Part shown: piece by piece, positions 1 to 31,891 of the stretch
Layout of the letters: the number at the start of each line of letters is the position of its first letter
Numbering within the stretch: the stretch's first letter is position 1
Source of the DNA: a virus
Lineage: Duplodnaviria > Heunggongvirae > Uroviricota > Caudoviricetes
Virus record (IMG/VR): IMGVR_UViG_2645727640_000044
Location: 1-31,891 of that record
Direction: 5' to 3' (one strand)
DNA length: 31,891 bases
Program-made: the position numbers and the translations under genes
The notes under the pieces: model-generated
The model's input: only the letters and a program-made list of their open reading frames with translations
Databases searched by the model: none
Told to the model about the DNA's origin: nothing

Positions 1-3000
1 AATCCTGAGTTGGAACAATAACCGTTAGCCCTTCTTCAGCAGAAACCCGCACAGGAAAAGCCCTGCCTTCAACGTAAAAAACGCTGCATACATCATCTTC
101 TTTAAGGCTTGTTACAATGGAATGGATTGCGCGCTCATTAGTCTGATACGTCGAAAAATAACCTGCCGCATATGAACCACGATCAGTCCAGCCACCAGGC
201 ATTACCATTCCATTGAATTCGCAGTTATTCATTGCGTAATCACCACTGGCAGATGTGGTCGTTATAATCACTCTGGAAGCCAGCTCGCCAGTGCTGCCTG
301 TGGAACGCCGGAAAATAACTGGATACCACTTTCCACCAACTGCATTAGACGGCGCATTAAATGCGTACTGCCGCATTCCTTTTTTCTTATCCACTTCGCC
401 TTTGCTGTAAACATTAATGTTACTCAGGAAGCGATCTTTATCAGGAATATCCGCGCCGTTCTGGTTTTTTTGCAATGATCCAGCGGCTAATTCTACGGTT
501 TGCTCAAGATTTAAATCTTCCGCCGTTAGCTCAATATTTTTAGAACCATCAAACGAGACGCCGTTGATAGTACATGCTGTCTGCAACTTGGTCGCTGTCG
601 CTGCATTACCGGTTGTGTTCTGGTTACCAGCAATGTTTACACCCGGCAGGTTGATATCGGCAGAGCCATCAAACGCCACACCAGCAATTTTCCTTGCTGT
701 CTGCAATTTTGTGGCGGTTGCGGCATTACCAGTAGTGTTCTGATTACCAGTTGTATTCACACCAGGGATTGAATCCTTAGCGGTATATACCTGTGCCCAC
801 GCTGACCATGCTGCATCAGTGGTATCTCTTCGGGAGCGAATGAAAACCGGCGCATGTGCACCGCTCGTACCACTCCAGCCAATAAGCAACTCACCCTCGC
901 CAGCAGCACTCGCACCTTTCATGTGCAATACGTTGCCATACGTGGTCGGATAGCTATTGTTGTACGCCTCGTACATTTGAATGCCAGCAGTGCCTTGAGT
1001 AGAGCCGCTTAACGCCGTAACTCGGCCACGAGATACCAATGTATTAATGTTGATATCGCCTGAGCCATCAAACTTAACACCATTGATGTTTCTCGCTGTT
1101 TGCAACTTCGTAGCTGTTGAAGCATTACCGTTCAAACTACCATTTATGCCACCAGTAACATTTAGTCCATTACCAATAGACACAACACCGCTAGTATTAT
1201 TAATTGTAATCGGTCGCAAGCCGTTCCATGAACCTAACGTATCTCCTGATGCTGTTAGCATGAAATATGTGCTGCCGCCGTCATTACGGATAAAGAACCC
1301 AAAGCTACCGTAAGCAATGCGGAAACCATTTGCATATTTTGAAACGATCTCACCAGAAGATGTCAAACCTCCAGATAATGTACCACCGGTAAGAGGTAAT
1401 GCACCAACGTCAGATGCAGTTGGTTTGTTTTTCGTGTTATATACTCTTCGCCATCCTGGAGAATAATCTGTGCCATTAAATACATAGATAAACTCCGCAT
1501 TAGTGAGAGCACCGGAAACACTTGTCGTTGTGGCCGTTGTTATGCGGATCGTATAATTATTTGAACTACTACCGTTATTAAATACTTCTATAACAGCTCC
1601 TGCCAATGGAATAACGCCACAACCAGTTTCACTATTTGGTATGGTTGCGCTATTGGCATAGGCCCACGCACATCGAGCAATCCATGCCTTTGTGTTAAAG
1701 GCTCCATTATTTTGCAATAACGTCACTAACTGGGCTGTTGTTATTGCTCCGCCATTACTTCCTGTAGTTAACCAACCAGTAGGAGATGCCGGGCAACCTA
1801 TATTTGCTGGCGACAAGGAAATATTTGCCGAGCCGTCAAACGACACCCCATTGATAGTACGCGCAGTCTGCAACTTCGTAGCAGTAGCCGCATTACCTGT
1901 TGTATTCTGATTACCAGTCGTATTAACACCTGGCAAATTAATATTTGCAGTACCATCAAAGCTCACGCCGCCGATAGTTCTTGCCGTCTGTAGTTTTGTA
2001 GCAGTTGCGGCATTACCAGTGGTGTTCTGATTACCCGTAGTGTTTACACCTGGAAGATTAATATTGGCAGAACCGTCGAAACCAACTCCACCGATAGTTC
2101 TTGTCGTCTGTAATTTCGTTGCTGTACTTGCATTACCATTCAATGAACCAGTTAATCCGCCTGTAACAGACAACGGACCAGAAACTGTTCCTCCGGTTGT
2201 TGGCAGTGCTCCAATATCTGATGGCGTAGGTTTCTGATGTGAGCTATACATCGTATAAACAACACCATCGGTAACGCTGGCAGGCTTACTCGCTGAATAT
2301 GTTGGCGATGTATAAATAGAAACTGACGCATTTGCAGTACAATCCCAGTGGACATTTACACTCGTCGCATAATTGCCAATCTCAACATAAATATCATATG
2401 TATCGCCGGATGTATTCACCCATGCAAAATTAGTAAATCCAACCGATGTCCTTCGCCATAACGCACCAGTAAGACCTTTTGGATTTCCATTTCCCGCACG
2501 AAGAACAAGTTCAGATATACCAGCCTGCATAGGGGAGTTAACATTATATCCAGCACCACCAATCAATGTGATGTAAACGATGGAACTCGCTTGTGGCATG
2601 GTAACCGTAGCCAGTTTGAACCACCCAGCCCCGCCAGAGAAAGACATCGTTACTGAATTTAAAGTACCAATATCTTTCGGCGTTAATGTTATATCCGCAG
2701 TCAGTGCTTTTCCGTTAATTTTTCGGTTAGATGGCACCCTGCTATTCGCATTGTCATTGGCTGCTTTAACTGCTTTTGGCGTTGCGGCCAGCGATTCACT
2801 GGTGCTATCGACAGCACTGCTAAGTTTCACAACACCTTTAGTTGTAAGGCTTGCGTCTTCCATCGCAACTGCACCGGCAATCTCTTCAGCACGATCAGCA
2901 GCAGCTTCCGCACGGGTCGCAGCGGATTCAGCAGCAGTTTTGCTCTGAGATGCAGCCGTCGCACTGCCTGCCGCCTCTGTTGCTTTCGTGGATGCCGTTG

Positions 3001-4225
3001 AAGCACTGCCCTTCGCTTCTGATGCCTGCTTGGTCGCCTCATCTTTTGAAGCGGATGCTGAGGAGGCTGATGCAGACGCAGAACTTGCAGATTCAGCAGC
3101 TGCCGCCTTAGAGGAAGCAGCATTGTCTTCTGAAGTCTTTGCATTTGTTTCAGAGGTTTTTGCTGCCGATGCTGAATTTTTAGCAGCTGTAGCCTGACTC
3201 GTCGCCTCTGTCGCTTTTGTGGTAGCTGTTGTCGCTGATGACAATGCGCTATCCGCAGATTTTCCTGCCGCTGTTGCACTTGATGAAGCACTATCCGCAC
3301 TTGCTGAGGCTGCGCTTGCTGACGCTTCTGCCGCAGATTTCGAACTGTTTGCAGACGATGCACTCTGTTCGGCTGCCGTTTCAGATGCTTTTGCGTTTGC
3401 CTCTGACGTTTTTGCTGCCTTAGACGAATTTGCAGCTTCTGTTGCCGATGATGCTGCCGCGTTTGCGCTCGATGAAGCGTTAGTCTCTGATGCTTTGGCT
3501 GCATCCTTAGATGCAGAGGCACTGGACGCAGATGTTGCTGCCTCCGATGCTTTGGCCGACGCTACAGATGCTGATTCTGCTGCCGCTTCTTTTGCGGCTT
3601 GTGCGTTCGTTTCAGATTTTTTCGCAGCAGTTGCGCTCGCACTTGCAGCACTTTGTGAGGATGCCGCAGCGGATGCACTTTGAGACGCTTGAGAGGCTTT
3701 TTCTCCAGCGGTATTGGCGCTTTCTGCTGCTGCGGCAGCACTGGCCGCCGCCTCACGAGCTTTGTCGCCAGCAGCATCAATCGCGTCAGTGTTATTTTTA
3801 TACCACTCAACGTTTTCGTTGTGCTCGTTGACGATCTGCATTAGCGGCTTAACGGTCACTTCTGTACCGTCTTCACGCTCGATTGTCACCTCATCCAGAG
3901 CAGTCAACCAACTGCGCATGGACTTGGAATCAGCCGACATACGCGACATTAGTGCAGTAAAGCGCGCGCTAAACTGTGTTAAGTCGCCTTCATAGGTCGT
4001 AATGATTCGGCACGGAACTTCAGACTGAGTTTCGCCGGTATAAGGTTCTGAGAGAACAATGTTCGTATCACTGGTTACGCGCTTGATCTCATACAGCTTA
4101 TTGTCGGGGCCAATGACGATCATCCCCGGCAACACACCATTAGCTGTTACGTTCCAGGCTGTCCCTGCCCCAACCAGAGTATTGCTGCCCTGTGTAAATG
4201 TGATAGTACCTTCCCTGTACCACAT
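1..4225 (-). CDS. Side tail fiber protein, lambda Stf-like; 3' end lies beyond the window (C-terminus truncated)
   Basis: Minus-strand frame open from ATG at 4223..4225 (AAGGAG 11 nt upstream) to position 1; no complete minus ORF is listed here by the track, consistent with one uninterrupted frame. My translation begins MWYREGTITFTQGSNTLVGAGTAWNV, then an Ala/Ser/Lys/Glu low-complexity tract (KTSEANAKASETAAEQSASS...), then LSSAVDSTSESLAATPKAVKAA, which I recall as closely matching lambda Stf. Followed by at least five ~40-aa repeats of the phage tail-fibre repeat type (NTTGNQNTTGNAATATKLQTARTIGGVSFDGSANINLPGV). The plus-strand ORFs 417..4388 in the track are mirror frames of this gene. Confidence 0.8.
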   Translation of the reverse strand, partial: MWYREGTITFTQGSNTLVGAGTAWNVTANGVLPGMIVIGPDNKLYEIKRVTSDTNIVLSEPYTGETQSEVPCRIITTYEGDLTQFSARFTALMSRMSADSKSMRSWLTALDEVTIEREDGTEVTVKPLMQIVNEHNENVEWYKNNTDAIDAAGDKAREAAASAAAAAESANTAGEKASQASQSASAAASSQSAASASATAAKKSETNAQAAKEAAAESASVASAKASEAATSASSASASKDAAKASETNASSSANAAASSATEAANSSKAAKTSEANAKASETAAEQSASSANSSKSAAEASASAASASADSASSSATAAGKSADSALSSATTATTKATEATSQATAAKNSASAAKTSETNAKTSEDNAASSKAAAAESASSASASASSASASKDEATKQASEAKGSASTASTKATEAAGSATAASQSKTAAESAATRAEAAADRAEEIAGAVAMEDASLTTKGVVKLSSAVDSTSESLAATPKAVKAANDNANSRVPSNRKINGKALTADITLTPKDIGTLNSVTMSFSGGAGWFKLATVTMPQASSIVYITLIGGAGYNVNSPMQAGISELVLRAGNGNPKGLTGALWRRTSVGFTNFAWVNTSGDTYDIYVEIGNYATSVNVHWDCTANASVSIYTSPTYSASKPASVTDGVVYTMYSSHQKPTPSDIGALPTTGGTVSGPLSVTGGLTGSLNGNASTATKLQTTRTIGGVGFDGSANINLPGVNTTGNQNTTGNAATATKLQTARTIGGVSFDGTANINLPGVNTTGNQNTTGNAATATKLQTARTINGVSFDGSANISLSPANIGCPASPTGWLTTGSNGGAITTAQLVTLLQNNGAFNTKAWIARCAWAYANSATIPNSETGCGVIPLAGAVIEVFNNGSSSNNYTIRITTATTTSVSGALTNAEFIYVFNGTDYSPGWRRVYNTKNKPTASDVGALPLTGGTLSGGLTSSGEIVSKYANGFRIAYGSFGFFIRNDGGSTYFMLTASGDTLGSWNGLRPITINNTSGVVSIGNGLNVTGGINGSLNGNASTATKLQTARNINGVKFDGSGDININTLVSRGRVTALSGSTQGTAGIQMYEAYNNSYPTTYGNVLHMKGASAAGEGELLIGWSGTSGAHAPVFIRSRRDTTDAAWSAWAQVYTAKDSIPGVNTTGNQNTTGNAATATKLQTARKIAGVAFDGSADINLPGVNIAGNQNTTGNAATATKLQTACTINGVSFDGSKNIELTAEDLNLEQTVELAAGSLQKNQNGADIPDKDRFLSNINVYSKGEVDKKKGMRQYAFNAPSNAVGGKWYPVIFRRSTGSTGELASRVIITTTSASGDYAMNNCEFNGMVMPGGWTDRGSYAAGYFSTYQTNERAIHSIVTSLKEDDVCSVFYVEGRAFPVRVSAEEGLTVIVPTQD
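500..2160 (-). repeat. Tail-fibre-repeat coding units (about 120-nt period) inside the Stf-like gene
   Basis: Near-identical DNA blocks at about 545-775, 1050-1150 and 1830-2150 encoding ...GNAATATKLQTARTI.GV.FDGSANI.LPGV...; the plus-strand track ORFs ending ...AVCNFVAVAALPVVF are the antisense reading of these units. Confidence 0.7.
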
Positions 4226-4246
4226 GTTGAATATGCTCCTTGATTT

Positions 4247-4267
4247 GGTGGGCTATCCTTGCCCACC
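4247..4267 (-). other. Hairpin GGTGGGC-N7-GCCCACC in the 5' leader of the Stf-like gene
   Basis: Perfect 7-bp stem 18 nt upstream of the AAGGAG RBS; same stem sequence as the hairpin after the capsid gene (21243..21269); no U-tract. Confidence 0.35.
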
Positions 4268-4317
4268 ATTAAGTATGTACCTACTTATTTTTACCGATAT
4301 AAATATTTTTTTCTACA

Positions 4318-7300
4318 TTACAGAAGGCCAATTCTTACTCGTAGGACGTTGTTATCGTCATAAACGTCAATCCGCTGACCATTTATGACCAGTCGCCCAT
4401 TGCCGCCGCTATTACCGTTGATCTCAAGCGTTCCATTTTTGCCGAATCGCCATCCAGATCTACCGCTAACAAAATTGGTAGATTGCAGATCGCCTACTTT
4501 TGCATTGGTGATTGTGCCATCCTTGATATACGCTCCATTCATATAGGCGATACTGTTTTCGATAACAAATGGCGTTGTGATCTTCCCGTTAACAGAGTTG
4601 ACCAAACCAAACCTGTCCGCCTGAACCAAAAACTGAGATAGCCCAGTGGTGTCAATACCAAGCGCAATACCGGCAACATACTTCTGCCCTCCGCTCGTTG
4701 AAGTCTCCATTTTCAACGTCCACGCGGTTGACACTTTTTTGTTGGTATCAGCAATAGCTGTTGCCTGCTGTTGAATTGTCGCGGTATTTCCATCCACCTC
4801 TGCTTTCAGAGTATCGATTCGCCCACTCAGAGCATTATCTGCCTGCGTTCTCGCTGTCGTTTCAGTTGTTACCGCCGCGGAAATGTTGGCTGCCGTTTGA
4901 GACTCTAAGTTTGTGATTTGAGTCGCCAATGCAGCATCTTGCTCTGTACGCGTTTTCGTTTCGGTTGCTACAGCCGCTTTAATATCCTCTTTGTATTGAG
5001 AGGTCAGCTTGGTGATCTGAGACGACAACGCCGAGTCAGCATCAGTTCGAGCCTGCGTTTCAACTGCAACGGCCGCACTAATATCTTTCGCTGTCTGTGC
5101 TTTTAAACTTGAAACCTCTTTTGTTAAAGCGGTATCACCATCAGCACGAGCCGTTGTTTCTCTGGCAAGAGATGCCTCGAGATCATTAGCTTTTGCTGTA
5201 AGAGACGAAATCTGAGTGGACAATGCACTATCGGCATCAGTCCTTGCCTTTGTCTCTACAGCAACCGCTGCGGCAATATCAGTTCCGGTTTGTGCTCGCA
5301 GGCTGTTAATTTCTCGTGAGAGCGCCTGGTCAGCACTTGCTCTGGCCTCCTGCTCCTGAGTGATGGCAGCGGATATATCACCGTCAACCTTTGACTGAAG
5401 CTGGTTTATTTGTTTGGCTAACGCAGAGTCCCCGCTTGCTCGGGCCTCCTGCTCACTACGTATTGCAGCAGAAATATCATCATCAACCTTTGCCTGAAGT
5501 TGGGTGATCTGGCTTGCCAGAGCCGAATCTTCCGTTGCTCGGGCTTCTTGCTCTTCCTTAATAGCTGCGACGATATCGTTGCTTACTTTCGACTCAAGCT
5601 GAGTGATCTGTGTCGTCAGAGCTTCATCGGCAGATGTACGAGCCTCCTGCTCTGTACTAATCGCCGCGCTGATATCTCCTTCAAACTTAGATTGCAGCTG
5701 AGTGACACGCTTTGCCAACGCTTCATCGCCATCGGCACGAGCGGTGGACTCTTCCAGAATACTGGCCTTAATGTCTTCGCCAATTTCTACGCGAATTTCC
5801 TCAACCTTCGTGGCCATTGCAGACATATCATCAGCAAAGGTTTTCTGTGTTGTTGCGATCTTCGCGTTATTGACCATCTGCTTGTGCTGGTCTTCATCTT
5901 GACGAAGAGCCAGGTCAATATTTGTTTTGGCCAAAGCCTCAATGTTCGTAGTCAGTTCTGCACTGGCACGATCGACCTCTGCAACCGTCTTTTTCATTTC
6001 TTCAACGGCAGCGGAGCTTTCCTCTACCGTTGACTGCAACACTTCCAGTTGTTTAGCGTTTGCAGCATCACCTTCAACACGAGCCTCGCTTTCCTTAGCA
6101 ATAAGAGCCGCCGCTTCATCTCTTGCAGCCTTTATTGCCTCGACTGTATTAGCGAGAGCTTTATCGTGTTCAGATACGGTATTTTCGATTTCAACAATTG
6201 CAGCATCAGTAGCATCAATTTTTTCAAACGCTTCATTGACCTTGTCGATCGTTGCCGAAACCTCACCTTTAAGCTCGGTTTGTGCGTTCTCCAAAGCATC
6301 GCTACGCTCGTTGAATTTTATTTCAAAATCCGCGAGGTTATCGCTGAACTGCTTATCTAATTCAGCTATATCTTCCTTAACGTCGTTTACCGCCCCCTCC
6401 AAAGATTCGACGCTCTGGTTGATATGCTCATTTAACTCGTCAACGGCTTCTTGAGAGGCTTTGCTGTTGATGTCCTCAAGCAGAGCCTGACCAAGCTCGG
6501 AAGATGTAATTTTGCCAGTCAGGAACGACAGTACATCGCGAGTTGTCGCCTCTGTACCCAAGTTTGAGTTCGGAGGACTTAACATACCTCGCTTGTTCGA
6601 TGCTCGAACCCAGTAATACCACGTTTCGCTATCCCCAAGACCAGCATGTGTAAAGGTGGTGCTTGCAGACTCTGCGATCAGTTTCGCCGTATCCAGATTA
6701 TTGGTCTGGGACGCGTAAACATTAATGTGATCAAGGTCTACCGAATCTGGATTAACCCAATTCAGTATCACATTACGATAGTCTCCAACGGCCGTTAATG
6801 ACGTTGGGGCATCTGGCGGTGTCATTGTGCCCAGCACCTGATAAACGGTACTGATAATCTCTGTTTTTTTACCGTTGAATGAAACCGCATACAGCTGGAA
6901 GTCGTAGCGTCCATTCTCCGCAACATTAACGATTTCGTATTGCTCTTCGGTTACACGCGCCGATTGCCAGTTCGATACATTGTTTTCATCAGAACGTCGC
7001 CAACTGATCCAATACTCTGGAGATTTCCCTTCCCATGTTGCAGTCAGTTTTACTGACAGGTTGCCAGGGCTTGAGAGATAAGTCCCTTCGGTGATTTGCA
7101 AATTAGACGGCTTGGAGTAAGTCGGGTCCAATACCGTCGTATTTTGCGGGATAAGCGTTGCACCATTGTCGATCGCCTCATATTTAGACGGATTGTTCTC
7201 AACAGCGGTGATGTCAAAGCTACCCGGCGTTTCCCCCTGCGCGATGTTAACGATGCGAACGCGCATAGGTTCGAGGTCTGGTTCTGTAATAGTCCAGACG

Positions 7301-9045
7301 CCGTTCAAAACAGGCGTTTCAGCCGAAGACAGGGCTTTTGAAAACGTAACTTTTGTTATATTTTCGCCAGTTTCAAGAACATCGCGTTCAACGATTTTGC
7401 CTTCCTGATTCAGTATTCGAATAAAGCAGCCGCCTTTGGCTAACGACACAGGCGCATCGAGTGTGACGCTGTTTTTGGTAAACGCCACAATTCGACCTGA
7501 GTTACGTTTGCCTGCGCGATATTTGTTCTGAATCAGAACGGTTTCACCAGGCATCAGAAATGACGCGTCTAAGCCGGCAGTAAATGTAATTACATCCGAC
7601 TCCATTCTGGCGGTATATAAAAGCCATAAACCAACTCGGTGAGCCTGCCCTCGGCTTGTACAGCCAAATGCTACGACTTCTGTCTTACGCTCACCATAAC
7701 GGCGCATTGCGTCCTGATCTTCAACGTACTCGATGTTTTGCTTATAACCGTCCTCCTTGTTGTTGTAGGTTACGAGCGCAACGGATGGGCGATCTTTACG
7801 CGCAGAACCTTTATAGGTAAACAATCCATCTTTGACGTTAGAGTTGGTAAACATCATTACCGGATCTGATGGGCTATCCTGCATGATGTTAACCATCCCA
7901 CCAGCCCAAAACACCATGCCGCGGAATGCTCCAGCAATATCCTGAATTAGCCGGTATGCGTCCTGTCGACTGGTGATCTGCGTATTGATTGCAAAGCGTT
8001 TCTCTTTGCCACCAAAGCCATCATCGACCTCTTCGTCACAATATCGACCAATCTGGTACAACTGGCCAAGGTCAATCATAGATTCCGACACATACTGACC
8101 AAGGCCATATCGAGCATTGGTCAGCAAATCAAAGAGAATCCACGCGGGGTTCGAAGAAGACAACAGCTTAAAAGTACCATCCCATACCCCAGCGTAAGTG
8201 TTACTTGACTCGTTATAGTTTGAAGGTACTCGAATTTTTAGGCCACGCACCAGATAAGAGCGAGATGGCATGGTGCTGCCGAATTGCTCAGAGTTTACCT
8301 TCAATCCAACCAAAACAGAGTTTGGATAGTTCATCGGTGTATCGACAATTTCCCCGATTGAATCCACCCATGTATCGTTATAGAGATACTGGCTACTGTT
8401 ATCATCGGTAATACGGACTACACGAACCTTGTATGCGCGTCCAGGCTTAGGCAGCTTCAGCTCGTAGCTACGGTAATAAACGCCGGTCTTCTTTGCTGTT
8501 AGCTTAATGCCAACGCTTTTTTCACCTTCCGCGACCACATCTACAAATGTTGAGTCGCCATTTGCTATCTGGAACTTGTACTCAACAGTCGTACCGTTCG
8601 TGTCACCAGTTTTTTTATCTATGCTTCGCAAAGAAGGAAACTTCATGATGACACGAACCCGATCAGCTTCATCGTTATCGATTGAAACCGTTACATAATG
8701 TGTTTTTTTTAACTGGATATTGACGGATTTAGGCGTTTCAACGAAATCAAAGCCAGACATTGGAGTCTGGTCTTGTGAACCGTCGCGAAAATCCCATGTG
8801 ATTCCGCTGAAGTTGGAGGAACCGTCTTCATTTACAATCGGCAGATCGTCGATAAAAATAGATCTTGTGCCATTTACTAAGCCGCCAATTACCCCTTCCC
8901 CAAGAAGATCGAGGATAGCGGCCATTGCACGAGAATTTACGGTATCGTCGGCTTCAACCGGTGTACGGCTGGAGCTTTTGCTGCTTTTTTTACCACCCGC
9001 ACCGGCAATAAACAGCGGTAGCTTTTTCTTCTTGAACTGTTCCAT
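4318..9045 (-). CDS. Central tail fiber / host specificity protein, lambda J-like (about 1575 aa)
   Basis: Track ORF 4318..9051 (1577 aa) starts on TTG; ATG at 9043..9045 has AAGGA 10 nt upstream. Size, position after the I-like gene, and an N-terminal region typical of J-family tip proteins. Contains a long coiled-coil stalk with ten 33-aa tandem repeats before a C-terminal domain of about 150 aa. Confidence 0.85.
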   Translation of the reverse strand: MEQFKKKKLPLFIAGAGGKKSSKSSSRTPVEADDTVNSRAMAAILDLLGEGVIGGLVNGTRSIFIDDLPIVNEDGSSNFSGITWDFRDGSQDQTPMSGFDFVETPKSVNIQLKKTHYVTVSIDNDEADRVRVIMKFPSLRSIDKKTGDTNGTTVEYKFQIANGDSTFVDVVAEGEKSVGIKLTAKKTGVYYRSYELKLPKPGRAYKVRVVRITDDNSSQYLYNDTWVDSIGEIVDTPMNYPNSVLVGLKVNSEQFGSTMPSRSYLVRGLKIRVPSNYNESSNTYAGVWDGTFKLLSSSNPAWILFDLLTNARYGLGQYVSESMIDLGQLYQIGRYCDEEVDDGFGGKEKRFAINTQITSRQDAYRLIQDIAGAFRGMVFWAGGMVNIMQDSPSDPVMMFTNSNVKDGLFTYKGSARKDRPSVALVTYNNKEDGYKQNIEYVEDQDAMRRYGERKTEVVAFGCTSRGQAHRVGLWLLYTARMESDVITFTAGLDASFLMPGETVLIQNKYRAGKRNSGRIVAFTKNSVTLDAPVSLAKGGCFIRILNQEGKIVERDVLETGENITKVTFSKALSSAETPVLNGVWTITEPDLEPMRVRIVNIAQGETPGSFDITAVENNPSKYEAIDNGATLIPQNTTVLDPTYSKPSNLQITEGTYLSSPGNLSVKLTATWEGKSPEYWISWRRSDENNVSNWQSARVTEEQYEIVNVAENGRYDFQLYAVSFNGKKTEIISTVYQVLGTMTPPDAPTSLTAVGDYRNVILNWVNPDSVDLDHINVYASQTNNLDTAKLIAESASTTFTHAGLGDSETWYYWVRASNKRGMLSPPNSNLGTEATTRDVLSFLTGKITSSELGQALLEDINSKASQEAVDELNEHINQSVESLEGAVNDVKEDIAELDKQFSDNLADFEIKFNERSDALENAQTELKGEVSATIDKVNEAFEKIDATDAAIVEIENTVSEHDKALANTVEAIKAARDEAAALIAKESEARVEGDAANAKQLEVLQSTVEESSAAVEEMKKTVAEVDRASAELTTNIEALAKTNIDLALRQDEDQHKQMVNNAKIATTQKTFADDMSAMATKVEEIRVEIGEDIKASILEESTARADGDEALAKRVTQLQSKFEGDISAAISTEQEARTSADEALTTQITQLESKVSNDIVAAIKEEQEARATEDSALASQITQLQAKVDDDISAAIRSEQEARASGDSALAKQINQLQSKVDGDISAAITQEQEARASADQALSREINSLRAQTGTDIAAAVAVETKARTDADSALSTQISSLTAKANDLEASLARETTARADGDTALTKEVSSLKAQTAKDISAAVAVETQARTDADSALSSQITKLTSQYKEDIKAAVATETKTRTEQDAALATQITNLESQTAANISAAVTTETTARTQADNALSGRIDTLKAEVDGNTATIQQQATAIADTNKKVSTAWTLKMETSTSGGQKYVAGIALGIDTTGLSQFLVQADRFGLVNSVNGKITTPFVIENSIAYMNGAYIKDGTITNAKVGDLQSTNFVSGRSGWRFGKNGTLEINGNSGGNGRLVINGQRIDVYDDNNVLRVRIGLL
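4765..5760 (-). repeat. About ten tandem 99-nt (33-aa) coding repeats inside the J-like gene
   Basis: Protein repeats of the form DISAAI.xEQEARAxxDxALxxQIxQLxSKVxx read directly from the translation; the DNA shows the same periodicity. Boundaries approximate. Confidence 0.7.
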
Positions 9046-9062
9046 GTTCAAAAAATCCTTGT

Positions 9063-9656
9063 TTACATTAGCTGGTCAATCGTGATTGAAGAACTCACAA
9101 CCTGTGAGCCAACCAGAATTTCCTCGCCATAGATAAGTTGTACTGGGTTGCCCTGGTTTTCTGTATTTTGAGGGCCGTCGAAATAATAAGAGTTCGAGTT
9201 ATCTGCCTGTCTCACACTTTCGTTAGTGGCTTGCGGCGATATGATTTGTGATATGCCGCCCATCATCAGTGACAAACCGAGAGGTGCTAAAGCAGGCATC
9301 ACTACCGCCGATACAACCAACAAAGCGGCCCCTACTACCGTCTGAAACCACCCAAAAGCAGATCCACCGCTTCCTCGCGGAACAGGTGTAATGCGGATTT
9401 TGGCAATGTTGTCAGACTGCCCCATCATCTGATATTCACTTTCGTCAACAGACCACTTGTGGCCCTGTTTATTGGTGATCTGGATGTGGTAACGGTCATA
9501 GGTTTTGATATTGCGCTTCATCCATGCTTTAAACCCAGGCTTGTTGGCCTCAATTAAATCCAGAGCCTGTTTTGTATTGCGCACCTTTAGATGCCAGTGG
9601 CGGCCAAAATGTTTGGCCATAGGGCCGCCAAGCTGCACATGAACTAACTCAGACAC
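9063..9656 (-). CDS. Tail assembly protein, lambda I-like
   Basis: 197-aa ORF in the position lambda I occupies (after K, before J); hydrophobic central segment GWFQTVVGAALLVVSAVVMPALAPLGLSLMMGG. Start is GTG at 9656 with AAGGGAG upstream; overlaps the K-like gene end by 13 nt. Confidence 0.75.
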   Translation of the reverse strand: MSELVHVQLGGPMAKHFGRHWHLKVRNTKQALDLIEANKPGFKAWMKRNIKTYDRYHIQITNKQGHKWSVDESEYQMMGQSDNIAKIRITPVPRGSGGSAFGWFQTVVGAALLVVSAVVMPALAPLGLSLMMGGISQIISPQATNESVRQADNSNSYYFDGPQNTENQGNPVQLIYGEEILVGSQVVSSSITIDQLM

Positions 9657-10441
9657 GTCTCATCTCCCTTGAGCAAGTCTCTGTGACGCAAGTGATGCGT
9701 CGTATGTTTCTGATACATTCCGCCGTAATAAGCACGACAACTAAGACGGTCGATCTGGTGATGAAGAATCATTCCATCGCCGATATAAACCGCGCAGTGA
9801 TCTGGCATTTTCCCGTATTGAATAAAGAAGACGTCCCCACGTTGAGGCTCTGTTCCAGGTGCAAGCCGTACCAATCCCTCGTTTCGGTAGTTCTGGTCGA
9901 GAATGTCGTTATCGCCGGTGTACCACGATGGAATATGCAGGTGTGCGTTCGGGTTAAGCTCGACGTTAAACTCACGCTTCAAATAGTCCCGACACAACAT
10001 CCAGCAATCGAATACGCCAAATACATACGGTCTACCCAGGTATGGCATTTCGAAACCATCAGGTGTGATCACATTCATCTCGCTAAAATGGAAAGGGGCA
10101 TCTCCCTCAACATTCTTGCGAATAGCCAGAATCATCCACGGAACTTCCGTCGCTTCACAGCCTGCACGATCGGCATCAGATGCTTCTGCTGATTCATCAG
10201 TATGTGAATGCCAGATTGCGATTACGTCACCTGCATCCTCTGCCGCCATAATGTCGTCAACGTGCATTACAAAAGTGTTCTGCGGGTTCTCCGAAACATT
10301 TCGCGCTTCCATAAAGCGATATTTGTCGCCATTAGTTCTCACCAGAAAGCCACACGCTTCATTAGGGTAGCGATTTATGGCGCAGAGATAGATTTGCTGC
10401 ATAACATCAGAGCCAAGCTCAGGGATTGCTTTATTACCCAT
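9644..10441 (-). CDS. Minor tail protein, lambda K-like (JAB/MPN + NlpC/P60 domains)
   Basis: JAMM-like motif IWHSHTDESAEASDAD (HxH...D) and an NlpC/P60-type Cys/His region (FDCWMLCRDY ... HHQ); ATG at 10441 with GGAG upstream. Track start 10468 is TTG. Confidence 0.85.
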   Translation of the reverse strand: MGNKAIPELGSDVMQQIYLCAINRYPNEACGFLVRTNGDKYRFMEARNVSENPQNTFVMHVDDIMAAEDAGDVIAIWHSHTDESAEASDADRAGCEATEVPWMILAIRKNVEGDAPFHFSEMNVITPDGFEMPYLGRPYVFGVFDCWMLCRDYLKREFNVELNPNAHLHIPSWYTGDNDILDQNYRNEGLVRLAPGTEPQRGDVFFIQYGKMPDHCAVYIGDGMILHHQIDRLSCRAYYGGMYQKHTTHHLRHRDLLKGDETCLS

Positions 10442-11132
10442 ATCGCGTAGCTCCAATAAACCCGCCAAAATGGATCACTCCGTTGGCAAAATAATTCCGA
10501 CGCGCATTACAGGCGTCATAACGTTTTGTGCAGTAATCAGCACCAGACATAGACGTCTGCTGGTTATTTTTGTCGAAATATGGACCGGTATAGCCGCATT
10601 CTGGCCCTCGGTATTTCCACGGGCAGGTGTTTTTAATGATCTGACGATACGGCAGTTGCACCCCCATCAAATCGAACACACTGGACAATTCAAACTCGAC
10701 AACCTGATGAGTTTCGAGAGTTTTCTGTTCGATAAACCACATTTCATCCGGGAAATGTTGGTTTGGATCTGCTGTTGGGTTGCCGTCTTTAAAATTAACG
10801 GCATCGAGGAAGCGAGCCAGCGTCATCTTGCGAATAATGCGGCAGCCAACAAGATCGTCGTTCGCCTGAACTTCCGCAGAGACGGTTCCGGCAAAGTTCG
10901 ATACCTGAATTTTTGGACGTGGCAACGTTCCCTGGCCAGTTTTGTCAAAGCCTGATGCTTTGATTGGCCACGGCTCGTATGTCACTCCTTGCCAGACGAC
11001 CGGTTGCATCAGTTCGTTTGTTCCGGCGTGGAAGAATAACTTCCCCCCTGAAGTTGTGTTCGACATATCCAGTACGAACAACTCAATGAGTGCAGAGGGA
11101 GATAAGCTCTGAATATCAGCTTTAATTCCCAT
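10434..11132 (-). CDS. Minor tail protein, lambda L-like
   Basis: Matches to lambda gpL as I recall it: VVWQGVTYEPWPIKASGF, RPKIQVSNF, ARFLDAVNFKDGNPTADP, NTCPWKYRGPECGYTGP, GVIHFGGF, including the conserved cysteines. ATG at 11132 has AAGGA 7 nt upstream; the track's longer ORF starts at ATG 11165 with a weak RBS. Confidence 0.85.
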   Translation of the reverse strand: MGIKADIQSLSPSALIELFVLDMSNTTSGGKLFFHAGTNELMQPVVWQGVTYEPWPIKASGFDKTGQGTLPRPKIQVSNFAGTVSAEVQANDDLVGCRIIRKMTLARFLDAVNFKDGNPTADPNQHFPDEMWFIEQKTLETHQVVEFELSSVFDLMGVQLPYRQIIKNTCPWKYRGPECGYTGPYFDKNNQQTSMSGADYCTKRYDACNARRNYFANGVIHFGGFIGATRYG

Positions 11133-11214
11133 TGTTTCATCCTTGAAATAAGTAGGCGCTAACATCCTGTCAGCGCCACAATGATAGTAAATTAGTACTT
11201 ACTTATCCAGATAC

Positions 11215-11550
11215 TTAAGCCTCAAATACTTGTCTGAATGTAGCAGTTAAGACACAGTACCCCTGATATCGCTTGACCGTATGACTGTCACATACAACTA
11301 CAATCCGTTTTCCTCTTGGATTAACCCAATAGAACGACTCAACGCCTGCTCGCTCAGTCAGGAAGTCATCGATTGCATTAATTTCGTTGTATGATCTGGT
11401 AAAGGTTAACGACCATTCTTCTTTAATACGATTAAGACCTTGAGCCTGTCGCTGCTCGTAGTCATCACCAAAATTAAGTACCGTTACATTCGGTTTTACG
11501 CTTTTTTCAGATTCGTAATCTGGATACCAATTAAACGTTTGTCTTTCCAT
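11215..11550 (-). CDS. Minor tail protein, lambda M-like
   Basis: 111-aa ORF between tape measure and the L-like gene, the size and position of lambda gpM; ATG with AAGGA upstream. Confidence 0.7.
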   Translation of the reverse strand: MERQTFNWYPDYESEKSVKPNVTVLNFGDDYEQRQAQGLNRIKEEWSLTFTRSYNEINAIDDFLTERAGVESFYWVNPRGKRIVVVCDSHTVKRYQGYCVLTATFRQVFEA

Positions 11551-11565
11551 CTCACATCCTTGTGA

Positions 11566-11587
11566 GACTGCCCCGGTCGGGGCAGTC
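11566..11587 (-). other. Hairpin between the tape measure stop and the M-like gene start
   Basis: GACTGCCCC-GGTC-GGGGCAGTC (9-bp stem) adjacent to a second small inverted repeat CTCACA/TGTGAG (11551..11566) that overlaps the M-like gene RBS. Confidence 0.3.
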
Positions 11588-11592
11588 GATAG

Positions 11593-14500
11593 TTAGTTAC
11601 GTTGAGTGTTTGGGTTGAGTGATCCGCCAGGGCGTTTCTCTTGAGCGATAGTCTCAAGCGCGATTGCTTTCATCCGTTGAGCGGCATTGTTCCATATGCT
11701 TTCTGTATCGCCGGATTCAGTTGTGCTACCGTCACTATGGACGTTGATCTCAATTGATACAGGAGAAAGAACATTTCCTCCTCCACTCATACCATCGGTA
11801 CTGAGCGTTACAGGGATTGTTCGACCATCAGGCAATGGAACATACGCCTCATTCATATCGCCTTCCCCAAACAACGCCAATTGAGGTGAGTTGGCGATAC
11901 CGCCTTTCTGGTATGCCCGGAGCGGGATCACGCCGTCTTTTCCGAATATGCCACCATTTGCAAACTTCGGAATTGCAGGAATACCATTCGTGCCATCGGC
12001 AGCAGAACTGGTCAGATTGTTGAACCCGGAAGTTGAGCCAGAAGAACCGGACATCAATCCATCGAATCCACCACCAGCCCATACTGAAACCAAACCAGAT
12101 GCAACTGTCGCGCCGAAATTCAACCACTTATTACCAGAGCCGGAAGCATTAGCTCCAAGCATTGCAAACGCGGCAGACAGAGCGCCGGTAACAGAGCTGA
12201 GGTTCTGCATCGAGAAGATGGAGTCCTTCACTGCTTTTGTCTCAGCATCTTTGGCTTCGGTGCTATTAAATAGCCCTGATACCCAGCTACCAATCGCATT
12301 TGTTGCTGTGCCAATTGCGCTGGTGGTCTGCTGTGTCGTTTGCCCCAATCCAGTTACCGAACTGGACGTCTCCTTCGTGGCTTCTCCTACCGACTTGTCG
12401 CCATTAACAGTGTTGCTTATGCGCACACCTTGATTGGCAACTGCGGAAGCAACCCCGGTGAGCAAATTACCACTCTGTGAACTACCAGCTGCGGTGGTTC
12501 CCATTCCCAACATGTTCATTAGAGGCAGCGTGATCTGCGACTTCACGACCATATTGGTGATATCTTTCAAAATGGACTGAGATAGGCTGGAGAAGCTCAT
12601 CTTCCCGTTAATAACGAAATCAGTCAGGACATCAGTTAAGCCACTAAACAAATCAGTCCAGGTGCTTTCGATCTGCTCTGCCAGGTTTTCGTATTCCAGT
12701 GCCAACTTCTGCGTCGCAGTCCCCGTCTCTTTAATAAGCGCGGTATTGCCAGCAGCAATCAGTTGATTGATTTTCTTTGTATAAAGCGCCACAACTTTAG
12801 GATCAGACGCCTTATCACGAAGTTCTATCAACGCTTTGAGATTGCGGTTGTAGGTGTCTTCGAAATCAGCAACTTTATCTTCGCGAGACGGCGTATAGCC
12901 AGCACTAATAATGGAATCCGACTCCGGTGCCCAGGTGGAGATCATCTGCTCAACATTGCGGCGATTAAACATCTCGCGATATTCAGGTGTCGCATTTTTG
13001 AGGTCTTCAAGACGTTTTTTCGCCCTGTCGATCATCTCTTGAGTGATGAACTCGTTAGGAACCGCATTAGCCAAATCTGTCAGCGATTTCGTTGTATCGC
13101 GAAGAGACTGATCAAACGATACCGTAGCCTTAGAGCTTTCACCCATTTGCCCCATAAGCTGATCGGCTTTGTCCAGAGCCTTCTGGTATCCGGCTGCCAG
13201 TTTCTGTTGCGCTGCCTGTTCCTTCTTGGCCGCACGCTGCGAGGCGTTAGCTGATCGTTGGGCTGCTTTCTCGGCAGCTGCTGCATCCTGTTCACGAGCT
13301 TTAGTCAGTGCAGCAATAGCTGCGGCACGCTCTTCATCGCTCATTTTCTCCAGAGAGCTGGCGCTGGATGCTTTCTGCAAATTAAGCTGCGTCTTGAGTT
13401 GTTTAGGCCCAATAATCGGCTTACCTTCGAAGTCCATCATCGGAGTGCCGTCAGGCAAAGTACGTTGATAAGTCGCAGAATCCATCTGGTTTCGCATATA
13501 TTGCGCCAGCGCCTTCTGAGCAGCTTTATCAGTTGTACCTAACCCAAGAACAGTCCCCTGGTTTGACATTACGCCCTTACCAGTTTTGGCCGCGTTATCT
13601 CTCTCGAACTCTGCCTGAGTCAGCTCCTGAGCAACGGCTTCCAAATGCTCCTGATAACCACGAATACTGCCTTGCAGTTTCTGGATCTGCTCGGTATTTC
13701 CATCCTTTTTGGCTTTTTCAAGCTGATCATTAAGAGTCGCAATTTGCTTCTCGGTCGCATTCTTACGAGAAGAAAGTGAATCAACCAGTTTTTGCGCAGG
13801 CTCCAGATAGCTTTTGTTTACCGTTTCACGTAACGGTGCCAATAGCTTGTTCTTTTCGTCATCTGAAAGTGAACCGTCATCATTGATTTTCTGGATCTTA
13901 TCCAGAGCCTCCTGCCGGGCTTTCACGAATGTTGCCGCAAAGTCTCTATTCTCTTCCCGTATTTTCTCTATCTGTGATTCTGCCGCATCTTTTGCAAGAC
14001 GTTTGGCTACAGCAATGTCTCCGCGTTCAATTGCCCCAGTAGTTTTATCGCGTTTCTTACGAAGGTCATTTAGCTCATTTTCTATACGCTTACGTTCATC
14101 CTGATTAATCTTTACTGTAGTTCCGGCCATACCCGGCCCATAAACCACCTTTTCGCCAGATTTTAACTCTTGTTCCTTTTGCGTGATTTGTTGCTCAAGA
14201 CGCGCTTTATACTCCGTCATCTGTGCACGTTTGGCCGCTGTCATCGCTTCTGGTATTTTCCTAATCTCGTCAACGACCTTTGAAGTTTCGCTGCGGAGCA
14301 TGGTCATGTACGTGATTAGGCCAGCAACAGCTACAGTGGCAACTGTAAATGCTGCCCCTATAGGGTTTGCTGCAATGAACGCCGTTAATCCAGCAAAAGC
14401 GCCTTTAAGCCCCGTAATCGCCCCACGGATGGCGAAAATAAGAGAGGGGATCGGAGCCAGCCCCATACGTGCCGCACGATTGAATCGGGTTACTGCTGTA

Positions 14501-16170
14501 GCGCCGAGGTTAAATGGAGTCTGTATGGCTGTCGCCATCGTGGCAAAGGTGCTAACCATCTGGCTGCCTGCGCCAACTACCCCCATGATCCCTGCTCGCA
14601 TCAGTTTGAACGCAACCATCGCGGCCACGACCTTACCGAGATTAATTACCAGCTCTTGGTTCTTTGCTAACCATTGAGCAAGCTGACGCAACCCATCGAT
14701 TGCCGTTGTTAACCCCGAACCTAAAGAATTGGCAAACGAAATCCCTTCGGCGCTATTCATGATTGAAGCCAGTTCTTTCATCCCCTTCGATAGAGAATCC
14801 AGATATCCGGCCTGACCAACCCGATCAGCAAATAACGTGAATGACGTCTGAAGTTGCGCCAGCGCACCTGTGTAGGTTTGCATCATGTCTTTCGCTGCGT
14901 TCTCATTCTCCGCACGCAGACCAACAAACATCAGAGACAACGCCTGTTTTGCCTCAACCGTACCGCTGGCAACGGCTTTAGTCAGTTCCCCCATAGTGAT
15001 GCCTGCGGCGTCTGCCATTGCCTGCATCGCGTTAGGAACGGCTTCACCTAATTGCTGACGTAGCTCTTCCATTGACACAACGCCCTTACCGGACATCTGC
15101 TGAACGGCCACAGCCGCACGTTTCAACAGCTCACTATCACCACCAAAACGAGCAACGGAGTCCACCAGCGCCTTCAGAGAACCATCGGTTGGATCTAAGC
15201 CAGCAGAACGAAACTTCACGAAGGAGTCTGTTAACGCCTGCATCGCGAACGGCGCATTTTGAGCCATGTCTACGATGTACTTCATATCATCAGCGGCAGC
15301 CTGGCCCGGGTTGGACTTCTCCTTATTCAACCCTCGAAGCATCACCCGCATACGTTCCATTTCGGCCGCAGCTTCAACAATAGGCTTCTGCCACCCAAAC
15401 ATGATGTCAGTAACCGTTCTGGCTGCATCTCCGATCTCGCCAAGCAGGAAAATGTTGCCACGAAGGCCAGAGAACATACCTCCTTCGTTACTTTTACCGC
15501 TATGGCCAGAAGCGCCGCTACGCCGCCCGCTACCACCATCGCCACTTCCAGATGTACGAACGCGTACCGGCTTGCTAATCAGTTGCTGACGTCCGATAAC
15601 TTCGTCCATCTGCTCACGAACCTTTTTCAGTCCCTCGGCAGCCTGACTCGTTGTGACACCCCAATTACTGAGTCGCTTCGTCGTGGTATTAAGGCGCGTA
15701 TTCATGCCACTCACGGACGCAGAGGCTTCTTTGACCTCCGTACCAAAGCGGCTTGCGCTTTTGCTTGCATAGGTCGCCCAATCAGAGAAATCATTTAGCT
15801 CTGATTGCACTTTACGTAATGACGCGGTGAGTTTATCTACTGAAGAAGTTGTCGTATCGACGCGCTCAATCAGGGCTTTAAGACCAGAATTGAGGCTGGT
15901 GATGTTGCCACGCATTTTACGCGTAGCATCTGAAGCAAGCTCAAAACCGGCAGCTACATCCTGTAGTTTATCTGCCGTAGAATCGAGCTTGCTTTCCAGA
16001 ACGCCAATGATACGGGCGACCGAACCCAAAGAGCGTTCAAAGGTTTGGATTTTTTGAGCAGGCTTTGTTACCTGCTCACCAAATCGAGTAAGCAGTTTCC
16101 CCGCACGATCGATTGACGCTGTAAACTGTTTGTCTTCCAGCGACAGGATAAACTCTACGTTTTGTGACAT
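11593..16170 (-). CDS. Tail length tape measure protein (about 1525 aa)
   Basis: Very long ORF immediately after the G/GT pair; extended helical, coiled-coil-like regions, Gly-rich tracts and hydrophobic segments. Track start 16191 is TTG; ATG at 16170 follows AAGGGA. Confidence 0.9.
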   Translation of the reverse strand: MSQNVEFILSLEDKQFTASIDRAGKLLTRFGEQVTKPAQKIQTFERSLGSVARIIGVLESKLDSTADKLQDVAAGFELASDATRKMRGNITSLNSGLKALIERVDTTTSSVDKLTASLRKVQSELNDFSDWATYASKSASRFGTEVKEASASVSGMNTRLNTTTKRLSNWGVTTSQAAEGLKKVREQMDEVIGRQQLISKPVRVRTSGSGDGGSGRRSGASGHSGKSNEGGMFSGLRGNIFLLGEIGDAARTVTDIMFGWQKPIVEAAAEMERMRVMLRGLNKEKSNPGQAAADDMKYIVDMAQNAPFAMQALTDSFVKFRSAGLDPTDGSLKALVDSVARFGGDSELLKRAAVAVQQMSGKGVVSMEELRQQLGEAVPNAMQAMADAAGITMGELTKAVASGTVEAKQALSLMFVGLRAENENAAKDMMQTYTGALAQLQTSFTLFADRVGQAGYLDSLSKGMKELASIMNSAEGISFANSLGSGLTTAIDGLRQLAQWLAKNQELVINLGKVVAAMVAFKLMRAGIMGVVGAGSQMVSTFATMATAIQTPFNLGATAVTRFNRAARMGLAPIPSLIFAIRGAITGLKGAFAGLTAFIAANPIGAAFTVATVAVAGLITYMTMLRSETSKVVDEIRKIPEAMTAAKRAQMTEYKARLEQQITQKEQELKSGEKVVYGPGMAGTTVKINQDERKRIENELNDLRKKRDKTTGAIERGDIAVAKRLAKDAAESQIEKIREENRDFAATFVKARQEALDKIQKINDDGSLSDDEKNKLLAPLRETVNKSYLEPAQKLVDSLSSRKNATEKQIATLNDQLEKAKKDGNTEQIQKLQGSIRGYQEHLEAVAQELTQAEFERDNAAKTGKGVMSNQGTVLGLGTTDKAAQKALAQYMRNQMDSATYQRTLPDGTPMMDFEGKPIIGPKQLKTQLNLQKASSASSLEKMSDEERAAAIAALTKAREQDAAAAEKAAQRSANASQRAAKKEQAAQQKLAAGYQKALDKADQLMGQMGESSKATVSFDQSLRDTTKSLTDLANAVPNEFITQEMIDRAKKRLEDLKNATPEYREMFNRRNVEQMISTWAPESDSIISAGYTPSREDKVADFEDTYNRNLKALIELRDKASDPKVVALYTKKINQLIAAGNTALIKETGTATQKLALEYENLAEQIESTWTDLFSGLTDVLTDFVINGKMSFSSLSQSILKDITNMVVKSQITLPLMNMLGMGTTAAGSSQSGNLLTGVASAVANQGVRISNTVNGDKSVGEATKETSSSVTGLGQTTQQTTSAIGTATNAIGSWVSGLFNSTEAKDAETKAVKDSIFSMQNLSSVTGALSAAFAMLGANASGSGNKWLNFGATVASGLVSVWAGGGFDGLMSGSSGSTSGFNNLTSSAADGTNGIPAIPKFANGGIFGKDGVIPLRAYQKGGIANSPQLALFGEGDMNEAYVPLPDGRTIPVTLSTDGMSGGGNVLSPVSIEINVHSDGSTTESGDTESIWNNAAQRMKAIALETIAQEKRPGGSLNPNTQRN

Positions 16171-16177
16171 TCCCTTG

Positions 16178-16845
16178 TCATCCTCTGCCAAATATTTGCA
16201 TCAGTTGCTCTTTGGCGTCAGGGTCTGCCTTATCCTGGCTTGGATCGTAGACTTTATCTGTTACGACTGGTCTTCCAATCCTGAGTTGCAAACCCTCCAT
16301 GAACGCCTTCACAGCCTCGCCATCCGCCTGGGACGCACGAGCGACTTGTAAGTTGCGGACATCCTCTTCCGCACGCAGACGGTCTATATTGCGACTGAGC
16401 ATCCAGAACATCGTGAGAGGAACGTTCAGTAGCTCTAATGGCGACACGGCGTAGTGAGCAACTACACGACTGAAATAGAATCCGAGATCTATTGAGACGG
16501 TCCTTGTCCCGGATTCATCGCGGGAAATTACTTTGCCCCTTCGCCAGCCGCTTTTTCGTTTTCTTCATCAATCACTTCCATAGCGAAGGTGAAGATCTGC
16601 TGGAGTTGCGGAACAGTCAGTTTTTCAAGAACTTCATCAGGCACTGAAGGGATAACCTTACGAACCAGATCTGCATAAGCTGTCACTTGCTCAACAGGAG
16701 ACATGTTCATGAGATCTTTGCCTTCCATCTGCTTGATGGAAACGAACAAACCTACCGTCATTTCAACGATGGGATATTCCTGACCGCCAAATTTGATGCT
16801 TTTCTTCGGAGGCAGAATGGAATCGAGATCGAGTAATTTGGTCAT
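16178..16845 (-). CDS. Tail assembly chaperone GT-like fusion via putative -1 programmed frameshift
   Basis: The frame of track ORF 16178..16447 is -1 relative to the G-like frame (codon phase checked) and stays open upstream into the 3' end of the G-like gene. Candidate slip sites are GAAAAAG (16551..16557) or Lys AAG at the stop, ..GCAAAGTAA (16528..16536). Neither is a canonical XXXYYYZ heptamer. Confidence 0.5.
16528..16845 (-). CDS. Tail assembly chaperone, lambda G-like
   Basis: 105-aa ORF between the major tail and tape measure genes; ATG with AAGGA upstream; a -1 frame ORF follows. Confidence 0.7.
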   Translation of the reverse strand: MTKLLDLDSILPPKKSIKFGGQEYPIVEMTVGLFVSIKQMEGKDLMNMSPVEQVTAYADLVRKVIPSVPDEVLEKLTVPQLQQIFTFAMEVIDEENEKAAGEGAK

Positions 16846-16866
16846 TGGTTTAAATCCTTTTAAAAG

Positions 16867-16887
16867 AGAGGCTCATCCTGAGCCTCT
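16867..16887 (-). terminator. Intrinsic terminator-like hairpin downstream of the major tail protein gene
   Basis: Minus strand reads AGAGGCTCA-GGA-TGAGCCTCT (perfect 9-bp stem, 3-nt loop) followed by CTTTTAAAA; sits between the major tail stop (16901) and the G-like start (16845). Confidence 0.55.
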
Positions 16888-16900
16888 GCTTAATTACTGA

Positions 16901-17647
16901 TTAATCTGCGGAGTTAATCGTTACTGACTTAGTTGTCTTCTTAGCGCCGCTATTGCTGGTGAAGGAGATGTTTGCAGTACCCTGCGCCACACCACGTACC
17001 AGACCCGTTTGATCTACCGTGGCCTTTTCCTGGTCTTCGGATTCCCAAACACCGGTTTTATCTGCGGCATCATCTGGAGTGATTTCTGCTGTCAGTTGCA
17101 CAGTCTCCCCTGCTTTTACAGTTGGAGATTCCGGTTTGATCGACACGGTTTTTACCGGTTTAGGGCCGCTCATTCTTCCCAGAACGCCTTCGTCATCAGG
17201 GTACGCACTGAACTGAACAGAGAACACACGAACATCATCAGACTGGTAAGTCATGGTGAAGTTACCTGCGGTCGCAGCTTTCGGGATGGTCAGAACGTAG
17301 TCGGTAGTGTCCTGCGGAGTCAGAACCAGCTCTTTGGCTACGTCGATCAGGTTGACACCCTGTGCGGAAGTGATGGTCACAGCGTTGTCGTCTTCGTTCA
17401 GAGTAGACCCCGGCATCAGATCAACCATATTTTTCAACACAGACTCGGCCAGCGGCGCAGTAATGGTAATGTTACGACCCTGCACCAGCTCGGACATAAT
17501 TGTCTGGCCGTGCTGGTCGACAGTGACTTTCAGCGTTTCAGTGGCTACTTCAACCTGAACACCACCTTTGGTGTAACCCAAATCCACACCACCAAACGAC
17601 ACCTTACAGGCACCAAGTTTGATGTTTTTTACATGGGTATTAGACAT
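16901..17647 (-). CDS. Major tail protein with C-terminal Ig-like (Big_2-type) domain
   Basis: Position immediately upstream of the chaperone pair; C-terminal about 90 aa resemble a Big_2 Ig-like domain (VKTVSIKPESPTVKAGETVQLTAEITPDDAADKTGVWESEDQEKATVDQTGLVRGVAQGTANISFT). ATG at 17647 with AAAGGAG upstream; track start 17683 is a non-ATG codon. Confidence 0.8.
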   Translation of the reverse strand: MSNTHVKNIKLGACKVSFGGVDLGYTKGGVQVEVATETLKVTVDQHGQTIMSELVQGRNITITAPLAESVLKNMVDLMPGSTLNEDDNAVTITSAQGVNLIDVAKELVLTPQDTTDYVLTIPKAATAGNFTMTYQSDDVRVFSVQFSAYPDDEGVLGRMSGPKPVKTVSIKPESPTVKAGETVQLTAEITPDDAADKTGVWESEDQEKATVDQTGLVRGVAQGTANISFTSNSGAKKTTKSVTINSAD

Positions 17648-17721
17648 TGATGGAAAACTCCTTTTTCCGTTAATTCTACGCATTCATTGCGCTAATAGTA
17701 AGTATATACTTACCTATTAAC

Positions 17722-18078
17722 TTAATTCAATAAATAGCCAGCAAATTCAACAGGAATGCCTGCTTCTATTAATGCTCCATCATTTTTGGGATAAATGATT
17801 GGCATCGCAATCGGTCGTACCAGTCGAAAATAAACACCACCAGATTCCGTTTCCTCTACTGGAAACATCTCAATGATTTTATTGGCTTTCTCAACCGTCG
17901 TAGTAATTGACGAACCACGCACAATTATTGTGAATGATTCGTGGTAAAAGCCCTGTAGCTCATGATCGATGCTGATACCGGTATTTGGGTTAATAAGCAG
18001 GACGCCAGATTTCACATTGGCAGGCAAGTAGTGACAGAAAATGTCAGTCCCGACCGTGCCAATCTTTGCCTTCTGCAT
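17722..18078 (-). CDS. Hypothetical protein; by position a tail terminator / tail completion candidate
   Basis: Track ORF 17722..18228 overlaps the upstream gene by 122 nt; the internal ATG at 18078 (MQKAKIGTVGTD...) removes the overlap. Function inferred from synteny only. Confidence 0.45.
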   Translation of the reverse strand: MQKAKIGTVGTDIFCHYLPANVKSGVLLINPNTGISIDHELQGFYHESFTIIVRGSSITTTVEKANKIIEMFPVEETESGGVYFRLVRPIAMPIIYPKNDGALIEAGIPVEFAGYLLN

Positions 18079-18106
18079 CAAACTTGCAAACGCTTCAATA
18101 AACACA

Positions 18107-18580
18107 TTAACCTCTCGTAAAACCGGCTTTTCTGGCAGCCTCAAGAATCGCTTCTGAGAACTGCTTCTCGCTAATTTCCACCGCTCTTTCCAGAAAGTGT
18201 GGCCCAACACGAGGTTTAACACCGGCAATTGGTGGGTTTGTCACGTTCTTCATTCGAGAAAGATAACCGAGTCGGTATTTACCCAGCTCCATGTACTTAG
18301 CATAGTCACCGACTTCTACGCCCGGATGCCCCTGACGTGGTTTTGCTCCAGACACAGAAAGCTCAATGCGCAGCCCTGAATAACCTTCTTTAATCACCCT
18401 GGCAAAGATGGCTGTCTCCAGAGATCCGGTTTCCAGCGGGGCCATTGCACGGCTGAGACGCTCAACCAAACGCGCCAGCTTTTCCATGTCCCGAATAAGA
18501 TATCGCTTAAATGCTTTCTGGCTGTTATTGAGTCTATTCCCCGCACGTTTGAACTGATGCGCATCGTATTTCAGACCCAT
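18107..18580 (-). CDS. Hypothetical protein; neck / head-tail joining candidate
   Basis: 157-aa ORF, ATG start overlapping the upstream gene end by 10 nt (translational coupling). Function inferred from position between head and tail genes. Confidence 0.5.
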   Translation of the reverse strand: MGLKYDAHQFKRAGNRLNNSQKAFKRYLIRDMEKLARLVERLSRAMAPLETGSLETAIFARVIKEGYSGLRIELSVSGAKPRQGHPGVEVGDYAKYMELGKYRLGYLSRMKNVTNPPIAGVKPRVGPHFLERAVEISEKQFSEAILEAARKAGFTRG

Positions 18581-18915
18581 ATATTCGCCCCCACTTCAAG
18601 ATGCCCAGGTCTTCCTCGTAGCCCCCAGCGGCGATGAACACTGGACACCTTTAATTTTTGACCTTCAAGGATCAGCACATCATCAAGTTGTACAGCCGCT
18701 TCTAAAGGGACAACTAACACAGCATCAAACAGCTCCAGACTCGCCTTACCACGACTACCAGAGCTATCAGCACGAACTGACGATTTCTCATTACTCTGTT
18801 CGAACTTAACCACGCCGACATTCGTCTTCCTGACGAATTGTAATTGCGCCTCGCCGTAAACGTTCTTTGCGCCAAAGCGGTAGATCGCAATTTCTGTTTG
18901 CCACGAAATATTCAT
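18571..18915 (-). CDS. Hypothetical protein; head-tail connector candidate
   Basis: ATG at 18915 (MNISWQTEIAIYRF...) preceded by a purine-rich GAGAGAGAG; track start 19011 is TTG and overlaps the upstream gene. Start uncertain. Confidence 0.4.
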   Translation of the reverse strand: MNISWQTEIAIYRFGAKNVYGEAQLQFVRKTNVGVVKFEQSNEKSSVRADSSGSRGKASLELFDAVLVVPLEAAVQLDDVLILEGQKLKVSSVHRRWGLRGRPGHLEVGANIWV

Positions 18916-18994
18916 GCTCTCTCTCTGTTGTTGTCGGTCGCTCTCATTACTGGCCAAAAACCCTTTCGACCAAAAGTAAATAATGCGACTGGCG

Positions 18995-19828
18995 TTACGC
19001 ACGGCGAACAATCATACGGTTGTTGATGTAACTGACCAGCAAGCGCCAGGTACTGCGAGCCACATGAACGTTTGCAGCTTTACCGGTACGGTACATGTTG
19101 GTTGTTTCACCGATTGACTCTGACAAAATGCCATCCTCTCGTGCTGCGGCAACATCATTGCCATTTGCGATCTCACACGCTTCGTTGACAACGGCAAGCA
19201 TCAACGCTTCTTTGAAGTAGTCAGGGAACTCTTCAAACTTCTCCTGCGTCATCTTTTCCCAATCGACTAAATCATGCCGGTACGCTCCATCTGCTCCCCA
19301 CGGAATGTCATACACATTCAGCATATTTTGAGGGCGATCGTATCGGTCAAAGTCGATACGTAGAATTTTGCGGATTGAGAACGGTAAAGTTTTAATTCGT
19401 CTGGTAGCCTCAATGAGACGCTTGCGCATTAAGCCTTCACCATCCGACAGCAAAGTGTCCCCATTCAGCATATCGATCGCCTGCATTTGAGCATCAGCGA
19501 CAGTTGCAAACGACTGTTCTGGTATCGACAGTTCAAAACTATTCAGCAGAACATACATTTGCCGCTCTTCATGCGTCAGACCCGATGCAACAGCCTTCAC
19601 AATGACGTACCGCAGATCGCGTTCTTTCTCAGAGAGCTGGTTATATTCAGCCGACACGACAACCGGAATCGACATTTGACCGCTGGTAATTTCTAGCGGC
19701 TCGCCATCAACGAGAATAGCCCCGGTGCTGTCCTTTACTGTGTAGGTAGCAGATTCGATATCCAGCACGTTGAAGGCAAATGAAAGGGAAACAGCTTCAC
19801 CGCTACGATACGAGTCGATCTGCGCCAT
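18995..19828 (-). CDS. Hypothetical protein (277 aa), head-tail module
   Basis: Complete ORF; its ATG overlaps the upstream stop as TAATG. No motif recognised. Confidence 0.55.
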   Translation of the reverse strand: MAQIDSYRSGEAVSLSFAFNVLDIESATYTVKDSTGAILVDGEPLEITSGQMSIPVVVSAEYNQLSEKERDLRYVIVKAVASGLTHEERQMYVLLNSFELSIPEQSFATVADAQMQAIDMLNGDTLLSDGEGLMRKRLIEATRRIKTLPFSIRKILRIDFDRYDRPQNMLNVYDIPWGADGAYRHDLVDWEKMTQEKFEEFPDYFKEALMLAVVNEACEIANGNDVAAAREDGILSESIGETTNMYRTGKAANVHVARSTWRLLVSYINNRMIVRRA

Positions 19829-20262
19829 TACTCACCGCCTTGTGCTTTCAGGATGCCTTCAATCATCTCGACAATTCCTTTCGCTTTGACACCAACCTGA
19901 TTACCAATCACACGTAGACCGGCAATGCCTTCATTGTCTGCAATTGACTCCAACTCTTCTCGTGTGAAAGTCTGAATCTGTTTGGCCGGTTCATCTGGTG
20001 TCCCACGTTTCATTGGCACAATGTCAGGTGCTGCTGGCTCGGTAATCAGGTCTGCGGTCAACTCGCCACGATCACTGTATGCGGCAGACGGAGAAACATT
20101 TTTGCCCTCGACTGTTGATGCTCGCATTGAGGCACAAATCCTTTGCTGATCGATAAAAGGCAACTCCGCTACGGACACCCCGTTCTCGAACTGAACGCCG
20201 CACAACATTCCCGAATAACCGGAAAATTGCGGTTCTAATAAAACAATTTTTGCTGGTTTCAT
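19828..20262 (-). CDS. Hypothetical protein (144 aa), head module
   Basis: Complete ORF with ATG start; preceded by a GC hairpin (20281..20298). No motif recognised. Confidence 0.55.
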   Translation of the reverse strand: MKPAKIVLLEPQFSGYSGMLCGVQFENGVSVAELPFIDQQRICASMRASTVEGKNVSPSAAYSDRGELTADLITEPAAPDIVPMKRGTPDEPAKQIQTFTREELESIADNEGIAGLRVIGNQVGVKAKGIVEMIEGILKAQGGE

Positions 20263-20280
20263 AACGCATTCTCTCTACAT

Positions 20281-20298
20281 GGGCGGCTTTCGCCGCCC
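20281..20298 (-). other. GC-rich hairpin without U-tract in the Ig-like gene / downstream gene spacer
   Basis: GGGCGGC-TTTC-GCCGCCC, perfect 7-bp stem; no T-run on either strand. Confidence 0.3.
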
Positions 20299-20306
20299 AA
20301 TATTGA

Positions 20307-21227
20307 TTATTCCTGTGCAGCAGTGACTTCTACGGTCGCTGTCGCTTTGTGGCTACCATCTTGGGTAGTAACCTCGATTGTGGCAGTACCAGCCGCAACG
20401 CCAGTTACAACACCGGTTTCGCTATCCACCGTTGCAAACTCGGTATTTTTGGATTCCCAAGTAACGGTTTTATTTGTTGCTCCTGCCGGCTCGACATTTG
20501 CGGTCAGCTGAACAGTTTTGTTTGCCTCAACGGTTGTGCTATTTGGGTCGATTTCGACGCCGGTAACAGCCACAACAGGCGCAGTTACTTCCACCGTTGC
20601 AGTTCCCTTTTTGCTGCCATCTTGGGAAACGATCTCAATCGTCGCAGTGCCAACTTCTACACCAGTAACGTTCCCGCTCTGGTCTACCGTTGCCTTGTCT
20701 TCATTTTTGGAAGACCAAGTAACTGCCTTATTCGTCGCATTTGACGGCTGAACATTCGCTTTCAGACTGACTGATTTCCCTTTCTCAACAGAGGTTGAGT
20801 CTGGCGTTACCGTTACGGATTGAACGGCTACCGGATTTACGGTGACTTCCACTGACGCGGAAAGCTGGGTTTCCTGATCAGTTGCAGTAATTTTTACTTT
20901 GCCTGGTGCTACGCCAGTTACTAATCCAGTGCCATTAACGGTTGCAATTTGGTCATTTGCTGACTTCCAGGTGAATGAACTGGCACTCTTACCCATACTA
21001 ATACCTGCACTAAGTTGAACAGTTTTCCCAACCAAAACTGACGGTGAAGCCGGGGTTATGTTTACGGATTGGGAGAGGGGAACCGCCTGCAAACAAGCAG
21101 ATAGCTGACTTTGTTGCCGCTCGGTTAAAGGTTCATCGGAGATAGAATTGGTAAATCCGGCACGGCACATATGCCCCGTAAAATCCGAAAATGCCTCTTC
21201 CGTAATCTTCATCTTTTGTTCTGGCAT
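20307..21227 (-). CDS. Ig-like domain protein with three tandem Big_2-type repeats; possible capsid decoration or surface protein
   Basis: Three repeats of about 90 aa of the form VxSVTVTPxSxxVxxGKxVxLxAxVxPxxATNKxVTWxSxNxxxATVDxxGxVTGVxxGTATI; ATG with AGGAG upstream; located directly after the major capsid gene. Confidence 0.7.
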   Translation of the reverse strand: MPEQKMKITEEAFSDFTGHMCRAGFTNSISDEPLTERQQSQLSACLQAVPLSQSVNITPASPSVLVGKTVQLSAGISMGKSASSFTWKSANDQIATVNGTGLVTGVAPGKVKITATDQETQLSASVEVTVNPVAVQSVTVTPDSTSVEKGKSVSLKANVQPSNATNKAVTWSSKNEDKATVDQSGNVTGVEVGTATIEIVSQDGSKKGTATVEVTAPVVAVTGVEIDPNSTTVEANKTVQLTANVEPAGATNKTVTWESKNTEFATVDSETGVVTGVAAGTATIEVTTQDGSHKATATVEVTAAQE

Positions 21228-21242
21228 TTCTCGCTCCTACAA

Positions 21243-21269
21243 AAAGGGTGGGCGTATAGCCCACCCTTT
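21243..21269 (-). terminator. Intrinsic terminator-like hairpin downstream of the major capsid gene
   Basis: Minus strand reads AAAGGGTGGGC-TATAC-GCCCACCCTTT then TTGTAGGAGCG; GC-rich stem followed by a T-run, immediately after the capsid gene stop (21301) and upstream of the next RBS. Confidence 0.6.
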
Positions 21270-21300
21270 AACATAGATAATTACTTATCTACTTCACTGA

Positions 21301-22176
21301 TTAAATTTTTACATTGGTCAGTGCAGCGATAGCCTTATCGTGCTTATTCGCCAGAGAGCAGTACCACTTCACACGGGTACGTACTGCGTCTTTGTTCTGT
21401 ACAGTACCAATGTTTTCAACAACGATACCTGCGTTGTCGCCGCCATACAGACCAGTAACGCCGTTCTCTTCTGACAGATGCAGGCAGTAGATGCTTGCTT
21501 TGCCAGAATCGGTCGGGATGAAGTCGTTGATGATGAACGGAACGCCGTTATGACACAGCATCGGACGACCGAAGTTCTCCATCATGATTTCAGACGGACC
21601 TACATTTACTGTACGCAGCAGCGCACGGTAAGCACGCAGGTGCTCTGAACGCATCATGATGCAGTCAGCACCAAGATCTTTCACCGCATCGACCAGTTCG
21701 TCGAACATAGAGAAAGTCATAGATGCACCGGCGATATCGATCTTCTGATCTGCGTGCATCAGGCGTGGAATGCCGTCAAACGCCTTGTTGTTGGAGCTGG
21801 AGTCACCCAAAATCAGGTTGCGACGGAACGCACGAGCCAGACCTTTAACTTTCTGACGAACCTGAATAGCCAACTGGTTGTTGGTGTCGGCCATAGTGGT
21901 CGCCAGGAATTTATCAACGTCTACGTCACCAGCCAGAATACGCAGTTTCGCAACGCATTCTTCGAAGGTTGCTGCACCTTCAGGGATGGTGTCGTTAACG
22001 TCGATGAAGGTAGCTTCACTCAGCGTTTTTTCACGGTTGTACAGATATGCCTTTGAATTAATTTTCATAAAAGGCAGGATGGCAAACAGGTCATCGCGAT
22101 CGATGATAGTTTCGATCACACCCTGTTCAAGTTCGTTGTTAGACAGCTTTTCAGCTTCTTCACGCAGTAATGGCAT
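21301..22176 (-). CDS. Major capsid protein (candidate)
   Basis: 291-aa ORF in the scaffold to capsid to terminator position, with ATG start; assignment by synteny and size, no diagnostic motif recognised. Confidence 0.65.
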   Translation of the reverse strand: MPLLREEAEKLSNNELEQGVIETIIDRDDLFAILPFMKINSKAYLYNREKTLSEATFIDVNDTIPEGAATFEECVAKLRILAGDVDVDKFLATTMADTNNQLAIQVRQKVKGLARAFRRNLILGDSSSNNKAFDGIPRLMHADQKIDIAGASMTFSMFDELVDAVKDLGADCIMMRSEHLRAYRALLRTVNVGPSEIMMENFGRPMLCHNGVPFIINDFIPTDSGKASIYCLHLSEENGVTGLYGGDNAGIVVENIGTVQNKDAVRTRVKWYCSLANKHDKAIAALTNVKI

Positions 22177-22201
22177 CTATCAATTCCCTTTGATTTAGAT
22201 G

Positions 22202-23089
22202 TTACTTAAGTCCAATTTTCCCCAGACCGGAGGCCAACTTATCCATAGTCGACTTGTTCTTCGGTTGGGATATTGTGTAGGTCGATTTGGAATGTGAGCC
22301 TACACCCTGCTTGGCTTCGCTACGCATCAATGCGTCAGCTTCCGGATCTGCCCGCACAATGCGTTCAATCGCGGATTCAAACGGCAACGGCTTACCTTCA
22401 CCGTCAACCAGAACAGCTCGTTCTTTGTGACCTGCCGGTTTGTCATAACCCACTACGCTACCGTCTTCACCCACTTCAAAATGAGAACCGTAGATCACGC
22501 GGGCTTTTGCCGGGGTCATCAGAACTTTGTCACGTAGGAAGAGAGAGTTACTGAAGGAAGCGCCCACGGTCATCTCGACTAATTGAGATTTCAGTGATGC
22601 GTTTTCACTTTCCAGTGCTGCATAACGTTCGTCACGCTGTGCCAGCTCTGCCTGGTGTGCTTCGATCATCTGTTTTTTAACAGCATCGAACTCACCACGA
22701 CGCTCCAGTTCAGCTTGCTCCGCCTCACGACGTGCGTTTTCTGCGGCCTGTTCAGCTTCTAAAAGCTGGCGAGCACGAGCCGGATCGATATCACCGTACT
22801 GAGCAAGCTGATCGGCCAATGTGCGCTCTTTCTCTTTGCGCTTCATGTTCTCCTTCAGCAGTTCAGCACCAGCTTTCTTGGTTTTACGAAGTTCGGCCAG
22901 TAACTCTTCCTGAGTCATGCCAGCGTATTCGTCATCGCCCTTCGGCTGCTCTTTTTGTTCACCCTGTTTGTCAGGATCTTGTGTACTCTGCTCATTATCA
23001 GCAGCTACACCGCCAGCGCCTCCACGCTCATGCGCTTCAGCGACATCCATCAGACCACGACGGGCCAAAAGCATTTGCCACAGATTCAT
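22202..23089 (-). CDS. Scaffolding-like protein (candidate)
   Basis: 295 aa with a highly charged Glu/Ala/Arg/Gln helical middle (ARQLLEAEQAAENARREAEQAELERRGEFDAVKKQMIEAHQAELAQRDERYAALESENASLKSQL); lies between portal and capsid genes; ATG with AAAGGAA upstream. Confidence 0.55.
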   Translation of the reverse strand: MNLWQMLLARRGLMDVAEAHERGGAGGVAADNEQSTQDPDKQGEQKEQPKGDDEYAGMTQEELLAELRKTKKAGAELLKENMKRKEKERTLADQLAQYGDIDPARARQLLEAEQAAENARREAEQAELERRGEFDAVKKQMIEAHQAELAQRDERYAALESENASLKSQLVEMTVGASFSNSLFLRDKVLMTPAKARVIYGSHFEVGEDGSVVGYDKPAGHKERAVLVDGEGKPLPFESAIERIVRADPEADALMRSEAKQGVGSHSKSTYTISQPKNKSTMDKLASGLGKIGLK

Positions 23090-23110
23090 AAAAATTCCTT
23101 TTGTTACTTA

Positions 23111-24685
23111 TCACTCGTTCTCTTGAGTAGATGAGTCCCCATTCCCTCGGGGTTGATCTTGCCCGCTTTCTTGGGCTGCACCACGATCATAAGTAAGTAC
23201 CGACTTATTTTCAAGGGTGTTTAGATCATTTTTTGGAGGAAAATTCAAGAGATCTTTATCAAATTCCTTTTTCATCGCCTCAGTAATGTTCGGGAAAATC
23301 TTCTCAATAAGCATTTCCATCTGGTGACGACGTACAGAGTCCGGTGCCTGAAGTAATGACAGTTTCTCGGCAACAGAAAATTCATCAGTAAGGCCACGAA
23401 TATCGAAACTTTCTGGATACGCAATTAAAGAGTGGTCTTCGTCCAGATCTACCCCCATCCATTTCGCAACCAGTAGCATGATTTGGCGTTCAGCCCTTTC
23501 CAGACGCTCTGCTTTTGTGACAAGCAAGCTATTTACACGCTGGAAGTCATACATTTTTGCGGCACCAGATGAATTATCGATTCCCTGTGCGTTGTCCTGC
23601 TTCGTTCGCTCACCAGCTACACCAACTGAATGGTAGATTTCGTTAATCACCGTCTTAATCGTAGTGATGATCATCTGAGCTTGTTTCGGGTCTGGTGACA
23701 GATAAAACGGCTGGTTTCCACCTTCAGAATCGTAGGTGAAGACTCGCTTTGTGCCCATTTCAAGCACTTTAGTGTGGTTTTCATCACCAGGTAAAAGCGA
23801 CTGTACCGGTATAGCCAACTGGCTAAATGTCTGATCCTGAATAATGGCATCAAGGTTTGACAGATAGTTTGCAACCGCACGATCAAGATAAGCGATATCA
23901 TCGATCAACGATGGGCTGAAATACGGTGATTCACTTTCTCCAATACAATCAACAGGAAACACAGGAACTACGCCGAGATTATGCTCACCGCTATCCTCTA
24001 AAATAACTTTTGCCTGACGGCGACCTGCTCCACCAGCGCCCTTCTTCACTTCCTCACGGAACAGATACCACTCGTTTTGTGTCCACAGACGATAACGTTG
24101 GTATTCCTGACCTGTAGAAGTAAAAGGATCTGCGTCATCACGAGCGACTTCCACAATTAACGCCCACAACATATTCCCGTCGTCGTCCCATGCCACATCC
24201 AGCATTTGCTGAGGTGAAATCCAGTAGGCGTAGGCGCGAGCATCTTTCTTTTTCTCGTCAGCTACTGACTCAACATCACCACTCATCGTGCTATCGACAA
24301 CAACCCATATGCGACCGTAAATAGACGACTGCAAATCAATAGCGGCCATAAATGAGTCAATAGAGGCATTCTGGCGAGTCGCACGTTTCCAGAAATTGCG
24401 GATCTGCTCTGGTGCCTCTTCGATATTTCTATGAATGTCTTCTTTAAAGAGATATTTGTTGATGAGGTTTACCACCTCACGAGTGTGGTTGAAGCGATAA
24501 GCACGTTCAACTCGCTCCTTAAACTCCTGATCTCCCTCTTTAAAGTAACGAAAGATATTGTCTGTAAACCAACCACGCCCGCCAGCGTAAGTGCTGGCGA
24601 GGAAGTCCCAATGTTCTTTTTTCTTTTCGTATTCCGGGTGGCGTCGCGCCACCAGATCCTTAATTTGTTTGTCGTTCAATTCCAT
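23111..24685 (-). CDS. Portal protein (candidate)
   Basis: 524-aa ORF immediately after the large terminase gene, acidic C-terminal tail; ATG with AAGG upstream. Assignment by synteny and size. Confidence 0.7.
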   Translation of the reverse strand: MELNDKQIKDLVARRHPEYEKKKEHWDFLASTYAGGRGWFTDNIFRYFKEGDQEFKERVERAYRFNHTREVVNLINKYLFKEDIHRNIEEAPEQIRNFWKRATRQNASIDSFMAAIDLQSSIYGRIWVVVDSTMSGDVESVADEKKKDARAYAYWISPQQMLDVAWDDDGNMLWALIVEVARDDADPFTSTGQEYQRYRLWTQNEWYLFREEVKKGAGGAGRRQAKVILEDSGEHNLGVVPVFPVDCIGESESPYFSPSLIDDIAYLDRAVANYLSNLDAIIQDQTFSQLAIPVQSLLPGDENHTKVLEMGTKRVFTYDSEGGNQPFYLSPDPKQAQMIITTIKTVINEIYHSVGVAGERTKQDNAQGIDNSSGAAKMYDFQRVNSLLVTKAERLERAERQIMLLVAKWMGVDLDEDHSLIAYPESFDIRGLTDEFSVAEKLSLLQAPDSVRRHQMEMLIEKIFPNITEAMKKEFDKDLLNFPPKNDLNTLENKSVLTYDRGAAQESGQDQPRGNGDSSTQENE

Positions 24686-24711
24686 TTGAATAACCTTAGA
24701 TAATTACTTAC

Positions 24712-25968
24712 CTATCTAGAACCACCAAGAATAACACGGTTTTTGACTGGATACCTACGATGTACTGGATAGCCCAATGCGTCTGCACTATGCTCAATGC
24801 CACCCGTCTTATCCATATCTCGTGTTCCAGGCTTGTAGATGACTTTTTCCAGTGAATCAATCAAATGCTTGCACTTCGGATCGATATACAGCCGGATATC
24901 TCCAGATGCGGACATCAGCATTCGGTTAACAGCATTAACACGATCCGCAATTGGCGGGTGCTTTTTCGAATAATCGACACGTAAGAATCCCTTCTCTTTG
25001 AATATGTCTACGTCAGACTCCCCACGAGCATGTTGGCGATAAGCACCTGCCGGATCTGGAAATACCGTTACCTGTGATTTCCAGCGCCAGAAGCGTCTCT
25101 CAAGCTCATCACAAACTTCTGCCGTGTTAGAGGAAAAGAGCACCAATTCATCAATTGCCCATAGCTCACCATTTGGCTGAGGTTGCAAAATTACTGAAGA
25201 CATCGGGTCAATGTTGAAGTCCTGCCCTACCCATATAGGCAACCGAGGGTTGAACTGAAGCGGTTTTACATGCACGTTACGATCGAACGGGTAGTAAACG
25301 CGCCCGGACATGTTCTCAAAGCTGGCCAGGTACTCCTGAGCGAACGATTTGGGGTCCATATCGTTCTTAGCAGCTTCAATTTCCGCCGTAGGTACAAACG
25401 GAGAATCGGCAGTTACAAACTGCCAGCTCTTCCACTGTCCCTTTCTTTGCAGCTCTACGTTCTGGCCTATAGTCCACAGTTTGTGAAATTCCGAGAAGCC
25501 TTTTGGCGTACCAATGATCAGTGCACCGCCGCGTGTCGATGAAAGAGTAGGTCGTAACACCTTGTACCAGGTGTCAGCCTTCATATCCTGAAATTCATCA
25601 AGCACTACAAAATGCAACGCTACGCCGCGCAGAGTGTCAGGCTTATCAGCACCTTTGAGGGCGATCTCCGAACCGTTCTTCAACACGATTGTCATCGTGG
25701 TGTCGTTCTTTTTCCTAACCCACTTACGAGGCAGAACTTCCTGTAGATCGTCCCACAAAATCTGGCGAGCCATCTGGTAAGTAGGAGCGACATACCAGAC
25801 CCTTTGCTTTTTTTCCTTTGCCGCCGCACGAATAATAGTGGAGATCGACAACCGGGATTTTCCCCAGCGTCGACCAGCACAAACAACTTTAAATCGATGC
25901 GGAGACTGGAAGACTTTCATCTGTCCAGAATGCAGTTGCACAAGACTGAGCGAGGACGGGATTGCCAT
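24712..25968 (-). CDS. terL: Terminase large subunit
   Basis: Walker A VVCAGRRWGKSRLS, Walker B-like HFVVLDEFQDM, Asp-rich C-terminal nuclease-like region (VGQDFNIDPMSSV ... IDELV). ATG overlaps the upstream stop as TAATG. Confidence 0.85.
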   Translation of the reverse strand: MAIPSSLSLVQLHSGQMKVFQSPHRFKVVCAGRRWGKSRLSISTIIRAAAKEKKQRVWYVAPTYQMARQILWDDLQEVLPRKWVRKKNDTTMTIVLKNGSEIALKGADKPDTLRGVALHFVVLDEFQDMKADTWYKVLRPTLSSTRGGALIIGTPKGFSEFHKLWTIGQNVELQRKGQWKSWQFVTADSPFVPTAEIEAAKNDMDPKSFAQEYLASFENMSGRVYYPFDRNVHVKPLQFNPRLPIWVGQDFNIDPMSSVILQPQPNGELWAIDELVLFSSNTAEVCDELERRFWRWKSQVTVFPDPAGAYRQHARGESDVDIFKEKGFLRVDYSKKHPPIADRVNAVNRMLMSASGDIRLYIDPKCKHLIDSLEKVIYKPGTRDMDKTGGIEHSADALGYPVHRRYPVKNRVILGGSR

Positions 25969-26600
25969 TATTCGTCCTCCCCTTCACTTCCATCATCTGT
26001 CGCATCAAATTCGCTTAGAGCTTCTTCTTCCAACGTCTCAAGCAATTCGTCATCGATGATTTCAGGCTCGTCGTCTTCCTGACGTAATTTCGCCACCTGG
26101 GAAGGCGTAAGCTCACCAAATACCAGGTTCGGAATTTCTTCCTCGTCATTTTCCGCATGATCCATGCCCAATGCTTTGGACGAAACTTCAAAGCATTTTG
26201 CAAGGGTATTACTGGCTCTCTGTAAGCTCTTGAGAGAATCCTCAATCGCCCCTAAAGGCTTACCCTCACGTTTGGCCGTAGTGACTTCGACCATCACCAT
26301 CTGCCCCAACGCATACGCCCAGCCGTCATAACGTGTACGACGTTCTTCTATCTTTTCCGCACGGGCTTTAGCGCGAAGCTCTGCGTCAGATTTAAGAGAC
26401 TCACGAACCATCTTCCCAACAGAGTCCGCGCCTTTCTCTAATCCTCGCTTTTTGAAATGTCTGGAGAGTGTTTCACGACGAATGCCGTACTCTTCCTCAA
26501 GCTTTGAGAGTGTATATTCGCCTGACGTCCATTTGGCTTCAGCTTCGGCCCACTCCGCTGGTGTCAGGCGAGTTTTTACCTCGTCTTTTTCGACCGTCAT
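25968..26600 (-). CDS. terS: Terminase small subunit (candidate)
   Basis: 210 aa directly upstream of and coupled to terL; HTH-like N-terminus (LSKLEEEYGIRRETLSRHFKKRG), strongly acidic C-terminus; GAGGGA RBS. Confidence 0.6.
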   Translation of the reverse strand: MTVEKDEVKTRLTPAEWAEAEAKWTSGEYTLSKLEEEYGIRRETLSRHFKKRGLEKGADSVGKMVRESLKSDAELRAKARAEKIEERRTRYDGWAYALGQMVMVEVTTAKREGKPLGAIEDSLKSLQRASNTLAKCFEVSSKALGMDHAENDEEEIPNLVFGELTPSQVAKLRQEDDEPEIIDDELLETLEEEALSEFDATDDGSEGEDE

Positions 26601-26680
26601 AGATCCCTCTAAAACACACAGAGCGCGTCCATGCGCTCTAAAACAACTTGTTTACTGCATCTGCTAACCAACTTGTTTTC
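26601..26680 (-). repeat. Cluster of direct and inverted repeats immediately upstream of terS (candidate packaging or operator site)
   Basis: Plus-strand CTCTAAAACA at 26607..26616 and 26636..26645, flanking hairpin AGAGCGC-GTCCAT-GCGCTCT (26619..26638); CAACTTGTTT at 26643..26652 and 26669..26678; palindrome AAACAA-C-TTGTTT at 26641..26653. Confidence 0.35.
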
Positions 26681-26795
26681 TGGGGTGTTTAATTAGGTCT
26701 GGCATGTCTTACGAAGCCTGCTTCCGTATATATTTAATAAGTTACTTATTATTTATATATACAGATGCAGGTCTTTAAATAAGCTCCCAGACCGA

Positions 26796-27062
26796 TTACA
26801 TCACCAGTAACTTCGCTTTGGCTCGACCTAAAGTGGTTAACCCAAGAGTTCGGCGGTGATAGCGATTGTCACTGCGTTGGCGCGTATGCCCTTTCTCCAC
26901 CAGCCCCTTTTTTATCAGAGCGCGAATTGAGAACTGGATACTTTGCTTGGTTGTCTTGTACGGCAAAACTTCAAGCAATTCGTCCAGGTCAAGTAGATGA
27001 CCTCGCTCATAACCGAGATTGAGCGTTTTGATGATGTCCTTTTGTTTATCGGTTAACGTCAT
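26796..27062 (-). CDS. Small winged-helix-like DNA-binding protein (candidate regulator)
   Basis: 88 aa, basic; segment LPYKTTKQSIQFSIRALIKKGLVEKG resembles a recognition helix plus wing. ATG with AAGGA upstream, 9 nt after the GNAT-like gene stop. Confidence 0.45.
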   Translation of the reverse strand: MTLTDKQKDIIKTLNLGYERGHLLDLDELLEVLPYKTTKQSIQFSIRALIKKGLVEKGHTRQRSDNRYHRRTLGLTTLGRAKAKLLVM

Positions 27063-27071
27063 GGCAAATCC

Positions 27072-27962
27072 TTATGCCGGTAAAGCAATTTCTAACGGTT
27101 TATCCAAAGGTTGTTTGTCGAATGCCAGCAGTGGCAGCGTGTCAGGCAGTCGACGGCCAAAGTCAGGGTTTCGGTACACACCATACAACGGAGACGTAAA
27201 GCTCAGGTTGTGAATGTCCTTGAGCAGCTTCACAATGCTGGCCTCGTCCACCAGACTGTCGGCAATGTCCTGAATCGTCGTGCCACGATTCCGCCCAGCT
27301 TTTGCCAGGGAACTGTTCTTATGGTAGTCCGCCACCAAATCGCGCAGCGCACGGCGACGACGAGACTCGCTCATAGCGAACAACTCTTTGACGATCGCCT
27401 CGTTATCACCCGGGTCGGAGCGGAAATGGCGCTGGAACACACGCAGTGCACTTTCATAGCTCTTCGGTCGCTCAGGGCGGATGAACTTAAACCCTGCTTT
27501 CATGGCGAAGGGATTGTATTTGCTCATCGAGGACTGGATCTCAATGATTGGCCGGTCATGCATCCTGCTAACCAGGTTAATCATTCGATAAGAGACGCCT
27601 ACGCCACGATACTGAGTATCCACAACTGAGCGACTGATCACCGCAAAGTTGTTATTCACGTACCGACCCCAGTACTGGTTAGCCACGGTGGTATTAGTGG
27701 TTGGTTTCAACTTAGGAAACATGCGGTGGCGAGGTGCCAACAGTAGTTTCGGGTAAGCCATAACCACGACGCCCACCAGACGGTCATCCAGTTCGCAGCG
27801 ATAGTATGTTGGCGCGAAAGGTTTGCCGTCTGTTTTGTAGTGAAGCGACTTAAGAGCGTGCCAGTCCTCTACAGTTCCCTTTGTGACAGTCATTCGCTCC
27901 AGAAAGTCCAGATGACGCGGAAACTCTTCAGGGCGGTAGCGTTTGATGATGATGTCCGTCAT
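27072..27962 (-). CDS. GNAT-fold acyltransferase-like protein with C-terminal extension of about 120 aa
   Basis: GNAT motif A-like AVISRSVVDTQYRGVGVSYRMINLV and motif B-like NPFAMKAGFKFI, read by eye. ATG overlaps the upstream stop as ATGA. Confidence 0.5.
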   Translation of the reverse strand: MTDIIIKRYRPEEFPRHLDFLERMTVTKGTVEDWHALKSLHYKTDGKPFAPTYYRCELDDRLVGVVVMAYPKLLLAPRHRMFPKLKPTTNTTVANQYWGRYVNNNFAVISRSVVDTQYRGVGVSYRMINLVSRMHDRPIIEIQSSMSKYNPFAMKAGFKFIRPERPKSYESALRVFQRHFRSDPGDNEAIVKELFAMSESRRRRALRDLVADYHKNSSLAKAGRNRGTTIQDIADSLVDEASIVKLLKDIHNLSFTSPLYGVYRNPDFGRRLPDTLPLLAFDKQPLDKPLEIALPA

Positions 27963-28624
27963 GAATGGACCTCATCATGACTACCATTGTGATATTCCAC
28001 CTTCACGCGTTCTTTGTAGTGCTTGGTGATCTGCATATCCGGGCGCAGCGCGTTCTTCAGGTCTTCGTGAGTCGTCGCCACCATTACCGTCGCACCAACC
28101 TTTCGAGCGGCACGCTGGAGGTTAGATGCCACAACCTGAGCGGTTACACGGTCTAGAACAGCACCGAACTCGTCAGCAGCCCACACTTTAGCGCCTGACT
28201 CAATCAGTTTGGCAATCTTGAGACGATATTTCTGACCGTCTGACATTTCAGAAGGCTTGCGAACAAACAGATATGCATCGTTCAGACCAGCCATAGATAA
28301 CAACCCAAGCGCATCGCTGGTCGTTTTGCCCAACTGATCGATGACGTTAACCTCATTATCGAAGGTAAAATCATCGATGGAGGCTACAGACAGCCCTTCA
28401 TCCTTCATCTGTCGTTGCAACTCGCGCAGCACAACGGATTTGCCGGAACCGGATTGGCCGGTGATATACACCACATCGCCCTGCTTCACTTCCAGCTCCA
28501 GATTGTCGTAAAGCGTCCACTCTTTTTCGTCCAGGCCAAGCCCGAACGACTCAGCGATTTCCAACGTGCGCGTGGTTTTATTTACGCGTGTCTGAAACGA
28601 TACGTTGATGATGTATTTGCTCAT
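27959..28624 (-). CDS. ABC-type P-loop ATPase (nucleotide-binding domain only)
   Basis: Walker A ITGQSGSGKS, signature-like MSDGQKYRLKIAKL, Walker B AKVWAADEF, H-loop VATTHED; ATG overlaps the upstream stop as ATGA; GGGGAG RBS. Confidence 0.75.
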   Translation of the reverse strand: MSKYIINVSFQTRVNKTTRTLEIAESFGLGLDEKEWTLYDNLELEVKQGDVVYITGQSGSGKSVVLRELQRQMKDEGLSVASIDDFTFDNEVNVIDQLGKTTSDALGLLSMAGLNDAYLFVRKPSEMSDGQKYRLKIAKLIESGAKVWAADEFGAVLDRVTAQVVASNLQRAARKVGATVMVATTHEDLKNALRPDMQITKHYKERVKVEYHNGSHDEVHS

Positions 28625-29289
28625 GCAGCCATCTCCCCAGAAGAGATCTTCTCCGCATATGCCACAAATGCGTCTACCCCGCTTTCTCCCGTCATTTCTT
28701 CCATGTGGGCAAGCAAATCACCAACAACAATGGCAGAGCCAGCAGGGAGCGTTTTAAAGCCCAATACGTCGACAACACGTACTTCTTCCGCTGCAACTTC
28801 ACGACTGATCTCGGTGTGTTCATCCTTCTGTCGTTTAGTTTCTTCGCCAAGATCGATAACTAGCGAGTCGGTGTCCATTTCTTCTGTCATACTGCCAACG
28901 AGAACATTCAACTCACGCTCTTCAAAGCCGAAAACCTCGATATCGTCCAGAACAAGCGACTCAAGCTCTTTCTGTAGCTTAATTGCATCGTAATCAATGC
29001 TGGCAAGTCGGTTATCTTCAAGGCGCTTCGCACGAACCTCGTCATCACTGAGATCATCGCGAACAATAACCGGTACGCGCTCAAGTCCAGCAAAAATTGC
29101 AGCCTCACGGCGGCCGTGGCCAGTAATAATTACGTCGTTCTTATCGACCGTAATTGGCTGGTCAAATCCGCGCTTTTTAATGGCTGCGGCCAGATCTCGG
29201 ATCTGCTGTTCATCATGCTTTTTGGCATTCATCTCATAGGGAATAAGATCTGCCGGGTCGCGATATACGATTTCAAACTTTTTGGTCAT
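28621..29289 (-). CDS. ParB/Srx-fold nuclease-domain protein (second copy)
   Basis: GxxRxxA motif ITGHGRREAAIFAG characteristic of the ParB N-terminal domain; ATG at 29289 with AAGGAG upstream, overlapping the upstream stop as TAATG. The track's longer ORF (to 29322) starts further upstream. Confidence 0.7.
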   Translation of the reverse strand: MTKKFEIVYRDPADLIPYEMNAKKHDEQQIRDLAAAIKKRGFDQPITVDKNDVIITGHGRREAAIFAGLERVPVIVRDDLSDDEVRAKRLEDNRLASIDYDAIKLQKELESLVLDDIEVFGFEERELNVLVGSMTEEMDTDSLVIDLGEETKRQKDEHTEISREVAAEEVRVVDVLGFKTLPAGSAIVVGDLLAHMEEMTGESGVDAFVAYAEKISSGEMAA

Positions 29290-29969
29290 TACATACGCTC
29301 CTTGTAGTAGTCGACCAGCCACACCAGAGCCTCACCAGCGTTCTCCATTTCATTACCGGTGTTAATAGCCTGCTCTTTGATGATGTTTTTTATGGTTTCT
29401 GCAACACGATCTGACGCATCGAAAGTTACTTTGAAGCGCATGGTCTGATGTTCCGCACCCACACGTTCGGTTTTCTCTCGTTTGTCGGTATCGACAGGCT
29501 CATCACTACCACGAGACAACGCCTCCAGTGCTTCAAGGTCGATTGCCGCCTCTTTTGCTAAAACCATCGAGATTTCGTCGTCATACGGGGCGATTTCAGA
29601 CAGTTGATAGTCAAGTTCTGACTGAATTTCTTCAATGAAGCGTTGCAATGCGATTTGGTCGTCTTCACCGTATCGCTCGTTGTCCACCAGTGACATCTGT
29701 TTAGCTACGACATCGCTAATTTTGCCCACAGAAAGCACCGGAACCGTTGAAATTCCTTGCTCAATAGCGGCACGCCAGCGATGTTCGCCGCCGAGGATTT
29801 CAAAAAATCCATCTTCAAGTTCACGAGCCAAAATTGGCTTAAAAAAGCCCAATTTTTCGATAGAACCTTTCAGTTTTTCAAAATTCTGCGCACCAACCGA
29901 ATTGGTGTTCCAGGTATTCGGGCGAAGGTTGGCAACATCAACCTGCAAAATCGTGATTTTTACATCCAT
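29289..29969 (-). CDS. ParB/Srx-fold nuclease-domain protein (first copy)
   Basis: ParB box II-like ILGGEHRWRAAIEQGISTVPVL (compare GERRxRA). Start uncertain: ATG at 29969 (MDVKITIL...) or GTG at 29987; neither has a strong SD. Confidence 0.65.
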   Translation of the reverse strand: MDVKITILQVDVANLRPNTWNTNSVGAQNFEKLKGSIEKLGFFKPILARELEDGFFEILGGEHRWRAAIEQGISTVPVLSVGKISDVVAKQMSLVDNERYGEDDQIALQRFIEEIQSELDYQLSEIAPYDDEISMVLAKEAAIDLEALEALSRGSDEPVDTDKREKTERVGAEHQTMRFKVTFDASDRVAETIKNIIKEQAINTGNEMENAGEALVWLVDYYKERM

Positions 29970-30003
29970 TTTATTGCTACAATCCACTAAGTAATCACTT
30001 ACT

Positions 30004-30012
30004 TATTATAAT
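30004..30012 (+). promoter_or_regulatory. Candidate -10 element in the divergent spacer between the ParB operon and the helicase gene
   Basis: TATAAT at 30007..30012 within the palindromic ATTATAAT, about 40 nt upstream of the helicase ATG; no good -35 recognised. Confidence 0.3.
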
Positions 30013-30051
30013 AGCCAAATAACATACAAAAGGCACTAAGGAAAGAGGTTT

Positions 30052-31611
30052 ATGACTGTTCGGATTGTATCTAACGCAGTAAATGCGCTTATTTCTGGCG
30101 CAGATGACAAGGTAAAGCAACTGGTGCAGCAAATGTTGAGCTACGAAGTCGAGACTGGCGACTGGAAGGGCACAAGCACGATGTTCAACTGGAGTAAAAA
30201 CTCGTTCCCTGCTGGCTTTGCCAAGCCTGTAGCGGCGAACTTGAACAAGGCGGGCATCAGATGTGTTCATATCCGCAAAGACAAAGCCCCGGCGCTTGGT
30301 AAACCAAATCCGGCGGTTAACCCATTCCCATACAATCCTGATTATGCGTATCAGGATCAGACTGTGGAAACACTAGTTCGAGAGGGAATGATGATTGCGC
30401 AAATCGCTACTGGTGGCGGGAAATCTAACGTTGCCTGTAAAGCAGCTGCACGTATCGGTCGAATGACATTATTTTTAACAACCCGCTCTGTTCTGATGTT
30501 TCAAATGGCCGAAAACTTCCAGAGATCCATCGACTACCGCGCCAAAAATGGCGAACCGTGGTTAAAAGACCAAAAGGTTGGAGTCATTGGCTCGGGTGAG
30601 TTCCAGGTATCACGACATATCAACGTCGCTACAGTTCAAACTCTGGCAAGTTTCCTTGAAGAACCACCACGCGATGCAACTCCAGATAAGAAGAGCTACC
30701 ACCTCAAACGTCGGGACTTGGTGAAACGCTTCCTTTCAAGTGTGTCTCTGCTTATTCTGGAAGAGGCGCATGAGTCTTCAGGTTCTAATTTCTATGACAT
30801 TGCCAGATTATGTGTGAACGCAGACTATCGTCTGGCGCTTACGGCCACGCCGTTCATGAAGGATTCGACGGAAGCCAACATGCGTCTGATGGCGGTGGCC
30901 GGGCGAATTGAAATTAAAGTCACAGAAAAGTACCTGATTGATCGAGGCATTCTGGCAAAGCCGTACTTCCTTTATCATAAAGTTGCCTACAAGCCAGACG
31001 AGGCCAGAATCAAGGCCGAACTTGCCAACAAACACCTCAATTTTAGAGTTGGTATGAGCACCGCCTACCAAAAGGCTTATCAGTTGGGGATCGTGTATAA
31101 TTTGGGACGTAACGAGGCCATAGTGCGCGAGGCATTGCTCTATAAGCAACATTCTCTCAATTGTATGACTCTAGTTCGTCTTAAACGCCACGGGCAAATC
31201 CTGATGGAGATGATGAAGGAGTCAGGCCTTAGAGTTGACTTTATCTATGGGGAATCGAACCAGGCGACAAGACAAGCAAAGCTGAACAGTTTAGCGTCTG
31301 GCGAAATAGATGTTTTAATAGGCTCGACTATTCTGGATGTCGGTGTTGATGTGCCAAGCGTTGGTGCGGTCATTCTTGCTGGTGGTGGGAAAGCAGAAGT
31401 TGAAATGAGACAACGTGTCGGTCGTGGCTTACGAGCCAAGAAGAATCAGGCAAACGTGTGTTTTATCACTGATTTCATTGACATTAGCAACAAATACCTG
31501 TTGTCTCACTCTTATGAGCGAAAACACATCATCGACACCACACCTGGCTTTGCGGAAGGTGTATTGCCTATTGATGGCGCATTCGATTTTGGAGTTCTGA
31601 AACGAGATTAG
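30052..31611 (+). CDS. SF2 (DEAD/DEAH-like) helicase
   Basis: Walker A IATGGGKSNVA, motif II LILEEAHESSG, motif III LALTATPF, motif VI QRVGRGLRA; ATG with AGGAAAGAGG RBS. Confidence 0.85.
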   Translation: MTVRIVSNAVNALISGADDKVKQLVQQMLSYEVETGDWKGTSTMFNWSKNSFPAGFAKPVAANLNKAGIRCVHIRKDKAPALGKPNPAVNPFPYNPDYAYQDQTVETLVREGMMIAQIATGGGKSNVACKAAARIGRMTLFLTTRSVLMFQMAENFQRSIDYRAKNGEPWLKDQKVGVIGSGEFQVSRHINVATVQTLASFLEEPPRDATPDKKSYHLKRRDLVKRFLSSVSLLILEEAHESSGSNFYDIARLCVNADYRLALTATPFMKDSTEANMRLMAVAGRIEIKVTEKYLIDRGILAKPYFLYHKVAYKPDEARIKAELANKHLNFRVGMSTAYQKAYQLGIVYNLGRNEAIVREALLYKQHSLNCMTLVRLKRHGQILMEMMKESGLRVDFIYGESNQATRQAKLNSLASGEIDVLIGSTILDVGVDVPSVGAVILAGGGKAEVEMRQRVGRGLRAKKNQANVCFITDFIDISNKYLLSHSYERKHIIDTTPGFAEGVLPIDGAFDFGVLKRD

Positions 31612-31613
31612 TT

Positions 31614-31891
31614 ATGAGCGAAAAGAAAACAACTTATTGCCAAGTGGCATTGTCTGATAAGGCCAATGAAAAACTTGGAAAATTCCAAATAAAACTCAAA
31701 GAGAAAAAAATCAAGATGTCTAAGGCTGAAGTTATCAATGCCATTCTGGAGACGATGACTATGGCTGAATTTGACAAAGTCACATCTGCCGTTGGGGTTT
31801 CCGCTAAGACGCGTGAGAAAATCATGCGCATCTATGAAAACTCCAATATGACAAAAAAAGATTTAGAGGAAATACTGAGCAGGTTGCCGTA
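31614..31891 (+). CDS. Hypothetical protein, 5' part only (runs off window)
   Basis: ATG at 31614, 2 nt after the helicase stop; my translation MSEKKTTYCQVALSDKANEKLGKFQIKLKEKK... stays open to the window end. The track's antisense ORF 31634..31831 is the alternative. Confidence 0.4.
   Translation, partial: MSEKKTTYCQVALSDKANEKLGKFQIKLKEKKIKMSKAEVINAILETMTMAEFDKVTSAVGVSAKTREKIMRIYENSNMTKKDLEEILSRLP

Follow-up and report, generated by a model that had tools for sequence, protein, structure and literature searches.

That tail fibres can be mosaics whose parts meet at conserved motifs has reportedly been known since the early 1990s, through work attributed to Haggard-Ljungquist in 1992, Sandmeier in 1992 and 1994, and Hendrix and Duda in 1992.

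Several described fibre systems resemble the gene analyzed here, which lies in a 31,891-nucleotide stretch of viral DNA (IMG/VR record IMGVR_UViG_2645727640_000044; hereafter the window). The SSU5-like fibres (CYRAN_21 of Cyrano, that of SSU5, and WP_244983776 of pRHB19-C05_2) share its locus directly after a J-like gene. They are 1341–1385 aa long compared with about 1647 aa here, and differ over the distal ~455 aa. Their tips occur without tfa, with a Peptidase_S74 domain in pRHB19-C05_2 (E 5.7e-7) and gp37_C in Cyrano, whereas the tip here, as read from the relative L015, would be of the Mu S type and accompanied by tfa. Cyrano, a phage-plasmid of the SSU5-like siphovirus type, is inducible (PMC9928086).

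The S/U system of P1 (also found in P7, RCS47, D6, and P1-like plasmids) shares the 40-aa repeats, the collar, and, with the end of the gene taken from L015, the distal ~870 aa and the Tfa chaperone with our fibre. However, the anchor here is of a siphovirus type rather than the P1 baseplate-binding end. In Mu, S/S' and U (PDB 5yvq, 8ju3) share by sequence the collar, the linker, an S'-like knob, a gp34-trimer-like domain, and, in L015, the fibre tip, although Mu S is only ~500 aa long, less than a third of the present fibre, which has additional knobs and repeats as well as a coiled coil. The T4 proximal long tail fibre gp34 (4uxe, 5nxf) has only the ~100-aa Gp34_trimer domain in common. Finally, lambda Stf shares the position after J, an Ala/Ser heptad tract, the collar, and, going by L015, a probable dependence on a Tfa-family chaperone; its N-terminal domain and whole C-terminal half are unrelated, and the lom gene is not found between the J-like gene and the fibre gene here.

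The fibre gene and its neighbors

The tail fibre coding sequence occupies positions 2–4225 on the minus strand, as do all fibre features below. The frame runs from an ATG at 4225–4223 to base 2, a span of 1408 codons with zero stops. The whole gene is predicted to have 1647 codons, of which the remaining 3' part is lost at the edge of the contig and window. A preliminary description of this DNA had reported more than 1400 aa without a C-terminus and had named an interruption of the frame within 1–4225 as one observation that would speak against it. The length is borne out and translation revealed no interruption. The NCBI gene call for the L006 contig uses the same start, and a Shine-Dalgarno motif, AAGGAG, is read from the sequence at 4236–4241 on the minus strand, 10 nt ahead of this start codon. 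In pTHO-010-2, the annotated start of the fibre lies 92 codons late.

Directly upstream is the gene for a J-like tail tip protein of 1575 aa (4318–9045, minus strand), which matches the Pfam families FNIII-A_GpJ, Phage-tail_3, and Phage_Tail_Tip and is identical on three contigs. The spacer between the end of this ORF at 4318 and the fibre ATG measures 92 bp and holds no lom-like gene, in agreement with the earlier estimate of about 90 bp with no lom. The structural module is intact throughout the window and is syntenic with the SSU5-type tail module of Cyrano and pRHB19-C05_2. The Cyrano match is at 88%, with 85% amino-acid identity in the fibre over aa 1–1198, and window positions 654–4400 are 99.97% identical in nucleotides to E. 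fergusonii pRHB19-C05_2. Positions 1–1162 of the 1385 in phrog_3299 match fibre aa 1–1162 with an E of 0. Judged by sequence, the element belongs to a known kind of E. coli phage-plasmid, the SSU5-like siphoviruses.

Completion of the 3' end from a relative

The source contig, JHTM01000034.1, stops 4 nt past window base 1. The gene looks unfinished because a draft-assembly contig ends there and not through any feature of the gene, so the loss of the C-terminus is a product of the assembly. The earlier remark on a very long and still incomplete fibre is explained by this contig end. Most database copies of the fibre protein are likewise partial, and the gene breaks assemblies.

Leftward extension, which had been proposed as a check, was made through a relative and yielded both a C-terminus and an assembly gene there. 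This relative, the separate assembly L015, is 99.7% identical to window positions 1–1077 (three differing positions), carries the same junction (see below), and adds 239 codons to give a predicted full fibre of 1647 aa. These last 239 aa and tfa lie outside the window and are taken from L015. The next ORF after the fibre encodes a 176-aa Caudo_TAP (Tfa) protein (PF02413, E 3e-37) that is 91% identical to U of a P1-type phage. Its C-terminal 65 aa share 45% identity with lambda Tfa. The fibre tip in L015 matches the Mu S tip (PDB 5yvq residues 312–503) at low identity, with an E of 2e-15 over 192 aa, and no Peptidase_S74 domain was found in the C-terminal 397 aa.

Domain organization of the fibre

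The N-terminal anchor (aa 1–140; 3806–4225) is of an SSU5/T1-like siphophage type. In tblastn searches, it matched Cyrano at 100%, SSU5 at 85%, and siphophage fibres of Pseudomonas, Pectobacterium, and Edwardsiella at 25–33%. An AF2 model of medium confidence (pLDDT 65) resembled the N-termini of the eiAU, Rtp, T1, Tls, and KLPN1 fibres (Foldseek, BFVD) and had no significant match in the PDB. Lambda appeared among neither the tblastn nor the fold matches of the anchor, and no Pfam family matched it.

The anchor is followed by an Ala/Ser-rich tract (aa 141–455; 2861–3805; 38% Ala, 23% Ser) with heptad periodicity (lag-7 autocorrelation z = 10). This tract of ~315 aa is probably a trimeric coiled-coil shaft. 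Part of it is 71% identical to residues 205–286 of lambda orf-401. Next comes the collar motif KGVVKLSSAVDSTSESLAATPKAVKAANDNANSR (aa 456–500; 2726–2860), which corresponds to lambda Stf 354–394 and aligns to Mu S residues 105–155 (PDB 5yvq, 8ju3). The segment VKLSSAVDSTSESLAATPKAVKAA with its surroundings is 67% identical over 83 aa to residues 312–394 of lambda orf-401 (BLASTP, E 6e-22). The likeness of the Ala/Ser tract and this segment to lambda Stf, which had been proposed earlier, is thereby confirmed.

Distal to the collar is an exchangeable module, knob A (aa 501–695; 2141–2725). It is 85% shared with the Yersinia phages vB_YpM_5 and vB_YpM_6 and has no Pfam or PDB relative. From aa 778 to aa 1647 (~870 aa), the fibre is colinear with, and 62.5% identical to, residues 229–1072 of a P1-type S protein. 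This part includes a Mu S'-like globular domain (aa 808–925; 1451–1804) matching PDB 8ju3 residues 201–334 (domain E 3e-27), and a domain resembling Gp34_trimer and Mu S 242–339 (aa 907–1027; 1145–1507; PF21446, E 2.4e-28) that also matches PDB 5yvq, 4uxe, and 5nxf. Knob module C (aa 1072–1164; 734–1012) matches the tail-fibre families phrog_1833 and phrog_20242, and its nucleotides are 72% identical to Sv and Sv' of P1. The final segment in the window (aa 1245–1408; 2–493) consists of the Mu-S-type linker LQKNQNGADIPDKDRF, which matches PDB 8ju3 residues 163–203, and distal knob D, and would form the start of an imported receptor-binding half. Its identity is 96–97% with viral contigs elsewhere in IMG/VR and 80% with a P2-like H gene, and window positions 428–610 are 92% identical to P1 Sv'. 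Domain searches, which had been recommended, thus returned Mu S/S' and gp34-trimer domains and no Stf families.

Shaft repeats

Six repeats of ~40 aa separate these modules. Repeats 1–3 (aa 696–815; 1781–2140, individually 2021–2140, 1901–2020, and 1781–1900) have the unit GNAATATKLQTARxIxGVxFDGSxNIxLPGVNTTGNQNT, and the others are repeat 4 (aa 1032–1071; 1013–1132) and repeats 5 and 6 (aa 1165–1244; 494–733, individually 614–733 and 494–613). At least five such repeats had been noted, with nearly identical DNA copies. The count holds and the near-identity does not: the pair cited as an example, 1850–1969 and 1970–2089, is 75% identical, and all pairs fall between 53 and 78% in nucleotides and 53 and 88% in amino acids. 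Synonymous differences are many, and since the copies differ mainly at such sites, purifying selection is indicated. No Pfam fibre-repeat family was matched by the repeats, which bear a weak likeness (E 0.095) to the C-terminal end of Dec from phage L.

Junctions and cassette exchange

A recombination junction is located within repeat 5 at 653/654, after ...FDGSADI. To its right lies the SSU5-like backbone, and to its left the distal cassette, which appears to be imported. The near-complete identity to pRHB19-C05_2 at 654–4400 becomes random below 650. Most of the 70 plasmid records with at least 80% query coverage stop at 650/654 (24 of 25 among the matches listed). The second, left junction is found in L015 at 947/948, where the tfa stop codon and a hairpin have just been passed. 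Beyond tfa, L015 rejoins the SSU5-like backbone at 99% identity to pRHB19-C05_2, and a 75-nt remnant of the 3' end of the old fibre is kept downstream of tfa.

By all appearances, the sharp junction at 653/654 marks a cassette swap in which a Peptidase_S74 tip was exchanged for a Mu-S-type tip and tfa. It is the 75-nt remnant that suggests replacement in the direction from the S74 type to the Tfa type. The best donor-type sequences are only 92–93% identical to the cassette. The collar and repeats 1 and 4 mark further module boundaries. Namely, colinearity with Cyrano ends in repeat 4 at ~1044, and pTHO-010-2 has a breakpoint in the collar at ~2748, where an unrelated module replaces knob A. 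Modular exchange of the receptor-binding end, which the preliminary description had only suspected from the mosaic layout and the DNA repeats, is seen directly in these comparisons.

Discussion

We consider it very likely that this gene is the contig-truncated fibre of an SSU5-like phage-plasmid, with a distal cassette and tfa that resemble part of a P1-type S-U module. The full fibre of ~1647 aa would be a trimeric ‘beads on a string’. Its SSU5/T1-type anchor may fix it to the tail tip beside the J-like protein, followed by the coiled coil, the collar, and the P1-S-colinear part, in which Mu S'-like and gp34-trimer-like knobs would be spaced by the six repeats and end in the Mu-S-type tip encoded outside the window. 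The separately encoded Tfa would fold this tip. Judging from Mu, P1, and P2, sugars of the LPS core are the most likely receptor, to which the tip would adsorb reversibly. The last ~455 codons, tfa, and the terminator hairpin probably entered as one cassette that corresponds to a single arm of a P1-type S-U module, through recombination inside repeat 5 and with loss of the Peptidase_S74 intramolecular-chaperone tip.

The preliminary description instead saw an elongated orthologue of lambda Stf. The location of the fibre gene directly after the J-like gene, the stretches of collar and Ala/Ser tract that are identical in large part to orf-401, and the likeness of the L015 Tfa C-terminus to lambda Tfa all fit this idea. 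However, BLASTP found no alignment to the N-terminal domain of Stf within orf-401 (aa 1–~130) and none of significance to its C-terminal half, orf-314 (best E 0.92); Pfam Stf N-terminal and repeat families were unmatched even at E 5, lambda is missing from the anchor matches, and P1 S is what the distal 870 aa resemble. As far as sequence can tell, the coiled coil and collar are the only fibre parts shared with lambda Stf, and orthology seems to us improbable. The label of a Stf-like side fibre therefore holds for the post-J position, the Ala/Ser tract, and the collar and fails for both ends; similarly, the proposed comparison with lambda stf and T-even fibres recovered the shared shaft and the gp34 domain and left the Stf ends unmatched. 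Another conceivable reading is that the fibre end belongs to a host-range switch that inverts under a Cin/Gin-type invertase, like those of P1, Mu, and p15B, with the window starting inside the invertible segment. The distal module and Tfa are indeed most like the arms of P1-type invertible C segments, and a P1-type donor-like locus carries two tfa genes in opposed orientation together with an invertase. In contrast, neither the window nor L015 contains a cix-like site, and L015 has a single tfa and then SSU5-type backbone, with no second arm, invertible segment, or invertase, which makes such a switch exceedingly unlikely.

The junction itself could be an error, namely a mis-assembly that joined the plasmid fibre to that of a co-resident P2- or P1-like prophage via the repeat. 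The contig ends 650 nt past the junction, numerous other prophages of E. coli and contigs of IMG/VR carry the distal module at 93–97% identity, and the prevalence of partial database copies indicates a gene that is difficult to assemble. Against this, L015 was assembled separately, differs at three positions, and has the same junction before rejoining the backbone past tfa; furthermore, at about 60–78% DNA identity the repeats are too diverged to mislead an assembler. We give mis-assembly next to no credence. Alternatively, the phage-plasmid may be defective and the hybrid gene a mere scar of recombination that no longer functions, an idea favored by the purely sequence-based knowledge of the element and by the late annotated start in pTHO-010-2. 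This too is very unlikely given the intact frame of 1408 codons (1647 in L015), the good Shine-Dalgarno motif, the predominance of synonymous differences among the repeats, the intact structural module, and the identical J protein on three contigs.

Returning to the reading of an SSU5-like fibre with a P1-type distal cassette, we regard as evenly balanced the more specific proposal of a recent exchange between co-resident E. coli phage-plasmids, in which a P1-type S-U arm was copied into an SSU5-like fibre at a 40-aa repeat and a self-chaperoning (Peptidase_S74) tip gave way to a Tfa-dependent Mu-S-type tip. Because mosaic tail fibres are already well known, current understanding is unchanged. 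What this locus offers is an example, resolved to the base pair, of a receptor-binding tip and its chaperone exchanged between an SSU5-like phage-plasmid and P1/Mu/P2-type phages, with both junctions visible and a remnant of the old gene kept. It could aid efforts to predict or engineer which hosts are infected by phage-plasmids that disseminate resistance genes. If the proposal is correct, short conserved repeats and the collar would be universal splice points at which myoviruses and siphoviruses trade tips and chaperones.

Phage-plasmid context and completion of the fiber gene

A megablast search placed this region among the SSU5-like phage-plasmids. The matches include the Escherichia phage Cyrano (pLF82; 88%), the E. 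fergusonii plasmid pRHB19-C05_2 (99.97% over window 654–4400) and hundreds of non-mobilizable plasmids of about 110 kb from Escherichia, Enterobacter and Yersinia, and the gene order in these relatives runs from the J-like gene through the fiber to the lysis genes. Cyrano is an SSU5-like phage-plasmid that is inducible with ciprofloxacin, and siphovirus virions have been assigned to it by their dimensions (PMC9928086). The remainder of the window contains the matching structural module as well as ParB-like and helicase genes. Beside the packaging genes lie two genes with ABC-transporter family matches (27072–28624), two adjacent ParB-like genes (28621–29322 and 29289–29987) and a divergent helicase gene on the plus strand (30052–31611). 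A literature search on tail fibers of SSU5 phage-plasmids returned no paper dealing with this fiber, which is an ordinary mosaic tail fiber, cut short by the contig end, from a well-known group of phage-plasmids.

Careful translation of the minus strand over window 1–4300 confirmed the long frame given in the preliminary description: it runs from an ATG at 4225–4223 to the window edge as 1408 codons with zero stops. AAGGAG is located 10 nt 5′ of this ATG, and NCBI's annotation of the source contig places the start at the same codon. Upstream on the same strand is a J-like tail tip protein ORF of 1575 aa (4318–9045; Pfam FNIII-A_GpJ, Phage-tail_3 and Phage_Tail_Tip). The spacer between the two genes measures 92 bp and contains no lom-like gene, in agreement with the gap of about 90 bp described earlier. 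A promoter/terminator consensus scan of the spacer gave no match; it does contain a hairpin (4247–4267, minus strand) with a 7-bp G+C-rich stem, GGTGGGC-aaggata-GCCCACC, and no T-run after it.

The J-like protein is longer than lambda J (1575 versus 1132 aa). It possesses, especially at ~4900–5950, about 350 aa of tandem ~33-aa units (DISAAI..EQEARA..D.AL..QI.QLQSKV) before the C-terminal tip domain, and TRF reported a period of 99 nt at window 5336–5553. These units resemble an extended coiled-coil segment inserted into the central fiber.

Antisense ORFs are also found on the plus strand within the fiber gene (417–743, 2580–2948, 3219–3683 and 3511–3831), mostly opposite its Ala/Ser tract. 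We rejected these as real genes, since they most likely arise as artefacts from the composition of the Ala/Ser coding strand; lambda has a comparable annotated antisense ORF, orf206b, within stf.

The fiber indeed lacks its C-terminus in the window. The J protein is identical to one on contig JHTM01000034.1 of the E. coli draft assembly GCA_001506145.1, and this contig stops 4 nt past window base 1, so the missing end reflects a break in the assembly. Ten IMG/VR contigs contain a 30-mer taken from the edge of the window. One of these, L015, is 99.7% identical to window 1–1077 (3 differences in 1077 nt) and therefore spans the mosaic junction discussed below. Both elements anticipated to the left of the window are present in L015: 239 further codons to a stop, yielding a composite fiber of 1647 aa, and then a 176-aa Caudo_TAP (Tfa) chaperone ORF (PF02413, E 3e-37). 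An 84-aa ORF follows tfa. This ORF is conserved in SSU5-like plasmids between the fiber (or tfa) and the holin (L015 558–812 and, in pRHB19-C05_2, L003 4103–4357, both on the minus strand) and has no Pfam match; pRHB19-C05_2 carries an extra 188-aa ORF between fiber and holin, likewise without a Pfam match. A homologue search with the N-terminal anchor of the fiber retrieved almost only short ‘partial’ entries (one cluster, n=154), and short-read assemblies seem regularly to break at the fiber gene.

Architecture of the fiber

Cyrano has the identical anchor (aa 1–140) and SSU5 one with 85% identity; the anchor also shares 25–33% identity with fiber N-termini of Pseudomonas, Pectobacterium, Edwardsiella and Providencia siphophages; lambda is absent among its sequence matches. 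Because the anchor homologues are mostly short partial fragments, the alignment is shallow and the AlphaFold model is only of medium confidence (pLDDT 65). The predicted N-terminal regions of tail fibers of the eiAU, Rtp, T1, Tls and KLPN1 types match this model (E 1e-10 to 1e-4), and a Foldseek search of the PDB yielded no hit at E ≤ 0.001. Segment-by-segment Pfam searches at lax thresholds (anchor, Ala/Ser tract, knob A, repeats, knob C and distal knob) revealed nothing beyond Gp34_trimer, and NCBIfam assigned no family to the fiber.

Following the anchor is a tract (aa 141–455) of 38% Ala and 23% Ser, consistent with the Ala/Ser-rich region noted earlier. Its strong 7-residue periodicity (lag-7 z = 10) means that it is best read as a putative heptad coiled-coil shaft, not as plain low complexity. 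The collar (aa 456–500) matches Mu S residues 105–155 (PDB 5yvq, 8ju3) and lambda orf-401, and knob A (aa 501–695) has no Pfam or PDB relative. Repeats 1–3 separate knob A from a Mu S′-like knob (aa 808–925; 8ju3 residues 201–334, E 3e-27), after which comes a Gp34_trimer domain resembling Mu S 242–339 (Pfam E 2.4e-28). Distal to this domain, repeat 4, knob C and repeats 5 and 6 follow in order, and a Mu-S-type linker (LQKNQNGADIPDKDRF) with the distal knob D extends as far as the window edge. The tip, visible only in L015, is homologous to the C-terminal tip of Mu S (5yvq residues 312–503, E 2e-15). From aa 778 to 1647 the composite fiber is colinear, at 62.5% identity, with residues 229–1072 of S from a P1-like plasmid, whose U protein shares 91% identity with the L015 Tfa.

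At least five 40-aa repeats with nearly identical DNA copies had been reported. We find six copies of the ~40-aa unit GNAATATKLQTARxIxGVxFDGSxNI..., all on the minus strand (2021–2140, 1901–2020, 1781–1900, 1013–1132, 614–733 and 494–613), but they are not nearly identical: the pair singled out previously (1850–1969 versus 1970–2089) is 75% identical, and all pairs share 53–78% nucleotide and 53–88% amino-acid identity. In the best pair, 17 codons are identical, 18 differ synonymously and 5 non-synonymously, and many differing codons are synonymous across pairs. Such divergence points to old protein repeats under selective maintenance rather than recent DNA duplications. When the three tandem repeats were searched by sequence against the PDB, the sole match was a weak one to the phage L Dec C-terminus (E 0.095).

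The description of this protein as an Stf-like side fiber holds in part. The fiber occupies the position of lambda Stf, and the collar with the end of the Ala/Ser tract is 67% identical to lambda orf-401 residues 312–394 (E 6e-22), which bears out the Stf-matching segment recognized earlier. However, the coiled coil and collar are all that the two proteins have in common. No similarity was found to the N-terminal ~130 aa of Stf or to its C-terminal half (orf-314), and the fiber lacks two features that define the Stf family. It probably works in a manner similar to Stf. It is not of the lambda Stf type overall; a more fitting description is a P1/Mu-type distal half-fiber joined to an anchor and shaft of the SSU5 type.

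Exchange of the distal cassette

Identity to pRHB19-C05_2 is essentially perfect from 654 up and random within a few bases below it. This right junction (653/654) falls inside repeat 5, immediately after ...FDGSADI. Of the seventy plasmid records with query coverage of at least 80%, most stop at 650/654 (24/25 among the matches listed). At the left junction, L015 returns to a pRHB19-C05_2-type backbone at 99% identity from position 947 downwards. The insert (L015 948–2877) comprises the last ~455 fiber codons and tfa, together with a hairpin of sequence AAGGCCCG-ctat-CGGGCCTT immediately 3′ of the tfa stop codon. Downstream of it persists a 75-nt remnant of the 3′ end of the previous fiber, stop codon included. 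The replaced segment of the pRHB19-C05_2-type fiber encodes a Peptidase_S74 intramolecular chaperone domain (E 5.7e-7), and pRHB19-C05_2 has no Caudo_TAP gene downstream of its fiber. Set against pRHB19-C05_2, the junctions, insert and remnant directly demonstrate the modular exchange that had been suspected.

The best matches to the whole cassette, at 92.6% identity over 92% of its length, are in E. coli P1-like plasmids of ~97 kb, where its counterpart is one arm of an invertible S-U module; the donor-type match begins in the short spacer separating two opposed tfa genes. Identity is ~90.5% to P7 and RCS47 and 83% to P2 H/G.

Whether the fiber end lies within an invertible switch like that of P1 was considered and the idea dropped for want of support: L015 carries a single arm and no invertase, and neither a P1 cixL-like site nor the AAACCNNGGTTT core was found in the window or L015. 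That the junction at 653/654 is instead a mis-assembly is unlikely, given that L015 comes from a different assembly and carries both junctions, and that divergence among the repeats is too great for an assembler to confuse them. A dead gene is similarly unlikely: the frame is intact, the ribosome-binding site is good, and synonymous changes predominate where repeat copies differ.

Beyond this cassette, other module boundaries coincide with conserved motifs too. Colinearity with Cyrano stops at ~1044, the end of repeat 4, and the tip of Cyrano is of yet another kind, carrying a gp37_C domain. In the relative pTHO-010-2, knob A is swapped out between ~2137 (start of repeat 1) and ~2748 (just past the collar). 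The replacement module (L002 6630–7084), directly after the collar, is 72% identical to distal knob D (window 9–463), so the same knob can sit at different shaft positions. The pTHO-010-2 fiber is annotated with a start 92 codons too far downstream, so that a gap of 370 nt separates it from J.

Tips of SSU5-like fibers are of at least three unrelated types: gp37_C (Cyrano, L001 5547–6446), Peptidase_S74 (pRHB19-C05_2, L003 4421–5200) and Mu-S-type with a separate Tfa (L015 1509–2699). The contig IMGVR_UViG_2690316161_000025 carries two same-orientation copies of the distal fiber and tfa module (1130–3459 and 9250–11579), 8120 nt apart, which could be a duplication or an assembly/circularisation artefact.

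Proposed mechanism

Applying general knowledge of the Mu, P1, P2 and lambda fiber systems by inference, we propose that trimeric fibers would be held near the J-like tip by the N-terminal domain and reach outward via the coiled coil and then the knob-and-repeat shaft. The Mu-S-type tip, folded by Tfa, would bind LPS core sugars reversibly, which may concentrate virions on the cell ahead of the step at which the J-like protein commits them to infection. By the same analogy, swapping the cassette would change host range.

Follow-up and report, generated by a model that had tools for sequence, protein, structure and literature searches.

The two hairpins that carry a GGTGGGC stem in the DNA studied here, one in the leader of a tail-fibre gene (Stf) and the other behind the major capsid gene (MCP), are, as judged from their sequences in relatives, different RNA elements that have the heptamer in common in some lineages only. 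The two stems do not appear to be co-constrained, because GGTGGGC is present at both loci in only 10 of the 39 contigs that hold both, and because the Stf stem of phage Cyrano is GGCGGGC/GCCCGCC despite 97% identity of its flanks with the sequence analysed here. Moreover, the two hairpins are conserved in opposite ways, the stem behind the capsid gene being invariant and its loop variable, whereas the lower stem of the tail-fibre hairpin varies and its loop is conserved. These results depart from the earlier note, which had read the reuse of the stem as the mark of one shared conserved element. The explanation that we favour, namely a terminator behind the capsid gene, a GGA-loop hairpin in the tail-fibre leader, stems that coincide and a dyad that is separate from them, is moderately probable as a whole.

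The shared heptamer is in itself an ordinary finding: in some lineages a capsid-gene terminator and an intercistronic hairpin happen to have the same letters in their stems. Its dissection separates what is conserved (the pairing, the GGA loop and the spacing between loop and Shine-Dalgarno sequence, SD) from what is not (the heptamer), and exposes two signatures that extend over the whole family: a series of GGA-loop hairpins in the late operon and an intergenic dyad with about 25 sites.

Setting and conservation of the two hairpins

The stretch of 31,891 nucleotides that was analysed, hereafter called the window, is by its sequence the virion-gene region of a phage-plasmid of the SSU5/pHCM2/pMT1 type. 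Its closest relative is phage Cyrano (97-99% identity), it is related to SSU5 too, and the same region is found in hundreds of plasmids of Escherichia, Klebsiella, Enterobacter, Salmonella (pHCM2) and Yersinia (pMT1). The family is clinically widespread, including pHCM2 of S. Typhi, pMT1 of Y. pestis and many plasmids of E. coli and Klebsiella. All virion genes lie on the minus strand, which is the transcribed and coding strand, in the order TerS (26600), TerL, portal, MCP, Ig-like Big_2 protein, tail genes, TMP, J and tail fibre. Spacers are named below by the genes that flank them. The features of the two loci are the following.

22176..21301, minus strand: major capsid gene (MCP), stop codon at 21303..21301
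21272..21293, minus strand: AT-rich dyad of the MCP-Ig spacer, core TAGATAAGTAATTATCTA at 21291..21274, between the MCP stop and the predicted terminator
21243..21269, minus strand: MCP-Ig hairpin, AAAGGGUGGGC / loop UAUAC / GCCCACCCUUU, then UUUUUG, the U run reaching 21241
21225..21239, minus strand: SD UAGGAG and ATG of the Ig-like gene
21227..20307, minus strand: Ig-like (Big_2) gene, ATG at 21227..21225
9051..4318, minus strand: J gene
4268..4289 (also given as 4287..4270), minus strand: AT-rich 22-bp dyad of the J-Stf spacer, AATAAGTAGGTACATACTTAAT, directly 5' of the hairpin
4246..4268, minus strand: hairpin of the Stf leader, UGGUGGGC / loop AAGGAUA / GCCCACCA, loop GGA at 4258..4256, without U-tract
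4236..4241, minus strand: SD of the tail-fibre gene, AAGGAG, with GGA at 4239..4237, 19 nt after the GGA of the hairpin loop
1-4225, minus strand: tail-fibre gene (Stf), start at 4225 (ATG 4225..4223), running off the window

The presence of a GGTGGGC stem in both hairpins is confirmed on the coding strand, and so is the common layout that had been described for the two loci, an AT-rich dyad followed by hairpin, SD and ATG. In coding-strand notation the J-Stf spacer (92 nt) reads AAUAAGUAGGUACAUACUUAAU-GGUGGGC-AAGGAUA-GCCCACC-AAAUC-AAGGAG-N10-AUG, and the MCP-Ig spacer (73 nt) reads UAGAUAAGUAAUUAUCUA-UGUU-AAAGGGUGGGC-UAUAC-GCCCACCCUUU-UUG-UAGGAG-N6-AUG. RNA folding was run on both leaders and gave -15.5 kcal/mol (z = -4.35) for the 8-bp stem of the Stf hairpin and -20.5 kcal/mol (z = -4.94) for the MCP-Ig hairpin, which has an 11-bp stem with 8 G/C-rich pairs and a 5-nt loop; none of 200 shuffles folded as well in either case. 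We gathered both spacers from IMG/VR contigs and plasmids, obtaining 43 distinct sequences for MCP-Ig and 28 for J-Stf. Both hairpins are kept in these relatives and behave as selected RNA structures. A scan of the whole window with Rfam 15 returned no matches, and our search of the literature on promoters, terminators and motifs of SSU5, Cyrano and pHCM2 found nothing relevant, nor any transcript, binding or expression data for the family.

The MCP-Ig hairpin has the anatomy of an intrinsic terminator, that is a GC stem of at least 5 bp closing a loop of 3-8 nt and at least five U in the 8 nt after the stem, and it is listed by the terminator scan. Its 5' arm, GGGTGGGC, is unchanged in all 43 relatives, each of which also has a run of 5-9 T after the stem, while the loops (UAUAC, UAAGC, UUGC, AGUC, GAAA) and the flanks vary. 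Substitutions in the 3' arm yield only G.U or U.G pairs, two-sided pair changes being zero, and the wobble cells of the helix (20 G.U vs 4 A.C) favour an RNA of the coding strand. By this anatomy and conservation, the hairpin and its U run very probably constitute a Rho-independent terminator or attenuator, in agreement with the earlier suggestion that it acts as a terminator after the capsid gene. It would end or thin transcription past a very abundant capsid gene, leaving a protective stem at the 3' end. Intrinsic terminators follow the major capsid genes of phage late operons, as does T-phi of T7 after gene 10. The MCP-Ig hairpin resembles them in its GC-rich stem of 8-11 bp, 5-nt loop, immediate run of at least five U and position right after the gene of the most abundant structural protein, but the letters of this predicted terminator stem are unusually invariant and an AT-rich dyad lies 6 nt upstream of it.

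The evolution of the Stf hairpin has followed a different course. Among the 28 relatives five of its eight pairs change on both sides (GC<->UA, GC<->AU, CG<->UA), with 93.5% of the cells paired, and the covariation score exceeds those of 500 out of 500 shuffles and of all slid controls; RNAalifold predicts this helix only. The lower stem takes the forms GGU/ACC, GGC/GCC, GAC/GUC, GUGU/ACAC, AUGU/ACAU, GAU/AUC and GGCUGG/CCAGCC, the conserved parts being the top GGGC/GCCC pairs and the loop (AAGGAUA, AAGGAU, AUGGAU, AGGGAU, AAGGAC or AUGGAAC). The loop contains ANGGA in 25 of the 28 relatives and is without GGA in the other three; wherever it is present, the loop GGA lies 17-20 nt from the SD GGA (25/25), and the SD columns of the tail-fibre gene are invariant (alignment A1). 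Even in the leader of pHCM2 type, which cannot be aligned with the others, a hairpin (UCAGC-AGGAA-GCUGA) precedes the SD GGA by 23 nt. Mismatch types in the helix give no strand (5 G.U vs 9 A.C). On these comparisons the tail-fibre leader contains, in the J-Stf hairpin, an RNA stem-loop under selection that by its sequence does not terminate transcription in the window, and the conserved feature of this hairpin is a C-G-closed loop with A(N)GGA set 17-20 nt upstream of the SD GGA, not the letters of the stem.

The statement of the earlier note that these stems do not represent a generic terminator is thus supported for one hairpin and not for the other. It stands for the tail-fibre hairpin, which in addition to its compensatory changes and conserved loop is followed in the window by AAAUCAAGG rather than a U-tract and receives no call at its position in the terminator scan; it does not stand for the MCP-Ig hairpin, which has the make-up of a canonical intrinsic terminator. 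About half of the Stf relatives carry three or four U after the stem (UUUUC or UUUAC, for example), and weak termination may occur in some of these lineages.

GGA-loop hairpins of the late operon and a possible role of CsrA

According to its sequence, the Stf hairpin groups better with a series of GGA-loop hairpins in the leaders of TerS, M, L and h13 than with the MCP-Ig hairpin. These are found in the window as follows.

26620..26639, minus strand: TerS leader hairpin, AGAGCGC / AUGGAC / GCGCUCU, with a U-rich tail and then SD AGAGGGA
16867..16887, minus strand: hairpin between the major tail protein gene and h13, AGAGGCUC-AGGAU-GAGCCUCU, then CUUUU
11550..11567, minus strand: M leader hairpin, UCUCACA-AGGA-UGUGAGA, with the SD inside the loop
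11155..11177, minus strand: L leader hairpin, GGCGCUGACA-GGA-UGUUAGCGCC, core ACAGGAUGU, with a dyad at about 11186..11207 before it and UACUUAUUU, SD CAAGGAUG and ATG 11132 after it

In relatives the TerS hairpin has loops AUGGAC, AAGGAU and AAGGAA and its stem alternates between GCGC and GCAC/GUGC. The stem of the h13 hairpin alternates between GAGGCUC and GAGGCCC/GGGCCUC around loops AGGAU, AGGAA, AGGAC or AUGGAU, so that GAGGCUC-AGGAU-GAGCCUC of the window type corresponds to GAGGCCC-AUGGAU-GGGCCUC in Klebsiella. The stems of the L leader are GGCGCUGAC, GUGCGCUAAC or CAACGUCAC. From its sequence context, the gene for minor tail protein L probably starts at ATG 11132 (ATGGGAATTAAA, preceded by the SD given above), as in relatives, and not at the first in-frame ATG (11165), which the leader hairpin holds in its loop and which is the start annotated in Cyrano. 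In one relative (IMG/VR contig 2711768037_000009, L258:189-306) a (GGTGAT)n microsatellite replaces the hairpin of the M-L leader.

The late-operon spacers of Cyrano contain six hairpins with GGA in the loop, compared with a mean of 0.46 in shuffles, none of 1000 shuffles reaching six. Their density in the late operon is about 8-fold that in the rest of the genome (Fisher p = 0.015) in a GGA-centred census, which was used in place of a stricter census based on minimum free energy; the latter, which missed several of the hairpins, gives p = 0.07 for the same comparison. SD-like GGA is common in spacers generally.

Loops of this kind are reminiscent of the targets of the regulatory protein CsrA. 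CsrA sites present GGA in the loop of a hairpin, usually a hexaloop, with the SELEX consensus RUACARGGAUGU and a second site at the SD; one CsrA dimer bridges two sites over 10-63 nt, a distance of about 18 nt being optimal (PMC7652899). It is conceivable, then, that a GGA-specific RNA-binding protein, most plausibly a dimer of host CsrA, bridges the loop GGA and the SD GGA of the Stf leader, and that such bridging would tune the translation of the tail fibre and of other late genes to the physiology of the host. By analogy, we regard CsrA-type bridging at this candidate site as the most likely mechanism, though only as a tentative proposal that falls short of being probable. A search with tblastn found no CsrA homologue in Cyrano (best E = 2.6), and therefore a host protein would be the actor.

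Several features of the Stf leader, and of the M and L leaders, agree with this proposal. Its loop GGA is accompanied by an SD GGA well within the bridging range (19 nt in the window, 17-20 nt in the 25 relatives), an arrangement like that of bipartite CsrA targets such as E. coli glgC, in which a high-affinity loop GGA is combined with a GGA overlapping the SD. The loop GC-AAGGAU-GC of relatives is isosteric with the AC-ARGGAU-GU hexaloop of the SELEX ligands. The M leader contains ACAAGGAUGU, an exact match to the 10-nt core of the SELEX consensus (PMC7652899), and both this sequence and ACAGGAUGU of the L leader resemble the CAGGAUG hairpin repeats of CsrB and RsmZ (PMC7652899).

Other features do not agree with it. 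Most SELEX ligands of CsrA have a stem of at most 4 bp, and very stable stems may disfavour the protein (PMC7652899), whereas the Stf stem has 8 bp and -15.5 kcal/mol, and the candidate stems of this class are in general longer and more GC-rich than those of typical ligands. With respect to the SELEX consensus the picture is mixed: in the window the sequence is GGCAAGGAUAGC, with the 7-nt loop AAGGAUA instead of the canonical hexaloop, and in many relatives it is GC-A(A/U/G)GGAU-GC, which has CARGGAUG as its core but G-C as closing pairs. CsrA-like words are not enriched in the window as a whole (CANGGAKG 8 vs 6.7 expected, ACARGGATGT 1 vs 0.17). The targets would also be virion genes of a phage-plasmid, and the literature that we searched contains no description of Csr acting on such genes. 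The closest parallels are cel, the lysis gene of ColE7, which CsrA represses (PMC2896534), and prophage activity in Serratia, which RsmA suppresses (PMC4046660). Both likewise place extrachromosomal or prophage genes under a global RNA-binding regulator of the host, but they concern a lysis gene and prophage induction, and not a series of intercistronic hairpins in a structural operon.

The main rival to the CsrA step is a purely structural role, in which the Stf hairpin serves as a stabiliser of the mRNA or as an insulator. It could shield the J message from exonucleases or stabilise it, cap the 5' end of an stf message after processing or, in some lineages, terminate weakly. The loop GGA would then have no significance of its own, being a product of SD-like drift or part of a ribosome standby site, and CsrA would not be involved. 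We take this fallback as a serious possibility, though still not a probable one. GC hairpins do fill the spacers of this genome, 41 of its 50 perfect ones being intergenic, and the UUU(U) found after the stem in about half of the relatives, the stable stem of 7-8 bp that is atypical of CsrA ligands and the absence of enrichment in CsrA-like words are all in line with it. What it leaves unexplained is why the loop GGA and its distance of 17-20 nt to the SD are kept while the letters of the stem change, why an AGGAA-loop hairpin appears again in the non-homologous leader of pHCM2 type, and why GGA loops cluster in the late spacers far beyond their frequency in shuffles.

Two other functions were considered for the hairpins and rejected. 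A lambdoid nut site, with boxA a few nt ahead of a 5-bp boxB stem that closes a GNRA-like pentaloop, is not supported, as the 50 nt preceding each hairpin contain no boxA-like match to CGCUCUUA and neither loop (AAGGAUA, UAUAC) is of the GNRA type. An RNase III site needs about two helical turns of stem, and was rejected on anatomy since stems of 8-11 bp fall far below that length. For a late promoter of P1 type (Lpa box), the literature search returned nothing usable.

The AT-rich 22-bp dyad

The TACTTA motif that had been noticed before both hairpins is indeed present, but it is half of a separate 22-bp dyad with a consensus of approximately GATAgGTAAGTnACTTACcTATC, which recurs about 25 times in the genome. 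Its copies in the window are the following.

4268-4289, intergenic: dyad copy of the J-Stf spacer
about 11186-11207, intergenic: dyad copy of the M-L spacer
about 17697-17718, intergenic: dyad copy
21272-21293, intergenic: dyad copy of the MCP-Ig spacer
23101-23112: dyad half-site
near 23188-23209: dyad copy inside the portal gene
24689-24712, intergenic: dyad copy
29986-30007, intergenic: dyad copy

Nine of the 12 coding-strand TAAGTA hexamers of the window fall within its 827 intergenic bases, and RRTAAGTAA occurs six times, always on the coding strand, compared with 0.43 expected. In Cyrano a matrix built from these instances finds some 25 sites over the early and late regions, all but two of them intergenic or on a stop codon. 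Some of the dyads are followed after 5-7 nt by the -10-like boxes TG-TAAGAAT or TATAAG, others by a hairpin or directly by the SD. The dyad is not predicted as an RNA helix by RNAalifold; at the Stf locus its variation is only one-sided, but at MCP-Ig five pairs change on both sides. From these sequence properties the dyad is probably a DNA operator of a dimeric regulator, and its sites may form the operator set of a global regulator.

Dispersed operators are a known property of global repressors of mobile elements, for example the stoperators of L5 gp71, the operators of P1 C1 and the OB sites of RK2 KorB. The present dyad is like them in having about 25 copies almost solely in short intergenic spacers, one of which is just upstream of a ParB_N gene. 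Unlike stoperators, which are asymmetric, it is a symmetric element of 22 bp, some copies preceding -10-like boxes and others hairpins; our literature search found nothing on it. The neighbouring ORFs hold no candidates for a dyad-binding protein by Pfam apart from two ParB_N proteins. The genes of the latter are in tandem and, together with a gene for an ABC-type ATPase, lie just upstream of the packaging genes (28621-29987 and 27959-28624), with a dyad 18 nt before the start of the first. The ParB_N and ATPase genes are possible candidates for the dyad-binding system.

A more ambitious reading combines the two signatures. The hairpins before TerS, h13, M, L and the tail fibre would let host CsrA/Csr, or another binder of GGA loops, gate the translation of virion proteins according to the physiological state of the host, and in parallel the dyads would serve a global regulator as its set of operators, in the manner of KorB or of stoperators. 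We consider this combination rather doubtful in its entirety. Both signatures nevertheless lead to testable hypotheses, on the silencing of more than 100 kb of lytic genes and on the tuning of virion production.

The recurrence of dyad and hairpin side by side could also be viewed as a DNA-level cassette (dyad, hairpin and perhaps SD) that is duplicated or recombines, in which a regulator bound to the dyad and the terminator would work as a roadblock or an anti-termination switch and the stem would be shared by common descent or gene conversion. The order of dyad and then hairpin at MCP-Ig, J-Stf, M-L and RuvC-NrdA would be explained in this way, as would the reuse of stems across the genome and the nearly exclusive intergenic location of the dyads. 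The reverse order, with terminator and then dyad, is however found at MazG-ThyX, h106-h107 and RecA-mem. Dyads without a neighbouring hairpin are in the majority, and so are hairpins without a dyad (only 9 of 41 adjoin one), and the distant relatives L140-L143 keep the MCP terminator without any dyad. Together with the lack of support by RNAalifold for the dyad as RNA, these data make the cassette unlikely, and we retain the reading of the dyad as an element separate from the hairpins.

The shared heptamer and other repeated sequences

GGTGGGC occurs five times in the window, compared with 2.67 expected, a count that is reached by 13 of 100 shuffles. The window contains eight intergenic GC hairpins, and in simulations some pair of these shares a 7-mer arm in 5-8% of cases; taken by themselves, the letters in common are therefore barely out of the ordinary. 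The identity of the two stems in all likelihood arose from a single pair of the Stf stem toggling between C-G and U-A. The similarity of the two loci is nonetheless visible to covariance models. With the model built from the 28 Stf leaders (R1), the place in 113 kb that scores highest after the Stf leader itself is the MCP-Ig spacer (26.1 bits, E ~3e-4). The reciprocal model of MCP-Ig recovers the Stf leader at 22.2 bits (E ~0.007), but it gives a higher score, 32.4 bits, to the RuvC-NrdA spacer, whose layout is the same and whose stem is unrelated. The succession of dyad, hairpin and start is seen at M-L as well, again with an unrelated stem.

The notion that a single sequence-specific element stands here in two copies, be it an attenuator, a processing site or a 5' stabiliser, and that the GGUGGGC of its stem is what is recognised, can draw upon the identical heptamer and layout in the window, the cross-hit of the Stf model, the strikingly invariant arm of MCP-Ig and the fact that most Stf stems are within one or two changes of it (GGCGGGC or GUGUGGGC, for example), yet it is very improbable given the small proportion of genomes sharing the heptamer, the free compensatory change of the lower Stf stem beside an MCP stem that never changes in this way, the unrelated loops with a conservation rule for each, the U-tract at one hairpin only, the better fit of RuvC-NrdA to the MCP-Ig layout despite its different stem, and the frequency with which chance produces a shared 7-mer.

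Reuse of stems is a wider phenomenon in this genome. In Cyrano (L001, L154, L155) eight pairs of hairpins share a stem 7-mer, compared with 1.27 expected. Reused intergenic GC stems include AGGCGTCC (three times), AGCGCCCA (twice) and TGGTGGCC (twice), at loci such as SSB-Exo, RecA-mem and stomatin-h58. Such reuse points to terminator hairpins that were duplicated or converted, and the two heptamer stems may accordingly have a common ancestry.

Other repeats were encountered in the course of the analysis. The tail-fibre protein has a long low-complexity region rich in Ala and Ser and several copies of a NQNTTGNAATATKLQTARTI.GV.FDGS.NI repeat, and the C-terminus of J is a long run of coiled-coil-like repeats of about 30 residues (DISAAI..EQEAR...AL..QI.QLQ.KV). 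At the DNA level, a long inverted repeat with a dyad-like centre, CCTGCTTC(C/T)GTATATAT ... ATATATACAGA(A/T)GCAGG, is located at 26717-26771 of the window, within the 195-nt spacer upstream of TerS. The genome has three copies of it, namely the one before TerS, one at h30-h31 and one at Dam-h80 (Cyrano L154 ~3660-3710 and L155 ~8080-8135), and it may have a role related to pac or cos, or else one as a promoter or origin-like element. The Cyrano record begins midway through the TerS copy of this repeat.

Follow-up and report, generated by a model that had tools for sequence, protein, structure and literature searches.

The window, the whole 31,891-nucleotide stretch of DNA analyzed here, belongs to an SSU5-like phage-plasmid and is 99.5% identical to Escherichia phage Cyrano. 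SSU5-like phage-plasmids are common; pHCM2 of S. Typhi and pLF82/Cyrano belong to the group, as do many elements of Klebsiella and E. coli, some of them with resistance genes. The related records come from E. coli, Salmonella, and Klebsiella hosts. Coding sequence accounts for 30,951 nt of the window, and the spacers annotated as intergenic total 892 nt (2.8%). ParB-like proteins are encoded at 28621-29969, and the last gene of the ParB-like operon encodes an 88-residue wHTH protein (26796-27062). The gene for a cI-like XRE-family repressor (the CYRAN_45 homologue) is outside the window.

The sequence-only reading had picked out a recurrent TACTTA-core motif with a strong bias toward the spacers, and both observations hold. 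TACTTA occurs 20 times in the window compared to 9.3 expected, a count that none of 100 shuffles reached, and TTACTTAYC occurs four times compared to 0.27 expected. The 892 nt of spacers contain 10 gene-strand copies of TAAGTA, whereas dinucleotide-preserving shuffles of the spacers themselves predict 1.09 (maximum of 5 in 2000), and the coding DNA of the window contains a single sense copy. TAAGTA tops the intergenic hexamer over-representation in the whole Cyrano genome (31 versus 7.4, z = 8.5). The genome-wide count and matrix check proposed earlier find intergenic enrichment over the shuffled background in both the window and Cyrano, and the whole-window and spacer-only shuffles exclude chance or base composition as the cause of the excess.

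The earlier description understated the motif. TACTTA/TAAGTA is one arm of a palindrome of about 20 bp, ATARGTAAGT·ACTTACYTAT, where the dot marks the center. An iteratively refined matrix identified 87 sites in three genomes (Cyrano, SSU5, and Klebsiella pJN2-26), or about 28 per genome, with 30 in SSU5 and eight full sites in the window. The density of matrix sites is 220-277 per Mb in the phage-plasmids compared to 16-33 per Mb in unrelated bacterial DNA, and the same matrix found no site in the first 50 kb of P1. In Cyrano, 26 of the 28 sites (~93%) touch intergenic DNA. Sites adjoin late genes and also early genes of replication and nucleotide metabolism, the latter outside the window; the other lysogeny and plasmid modules have none. 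The palindrome sequence is absent from papers in the searchable literature, where no description of regulation in SSU5-like phage-plasmids, including SSU5 promoters or operators, was found.

The spacing of the arms is restricted. TARGT-N(s)-ACYTA occurs with s = 0, 4, or 8 only in Cyrano, SSU5, and pJN2-26, and the s = 4 form is present in 14, 17, and 19 copies, respectively, where our uniform-base calculation gives an expectation of about 0.4. The left and right halves show no asymmetry out to 11 bp from the center. The best-strand split of the sites (54 versus 33) disappears once strand choice is removed, and the apparent gene-strand orientation of the motif arises because the palindrome is symmetric. 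The arms do not covary: Watson-Crick pairs are observed as often as expected at every mirrored pair, and an A/C mismatch is the commonest combination at mirrored position +-7. Taken together, the symmetry and the lack of arm covariation fit duplex DNA recognized by a symmetric protein. The symmetrized frequencies of the core GTAAGT are G 77%, T 97%, A 88%, A 75%, G 67%, and T 84%, and those of the outer positions are T 91%, A 84%, R 90%, and G 77%.

Palindromic sites, the long inverted repeat, and isolated half-sites in the window. Strand is given where assigned.
Feature	Position	Strand	Location	Matrix score
Palindromic site, gene strand ATAAGTAGGTACATACTTAA	4269..4288		J-to-tail-fibre spacer	28.0
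Palindromic site GATAAGTAAGTACTAATTTACTAT	11187..11206		Spacer between tail genes M and L	22.7
Palindromic site ATAGGTAAGTATATACTTACTAT, half-sites 4 bp apart	17698..17717		Upstream of major tail protein gene	31.3
Weaker palindromic site TAGATAAGTAATTATCTA	21273..21292		Major capsid/Ig-like gene spacer	17.4
Isolated half-site TAAGTAA, not a full site	22202..22208	-	Overlaps scaffold-like gene stop codon	
Isolated half-site GATAAGTAA	23104..23112	-	Directly after portal stop codon (TGA 23113-23111)	
Full site	23189..23208		Inside portal gene, 3' end	24.6
Palindromic site TAGATAGGTAAGTAATTATCTA	24696..24715		26-nt spacer, large terminase/portal genes	25.7
Long inverted repeat CCTGCATCTGTATATAT...ATATATACGGAAGCAGG	26717..26771		Upstream of small terminase gene	
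Palindromic site	29987..30006		Divergent region, UvsW-like helicase gene/ParB-like operon	24.4

Seven of the nine spacer positions listed in the sequence-only reading are full sites; the other two, 22201-22213 and 23102-23114, are single half-sites that the matrix does not score. The first half-site reads CAAGTAA at the same place in SSU5 and pJN2-26, and the second is conserved with its other arm missing. The reverse-complement copy noted inside the portal gene near 23190 is present and is actually a full site. A near-consensus sigma70 promoter, TTGAAA-17-TATGAT, runs along the minus strand here (23214..23186; 10/12 matches), and the site, some 100 nt upstream of the scaffold-like gene, takes up its spacer and -10. 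The sigma70-like promoter TGGATA-17-TATCAT encloses the tail M/L site, and the site in the divergent region directly adjoins a perfect TATAAT on the minus strand (30010..30005). Hairpins come after several sites: a GC hairpin (4247-4267) follows the tail-fibre site on the gene strand, a hairpin at 11155-11177 follows the M/L site, and an intrinsic-terminator-like hairpin (21250-21266) follows the capsid site. The long inverted repeat is centered on a variant form of the motif (26737-26756) in which 1 bp separates the arms, TAAGT-A-ACTTA. There are three such repeats per genome, and this one is probably a distinct element.

Conservation in related phages, named earlier as a check on the motif, is evident: syntenic spacers carry sites in Cyrano, SSU5, pJN2-26, and a divergent relative with 25-56% protein identity. 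The tail-fibre site has orthologues in Cyrano and SSU5, and the major tail site is conserved in the three genomes. The M/L site is kept in SSU5, pJN2-26, and the divergent relative, and the large terminase/portal spacer retains its site even in that relative, where protein identity is about 50%. The portal-internal site is the same in SSU5 as in Cyrano and differs by one base in pJN2-26, and the pJN2-26 equivalent of the weaker capsid site is a perfect palindrome. The palindrome core of the divergent relative is unchanged, and its outer bases have changed in concert, with TTAAGT replacing ATAGGT.

The motif had been proposed as a promoter element or a regulator-binding site. The second alternative stands, since the element is symmetric, conserved, and of the TetR operator type; the first is not supported, since a directional -10 is lacking. 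A -10-like TAnnnT lies on the gene side of 46 of the 87 sites and on the non-gene side of 44. The equal counts and the symmetry led us to reject a T4-like late promoter (TATAAATA) or a directional -10. A general sigma70 promoter was also rejected; a good -35 was found at two independent loci only, G at -13 at 4 of the 87 sites, and the position of the palindrome relative to sigma70-like promoters varies (-14, +7, and +10). Several palindrome centers are just 12-28 nt from start codons. Among site-overlapping sigma70-like promoters, 27 are forward-only compared to 9 reverse-only, the gene strand being commoner (pooled p = 0.004, a value that counts orthologous sites together; per genome, p = 0.42, 0.23, and 0.012). 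In transcriptomes of the Cyrano (LF82) lysogen and of macrophage growth (PMC9928086 supplement), expression steps over the site-bearing spacers are mixed and reach significance in condition B6 only (p = 0.044). CYRAN_34 and CYRAN_81 are expressed in lysogens despite an upstream site, and genes downstream of sites do not differ from other genes in their correlation with the cI-like mRNA (p = 0.15). In comparisons with SSU5 and pJN2-26, 8 mosaic breakpoints fall near sites, whereas random intergenic positions predict 12.6; with no enrichment, a recombination or module-boundary element of the T4-type PeSL kind was rejected.

The exact 18-mer of the palindrome occurs in other bacteria: of 120 loci across unrelated phyla, 69 have it upstream of a gene for a TetR-family regulator. 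The median distance to the TetR-family gene is 24 nt (31 neighbors, picked by HTH motif), and the 18-mer sits in the -35/-10 spacer of a TTGACA...TACAAT-type promoter. Judged from this placement, the palindrome is a TetR-type operator in other bacteria. None of the other host-factor sites considered (DnaA box, IHF, Fis, FNR, NarL heptamers, H-NS nucleation site, and MqsA) is known to fit the full palindrome.

SlmA is a host TetR-family nucleoid-occlusion factor that blocks E. coli division over DNA, and its complex with an SlmA-binding site (SBS) is the form that antagonizes the division protein FtsZ. There are 300-400 SlmA molecules per cell and 5-11 SBSs per Mb of the E. coli chromosome. These chromosomal sites were reportedly the subject of work by Cho et al. 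and Tonthat et al. in 2011. SlmA recognizes GTGAGTACTCAC, in which G1, T2, A4, and G5 are essential; either purine is accepted at position 3 of the 12-mer (Kd of 60 nM versus 50 nM), and either pyrimidine at position 6 (PMC3020112). At 20 bp the consensus reads GTAAGTGAGCGCTCACTTAC and SBS17 reads GTTAGTGACCATTTACTTAC, and binding is as a dimer of dimers (PMC4423959, the source of the SBS sequences used here). Within the E. coli chromosome, 22 of 24 SBSs are inside genes and outside promoters (PMC5519180, PMC3020112). An SBS placed between the -35 and -10 of a synthetic Psbs::lacZ reporter is a proven SlmA operator (PMC3573117), and SlmA has so far been described as a transcription factor at one Vibrio promoter (PMC5519180). 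That E. coli, Salmonella, and Klebsiella have slmA is taken from established knowledge and PMC3020112.

The phage consensus is identical to the 20-bp SlmA consensus at 14 of 20 positions and, by our own count, matches at 18 of 20 when tolerated R/Y changes are allowed. This match takes in the outer TAAG/CTTA flanks and agrees with the extended consensus GTAAGTGAGC·GCTCACTTAC, and the core GTAAGT·ACTTAC satisfies every position of the 12-bp rule GTRAGY·RCTYAC. Individual sites are less uniform: 8 fit the 12-mer rule exactly, 35 depart from it at one position, and 44 at two or more, and many combine one good and one imperfect half under the strict rule. The sole match in the window at one mismatch or fewer is 29991-30002 (one mismatch). 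The matrix derived from the phage sites gives 11.6 bits to the E. coli SlmA consensus and 11.4 bits to SBS17, both in the correct register, at a level that random sequence reaches about 10-28 times per Mb; the weaker natural site SBS12 scores -5.1 bits and is not recognized. At +-4, A is found in 88% of the phage half-sites and G in just 2%, compared to G in the E. coli SlmA consensus, and +-10 is likewise A versus G. The A preference at +-4 may reflect an A-preferring factor or AT pressure. A search of every reading frame in Cyrano, SSU5, and pJN2-26 found no TetR or SlmA-like ORF (best E = 0.43). On these sequence comparisons, the specificity of the palindrome in enterobacteria is that of SlmA. 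The unchanged core in the divergent relative, together with the 30 sites kept in SSU5 despite its lack of integrase, cI-like, and cro-like genes, fits a conserved host factor. We favor, with a probability of roughly 0.55, the view that the palindromes are a dense array of SlmA-binding sites that host SlmA would occupy, repressing or obstructing transcription and/or controlling division.

The main rival, which we consider unlikely, is that the palindrome is the operator of a global regulator encoded by the phage, with a coincidental or convergent likeness to the SlmA site. A dispersed operator network would then keep about 90 kb of lytic genes silent while the element is a plasmid, as P1 C1 or the L5 gp71 stoperators do. 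The best candidate is the cI-like repressor. Its gene is expressed at 10 times background in lysogens (PMC9928086), and its recognition helix is conserved between Cyrano and pJN2-26. In nearly all of 54 IMG/VR loci (cI-like protein 66-100% identical; four variants have a shortened or one-base-altered core), the conserved cI-like promoter TTTACA-16-TAATAT has a core copy, GGTAAG(C/T)ACTTACC, just downstream of its -10, and this position at +1 also suits autoregulation by a phage protein. The site-free lysogeny and plasmid modules, the operator-like overlap with promoters at variable positions, the concerted outer-base shift in the divergent relative, and the strong preference for A over G at +-4 point the same way. 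The gene content of SSU5 speaks against the cI-like protein, as does the single core copy, rather than an array, in the cI-like/cro-like gene spacer. The wHTH protein, proposed as the binder by the sequence-only reading, and the ParB-like proteins are alternative candidates. SlmA is likelier, because Cyrano lysogens express their operon near background or at the read floor; neither can thus be the lysogenic repressor, an argument against a role in lysogeny and not against binding. A P1 C1-type repressor was rejected, since the site is symmetric and no C1 homologue was found (best E = 0.6). Any non-TetR protein would need to have evolved the 18/20 match to the SlmA site independently.

The late-promoter -22 box of P1 is AAGT(G/T)ACTT, followed after 4 bp by the -10. 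That the palindrome is an activator box of this kind, read by an Lpa-like factor with host RNA polymerase, is very unlikely. The palindromic box in the annotated P1 record, AAGTNACTT, is close to the core AAGT·ACTT, and the long inverted repeats contain it exactly with its free central base, a base that is missing from the core except in those three repeats. On their gene side, late-gene sites often carry TAnnnT at +8 to +13, and macrophage-grown lysogens show mRNA step-ups of 2.5-3.7 log2 over the site spacers of CYRAN_12, 56, and 60. However, neither phmmer nor an HMM built from 10 Lpa proteins detected a homologue of Lpa (PF25716) in any frame (best E = 0.17), and hhalign gives the wHTH protein a 0.2% probability of matching Lpa. 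The missing Lpa and the lack of a fixed -10, given the equal TAnnnT counts on the two sides, led us to reject a P1 Lpa-type late promoter. The variable positions relative to promoters, the centers close to start codons, the sites at early as well as late genes, and the three window spacers with a site upstream of a terminator-like hairpin also count against it. Least plausible is a hairpin in RNA or single-stranded DNA that signals processing or stability, terminates weakly, or is targeted by an FljA-like, RNA-binding repressor of translation. Sites do directly follow stop codons and directly precede Shine-Dalgarno sequences, and real sites fold slightly better than column-shuffled ones (-3.9 versus -3.1 kcal/mol, z = -3.6). 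The element also encodes an FljA-family protein (PF03614, E = 1e-80) just outside the window, which is more likely a host-directed flagellin repressor. An RNA hairpin or intrinsic terminator was rejected because compensatory stem changes are absent, with mirrored pairs at the null expectation (z = 0.5), and the GC-rich hairpins after some sites are separate features. The stems are weak, AT-rich, and without a U tract; base identity is conserved instead of pairing, and the element shows no asymmetry relative to the direction of transcription.

If host SlmA is the binding factor, it would occupy the phage palindromes as a dimer of dimers. SlmA on a site at a promoter spacer, a -10, a start point, or inside an operon would repress or obstruct transcription, as in Psbs::lacZ. 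Replication of the element would titrate SlmA, because there are only 300-400 molecules per cell, and derepress the site-bearing promoters. About 28 sites in roughly five plasmid copies would amount to 3-6 times the number of chromosomal sites and exceed what 300-400 SlmA molecules can fill, so that derepression of lytic promoters would depend on copy number. A replicated element would also fill the cell with SlmA-SBS complexes acting against FtsZ. The plasmid, or hundreds of replicating phage genomes, could in this way tie host division to plasmid segregation or block division during lytic growth, and division would be controlled through DNA sites instead of a phage-encoded inhibitor protein. 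We propose only tentatively that the array has both roles, with SlmA as a borrowed, titratable repressor of lytic promoters and the DNA as a platform that activates SlmA against FtsZ.

An SlmA array of this kind would be a mobile element with a set of nucleoid-occlusion sites, which is undescribed in the literature found, where coverage of arrays was incomplete. It would provide a testable link between phage-plasmid copy number, gene silencing, and host cell division, and it would extend the transcription-factor role of SlmA beyond a single Vibrio promoter. Even with a phage protein as the binder, the motif defines the main regulon of the SSU5-like family.

The phage sites and SBSs are both 20-bp palindromes with the half-site TAAGT(R)AG(Y), and they have the essential G, T, A, and G in common. 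The two departures from the 12-mer consensus are substitutions known to be tolerated, and phage half-sites overlapping at a 4-bp offset suit a dimer of dimers. They differ in density, which is 25-50 times higher in the phage-plasmids than in the E. coli chromosome, in the near-exclusive A at +-4, and in location: the phage sites are mostly intergenic and often overlap promoters, whereas the chromosomal sites are mostly intragenic and outside promoters. Autoregulated TetR operators share the same 18-mer, and some phage sites are likewise embedded in promoters (TTGAAA-17-TATCAT/TATGAT), but those operators number one or two and adjoin the cognate TetR gene, in contrast to about 28 sites and no such gene in the phage. 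P1 late promoters are similar in that a palindromic AAGT...ACTT core precedes genes for morphogenesis and packaging, again in a phage-plasmid; the sites described here have a different central spacing, lack a fixed downstream -10 or Lpa, and are not restricted to late genes. The 17-bp operators of P1 C1 and the 13-bp stoperators of L5 are asymmetric, oriented, and bound by phage-encoded repressors. Like them, the palindrome has many dispersed intergenic copies in a temperate phage that overlap promoters or lie within operons, one of them at the repressor promoter, but it is symmetric, its sequence is different, and the element has no C1 homologue. With the stoperators of cluster A mycobacteriophages it shares a location in short intra-operon spacers, whereas it is symmetric rather than asymmetric in a single orientation.

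By sequence the window is a 32-kb part of an SSU5-like phage-plasmid, with 98.6–99.5% identity to Escherichia phages CMS-2020a and Cyrano (pLF82) and ~82% identity to Salmonella phage SSU5. Its orientation is reversed relative to those records. The gene order is tail fibre, tail genes, head genes, terminase genes, a ParB-like operon, and a UvsW-like helicase gene divergent from that operon. The whole-genome context was taken from annotated Cyrano, SSU5, and Klebsiella pJN2-26. The tip of the tail-fibre gene, which extends past the window edge, is variable and repeat-containing, based on a segment without collinear alignment to Cyrano and on diverged internal repeats (73–93% identity). A "spacer" annotated between two genes upstream of the tape-measure gene (80–116 nt) is near-identical across Cyrano, SSU5, and pJN2-26, whereas true spacers are not, and is probably the coding sequence of a tail assembly chaperone extended by a G/GT-type programmed frameshift.

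Features of the window and of the comparison genomes
Feature	Position	Strand	Remark
Tail-fibre gene	1–4224 (start ~4224)	minus	extends past window edge
Segment not collinear with Cyrano	1–1043
Diverged internal repeats	533–2138
GC-rich hairpins after palindrome	21250–21266, 11155–11177, 4247–4267		late-gene spacers
Annotated "spacer", probably coding	16448–16527
Covarying hairpin	~17655–17695		upstream of major tail protein gene
TTGAAA-17-TATGAT, near-consensus sigma70 promoter	23186–23214	minus	10/12; inside portal gene
Long inverted repeat	26717–26771; Cyrano 31150–31215, 78080–78140		equivalents in SSU5, pJN2-26
ParB-like operon	26796–29969	minus
Site within one mismatch of 12-mer	29991–30002
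Perfect TATAAT			abuts site upstream of ParB-like operon
TTGAAA-17-TATCAT	Cyrano		upstream of CYRAN_56
CYRAN_81	Cyrano 78477–78791		outside window
FljA-like gene	Cyrano 100780–101301		~2 kb past window's right end

The hexamer TACTTA occurs 20 times in the window compared to 9.3 expected, and TTACTTAYC occurs 4 times compared to 0.27. Spacers account for 892 nt (2.8%) and contain 10 gene-strand TAAGTA copies versus 1.09 expected when the spacers themselves are shuffled, and a single sense copy falls within the 30,951 coding nt. These data bear out the intergenic bias noted in the sequence-only reading, and it extends to the whole genome: TAAGTA is the top over-represented intergenic hexamer in Cyrano (31 versus 7.4, z = 8.5). 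Anchored alignment shows that the bases 3′ of the hexamer are conserved. Opposed TARGT and ACYTA arms are separated by 0, 4, or 8 bp only, never by 2, 3, 6, or 7, and the 4-bp arrangement is found 14, 17, and 19 times in Cyrano, SSU5, and pJN2-26, respectively (~0.4 expected per genome). An iteratively refined matrix converges on a 20-bp palindrome with the halves ATARGTAAGT and ACTTACYTAT that has 87 sites in the three genomes, and 26 of the 28 in Cyrano touch intergenic DNA. The window has eight full sites. Seven of the nine spacer motifs originally proposed are among the full sites, and those at 22201–22213 and 23102–23114 are lone half-sites at stop codons; the portal gene copy, noted there as a reverse complement, is a full site.

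Beyond the window, sites lie upstream of both late genes and genes for replication, recombination, and nucleotide metabolism, and the matrix scan of whole genomes found none in the integrase, repA, parA/toxin-antitoxin, or accessory regions. The density is 220–277 per Mb in the phage genomes compared to 0 in 50 kb of P1, 16–33 per Mb in unrelated bacterial DNA, and a literature value of 5–11 per Mb for the E. coli chromosome. The site is conserved in related phages, being retained at orthologous spacers of Cyrano, SSU5, and pJN2-26 while the flanks diverge. A distant relative with the same gene order and 25–56% protein identity (IMG/VR contig 2713896750_000003) has sites in the large terminase/portal and tail M/L spacers and upstream of the small terminase gene; their core is unchanged, and the outer bases are altered in concert (TTAAGTAAGTACTTACTTAA).

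The palindrome could act as an RNA hairpin, a promoter element, or a protein-binding site. RNAfold energies are marginally better than column-shuffled controls, and fixed-register pairing matches the null expectation. Oriented to the gene strand, the left and right halves do not differ statistically within ±11 bp, and Watson-Crick pairs at mirrored positions match the independent-column expectation exactly, with an A/C mismatch the most frequent combination at ±7. Thus base identity is conserved rather than pairing, which points to a site for a symmetric protein on duplex DNA and leaves the hairpin little likelihood. The earlier proposal of a promoter element is not supported as such: TAnnnT adjacent to the palindrome is equally common on the gene side (46/87) and the other side (44/87), so there is no directional −10. 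Site-overlapping sigma70-like promoters (≥9/12 matches) are commoner on the gene strand when pooled (27 forward-only versus 9 reverse-only, p = 0.004; per genome p = 0.42, 0.23, and 0.012). Their position relative to the site varies (−14, +7, +10), which is operator and not activator-box behaviour, and we give an activator box little credence. The palindrome occupies the spacer and −10 of the promoter inside the portal gene, ~100 nt upstream of the scaffold-like gene; SSU5 and pJN2-26 retain this promoter. The perfect TATAAT at the ParB-like operon and TTGAAA-17-TATCAT upstream of CYRAN_56 are further examples of promoters that overlap a site.

A scan of one genome per bacterial species located the exact 18-mer at >120 loci in unrelated phyla. 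In 69 of the 120 loci examined (L213–L332), the adjoining gene (start within ~160 nt) is a TetR-family regulator. In the contexts inspected a TTGACA-like −35 and a TACAAT-like −10 flank the palindrome, and the start codon is a median of 24 nt from the palindrome centre (31 neighbours picked by HTH motif). These data identify the 18-mer as a TetR-type operator sequence. Autoregulated TetR genes of Acidobacteriota, Verrucomicrobiota, Planctomycetota, Bacillota, Bifidobacterium, and others have the 20-bp palindrome GTAAGTAAGTACTTACTTAC as an operator embedded in their promoters, so the DNA specificity of SlmA, the host nucleoid-occlusion protein that antagonises FtsZ, may descend from a TetR repressor subfamily of wide distribution.

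Among enterobacterial TetR proteins, the one with this specificity is SlmA. Tonthat et al. define its site as GTGAGTACTCAC, in which G1, T2, A4, and G5 are essential, position 3 takes any purine (G to A, Kd 60 nM versus 50 nM), and position 6 any pyrimidine (PMC3020112). Cho et al. gave the 20-bp consensus as AAGTAAGTGAGCGCTCACTTACGT; a natural SlmA-binding site, SBS17, reads ...GTTAGTGACCATTTACTTAC..., the protein binds as a dimer of dimers, and there are 300–400 SlmA molecules and 24–52 chromosomal sites per cell (PMC4423959). The phage and E. coli consensus sequences are identical at 14/20 positions; counting tolerated substitutions, of which each half has two, raises the match to 18/20, with the outer TAAG/CTTA flanks among the matching positions. 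A pair of half-sites nested with a 4-bp offset accounts for the 0/4/8 spacing and fits a dimer of dimers. With a symmetric matrix derived from phage sites only, the E. coli consensus reaches 11.6 bits and SBS17 reaches 11.4 bits, both in the correct register, a score found ~10–28 times per Mb of random DNA; the matrix did not recover the weaker SBS12. Many sites have one half that is imperfect against the strict 12-mer, and only one window site is within one mismatch of it. Position ±4 is almost exclusively A. We consider the palindrome a candidate host SlmA site, with a probability of roughly 0.55.

A phage-encoded regulator is a less likely binder. Pfam and PHROGs searches identified two ParB_N proteins, a winged-helix-like protein of 88 aa with no family assigned, ATPases, a cI-like HTH_19 protein, and an FljA-like protein, and no TetR or SlmA-like ORF occurs in any frame of Cyrano, SSU5, or pJN2-26. 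The cI-like promoter (TTTACA-16-TAATAT) has a core copy, GGTAAG(C/T)ACTTACC, directly 3′ in nearly all of 54 IMG/VR loci, which suits a phage repressor equally well; the recognition helix is conserved, and the gene is expressed at 10 times background in lysogens of E. coli LF82. However, SSU5 is without the cI-like gene and still has 30 sites, and in the lysogens expression of CYRAN_119, the first ParB-like gene, is at the read floor, with the remaining genes of its operon, the winged-helix gene among them, at background. Expression steps across site-bearing spacers are mixed in these transcriptomes.

The ParB-like operon encodes the two ParB_N proteins, an ABC-type ATPase, a second ATPase-like protein, and the winged-helix-like protein. 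The small terminase gene follows immediately, an order kept in the distant relative at ~40% identity. The FljA-like gene belongs to the "repressor of phase-1 flagellin" family (PF03614, E = 1e-80). Because FljA proteins prevent translation of fliC, this gene probably serves lysogenic conversion by silencing flagellin of the host. CYRAN_81, a 44-codon ORF (89–95% conserved) preceded by a strongly structured spacer of 179 nt (−56 kcal/mol), is expressed at ~12 times background in lysogens and may act as a regulatory small RNA or as a peptide.

Other elements accompany the palindrome. Just 3′ of it, in the spacer before the major tail protein gene, lies a small hairpin whose arms differ in sequence among the three genomes yet stay paired (GCGCA..TGCG, GCACC..GGTGC, GTGTC..GACAC). 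The covariation is genuine, and the hairpin is therefore probably a structured 5′ leader or weak terminator. Three late-gene spacers read stop codon, palindrome, GC-rich hairpin, Shine-Dalgarno, and start codon on the gene strand; a consensus scan finds two of these hairpins terminator-like, and the one nearest the tail-fibre gene is without a T-run. In early-gene spacers the terminator usually comes first and the palindrome second. A long inverted repeat, CCTGCTTCTGTATATA...TAAGT-N-ACTTA...TATATACAGAAGCAGG, has three copies per genome, flanks with CTGGGAG/CCCAGAC-type repeats, and a free central base (A, G, C, or T). One copy separates the winged-helix and small terminase genes. Its candidate roles are a strong bidirectional terminator, a packaging signal, an origin, or another regulator's site.

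A site between −35 and −10 renders a promoter SlmA-repressible, and a multicopy plasmid with tandem sites plus mild SlmA overproduction blocks division cell-wide (PMC3573117). SlmA on the phage sites would repress or obstruct lytic transcription units. At a plasmid copy number of ~5.5 per cell (PMC9928086), phage sites would exceed in number the chromosomal sites and the SlmA tetramers alike; occupancy would drop as the element replicates, and FtsZ-active SlmA-site complexes would multiply. We argue for a local transcriptional role because the sites persist at syntenic spacers, are intergenic, and overlap predicted promoters, and for an extra cell-wide effect on SlmA because they are so numerous.

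P1 late promoters have a similar AAGTNACTT box, and the centre of the long repeat, AAGTNACTT, is the exact form of their −22 box. They differ in having a fixed −10, which is absent from the phage sites. Homology searches of the phage ORFs found no homologue of the P1 late-promoter activator Lpa, to which the winged-helix protein is unrelated, and a P1 Lpa-type late promoter was rejected. Compared with SlmA sites of the host chromosome, which are mostly within genes, the phage sites are almost all intergenic.

Follow-up and report, generated by a model that had tools for sequence, protein, structure and literature searches.

A ten-unit repeat array in the long helical shaft of the J-like central tail fibre of an SSU5-like phage-plasmid

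We find that the J-like tail tip protein of an SSU5-like phage-plasmid of Enterobacteria, a member of a widespread family of such phage-plasmids, carries a stalk of ~590 aa between its FNIII domains and its C-terminal beta-prism, and that the stalk includes a regular array of ten tandem units of about 33 aa. In our judgment it is fairly probable that what we see here is the alpha-helical shaft, in expanded form, of a lambda-J-like central tail fibre and that the array is the same fold-switch device as the shaft of F-type pyocins. The window analysed here is the whole stretch of 31,891 nt (IMG/VR record IMGVR_UViG_2645727640_000044).

Results

The J-like central tail fibre (tip attachment) gene was placed by ORF listing and translation at 4318..9045 on the minus strand (1575 aa plus stop). 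The ORF spans 4318..9051 (minus) with a Met start at 9045, and residues are numbered by the ORF, L1 being 9049-9051. The gene shares 99.2% nucleotide identity with CYRAN_20 of Escherichia phage Cyrano, annotated as 'tail host specificity protein J'. Its order in the Cyrano annotation is TMP, M, L, K, I, J, with the corresponding ORFs at window positions 9063-16191, and lambda has the same M-L-K-I-J order. Pfam matches were obtained to FNIII-A_GpJ (1.5e-29), Phage-tail_3 (7e-34), fn3 and Phage_Tail_Tip, while the NCBIfam lambda_TipJ score was 527 against a cut-off of 1950. By phmmer, the protein matched lambda J (8iyk) with E = 2.6e-124 and residues 3-837 covered. The hub body, including the FNIII domains, is encoded at 6565..9045 (minus; aa 3-829) and aligns with lambda J 3-837 and F2-pyocin fibre residues 7-843 (E = 1e-124 to 1e-154). 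FN3 strands reach about aa 836 in the AF2 model, and the profiled part of the hub (aa 803-847) is at least 98% identical among 120 relatives. By analogy with every solved homologue, the tail tip very probably holds three copies of this protein.

The downstream neighbour of J is a side tail fibre gene at 2..4225 (minus), which is partial, running off the window start; the reading frame stays open for at least 1408 aa. Over its first 100 aa the product is identical to CYRAN_21 of Cyrano, annotated as 'tail fiber protein, P1 S homolog', it matches Pfam Gp34_trimer, and its N-terminal ~65 aa are conserved across SSU5-like phages. The J stop codon (4318-4320) and the side-fibre start (4225) are separated by 92 nt, and no minus-strand ORF lies between the two genes where small receptor-binding genes of the PyoF11/F12 type might be sought. 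Antisense ORFs overlie the array, for instance at 5500-6033 (plus), and nothing points to their being genes. The stretch fetched from the Klebsiella SSU5-like records L007 and L008 contained no intact J ORF with a length of at least 900 aa. A search of the literature on SSU5 tail fibres yielded nothing on the J stalk.

The repeat array maps to 4789..5775 on the minus strand (aa 1093-1421) and comprises ten units, all of 33 aa except for one of 32 aa, in agreement with the count in the initial annotation. The span given there, 4765-5760, covered the same array but was 5 aa out of phase and overshot by 8 aa. The units are r1 at 5677-5775, r2 at 5578-5676, r3 at 5479-5577, r4 at 5380-5478, r5 at 5281-5379, r6 at 5185-5280 (the 32-aa unit, aa 1258-1289), r7 at 5086-5184, r8 at 4987-5085, r9 at 4888-4986 and r10 at 4789-4887, all on the minus strand; they begin at aa 1093, 1126, 1159, 1192, 1225, 1258, 1290, 1323, 1356 and 1389. 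We computed the unit consensus as DISAAIxxETxARAxADxALxxQITxLxSKxxx, which matches the one proposed earlier. Identity at lag 33 was 0.49, whereas 2000 shuffles gave no value above 0.19 at any lag, and a profile HMM made from the units recovered all ten (E = 1e-16 to 1e-21). An isolated degenerate copy of the unit at 6022..6108 (minus; aa 982-1010; HMM E = 1.9e-6) lies 111 aa upstream of the array and recurs in homologues 112 aa before theirs. A 165-aa super-period, as from a duplicated five-unit block, was considered and rejected, as lag-165 identity showed no excess over the decay of the 33-aa periodicity. Pfam and NCBIfam searches with the stalk alone returned no match above threshold, the hits below it being to generic helical families (SF-assemblin, ApoLp-III), and the 33-aa unit is not a catalogued family in either collection.

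The periodicity is confirmed in the protein but weak in the DNA, where TRF reported only 2.2 copies (5336-5553, 76% matches). Nucleotide identity between units is 46-69%, the longest exact word in common is 12 nt, and residues shared between units also share their codon in 34.5% of cases versus 34.4% expected from codon usage. By this measure synonymous sites between units are saturated, and the units appear to be old and under strong protein-level constraint. The 99-nt DNA repeats had been put forward as a site of length variation. Whole-unit variation was indeed found: among relatives with at least 81% identity the number of units is 4, 5 (the most common), 6, 7, 8, 9 or 10, the steps are always whole units and in register, and we recovered one clean 99-nt indel at an 11-nt microhomology with flanks identical at 251 of 252 positions. 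Repeated loss or gain of whole units has altered the count in this lineage. Since the DNA of the units barely qualifies as repeated, the length changes are occasional events at short homology and not frequent slippage; slippage or RecA-type recombination at high frequency within this allele was rejected, the array being poor as a DNA tandem repeat. Among the few annotated phages compared, stalk length bears no simple relation to side-fibre length (9 units and 597 aa in PhiR41_1, 5 and 1260 aa in SSU5, 10 and 1341 aa in Cyrano).

The stalk is not universal among J homologues, but it is nevertheless widespread: the array matches 1829 protein clusters (50% identity), and He et al. (PMC12874032) report the feature in 24 of 120 siphophages, so that such stalks are not unusual. 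A search for homologues returned roughly 4400. The idea that ten units might be a rarity was dropped, as the 50%-identity library has arrays of up to 20-24 units.

The stalk as a whole is free of proline (none in the 592 residues of aa 830-1421). Its non-repetitive N-terminal part is encoded at 5776..6564 (minus; aa 830-1092, 263 aa) and contains, at 6469..6531 (minus; aa 841-861, LSFLTGKITSSELGQALLEDI), a shaft start homologous to the alpha-helical shaft of lambda (BLASTP to lambda J 815-835, 57% identity). The hydrophobic period of this N-terminal part is 3.55 and that of the array 3.65 (= 33/9), and each signal far exceeds what shuffles give. Only the N-terminal part is heptad-like, and alleles there differ by a 7-aa indel; the array does not meet the canonical heptad period of 3.5, having nine core positions per 33 residues in a hendecad-like pattern. 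These approximately nine positions are I2, I6, L20, I24, L27 and V31 together with a buried charged ladder, E9-R13-D17, whose three residues are invariant across units, as are seven small-residue positions per unit across all ten. In the array spectrum, the 3.65 peak has a power of 5.8 and a second peak, at 16.5 residues, a power of 1.2.

Two AF2 runs, both as monomer and returning the helical state only, gave mean pLDDT values of 75.6 and 76.4 and were helical through aa 840-1409 and beta beyond. Helices were predicted on the side of the N-terminal part at aa 840-850, 852-864, 867-1041 and 1053-1129, while those in the array span aa 1094-1254 and 1259-1409, interrupted between r5 and r6 at TGTD; run on the array with a 102-sequence alignment, AF2 gave helices with pLDDT 70-88. 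The lack of proline, the hydrophobic periodicity, the AF2 helices and the homology to the F2-pyocin shaft, a solved trimeric coiled coil, support a helical stalk with coiled-coil character, as had been claimed for the segment between the J body and the C-terminal ~150 aa. As helix, each unit contributes ~4.9 nm, which gives ~49 nm for the array and ~85 nm for the whole shaft.

Among relatives, no part of the J-like protein varies more in sequence than the stalk. Set within it is an acidic island, TNIDLALRQDEDQHK, at 5881..5925 (minus; aa 1043-1057), which is 100% identical in 120 relatives although the stalk around it varies. The island lies at a predicted helix break, with aa 1042-1052 non-helical in AF2 at pLDDT < 50. 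In F-pyocin shafts side fibres bind to an acidic kink, and by this analogy we consider the island a candidate docking kink; in Ur-lambda, the side fibres attach via the tail collar instead.

We looked in the stalk for the F7 motif, SxSxxMxxLxS, in forward or reversed orientation. The array holds 26 occurrences compared with 4.8 +/- 2.1 in shuffles (maximum 13, n = 1000), and in all ten units the motif is reversed at unit positions 4-14 and forward at positions 19-29. The N-terminal part of the stalk shows no enrichment (6 versus 2.6 expected). He et al. (PMC12874032) describe Arg-acid pairs at i+/-4 at the M positions, and the invariant E9/R13/D17 found here fit this description.

The C-terminal tip is encoded at 4321..4788 (minus; aa 1422-1577) and is homologous to the central straight fibre of lambda. 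It matches Pfam Phage_Tail_Tip (PF09327) with E = 1.4e-41 over profile positions 1-138 of 139, phmmer aligns it to lambda J residues 839-971, and Foldseek returned SU10 7z4b and lambda 8xcj (6.9e-7) and 8xci. AF2 places beta strands from aa 1414, directly after r10, with the end of r10 already in strand. These C-terminal ~150 aa had been presumed to bind the receptor. In 120 relatives, which come from several hosts, the tip is 94-100% identical; near-invariance is not the usual behaviour of specificity domains. Nor did we find an Ig-like receptor-binding domain of the lambda type, as the protein ends 18 aa after PF09327 and nothing aligned significantly to lambda J beyond residue 971. Because such a domain is absent and the tip is nearly invariant among relatives, a receptor-binding role for the C-terminal domain is unsupported, although the domain may still have one.

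Comparison with lambda gpJ (8iyk, 8xcj) shows that the hub, the FNIII domains, the start of the alpha-helical shaft and the central-straight-fibre beta-prism are all homologous. BLASTP aligned aa 841-861 to lambda J 815-835 and aa 1422-1510 to 841-931, leaving 560 aa between the two matches here versus 5 in lambda. The initial annotation held that lambda J has no such stalk, which is true of a stalk of this size; lambda does have an alpha-helical shaft of ~50 aa in the homologous place (approximately residues 809-861; PMC11101478). The stalk is an expansion of an existing element and not a new insertion. Unlike the present protein, lambda gpJ also bears an Ig-like receptor-binding domain for LamB (residues about 985-1132).

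The F-type pyocin fibre has the same overall plan: a J-like hub, two FNIII domains, a long helical shaft, a lambda-type beta-prism tip and no receptor-binding domain. A phmmer search with aa 1051-1577 matched the F2-pyocin fibre (25vf_A) with E = 4.3e-25, aa 1244-1549 aligning to residues 884-1193, that is, shaft and tip. The SxSxxMxxLxS motif and the Arg-acid i+/-4 pairs are common to both, as are an acidic helix-breaking segment in the shaft (predicted here) and permanent beta-prism strands, the 'seed', directly after the shaft (here from AF2, aa 1414). The two differ in that the pyocin shaft is ~165-180 aa and ours ~590 aa, and in that the switching-type part is here a regular ten-unit array of 33-aa repeats; such repeats are described in none of the three pyocin papers, and a search of the text of He et al. 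for 'repeat' gave no occurrence. PyoF11/F12-type genes are absent after J here, and the F-type pyocin is a tailocin, whereas ours is a phage-plasmid of Enterobacteria.

Related units occur in other phages, among them those with T1-like or HK-type lambdoid central fibres. T1 gp33 (9l9p) matched aa 1051-1577 with E = 7e-30; its 33-aa units, DDIQASLTDIREVIATETEALSREIDQLKAQIG, are near-identical and lead into the same tip domain. The C-terminus of the T1 central fibre is unresolved by cryo-EM, with a predicted protrusion of ~37 nm (PMC11945409). T1 units are nearly identical to one another, whereas those described here are strongly diverged, and T1-like fibres have fewer units; 3-7 units, with a mode of 5, were usual in our sample of homologues. 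The Pseudomonas podophage DEV likewise has a protein with a central-straight-fibre domain (9ze4) in which such units precede that tip domain (E = 8e-18), but this is a 429-aa stand-alone fibre of an N4-like podovirus with no J hub fusion.

Discussion

Studies from 2026 showed that the shaft of F-type pyocins can refold into a beta-prism, opening the tail tip. The F2 and PAO1 pyocin shafts were solved as trimeric coiled coils (PMC13455828; 10.64898/2026.02.24.707460), mutations that block the switch abolish killing, and the same switch was predicted for 21 of 24 phage fibres (PMC12874032); this last work, our main mechanistic source, is a 2026 preprint on a pyocin and not on a phage. In lambda, the short shaft also becomes beta strands in part upon LamB binding (PMC11101478). 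If the array works as the pyocin shaft does, it would be a metastable trimeric coiled coil that refolds to a triangular beta-prism once the fibre engages a cell, a beta-prism state suggested by the motifs and by homology. Refolding would start at the permanent beta-prism, at the array's C-terminal end. The fibre would shorten several-fold and pull the tail tip to the membrane, whereupon the tip would open and release the tape-measure protein and DNA. With the motif once reversed and once forward per unit, each unit could form one beta-hairpin, which is the natural reading of the motif positions and of the 16.5-residue spectral peak, and in that case the number of units would determine how far the fibre reaches as well as how large its conformational stroke is. 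It is quite possible, though we advance it only tentatively, that each 33-residue unit is a self-contained beta-hairpin module of the fold switch; if so, stroke length and stored energy would be tuned by adding or deleting whole modules.

Some observations speak against a fold switch. Helix packing alone could also account for the conserved small residues that flank the trimeric core. The 263-aa N-terminal part of the stalk, which lacks motif enrichment, may serve only as a spacer or 'spine', and there are no PyoF11/F12-like genes after J to supply a trigger or receptor binder.

The array might instead be no more than a static rod, a trimeric coiled coil fixing the distance to which the tip, or an attached side fibre, projects from the tail, with unit number tuning reach, for example through O-antigen or capsule, and no refolding at all. 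Changes of whole units between 4 and 10 are tolerated among near-identical phages, the stalk is variable in sequence as a rod with relaxed surface positions would be, and AF2 yields helices only, albeit in monomer runs. Lambda and T5, moreover, function without a long switching shaft; He et al. (PMC12874032) describe both as lacking a large fold switch. A passive rod would not readily account for seven small positions and E9-R13-D17 kept invariant in every unit despite saturated synonymous sites, positions that coincide with the F7 motif in both orientations, or for homology to a shaft demonstrated to switch. We think this explanation rather unlikely, though it deserves serious consideration.

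A different possibility is that, in the virion, the array already continues the C-terminal prism as a triangular beta-prism or beta-helical fibre, the helical signal being only a latent propensity. Of the related phage fibres, 30% were predicted by AF3 to be beta-prisms, in some cases at 50-80% identity to predicted coiled coils (He et al., PMC12874032), and the paired motif of alternating orientation, the 16.5-residue peak and the strand at the end of r10 would all suit such a fibre. The dominance of the 3.65 period over that peak, the confident helices obtained with the 102-sequence alignment and the coiled-coil pre-ejection state of the three F-type pyocins solved argue the other way, and we regard a beta resting state as improbable. 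Still less probable, to the point that we give it hardly any weight, is that unit number drifts neutrally by occasional inter-unit recombination in what is a generic linker. Many length classes do exist side by side and the indel junction does lie at microhomology, but neutral drift fits poorly with indels that are always in register and of whole units, with old units under strong protein-level constraint, and with arrays of the same unit maintained across 1829 protein clusters. Taken together, we favour the reading of the array as a fold-switching shaft of the pyocin type.

Our analysis corrects a habit of annotation in which the receptor binder of such J proteins is taken to be their C-terminal domain. 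Apart from this correction and the countable array, the protein is an ordinary member of a recently described family. The source of the energy with which non-contractile tails breach the envelope has long been a question, and here the same shaft element as in F-type pyocins is present in a widespread family of enterobacterial phage-plasmids as a regular, countable array, with a copy number of 4-10 between phages otherwise almost identical in hub and tip. If the hairpin-module reading is true, the SSU5-like lineage would offer a natural series of 4, 5, 6, 7, 8, 9 and 10 modules, and the fold-switch model developed for pyocins would be directly testable in a phage.

A regular helical array in the J-like protein

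ORF listing and translation placed the gene for a 1575-aa J-like protein (J) on the minus strand (ORF 4318..9051, Met start 9045). Its closest relative is the gene of Escherichia phage Cyrano (99.2% identity over the gene), and Salmonella phage SSU5 and E. coli and Klebsiella phage-plasmids are more distant. The Cyrano counterpart, which carries the annotation host specificity protein J, comes after the genes for the tape measure, M, L, K, and I and is directly followed by a P1-S-like side-fibre gene. Pfam assigned FNIII-A_GpJ (aa 102-236), Phage-tail_3 (aa 358-521), fn3 (aa 745-824), and Phage_Tail_Tip PF09327 (aa 1423-1557), positions that are counted from Met and need +2 to match the ORF numbering used for J everywhere else; no domain was assigned between ~aa 830 and 1420.

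The initial annotation had described ten tandem 33-aa repeats in J, which we confirmed by lag-33 identity (0.49 versus ≤0.19 at any lag in 2000 shuffles) and by a profile built from the units, which found each of the ten at E = 1e-16 to 1e-21. The array occupies aa 1093-1421 (window 4789-5775, minus strand); the span of 4765-5760 proposed initially is the same array, but its phase was off by 5 aa. Nine of the ten units (r1-r10 in order) have 33 aa and one has 32, with 30-73% protein identity between units. Invariant positions are I2, A4, A/S5, I/V/L6, E9, A/T12, R13, small14, D17, A19, L20, small21, I/V24, L27, and small29. There are two sub-families, r1-r5 (EQEARA type) and r6-r10 (ETxART type), and the sole 32-aa unit is r6 (window 5185-5280), just after the sole predicted helix break within the array. 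The unit profile also found a degenerate, isolated copy at aa 982-1010 (window 6022-6108), which lies upstream of the array by 111 aa; it recurs, at a spacing of 112 aa, in homologues from Salmonella, E. coli, and Photorhabdus.

No proline occurs in aa 830-1421. Alanine accounts for 15% of residues in the N-part (the non-repetitive stalk before the array) and 20% in the array; for acidic residues the shares are 22% and 17%. In the hydrophobic spectrum, the N-part (aa 850-1092) has its peak at 3.55 residues and the array at 3.65, each several-fold above shuffles. A period of 3.65 corresponds to nine core positions in every 33 residues and is hendecad-like, not heptad. Two AF2 monomer models (alignments of 29 and 102 sequences; mean pLDDT 75.6 and 76.4) share one layout, in which FN3 strands as far as ~aa 836 are followed by helices at aa 840-1041, 1053-1254, and 1259-1409 and by beta strands from aa 1414 onward, with helix breaks at aa 1042-1052 and at TGTD (aa 1255-1258, the r5/r6 junction). 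Taken together, the lack of proline, the periodicity, and the AF2 helices bear out the long helical, coiled-coil-like stalk noted at the outset. Within the N-part, the alleles of CMS-2020a (SCU-175) and PhiR41_1 are shorter by exactly 7 aa (AVNDVKE; aa 886-892, window ~6376-6396), a one-heptad indel, and SSU5 J lacks 25 aa near this site.

Old units and variable unit number

The units in the window's allele are old: their nucleotide identity is 46-69%, their longest common word is 12 nt, and the same codon is used at shared amino acids in 34.5% of cases versus 34.4% expected from codon usage. Codon identity at the expected level means that selection acting on the protein keeps up the periodicity and that units of this allele should seldom recombine. 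At these values, the 99-nt DNA repeats described initially were not upheld.

The length variation predicted along with them was nonetheless found, with 4-10 units among relatives. In a six-way alignment, the window, Cyrano, and both CMS-2020a records have 10 units, PhiR41_1 has 9 through an exact 33-aa gap, and SSU5 has 5 through 66- and 98-aa gaps. Among the best 120 protein-database clusters, all ≥81% identical, we found classes of 10, 9, 8, 7, 6, 5, and 4 units, the commonest having 5 (95 clusters); the window's allele is in the longest class seen in the SSU5-like group. Gaps in the array comprise whole units in every case, and when alleles were mapped to r1-r10 the missing internal blocks varied (e.g. 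r3-r4, r2-r3, or r2-r4). A clean 99-nt indel separates PhiR41_1 from CMS-2020a (SCU-175), with flanks identical at 251/252 positions and a junction in GA(T/C)ATATC(T/A)GCTGCTATTAA that includes an 11-nt exact match, the sign of a recent event that took place at short homology. In two Klebsiella SSU5-like phage-plasmids (L007 and L008), the DNA match to J covers only the N-terminal 55%, and the stretches examined hold no intact ORF of ≥900 aa; distal J seems to have been disrupted there or exchanged for something else.

Relation to lambda J and F-type pyocin fibres

By BLASTP, aa 841-861 of J (LSFLTGKITSSELGQALLEDI) align with lambda J residues 815-835 and aa 1422-1510 with lambda J 841-931, so that 5 lambda residues are replaced by 560 in J. 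The initial annotation held that lambda J has no such stalk. The expansion relative to lambda is real, but a shaft is not absent from lambda, since Ge and Wang describe in lambda J an alpha-helical shaft (~residues 809-861) that links FNIII-2 to the central-straight-fibre beta-prism and in part turns to beta strands upon LamB binding (PMC11101478). The J stalk is therefore an enormous expansion of the lambda shaft element. The C-terminal 150 aa, initially taken for a receptor-binding domain, proved to be the lambda-type central-straight-fibre prism (PF09327; Foldseek matches 8xcj/8xci and SU10 7z4b). Since J ends 18 aa after PF09327, lambda's Ig-like receptor-binding domain is absent. Across 120 relatives, this tip is 94-100% identical and the stalk is the variable part, a pattern that argues against the tip as specificity determinant.

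A PDB sequence search matched the F2-pyocin tail fibre (25vf) to the J body (E = 1e-154) and, separately, to the shaft and tip together (E = 4e-25). Further matches were the podophage DEV stand-alone fibre (9ze4) and phage T1 gp33 (9l9p), whose own 33-aa units are near-identical. The F2 (PMC13455828) and PAO1 (preprint 10.64898/2026.02.24.707460) fibres share the alpha-helical shaft of the pyocin of He et al. (PMC12874032) and end in a lambda-type prism without a receptor-binding domain. None of these three 2026 papers mentions 33-residue repeats. He et al. report that pyocin strands bear the motif SxSxxMxxLxS, oriented as the strand is, with acidic M positions paired with Arg at i±4. With S taken as A/S/T/V, L as L/I/V, and M as L/I/V/K/R/D/E, forward or reversed, we found 26 matches in the array versus 4.8 ± 2.1 in shuffles (maximum 13 in 1000) and no enrichment in the body, N-part, or tip. 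All ten units carry the motif reversed at positions 4-14 and forward at 19-29, and E9, R13, and D17 reproduce the charge pattern described for pyocin. Each unit may thus encode two antiparallel strands, or one hairpin, which would fit both a minor spectral peak of the array at 16.5 residues and the ~17-residue strand spacing of the AF2-modelled tip.

Discussion

Our analysis shows that the region is the expanded, regular helical shaft of a J-like trimeric fibre with a lambda-type prism end and modular length variation. In the mechanism that we propose, the array forms a metastable coiled coil and would zip into beta-prism from the C-terminal seed once the phage has engaged the cell; ~49 nm of helix would shorten several-fold, the tip would open, and the N-part would act as a spacer or "spine". 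In pyocin, killing is lost when small-to-Gln substitutions block the prism, and a switch is predicted for 21 of 24 related siphophage fibres (PMC12874032). We give the whole switch reading about even odds. In rival readings, the array is a static spacer, the prism is the resting state, or unit number is a neutral polymorphism.

An acidic island, TNIDLALRQDEDQHK (aa 1043-1057, window 5881-5925), is 100% identical in 120 relatives within the most variable part of J, and AF2 breaks the helix there (aa 1042-1052) with pLDDT below 50. By analogy with the acidic kink where side fibres dock on pyocin shafts (PMC12874032), it may be a docking kink, a lead only because in Ur-lambda the side fibres are attached to the tail through a collar. 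The side tail fibre gene (2-4225, minus strand) runs off the window start; its product has at least 1408 aa, with Pfam Gp34_trimer at aa 907-1008. The first ~65 aa are conserved in SSU5, PhiR41_1, and Cyrano and the distal parts vary greatly in length (597-1341 aa), which suggests a common attachment module with swapped specificity parts. This gene also contains a 120-nt tandem repeat (window 1866-2138; 2.3 copies, 78% matches) encoding 40-aa units, NTTGNAATATKLQTARTIGGVSFDGTANINLPGVNTTGNQ, and short 21-nt repeats at 2884-2933 and 3123-3163.

Array-bearing stalks are not particularly unusual: 1829 clusters at 50% identity match the array with E ≤ 1e-3 and 112 with E ≤ 1e-30, PF09327-tipped fibres usually have 3-7 units (mode 5, spacing 32-33 aa), and some proteins have 20-24 units. 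The stalk belongs to a recently described kind, to which it makes a modest addition: regular units whose layout coincides with the fold-switch motif, and a series of copy numbers that occurs in nature.

Follow-up and report, generated by a model that had tools for sequence, protein, structure and literature searches.

The window, a 31,891-nt stretch of viral DNA, is an SSU5-like phage-plasmid, of a type reported to be widespread in Enterobacteriaceae; the SSU5-type phages PhiR41_1 (host E. coli K-12 MG1655) and SSU5 (host Salmonella LT2) are among its three deposited close relatives. Five co-directional minus-strand genes, encoding ParB1, ParB2, an ABC ATPase, a GNAT-fold protein and a small protein, form an operon whose junctions are, in order, TAATG, ATGA, ATGA and a 9-nt gap. 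An earlier note on this DNA had claimed such an operon with overlapping stop and start codons, lying between a helicase gene and terS, and re-reading returned the same junctions, with a divergent helicase gene on one side and terS-terL downstream. The features discussed below are:

30052..31611, plus strand, UvsW-like SF2 helicase (Pfam ResIII/DEAD/Helicase_C)
29970..30051, no strand, divergent intergenic region of 82 bp between ParB1 and the helicase (from the sequence)
29289..29969, minus strand, ParB1, 226 aa, pI ~4.6, ParB-CTPase/Srx-fold N-domain
28621..29289, minus strand, ParB2, 222 aa, pI ~4.5, ParB-fold N-domain
27959..28624, minus strand, stand-alone ABC-type ATPase, 221 aa (Pfam ABC_tran, 50.1 bits; cutoff 25)
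27072..27962, minus strand, GNAT-fold acyltransferase-like protein, 296 aa, pI 9.8
26796..27062, minus strand, small basic protein, 88 aa, pI ~10 (phrog_900, E=2e-45)
26717..26771, no strand, AT-rich near-palindrome of ~55 bp in the gap that separates terS from the small gene (inverted repeats I1 and I2)
26619..26640, minus strand, terminator-like hairpin AGAGCGC-N6-GCGCTCT with a T-rich run (terminator scan)
25968-26600, minus strand, putative small terminase, terS (phrog_867)
24712-25968, minus strand, large terminase, terL (Pfam Terminase_6N/Terminase_3/Terminase_6C, PHROGs)

The terS-terL pair (24712..26600) lies directly downstream of the operon in the same direction, while the divergently transcribed helicase is a neighbour kept throughout the clade, at the equivalent position in all divergent relatives. 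A first scan of viral contigs gave near-identical relatives only. In the synteny survey that the earlier note had called for, with loci from Pseudomonas, Rhizobium, Stenotrophomonas and marine phages, the order ParB1-ParB2-ABC-GNAT-small gene-terS-terL, with the helicase pointing away, was kept in all loci examined, to ~40% identity; variable small ORFs are often inserted between the ABC and GNAT genes of relatives. Phages that were isolated as free virions able to form plaques (nickie, BUCTxx99 and Rhizobium phages) also carry the module, and temperate behaviour was not observed for psageB1, a Nickievirus reported to share that genome organisation. In nickie, a clade member, tRNA genes lie near the module; the window holds no tRNA genes.

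Three intergenic elements accompany the genes. The 82-bp divergent region, largely conserved in a Klebsiella relative, contains a perfect palindrome, TAAGTAA-N4-TTACTTA (29988-30005), and has an exact 11-mer, ATAATAAGTAA, in common with the 3′ flank. Presumably the operon promoter lies in this region, which is put forward as a candidate location; a promoter consensus scan found nothing convincing within the 82 bp. The near-palindrome before terS is kept in the Klebsiella relative between divergent flanks; the GenBank record of phage Cyrano terminates inside it and the SSU5 record stops at the same query position, and it is a candidate packaging site or operator. The hairpin, which precedes the terS start codon by 18 nt, has a conserved stem and a different loop in the Klebsiella relative. 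This putative element could set the packaging genes apart from the operon or serve as an antitermination point, and its position between the operon and terS means that co-expression of the two gene sets cannot be assumed.

Folds and motifs of the operon proteins

Both ParB/Srx-fold proteins named in the earlier note were borne out. ParB1 and ParB2 scored 49.9 and 35.0 bits against the Pfam ParB N-domain (PF02195; gathering cutoff 26.3), matched Noc, Spo0J and ParB in PDB profile searches (E=5e-13 and 2e-8, the matches of ParB2 being confined to the N-domain of these proteins) and displayed the ParB-CTPase fold in structure comparison. The N-domain of ParB1 carries box II GGEHRWRAA and box III Asn97 and is followed by a helical middle, a disordered acidic linker (152-170) and a conserved C-terminal strand-helix-helix module with the motif NAGDAL; ParB2 consists of an N-domain with GHGRREAA, an acidic linker and a separate conserved C-terminal domain. 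Among the pocket residues, G61, H63 and N97 of ParB1 are invariant and R64 is kept in 6/7 orthologues, and GHGR and N93 of ParB2 are invariant in the ortholog alignment. The box II (GxxRxxA) arginine and box III asparagine of the putative nucleotide pocket are present in both proteins. A first ParB1 homologue search gave only sequences at least 86% identical, and a distant orthologue was therefore used as the query. The C-termini of ParB1 and ParB2 have no detectable relationship to each other; for a ribbon-helix-helix assignment of them, sequence profiles gave no support and structural support for ParB1 was weak.

These proteins share the N-terminal CTPase-fold domain, box II Arg and box III Asn with ParABS ParB, Noc and KorB, but differ from them in lacking an adjacent ParA and a helix-turn-helix, in being very acidic with unrelated C-terminal domains, and in their presence both at chromosomal loci and in phages isolated from plaques. 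Profile matches stop near residues 100-140, and the canonical ParB HTH domain is absent from both proteins; scores against the canonical partition model TIGR00180 were 43.3 and 43.0 bits versus a cutoff of 58.45, and no ParA gene lies in the operon or adjoins it. ParB2 matches phrog_930 (E=1e-112), phrog_498 ‘DNA methyltransferase’ (E=5e-32, residues 12-165 only) and PADLOC MTase_II (E=2.7e-17, residues 23-149). Its closest counterpart is the N-terminal ParB module of phage ParB-methyltransferase fusions, and both ParBs resemble the ParB module fused to phage DNA methyltransferases (phrog_498).

The minimal ABC-type ATPase was likewise recovered as claimed, as a complete nucleotide-binding domain (PF00005) with Walker A GQSGSGKS, signature MSDGQ, Walker B with catalytic Glu AADEF, H-loop TTHED and a family-specific N-terminal motif, AE.FGLGL. 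GQSGSGKS, SDGQ, ADEF and TTH are invariant across 7 orthologues, and this gene is the best conserved of the five (53-58% identity across the clade). PDB profile matches were to transporter-type NBDs and ABC-F proteins rather than to the DNA-binding SMC/Rad50/RecF clade. The ABC transporter annotation in GenBank and PHROGs was rejected because neither the operon nor its conserved surroundings contain a permease or any other membrane-protein gene and because many relatives have the ATPase fused to a GNAT. A second ‘ABC transporter’ gene of phage Cyrano, CYRAN_75, is not a paralogue.

For the GNAT-like acyltransferase, the fold and pyrophosphate loop were found, although the match to Pfam Acetyltransf_10 (14.4 bits) falls below the cutoff of 23.6. 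Of the fused homologues described below, 17/24 have significant Pfam GNAT matches (Acetyltransf_1, down to E=1e-7). The protein carries an ~85-residue helical insertion and ends its fold with the strand YGVY.NPD. The predicted acyl-CoA pyrophosphate-binding loop that follows strand 4 (R/Q-x-x-G-x-G/A) reads R119-G-V-G122-V-S124, with Ser at the last position; its R and G do not vary among the 36 split or the 24 fused sequences. GNAT proteins are very basic across members (pI 9.3-9.8), and the best structural matches of the window protein are small-molecule and protein N-acetyltransferases. No specific sequence relationship ties it to Mom of phage Mu, which the earlier note had mentioned (hhalign 0.2%), and a place in the Mom family was rejected.

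The last protein is probably a winged helix-turn-helix DNA-binding protein. An ortholog profile weakly matched a MarR-type recognition helix and wing (E=0.002), with further weak matches to Sta1/Lrs14 (E=0.0025-0.004) and the LexA DNA-binding domain (E=0.07), all of them winged-helix proteins. It is confined to the SSU5-like clade, with no match in fused-form or Planctomycetota loci.

Split and fused ABC-GNAT pairs and their neighbours

The GNAT profile retrieved 886 relatives, and many of these are 450-500 aa long and carry ABC_tran at the N-terminus; fused proteins matched at E=1e-20 to 1e-27, and the fusions were confirmed by Pfam. An HMM of the window ATPase matched the ATPases of fused and Planctomycetota forms at E=1e-40 to 1e-74, and family-specific motifs are common to the split proteins and both halves of the fused ones. 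By these comparisons the adjacent ABC ATPase and GNAT genes are homologous to COG2401 “MK0520” and constitute a split form of this common fused protein. Database annotators have already carried the ‘MK0520’ name over to an SSU5-type gene. The window pair resembles COG2401 in that both halves are homologous and the contexts are those of viral DNA metabolism; it differs from the fusion in comprising two translationally coupled genes that keep company with a winged-helix gene and a pair of ParB paralogues and hold a fixed place ahead of terS-terL. The combination, which the earlier note did not recognise as a named system, is thus not wholly without a name.

Among 80 fused viral loci, terL was present in 73, and in at least 47 it lay immediately upstream on the same strand (41/47 upstream ORFs being Terminase_6N by Pfam); these loci are one related clade, closest to P0184, sampled by similarity to a protein already known to adjoin terL. 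ParB was absent in 79/80, so it is not a general requirement of ABC-GNAT. Outside this sample, one of four more fused genes lay on a 2-kb contig with no usable context, and the other three lay in replication modules with, respectively, Pol III alpha; DnaB/DHH/gyrase; and RecA/RFC/RNR/PolB. A PolB-ABC-GNAT triple fusion of 1260 aa occurred in two contigs. In cellular genomes, a ParB1-like gene lay near ABC/GNAT in 10/27 loci, all ten from Planctomycetota and including a complete 5.5-Mb chromosome; it was directly adjacent in most and ~1.1 kb away in one (L193), and three loci had the order ABC-GNAT-ParB-terL. Judged from gene content and order, Planctomycetota are a second lineage to have acquired the ParB linkage, with the genes arranged differently.

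The ABC-GNAT pair adjoins packaging genes in three very different virus lineages. Since synteny may be inherited within each, this amounts to about three independent observations of terminase adjacency, not ~150. The original prediction of DNA-base acylation by ABC-ATPase-GNAT fusions was reportedly made by Iyer, Zhang, Burroughs and Aravind in 2013, and Iyer et al. repeated it in 2021 (PMC7824862). Setting aside the content of that paper, the terL adjacency, the Planctomycetota sets and the PolB triple fusion are new here. The analysis itself shows the folds, the intact catalytic motifs, the split/fused relationship and the gene linkages.

Candidate functions of the module

As a tentative best explanation, the operon would encode an ATP-driven, ParB-assisted, acyl-CoA-dependent DNA-acylating module, its genes linked to those for packaging. 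The catalytic core would be the ABC ATPase and GNAT protein, a split form of a widespread single-chain enzyme; the ABC domains would dimerise on ATP and then engage substrate, and the very basic GNAT subunit would move an acyl group from acyl-CoA to the exocyclic amine of a base, in parallel with the ATPase of TmcA/NAT10 driving cytidine acetylation in RNA. By likeness to the ParB homologues that accompany phage thymine dioxygenases, and to DpdB with DpdA, the two acidic ParB-fold proteins may be NTP-gated DNA-loading or activating partners, and the small winged-helix protein may be a clade-specific regulator or targeting factor. The place just upstream of terS-terL suggests that progeny genomes are acted on at about the time of packaging; virion DNA would then reach the next host already protected or marked. 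We infer the substrate (a nucleic acid, most likely DNA), the chemistry performed on it, when the module acts and what each partner does. That the product is a chemically new acyl modification on DNA bases (e.g., N-acyl adenine, cytosine or guanine), made around packaging by an ATP-driven ABC-GNAT pair loaded or activated by ParB-CTPase-fold proteins, is possible, though less likely than not.

Mom of phage Mu, a GNAT-fold DNA adenine modification enzyme and, to our knowledge, the only known DNA-acylating GNAT, differs from the window system in having no ATPase or ParB partner. TmcA and NAT10 are ATPase-plus-GNAT RNA cytidine N4-acetyltransferases; an NTPase coupled to a GNAT is common to these and the present pair, the nucleic-acid base acceptor being known for TmcA/NAT10 and predicted here, whereas the ATPase here is ABC-type rather than helicase-like (PF05127) and its partners are DNA-related. 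In 5mYOX/ParB thymine dioxygenases (PMC13229309), DpdA/DpdB and DndB, as here, an HTH-less ParB-CTPase-fold protein stands beside a DNA-modifying enzyme, which is a predicted one in the present case, and activation of the enzyme by ParB is a required feature of the 5mYOX/ParB system. Unlike in 5mYOX/ParB, Dpd and Dnd, two ParB paralogues are present here, and an ABC-GNAT pair takes the place of the dioxygenase, transglycosylase or sulfur-insertion machinery. The neighbourhood holds none of the Dnd/Dpd partners (DndA/C/D/E, DpdA/C), and PADLOC matched no defence-system model to window proteins beyond generic domains, namely P-loop matches (DndF, E=0.002) and ParB-domain matches to MTase_II.

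DNA acylation is supported by ABC and GNAT behaving as one unit, by the invariance of the catalytic motifs across ~40%-identical orthologues of ATPase and GNAT protein, by gene contexts centred on DNA, by the ParB linkage in a second lineage, by the likeness of both ParBs to the methyltransferase-fused ParB module and by the strongly basic GNAT. For phage thymine dioxygenases that act on DNA, activation by ParB homologues has been demonstrated in vivo and in vitro (PMC13229309), and independent work predicted that ABC-GNAT proteins acylate a DNA base (PMC7824862). Against it stand a GNAT not specifically related to Mom and closest in structure to small-molecule and protein N-acetyltransferases, a transporter/ABC-F-like ATPase, the absence of ParB from nearly all of the fused viral loci, the chance that terminase adjacency is inherited synteny, and the hairpin before terS. 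The interpretation offered in the earlier note is partly supported. A literature search found neither experimental work on ABC-GNAT base acylation nor a report of modified or restriction-resistant DNA in module-carrying phages. Phage DLP3, whose DNA resists 15 restriction enzymes, has one 445-aa ParB-like gene after the portal gene and was set aside because its layout differs and it is not among the homologue matches.

The linkage to terminase genes could also reflect a packaging accessory without DNA chemistry, in which ParB-fold and winged-helix proteins would bind a cos/pac region at the 55-bp palindrome as NTP-gated clamps that help terminase recognise, cut or load DNA, with ABC-GNAT as regulator; we regard this reading as unlikely. 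An analogue would be the HNH proteins encoded beside the terminase genes of HK97-like phages, reportedly described by Kala et al. in 2014. Consistent with it are the invariant place immediately upstream of terS-terL in the SSU5-like clade, the terL genes adjoining the fused form and the Planctomycetota ParB-ABC-GNAT sets, the conserved palindrome in which the deposited Cyrano record ends, and the C-terminal module of ParB1, compatible with a dimeric DNA-binding domain. However, the conserved acyl-CoA-type GNAT active site has no known packaging role, fused ABC-GNAT also occurs away from terminase in replication modules and fused to PolB, a large terL-adjacent fused clade is without ParB, and the Cyrano and SSU5 record ends are possibly conventional rather than physical. 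Equally unlikely is a protein- or small-molecule-directed acyltransferase for host takeover or counter-defence, of the kind exemplified by the phiKMV GNAT Rac, which acetylates RNA polymerase alpha. Such an enzyme might acetylate a protein of the host or of a defence system, or else the phage's own terminase or one of its structural proteins; the ABC ATPase would be the motor that engages substrate, and the ParBs would perform some other task on DNA.

Acetylation of tRNA or rRNA by a TmcA/NAT10-like ATPase and GNAT, tuning translation late in infection, would fit the analogous NTPase-GNAT architecture, the basic GNAT, the similarity of the ATPase to ABC-F and the tRNA genes near the module in some clade members (nickie), but is quite improbable. 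Genomic partners are DNA enzymes, not translation factors; Pfam signal for a TmcA-type GNAT or tRNA-binding domain was seen in 0 of 24 fused and 36 split members; and a TmcA-like tRNA enzyme was rejected for the window, which has no tRNA genes and no TmcA-type domains in its protein table, such domains also being missing from the commonest Pfam families of these members. Database records annotate both ParBs as partition proteins, a phage-plasmid screening scheme uses the SSU5 ‘parB’ marker, and the only ParA/MinD-like gene seen in Cyrano has no adjacent ParB, all of which would suit centromere-binding partition proteins of the phage-plasmid with the other three genes as unrelated passengers. 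This role is very improbable because phages isolated from plaques and chromosomal Planctomycetota loci also carry the module and the ParBs lack the canonical HTH, reach only sub-cutoff TIGR00180 scores and have no ParA partner; tight translational coupling to ABC-GNAT is, moreover, conserved.

Should the acylation prediction hold, this would be the first experimentally tractable ABC-GNAT nucleic-acid acylation system, and the 2013 prediction is directly testable because PhiR41_1 and SSU5 are deposited phages with laboratory-type hosts. DNA acylation would bring new chemistry, of a previously unobserved class, to the modification of phage DNA; its carriers would be the SSU5-type phage-plasmids of Escherichia, Salmonella and Klebsiella, together with many viruses that are environmental or associated with archaeal MAGs. 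It would widen the emerging part that ParB-CTPase-fold proteins play beside DNA-modifying enzymes and could bear on the way in which SSU5-type phage-plasmids deal with restriction by their hosts. Even with a substrate other than DNA, the repeated ABC-GNAT-terminase linkage points to an unrecognised packaging-associated step.

Operon layout and the five encoded proteins

The five minus-strand open reading frames described in the earlier note were found as claimed, with TAATG, ATGA, and ATGA junctions and a 9-nt gap. Start codons were assigned to ATG at 29969 for ParB1 and ATG at 29289 for ParB2 on the basis of annotated relatives and ortholog alignment. The operon is flanked on one side by an 82-bp divergent region, common to a UvsW-like helicase gene, and on the other by a 195-bp spacer to the terminase genes terS-terL. 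The window is an SSU5-type phage-plasmid. Over a 3.45-kb region, its identity is 98–99% with Escherichia phages CMS-2020a, PhiR41_1, and Cyrano, falling to 85% with Salmonella phage SSU5 and ∼81% with Klebsiella phage-plasmids. A 91-aa minus-strand ORF (29995–30270) that overlaps the start of the helicase gene and the divergent promoter region in antisense is unannotated in the relatives examined and probably spurious. In Cyrano, the record's annotation of 40–99 kb (L257/L258) includes a large DNA/nucleotide metabolism set (Pol III alpha, RNR, ThyX, DHFR, MazG, Pnkp, SbcCD, RecA, UvsY, and gp32-like SSB), a stand-alone adenine methyltransferase, methionyl-tRNA synthetase, cobalamin-related genes, HicAB, and a lone MinD/ParA-like gene without a neighboring ParB.

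ParB, ABC, and GNAT folds with intact motifs are present among the products. Both proteins proposed to adopt the ParB fold exceed the Pfam ParB_N threshold, and both score under the cutoff of the partition-ParB model TIGR00180. Upon profile comparison, similarity to Noc, Spo0J, and ParB was confined to the N-terminal domain of each, and neither matched a canonical HTH domain. Box II and box III residues are kept in both paralogues, the orthologues of which are ∼35–40% identical. Phage fusions of ParB with a methyltransferase carry an N-terminal ParB module that resembles both proteins, ParB2 especially (phrog_498, E=5e-32, residues 12–165; PADLOC MTase_II, E=2.7e-17). The suggested ABC-type ATPase contains a complete ABC nucleotide-binding domain with invariant Walker A, signature motif, Walker B plus Glu, and H-loop, and its closest solved relatives are transporter-type and ABC-F domains; ortholog alignment also identified a family-specific N-terminal motif, AE.FGLGL. 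For the small protein, described earlier as a wHTH protein, matches were weak but consistent, every one being to winged-helix proteins. The proteins contrast strongly in charge, with predicted isoelectric points of 4.2–4.8 for ParB1 and ParB2, 9.3–9.8 for GNAT, and ∼10 for the small protein in six of seven orthologues.

Relationship of the ABC and GNAT proteins to fused homologues

As judged by protein sequence comparison, ABC and GNAT are a single enzyme split in two. A profile search with the GNAT protein among 1.84 billion representative proteins returned 886 relatives, many of them 450–500 aa long with an ABC_tran domain at the N terminus, and idiosyncratic motifs of both split proteins recur in the fused consensus. 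The window-type ATPase HMM scored E=1e-40 to 1e-74 against the ATPases of the fused and Planctomycetota forms; its matches to transporters were far poorer. The earlier note had not recognized the gene combination as a named system; this no longer holds for ABC plus GNAT, which corresponds to the COG2401 “MK0520” architecture, a name already transferred to the SSU5-type gene by annotators. The fusion extends to a polymerase in P0204, a 1260-aa PolB-ABC-GNAT protein encoded by one continuous ORF in two viral contigs (L157 and L160; 5580–9359), with the exonuclease and polymerase domains of a family-B DNA polymerase. Of two other fused homologues, P0165 and P0155, one has its ATPase domain interrupted by an intein that carries a LAGLIDADG endonuclease, and the other has a C-terminal TFIIB repeat, which suggests an archaeal origin.

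Gene neighborhoods within and outside the SSU5-like clade

Within the clade, a helicase gene diverges from ParB1-ParB2-ABC-GNAT-small gene-terS-terL-portal. This order is kept in a marine metagenome contig, a 3.27-Mb contig, an Ectothiorhodospira assembly, Pseudomonas phage nickie, Stenotrophomonas phage BUCTxx99, and Rhizobium phages. The synteny survey called for earlier bore this out, as an HMM scan found identical gene order in 80 of 90 loci. The 90 are mostly close kin, equivalent to some eight to ten lineages within a single clade. In the remaining 10, fewer genes were detected and none was rearranged; truncation of many loci at contig ends is the probable cause of the lower number. The ABC/GNAT junction is an insertion hot spot, occupied by a 183-aa ORF in Klebsiella and by Phage_gp49_66, RyR-domain, and DUF2829 ORFs in other relatives; the ATGA coupling seen in the window is thus not universal. 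Insertions between ABC and GNAT were located in the following loci of relatives:

L002, 7298–7849
L086, 6961–7999
L095, 5043–5898
L083, 7598–7997

Across all loci, those of the SSU5-like clade included, three lineages show linkage of ABC-GNAT to terminase genes and two to ParB; in others, the linked genes encode replication enzymes. Outside the clade, among 80 viral loci with fused ABC-GNAT, which form one clade 37–50% identical to a query (P0184) whose terL adjacency was known before sampling, terL was present in 73. It lies directly upstream on the same strand in at least 47 and overlaps the ABC-GNAT start in ∼10 more; 41 of the 47 upstream ORFs contain Pfam Terminase_6N. A ParB gene was found in one of the 80. 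Three of the 47 upstream terminases weakly match the NAT10/TmcA helicase-domain Pfam model (best E=2.4e-7), probably reflecting mere P-loop similarity. On the contig of the query (L087), metabolic and apparently host genes (aminotransferase, aldehyde dehydrogenase) lie 3′ of ABC-GNAT, placing it at a provirus edge. ABC-GNAT is also the final gene before the contig end in ∼25 of the 80 loci (within L096–L175; e.g., L101, L105, L106, L108, L109, and L114), and together these cases indicate that the terL-ABC-GNAT pair tends to lie at the edge of a provirus or contig.

Individual look-ups covered four further fused genes, one of them on a contig too short to be informative; the other three lie in replication modules: beside Pol III alpha, inside DnaB/DHH/gyrase, and inside RecA/RFC/RNR/Mre11-like/PolB. 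Among 27 cellular-genome loci containing the GNAT part, a ParB1-like gene was found near ABC/GNAT in 10, all Planctomycetota, directly adjacent in most and ∼1.1 kb off in L193. Gene order is variable in this phylum, with ParB first in L190 and L196 and last in L184, L189, L192, L201, and L205; three loci exhibit the order ABC-GNAT-ParB-terL. These ParBs have the ParB1 architecture, including the short C-terminal strand-helix-helix segment. The gene for the small, probably winged-helix protein had no match in the 80 viral or the 27 cellular-genome loci. The closest cellular-genome matches to the fused form are archaeal MAG contigs (Nitrososphaeria and Bathyarchaeia; L176–L183), several with terL directly upstream, which makes archaeal tailed viruses or proviruses a possible source of the large terL-linked fused clade.

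Predicted function and candidate sites at the operon ends

The module is real and strongly conserved, and its function is a predicted one. It is a split, ParB-equipped, terminase-linked variant of the computationally predicted ABC-GNAT nucleic-acid modification system, for which Iyer et al. (PMC7824862) predicted acylation of a DNA base; it is not categorically new but represents a good, tractable target. As to substrate, chemistry, timing, and partner roles, we infer, tentatively, that it is a DNA-directed acylation machine with genes linked to packaging genes, the best-supported reading. ABC-GNAT would form an ATP-dependent catalytic core, the ParBs would serve as NTP-gated loading or activating partners, and the small, probably winged-helix protein may be a clade-specific regulator. 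Phage thymine dioxygenases are activated by ParB homologues without an HTH domain (PMC13229309), and a survey of the ParB-CTPase fold reported that phage ParBs are often fused to methyltransferases and described a GTP-binding fusion of ParB to an acetyltransferase in bacteria. No experimental work on the module turned up in the literature searched, nor did any account of modified DNA from a phage carrying it.

Modification and packaging had both been put forward previously. A non-enzymatic role as a packaging accessory accommodates the terminase linkage as well as DNA acylation does, but is rather unlikely given that the acyl-CoA site is conserved and that ABC-GNAT also occurs in replication and PolB contexts. 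Structure alone leaves room for a protein or small-molecule acceptor of GNAT, at a similarly low probability, while RNA acetylation is very unlikely and plasmid partition scarcely probable at all.

Three sequence features at the operon ends are candidates for binding by the small protein or by the C-terminal domains of the ParBs, or for a packaging site:

29988–30009: TAAGTAA-N4-TTACTTA palindrome in the promoter region, carrying ATAATAAGTAA
26717–26771: AT-rich near-palindrome of ∼55 bp just upstream of terS, carrying ATAATAAGTAA at its center
26619–26640, minus strand: terminator-like hairpin with a T-rich tail, 18 nt ahead of the terS start codon

One palindrome lies on either side of the operon, and the two have the exact 11-mer ATAATAAGTAA in common, for which three matches at ≤1 mismatch were found versus 0.31 expected. 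The ∼55-bp palindrome is kept in a Klebsiella relative, and the deposited Cyrano and SSU5 records terminate at the same position inside it; it may function as a cos/pac sequence or as an operator. The hairpin retains its stem in Klebsiella with a different loop, and could serve as an insulator between the operon and the packaging genes or as an antitermination point.
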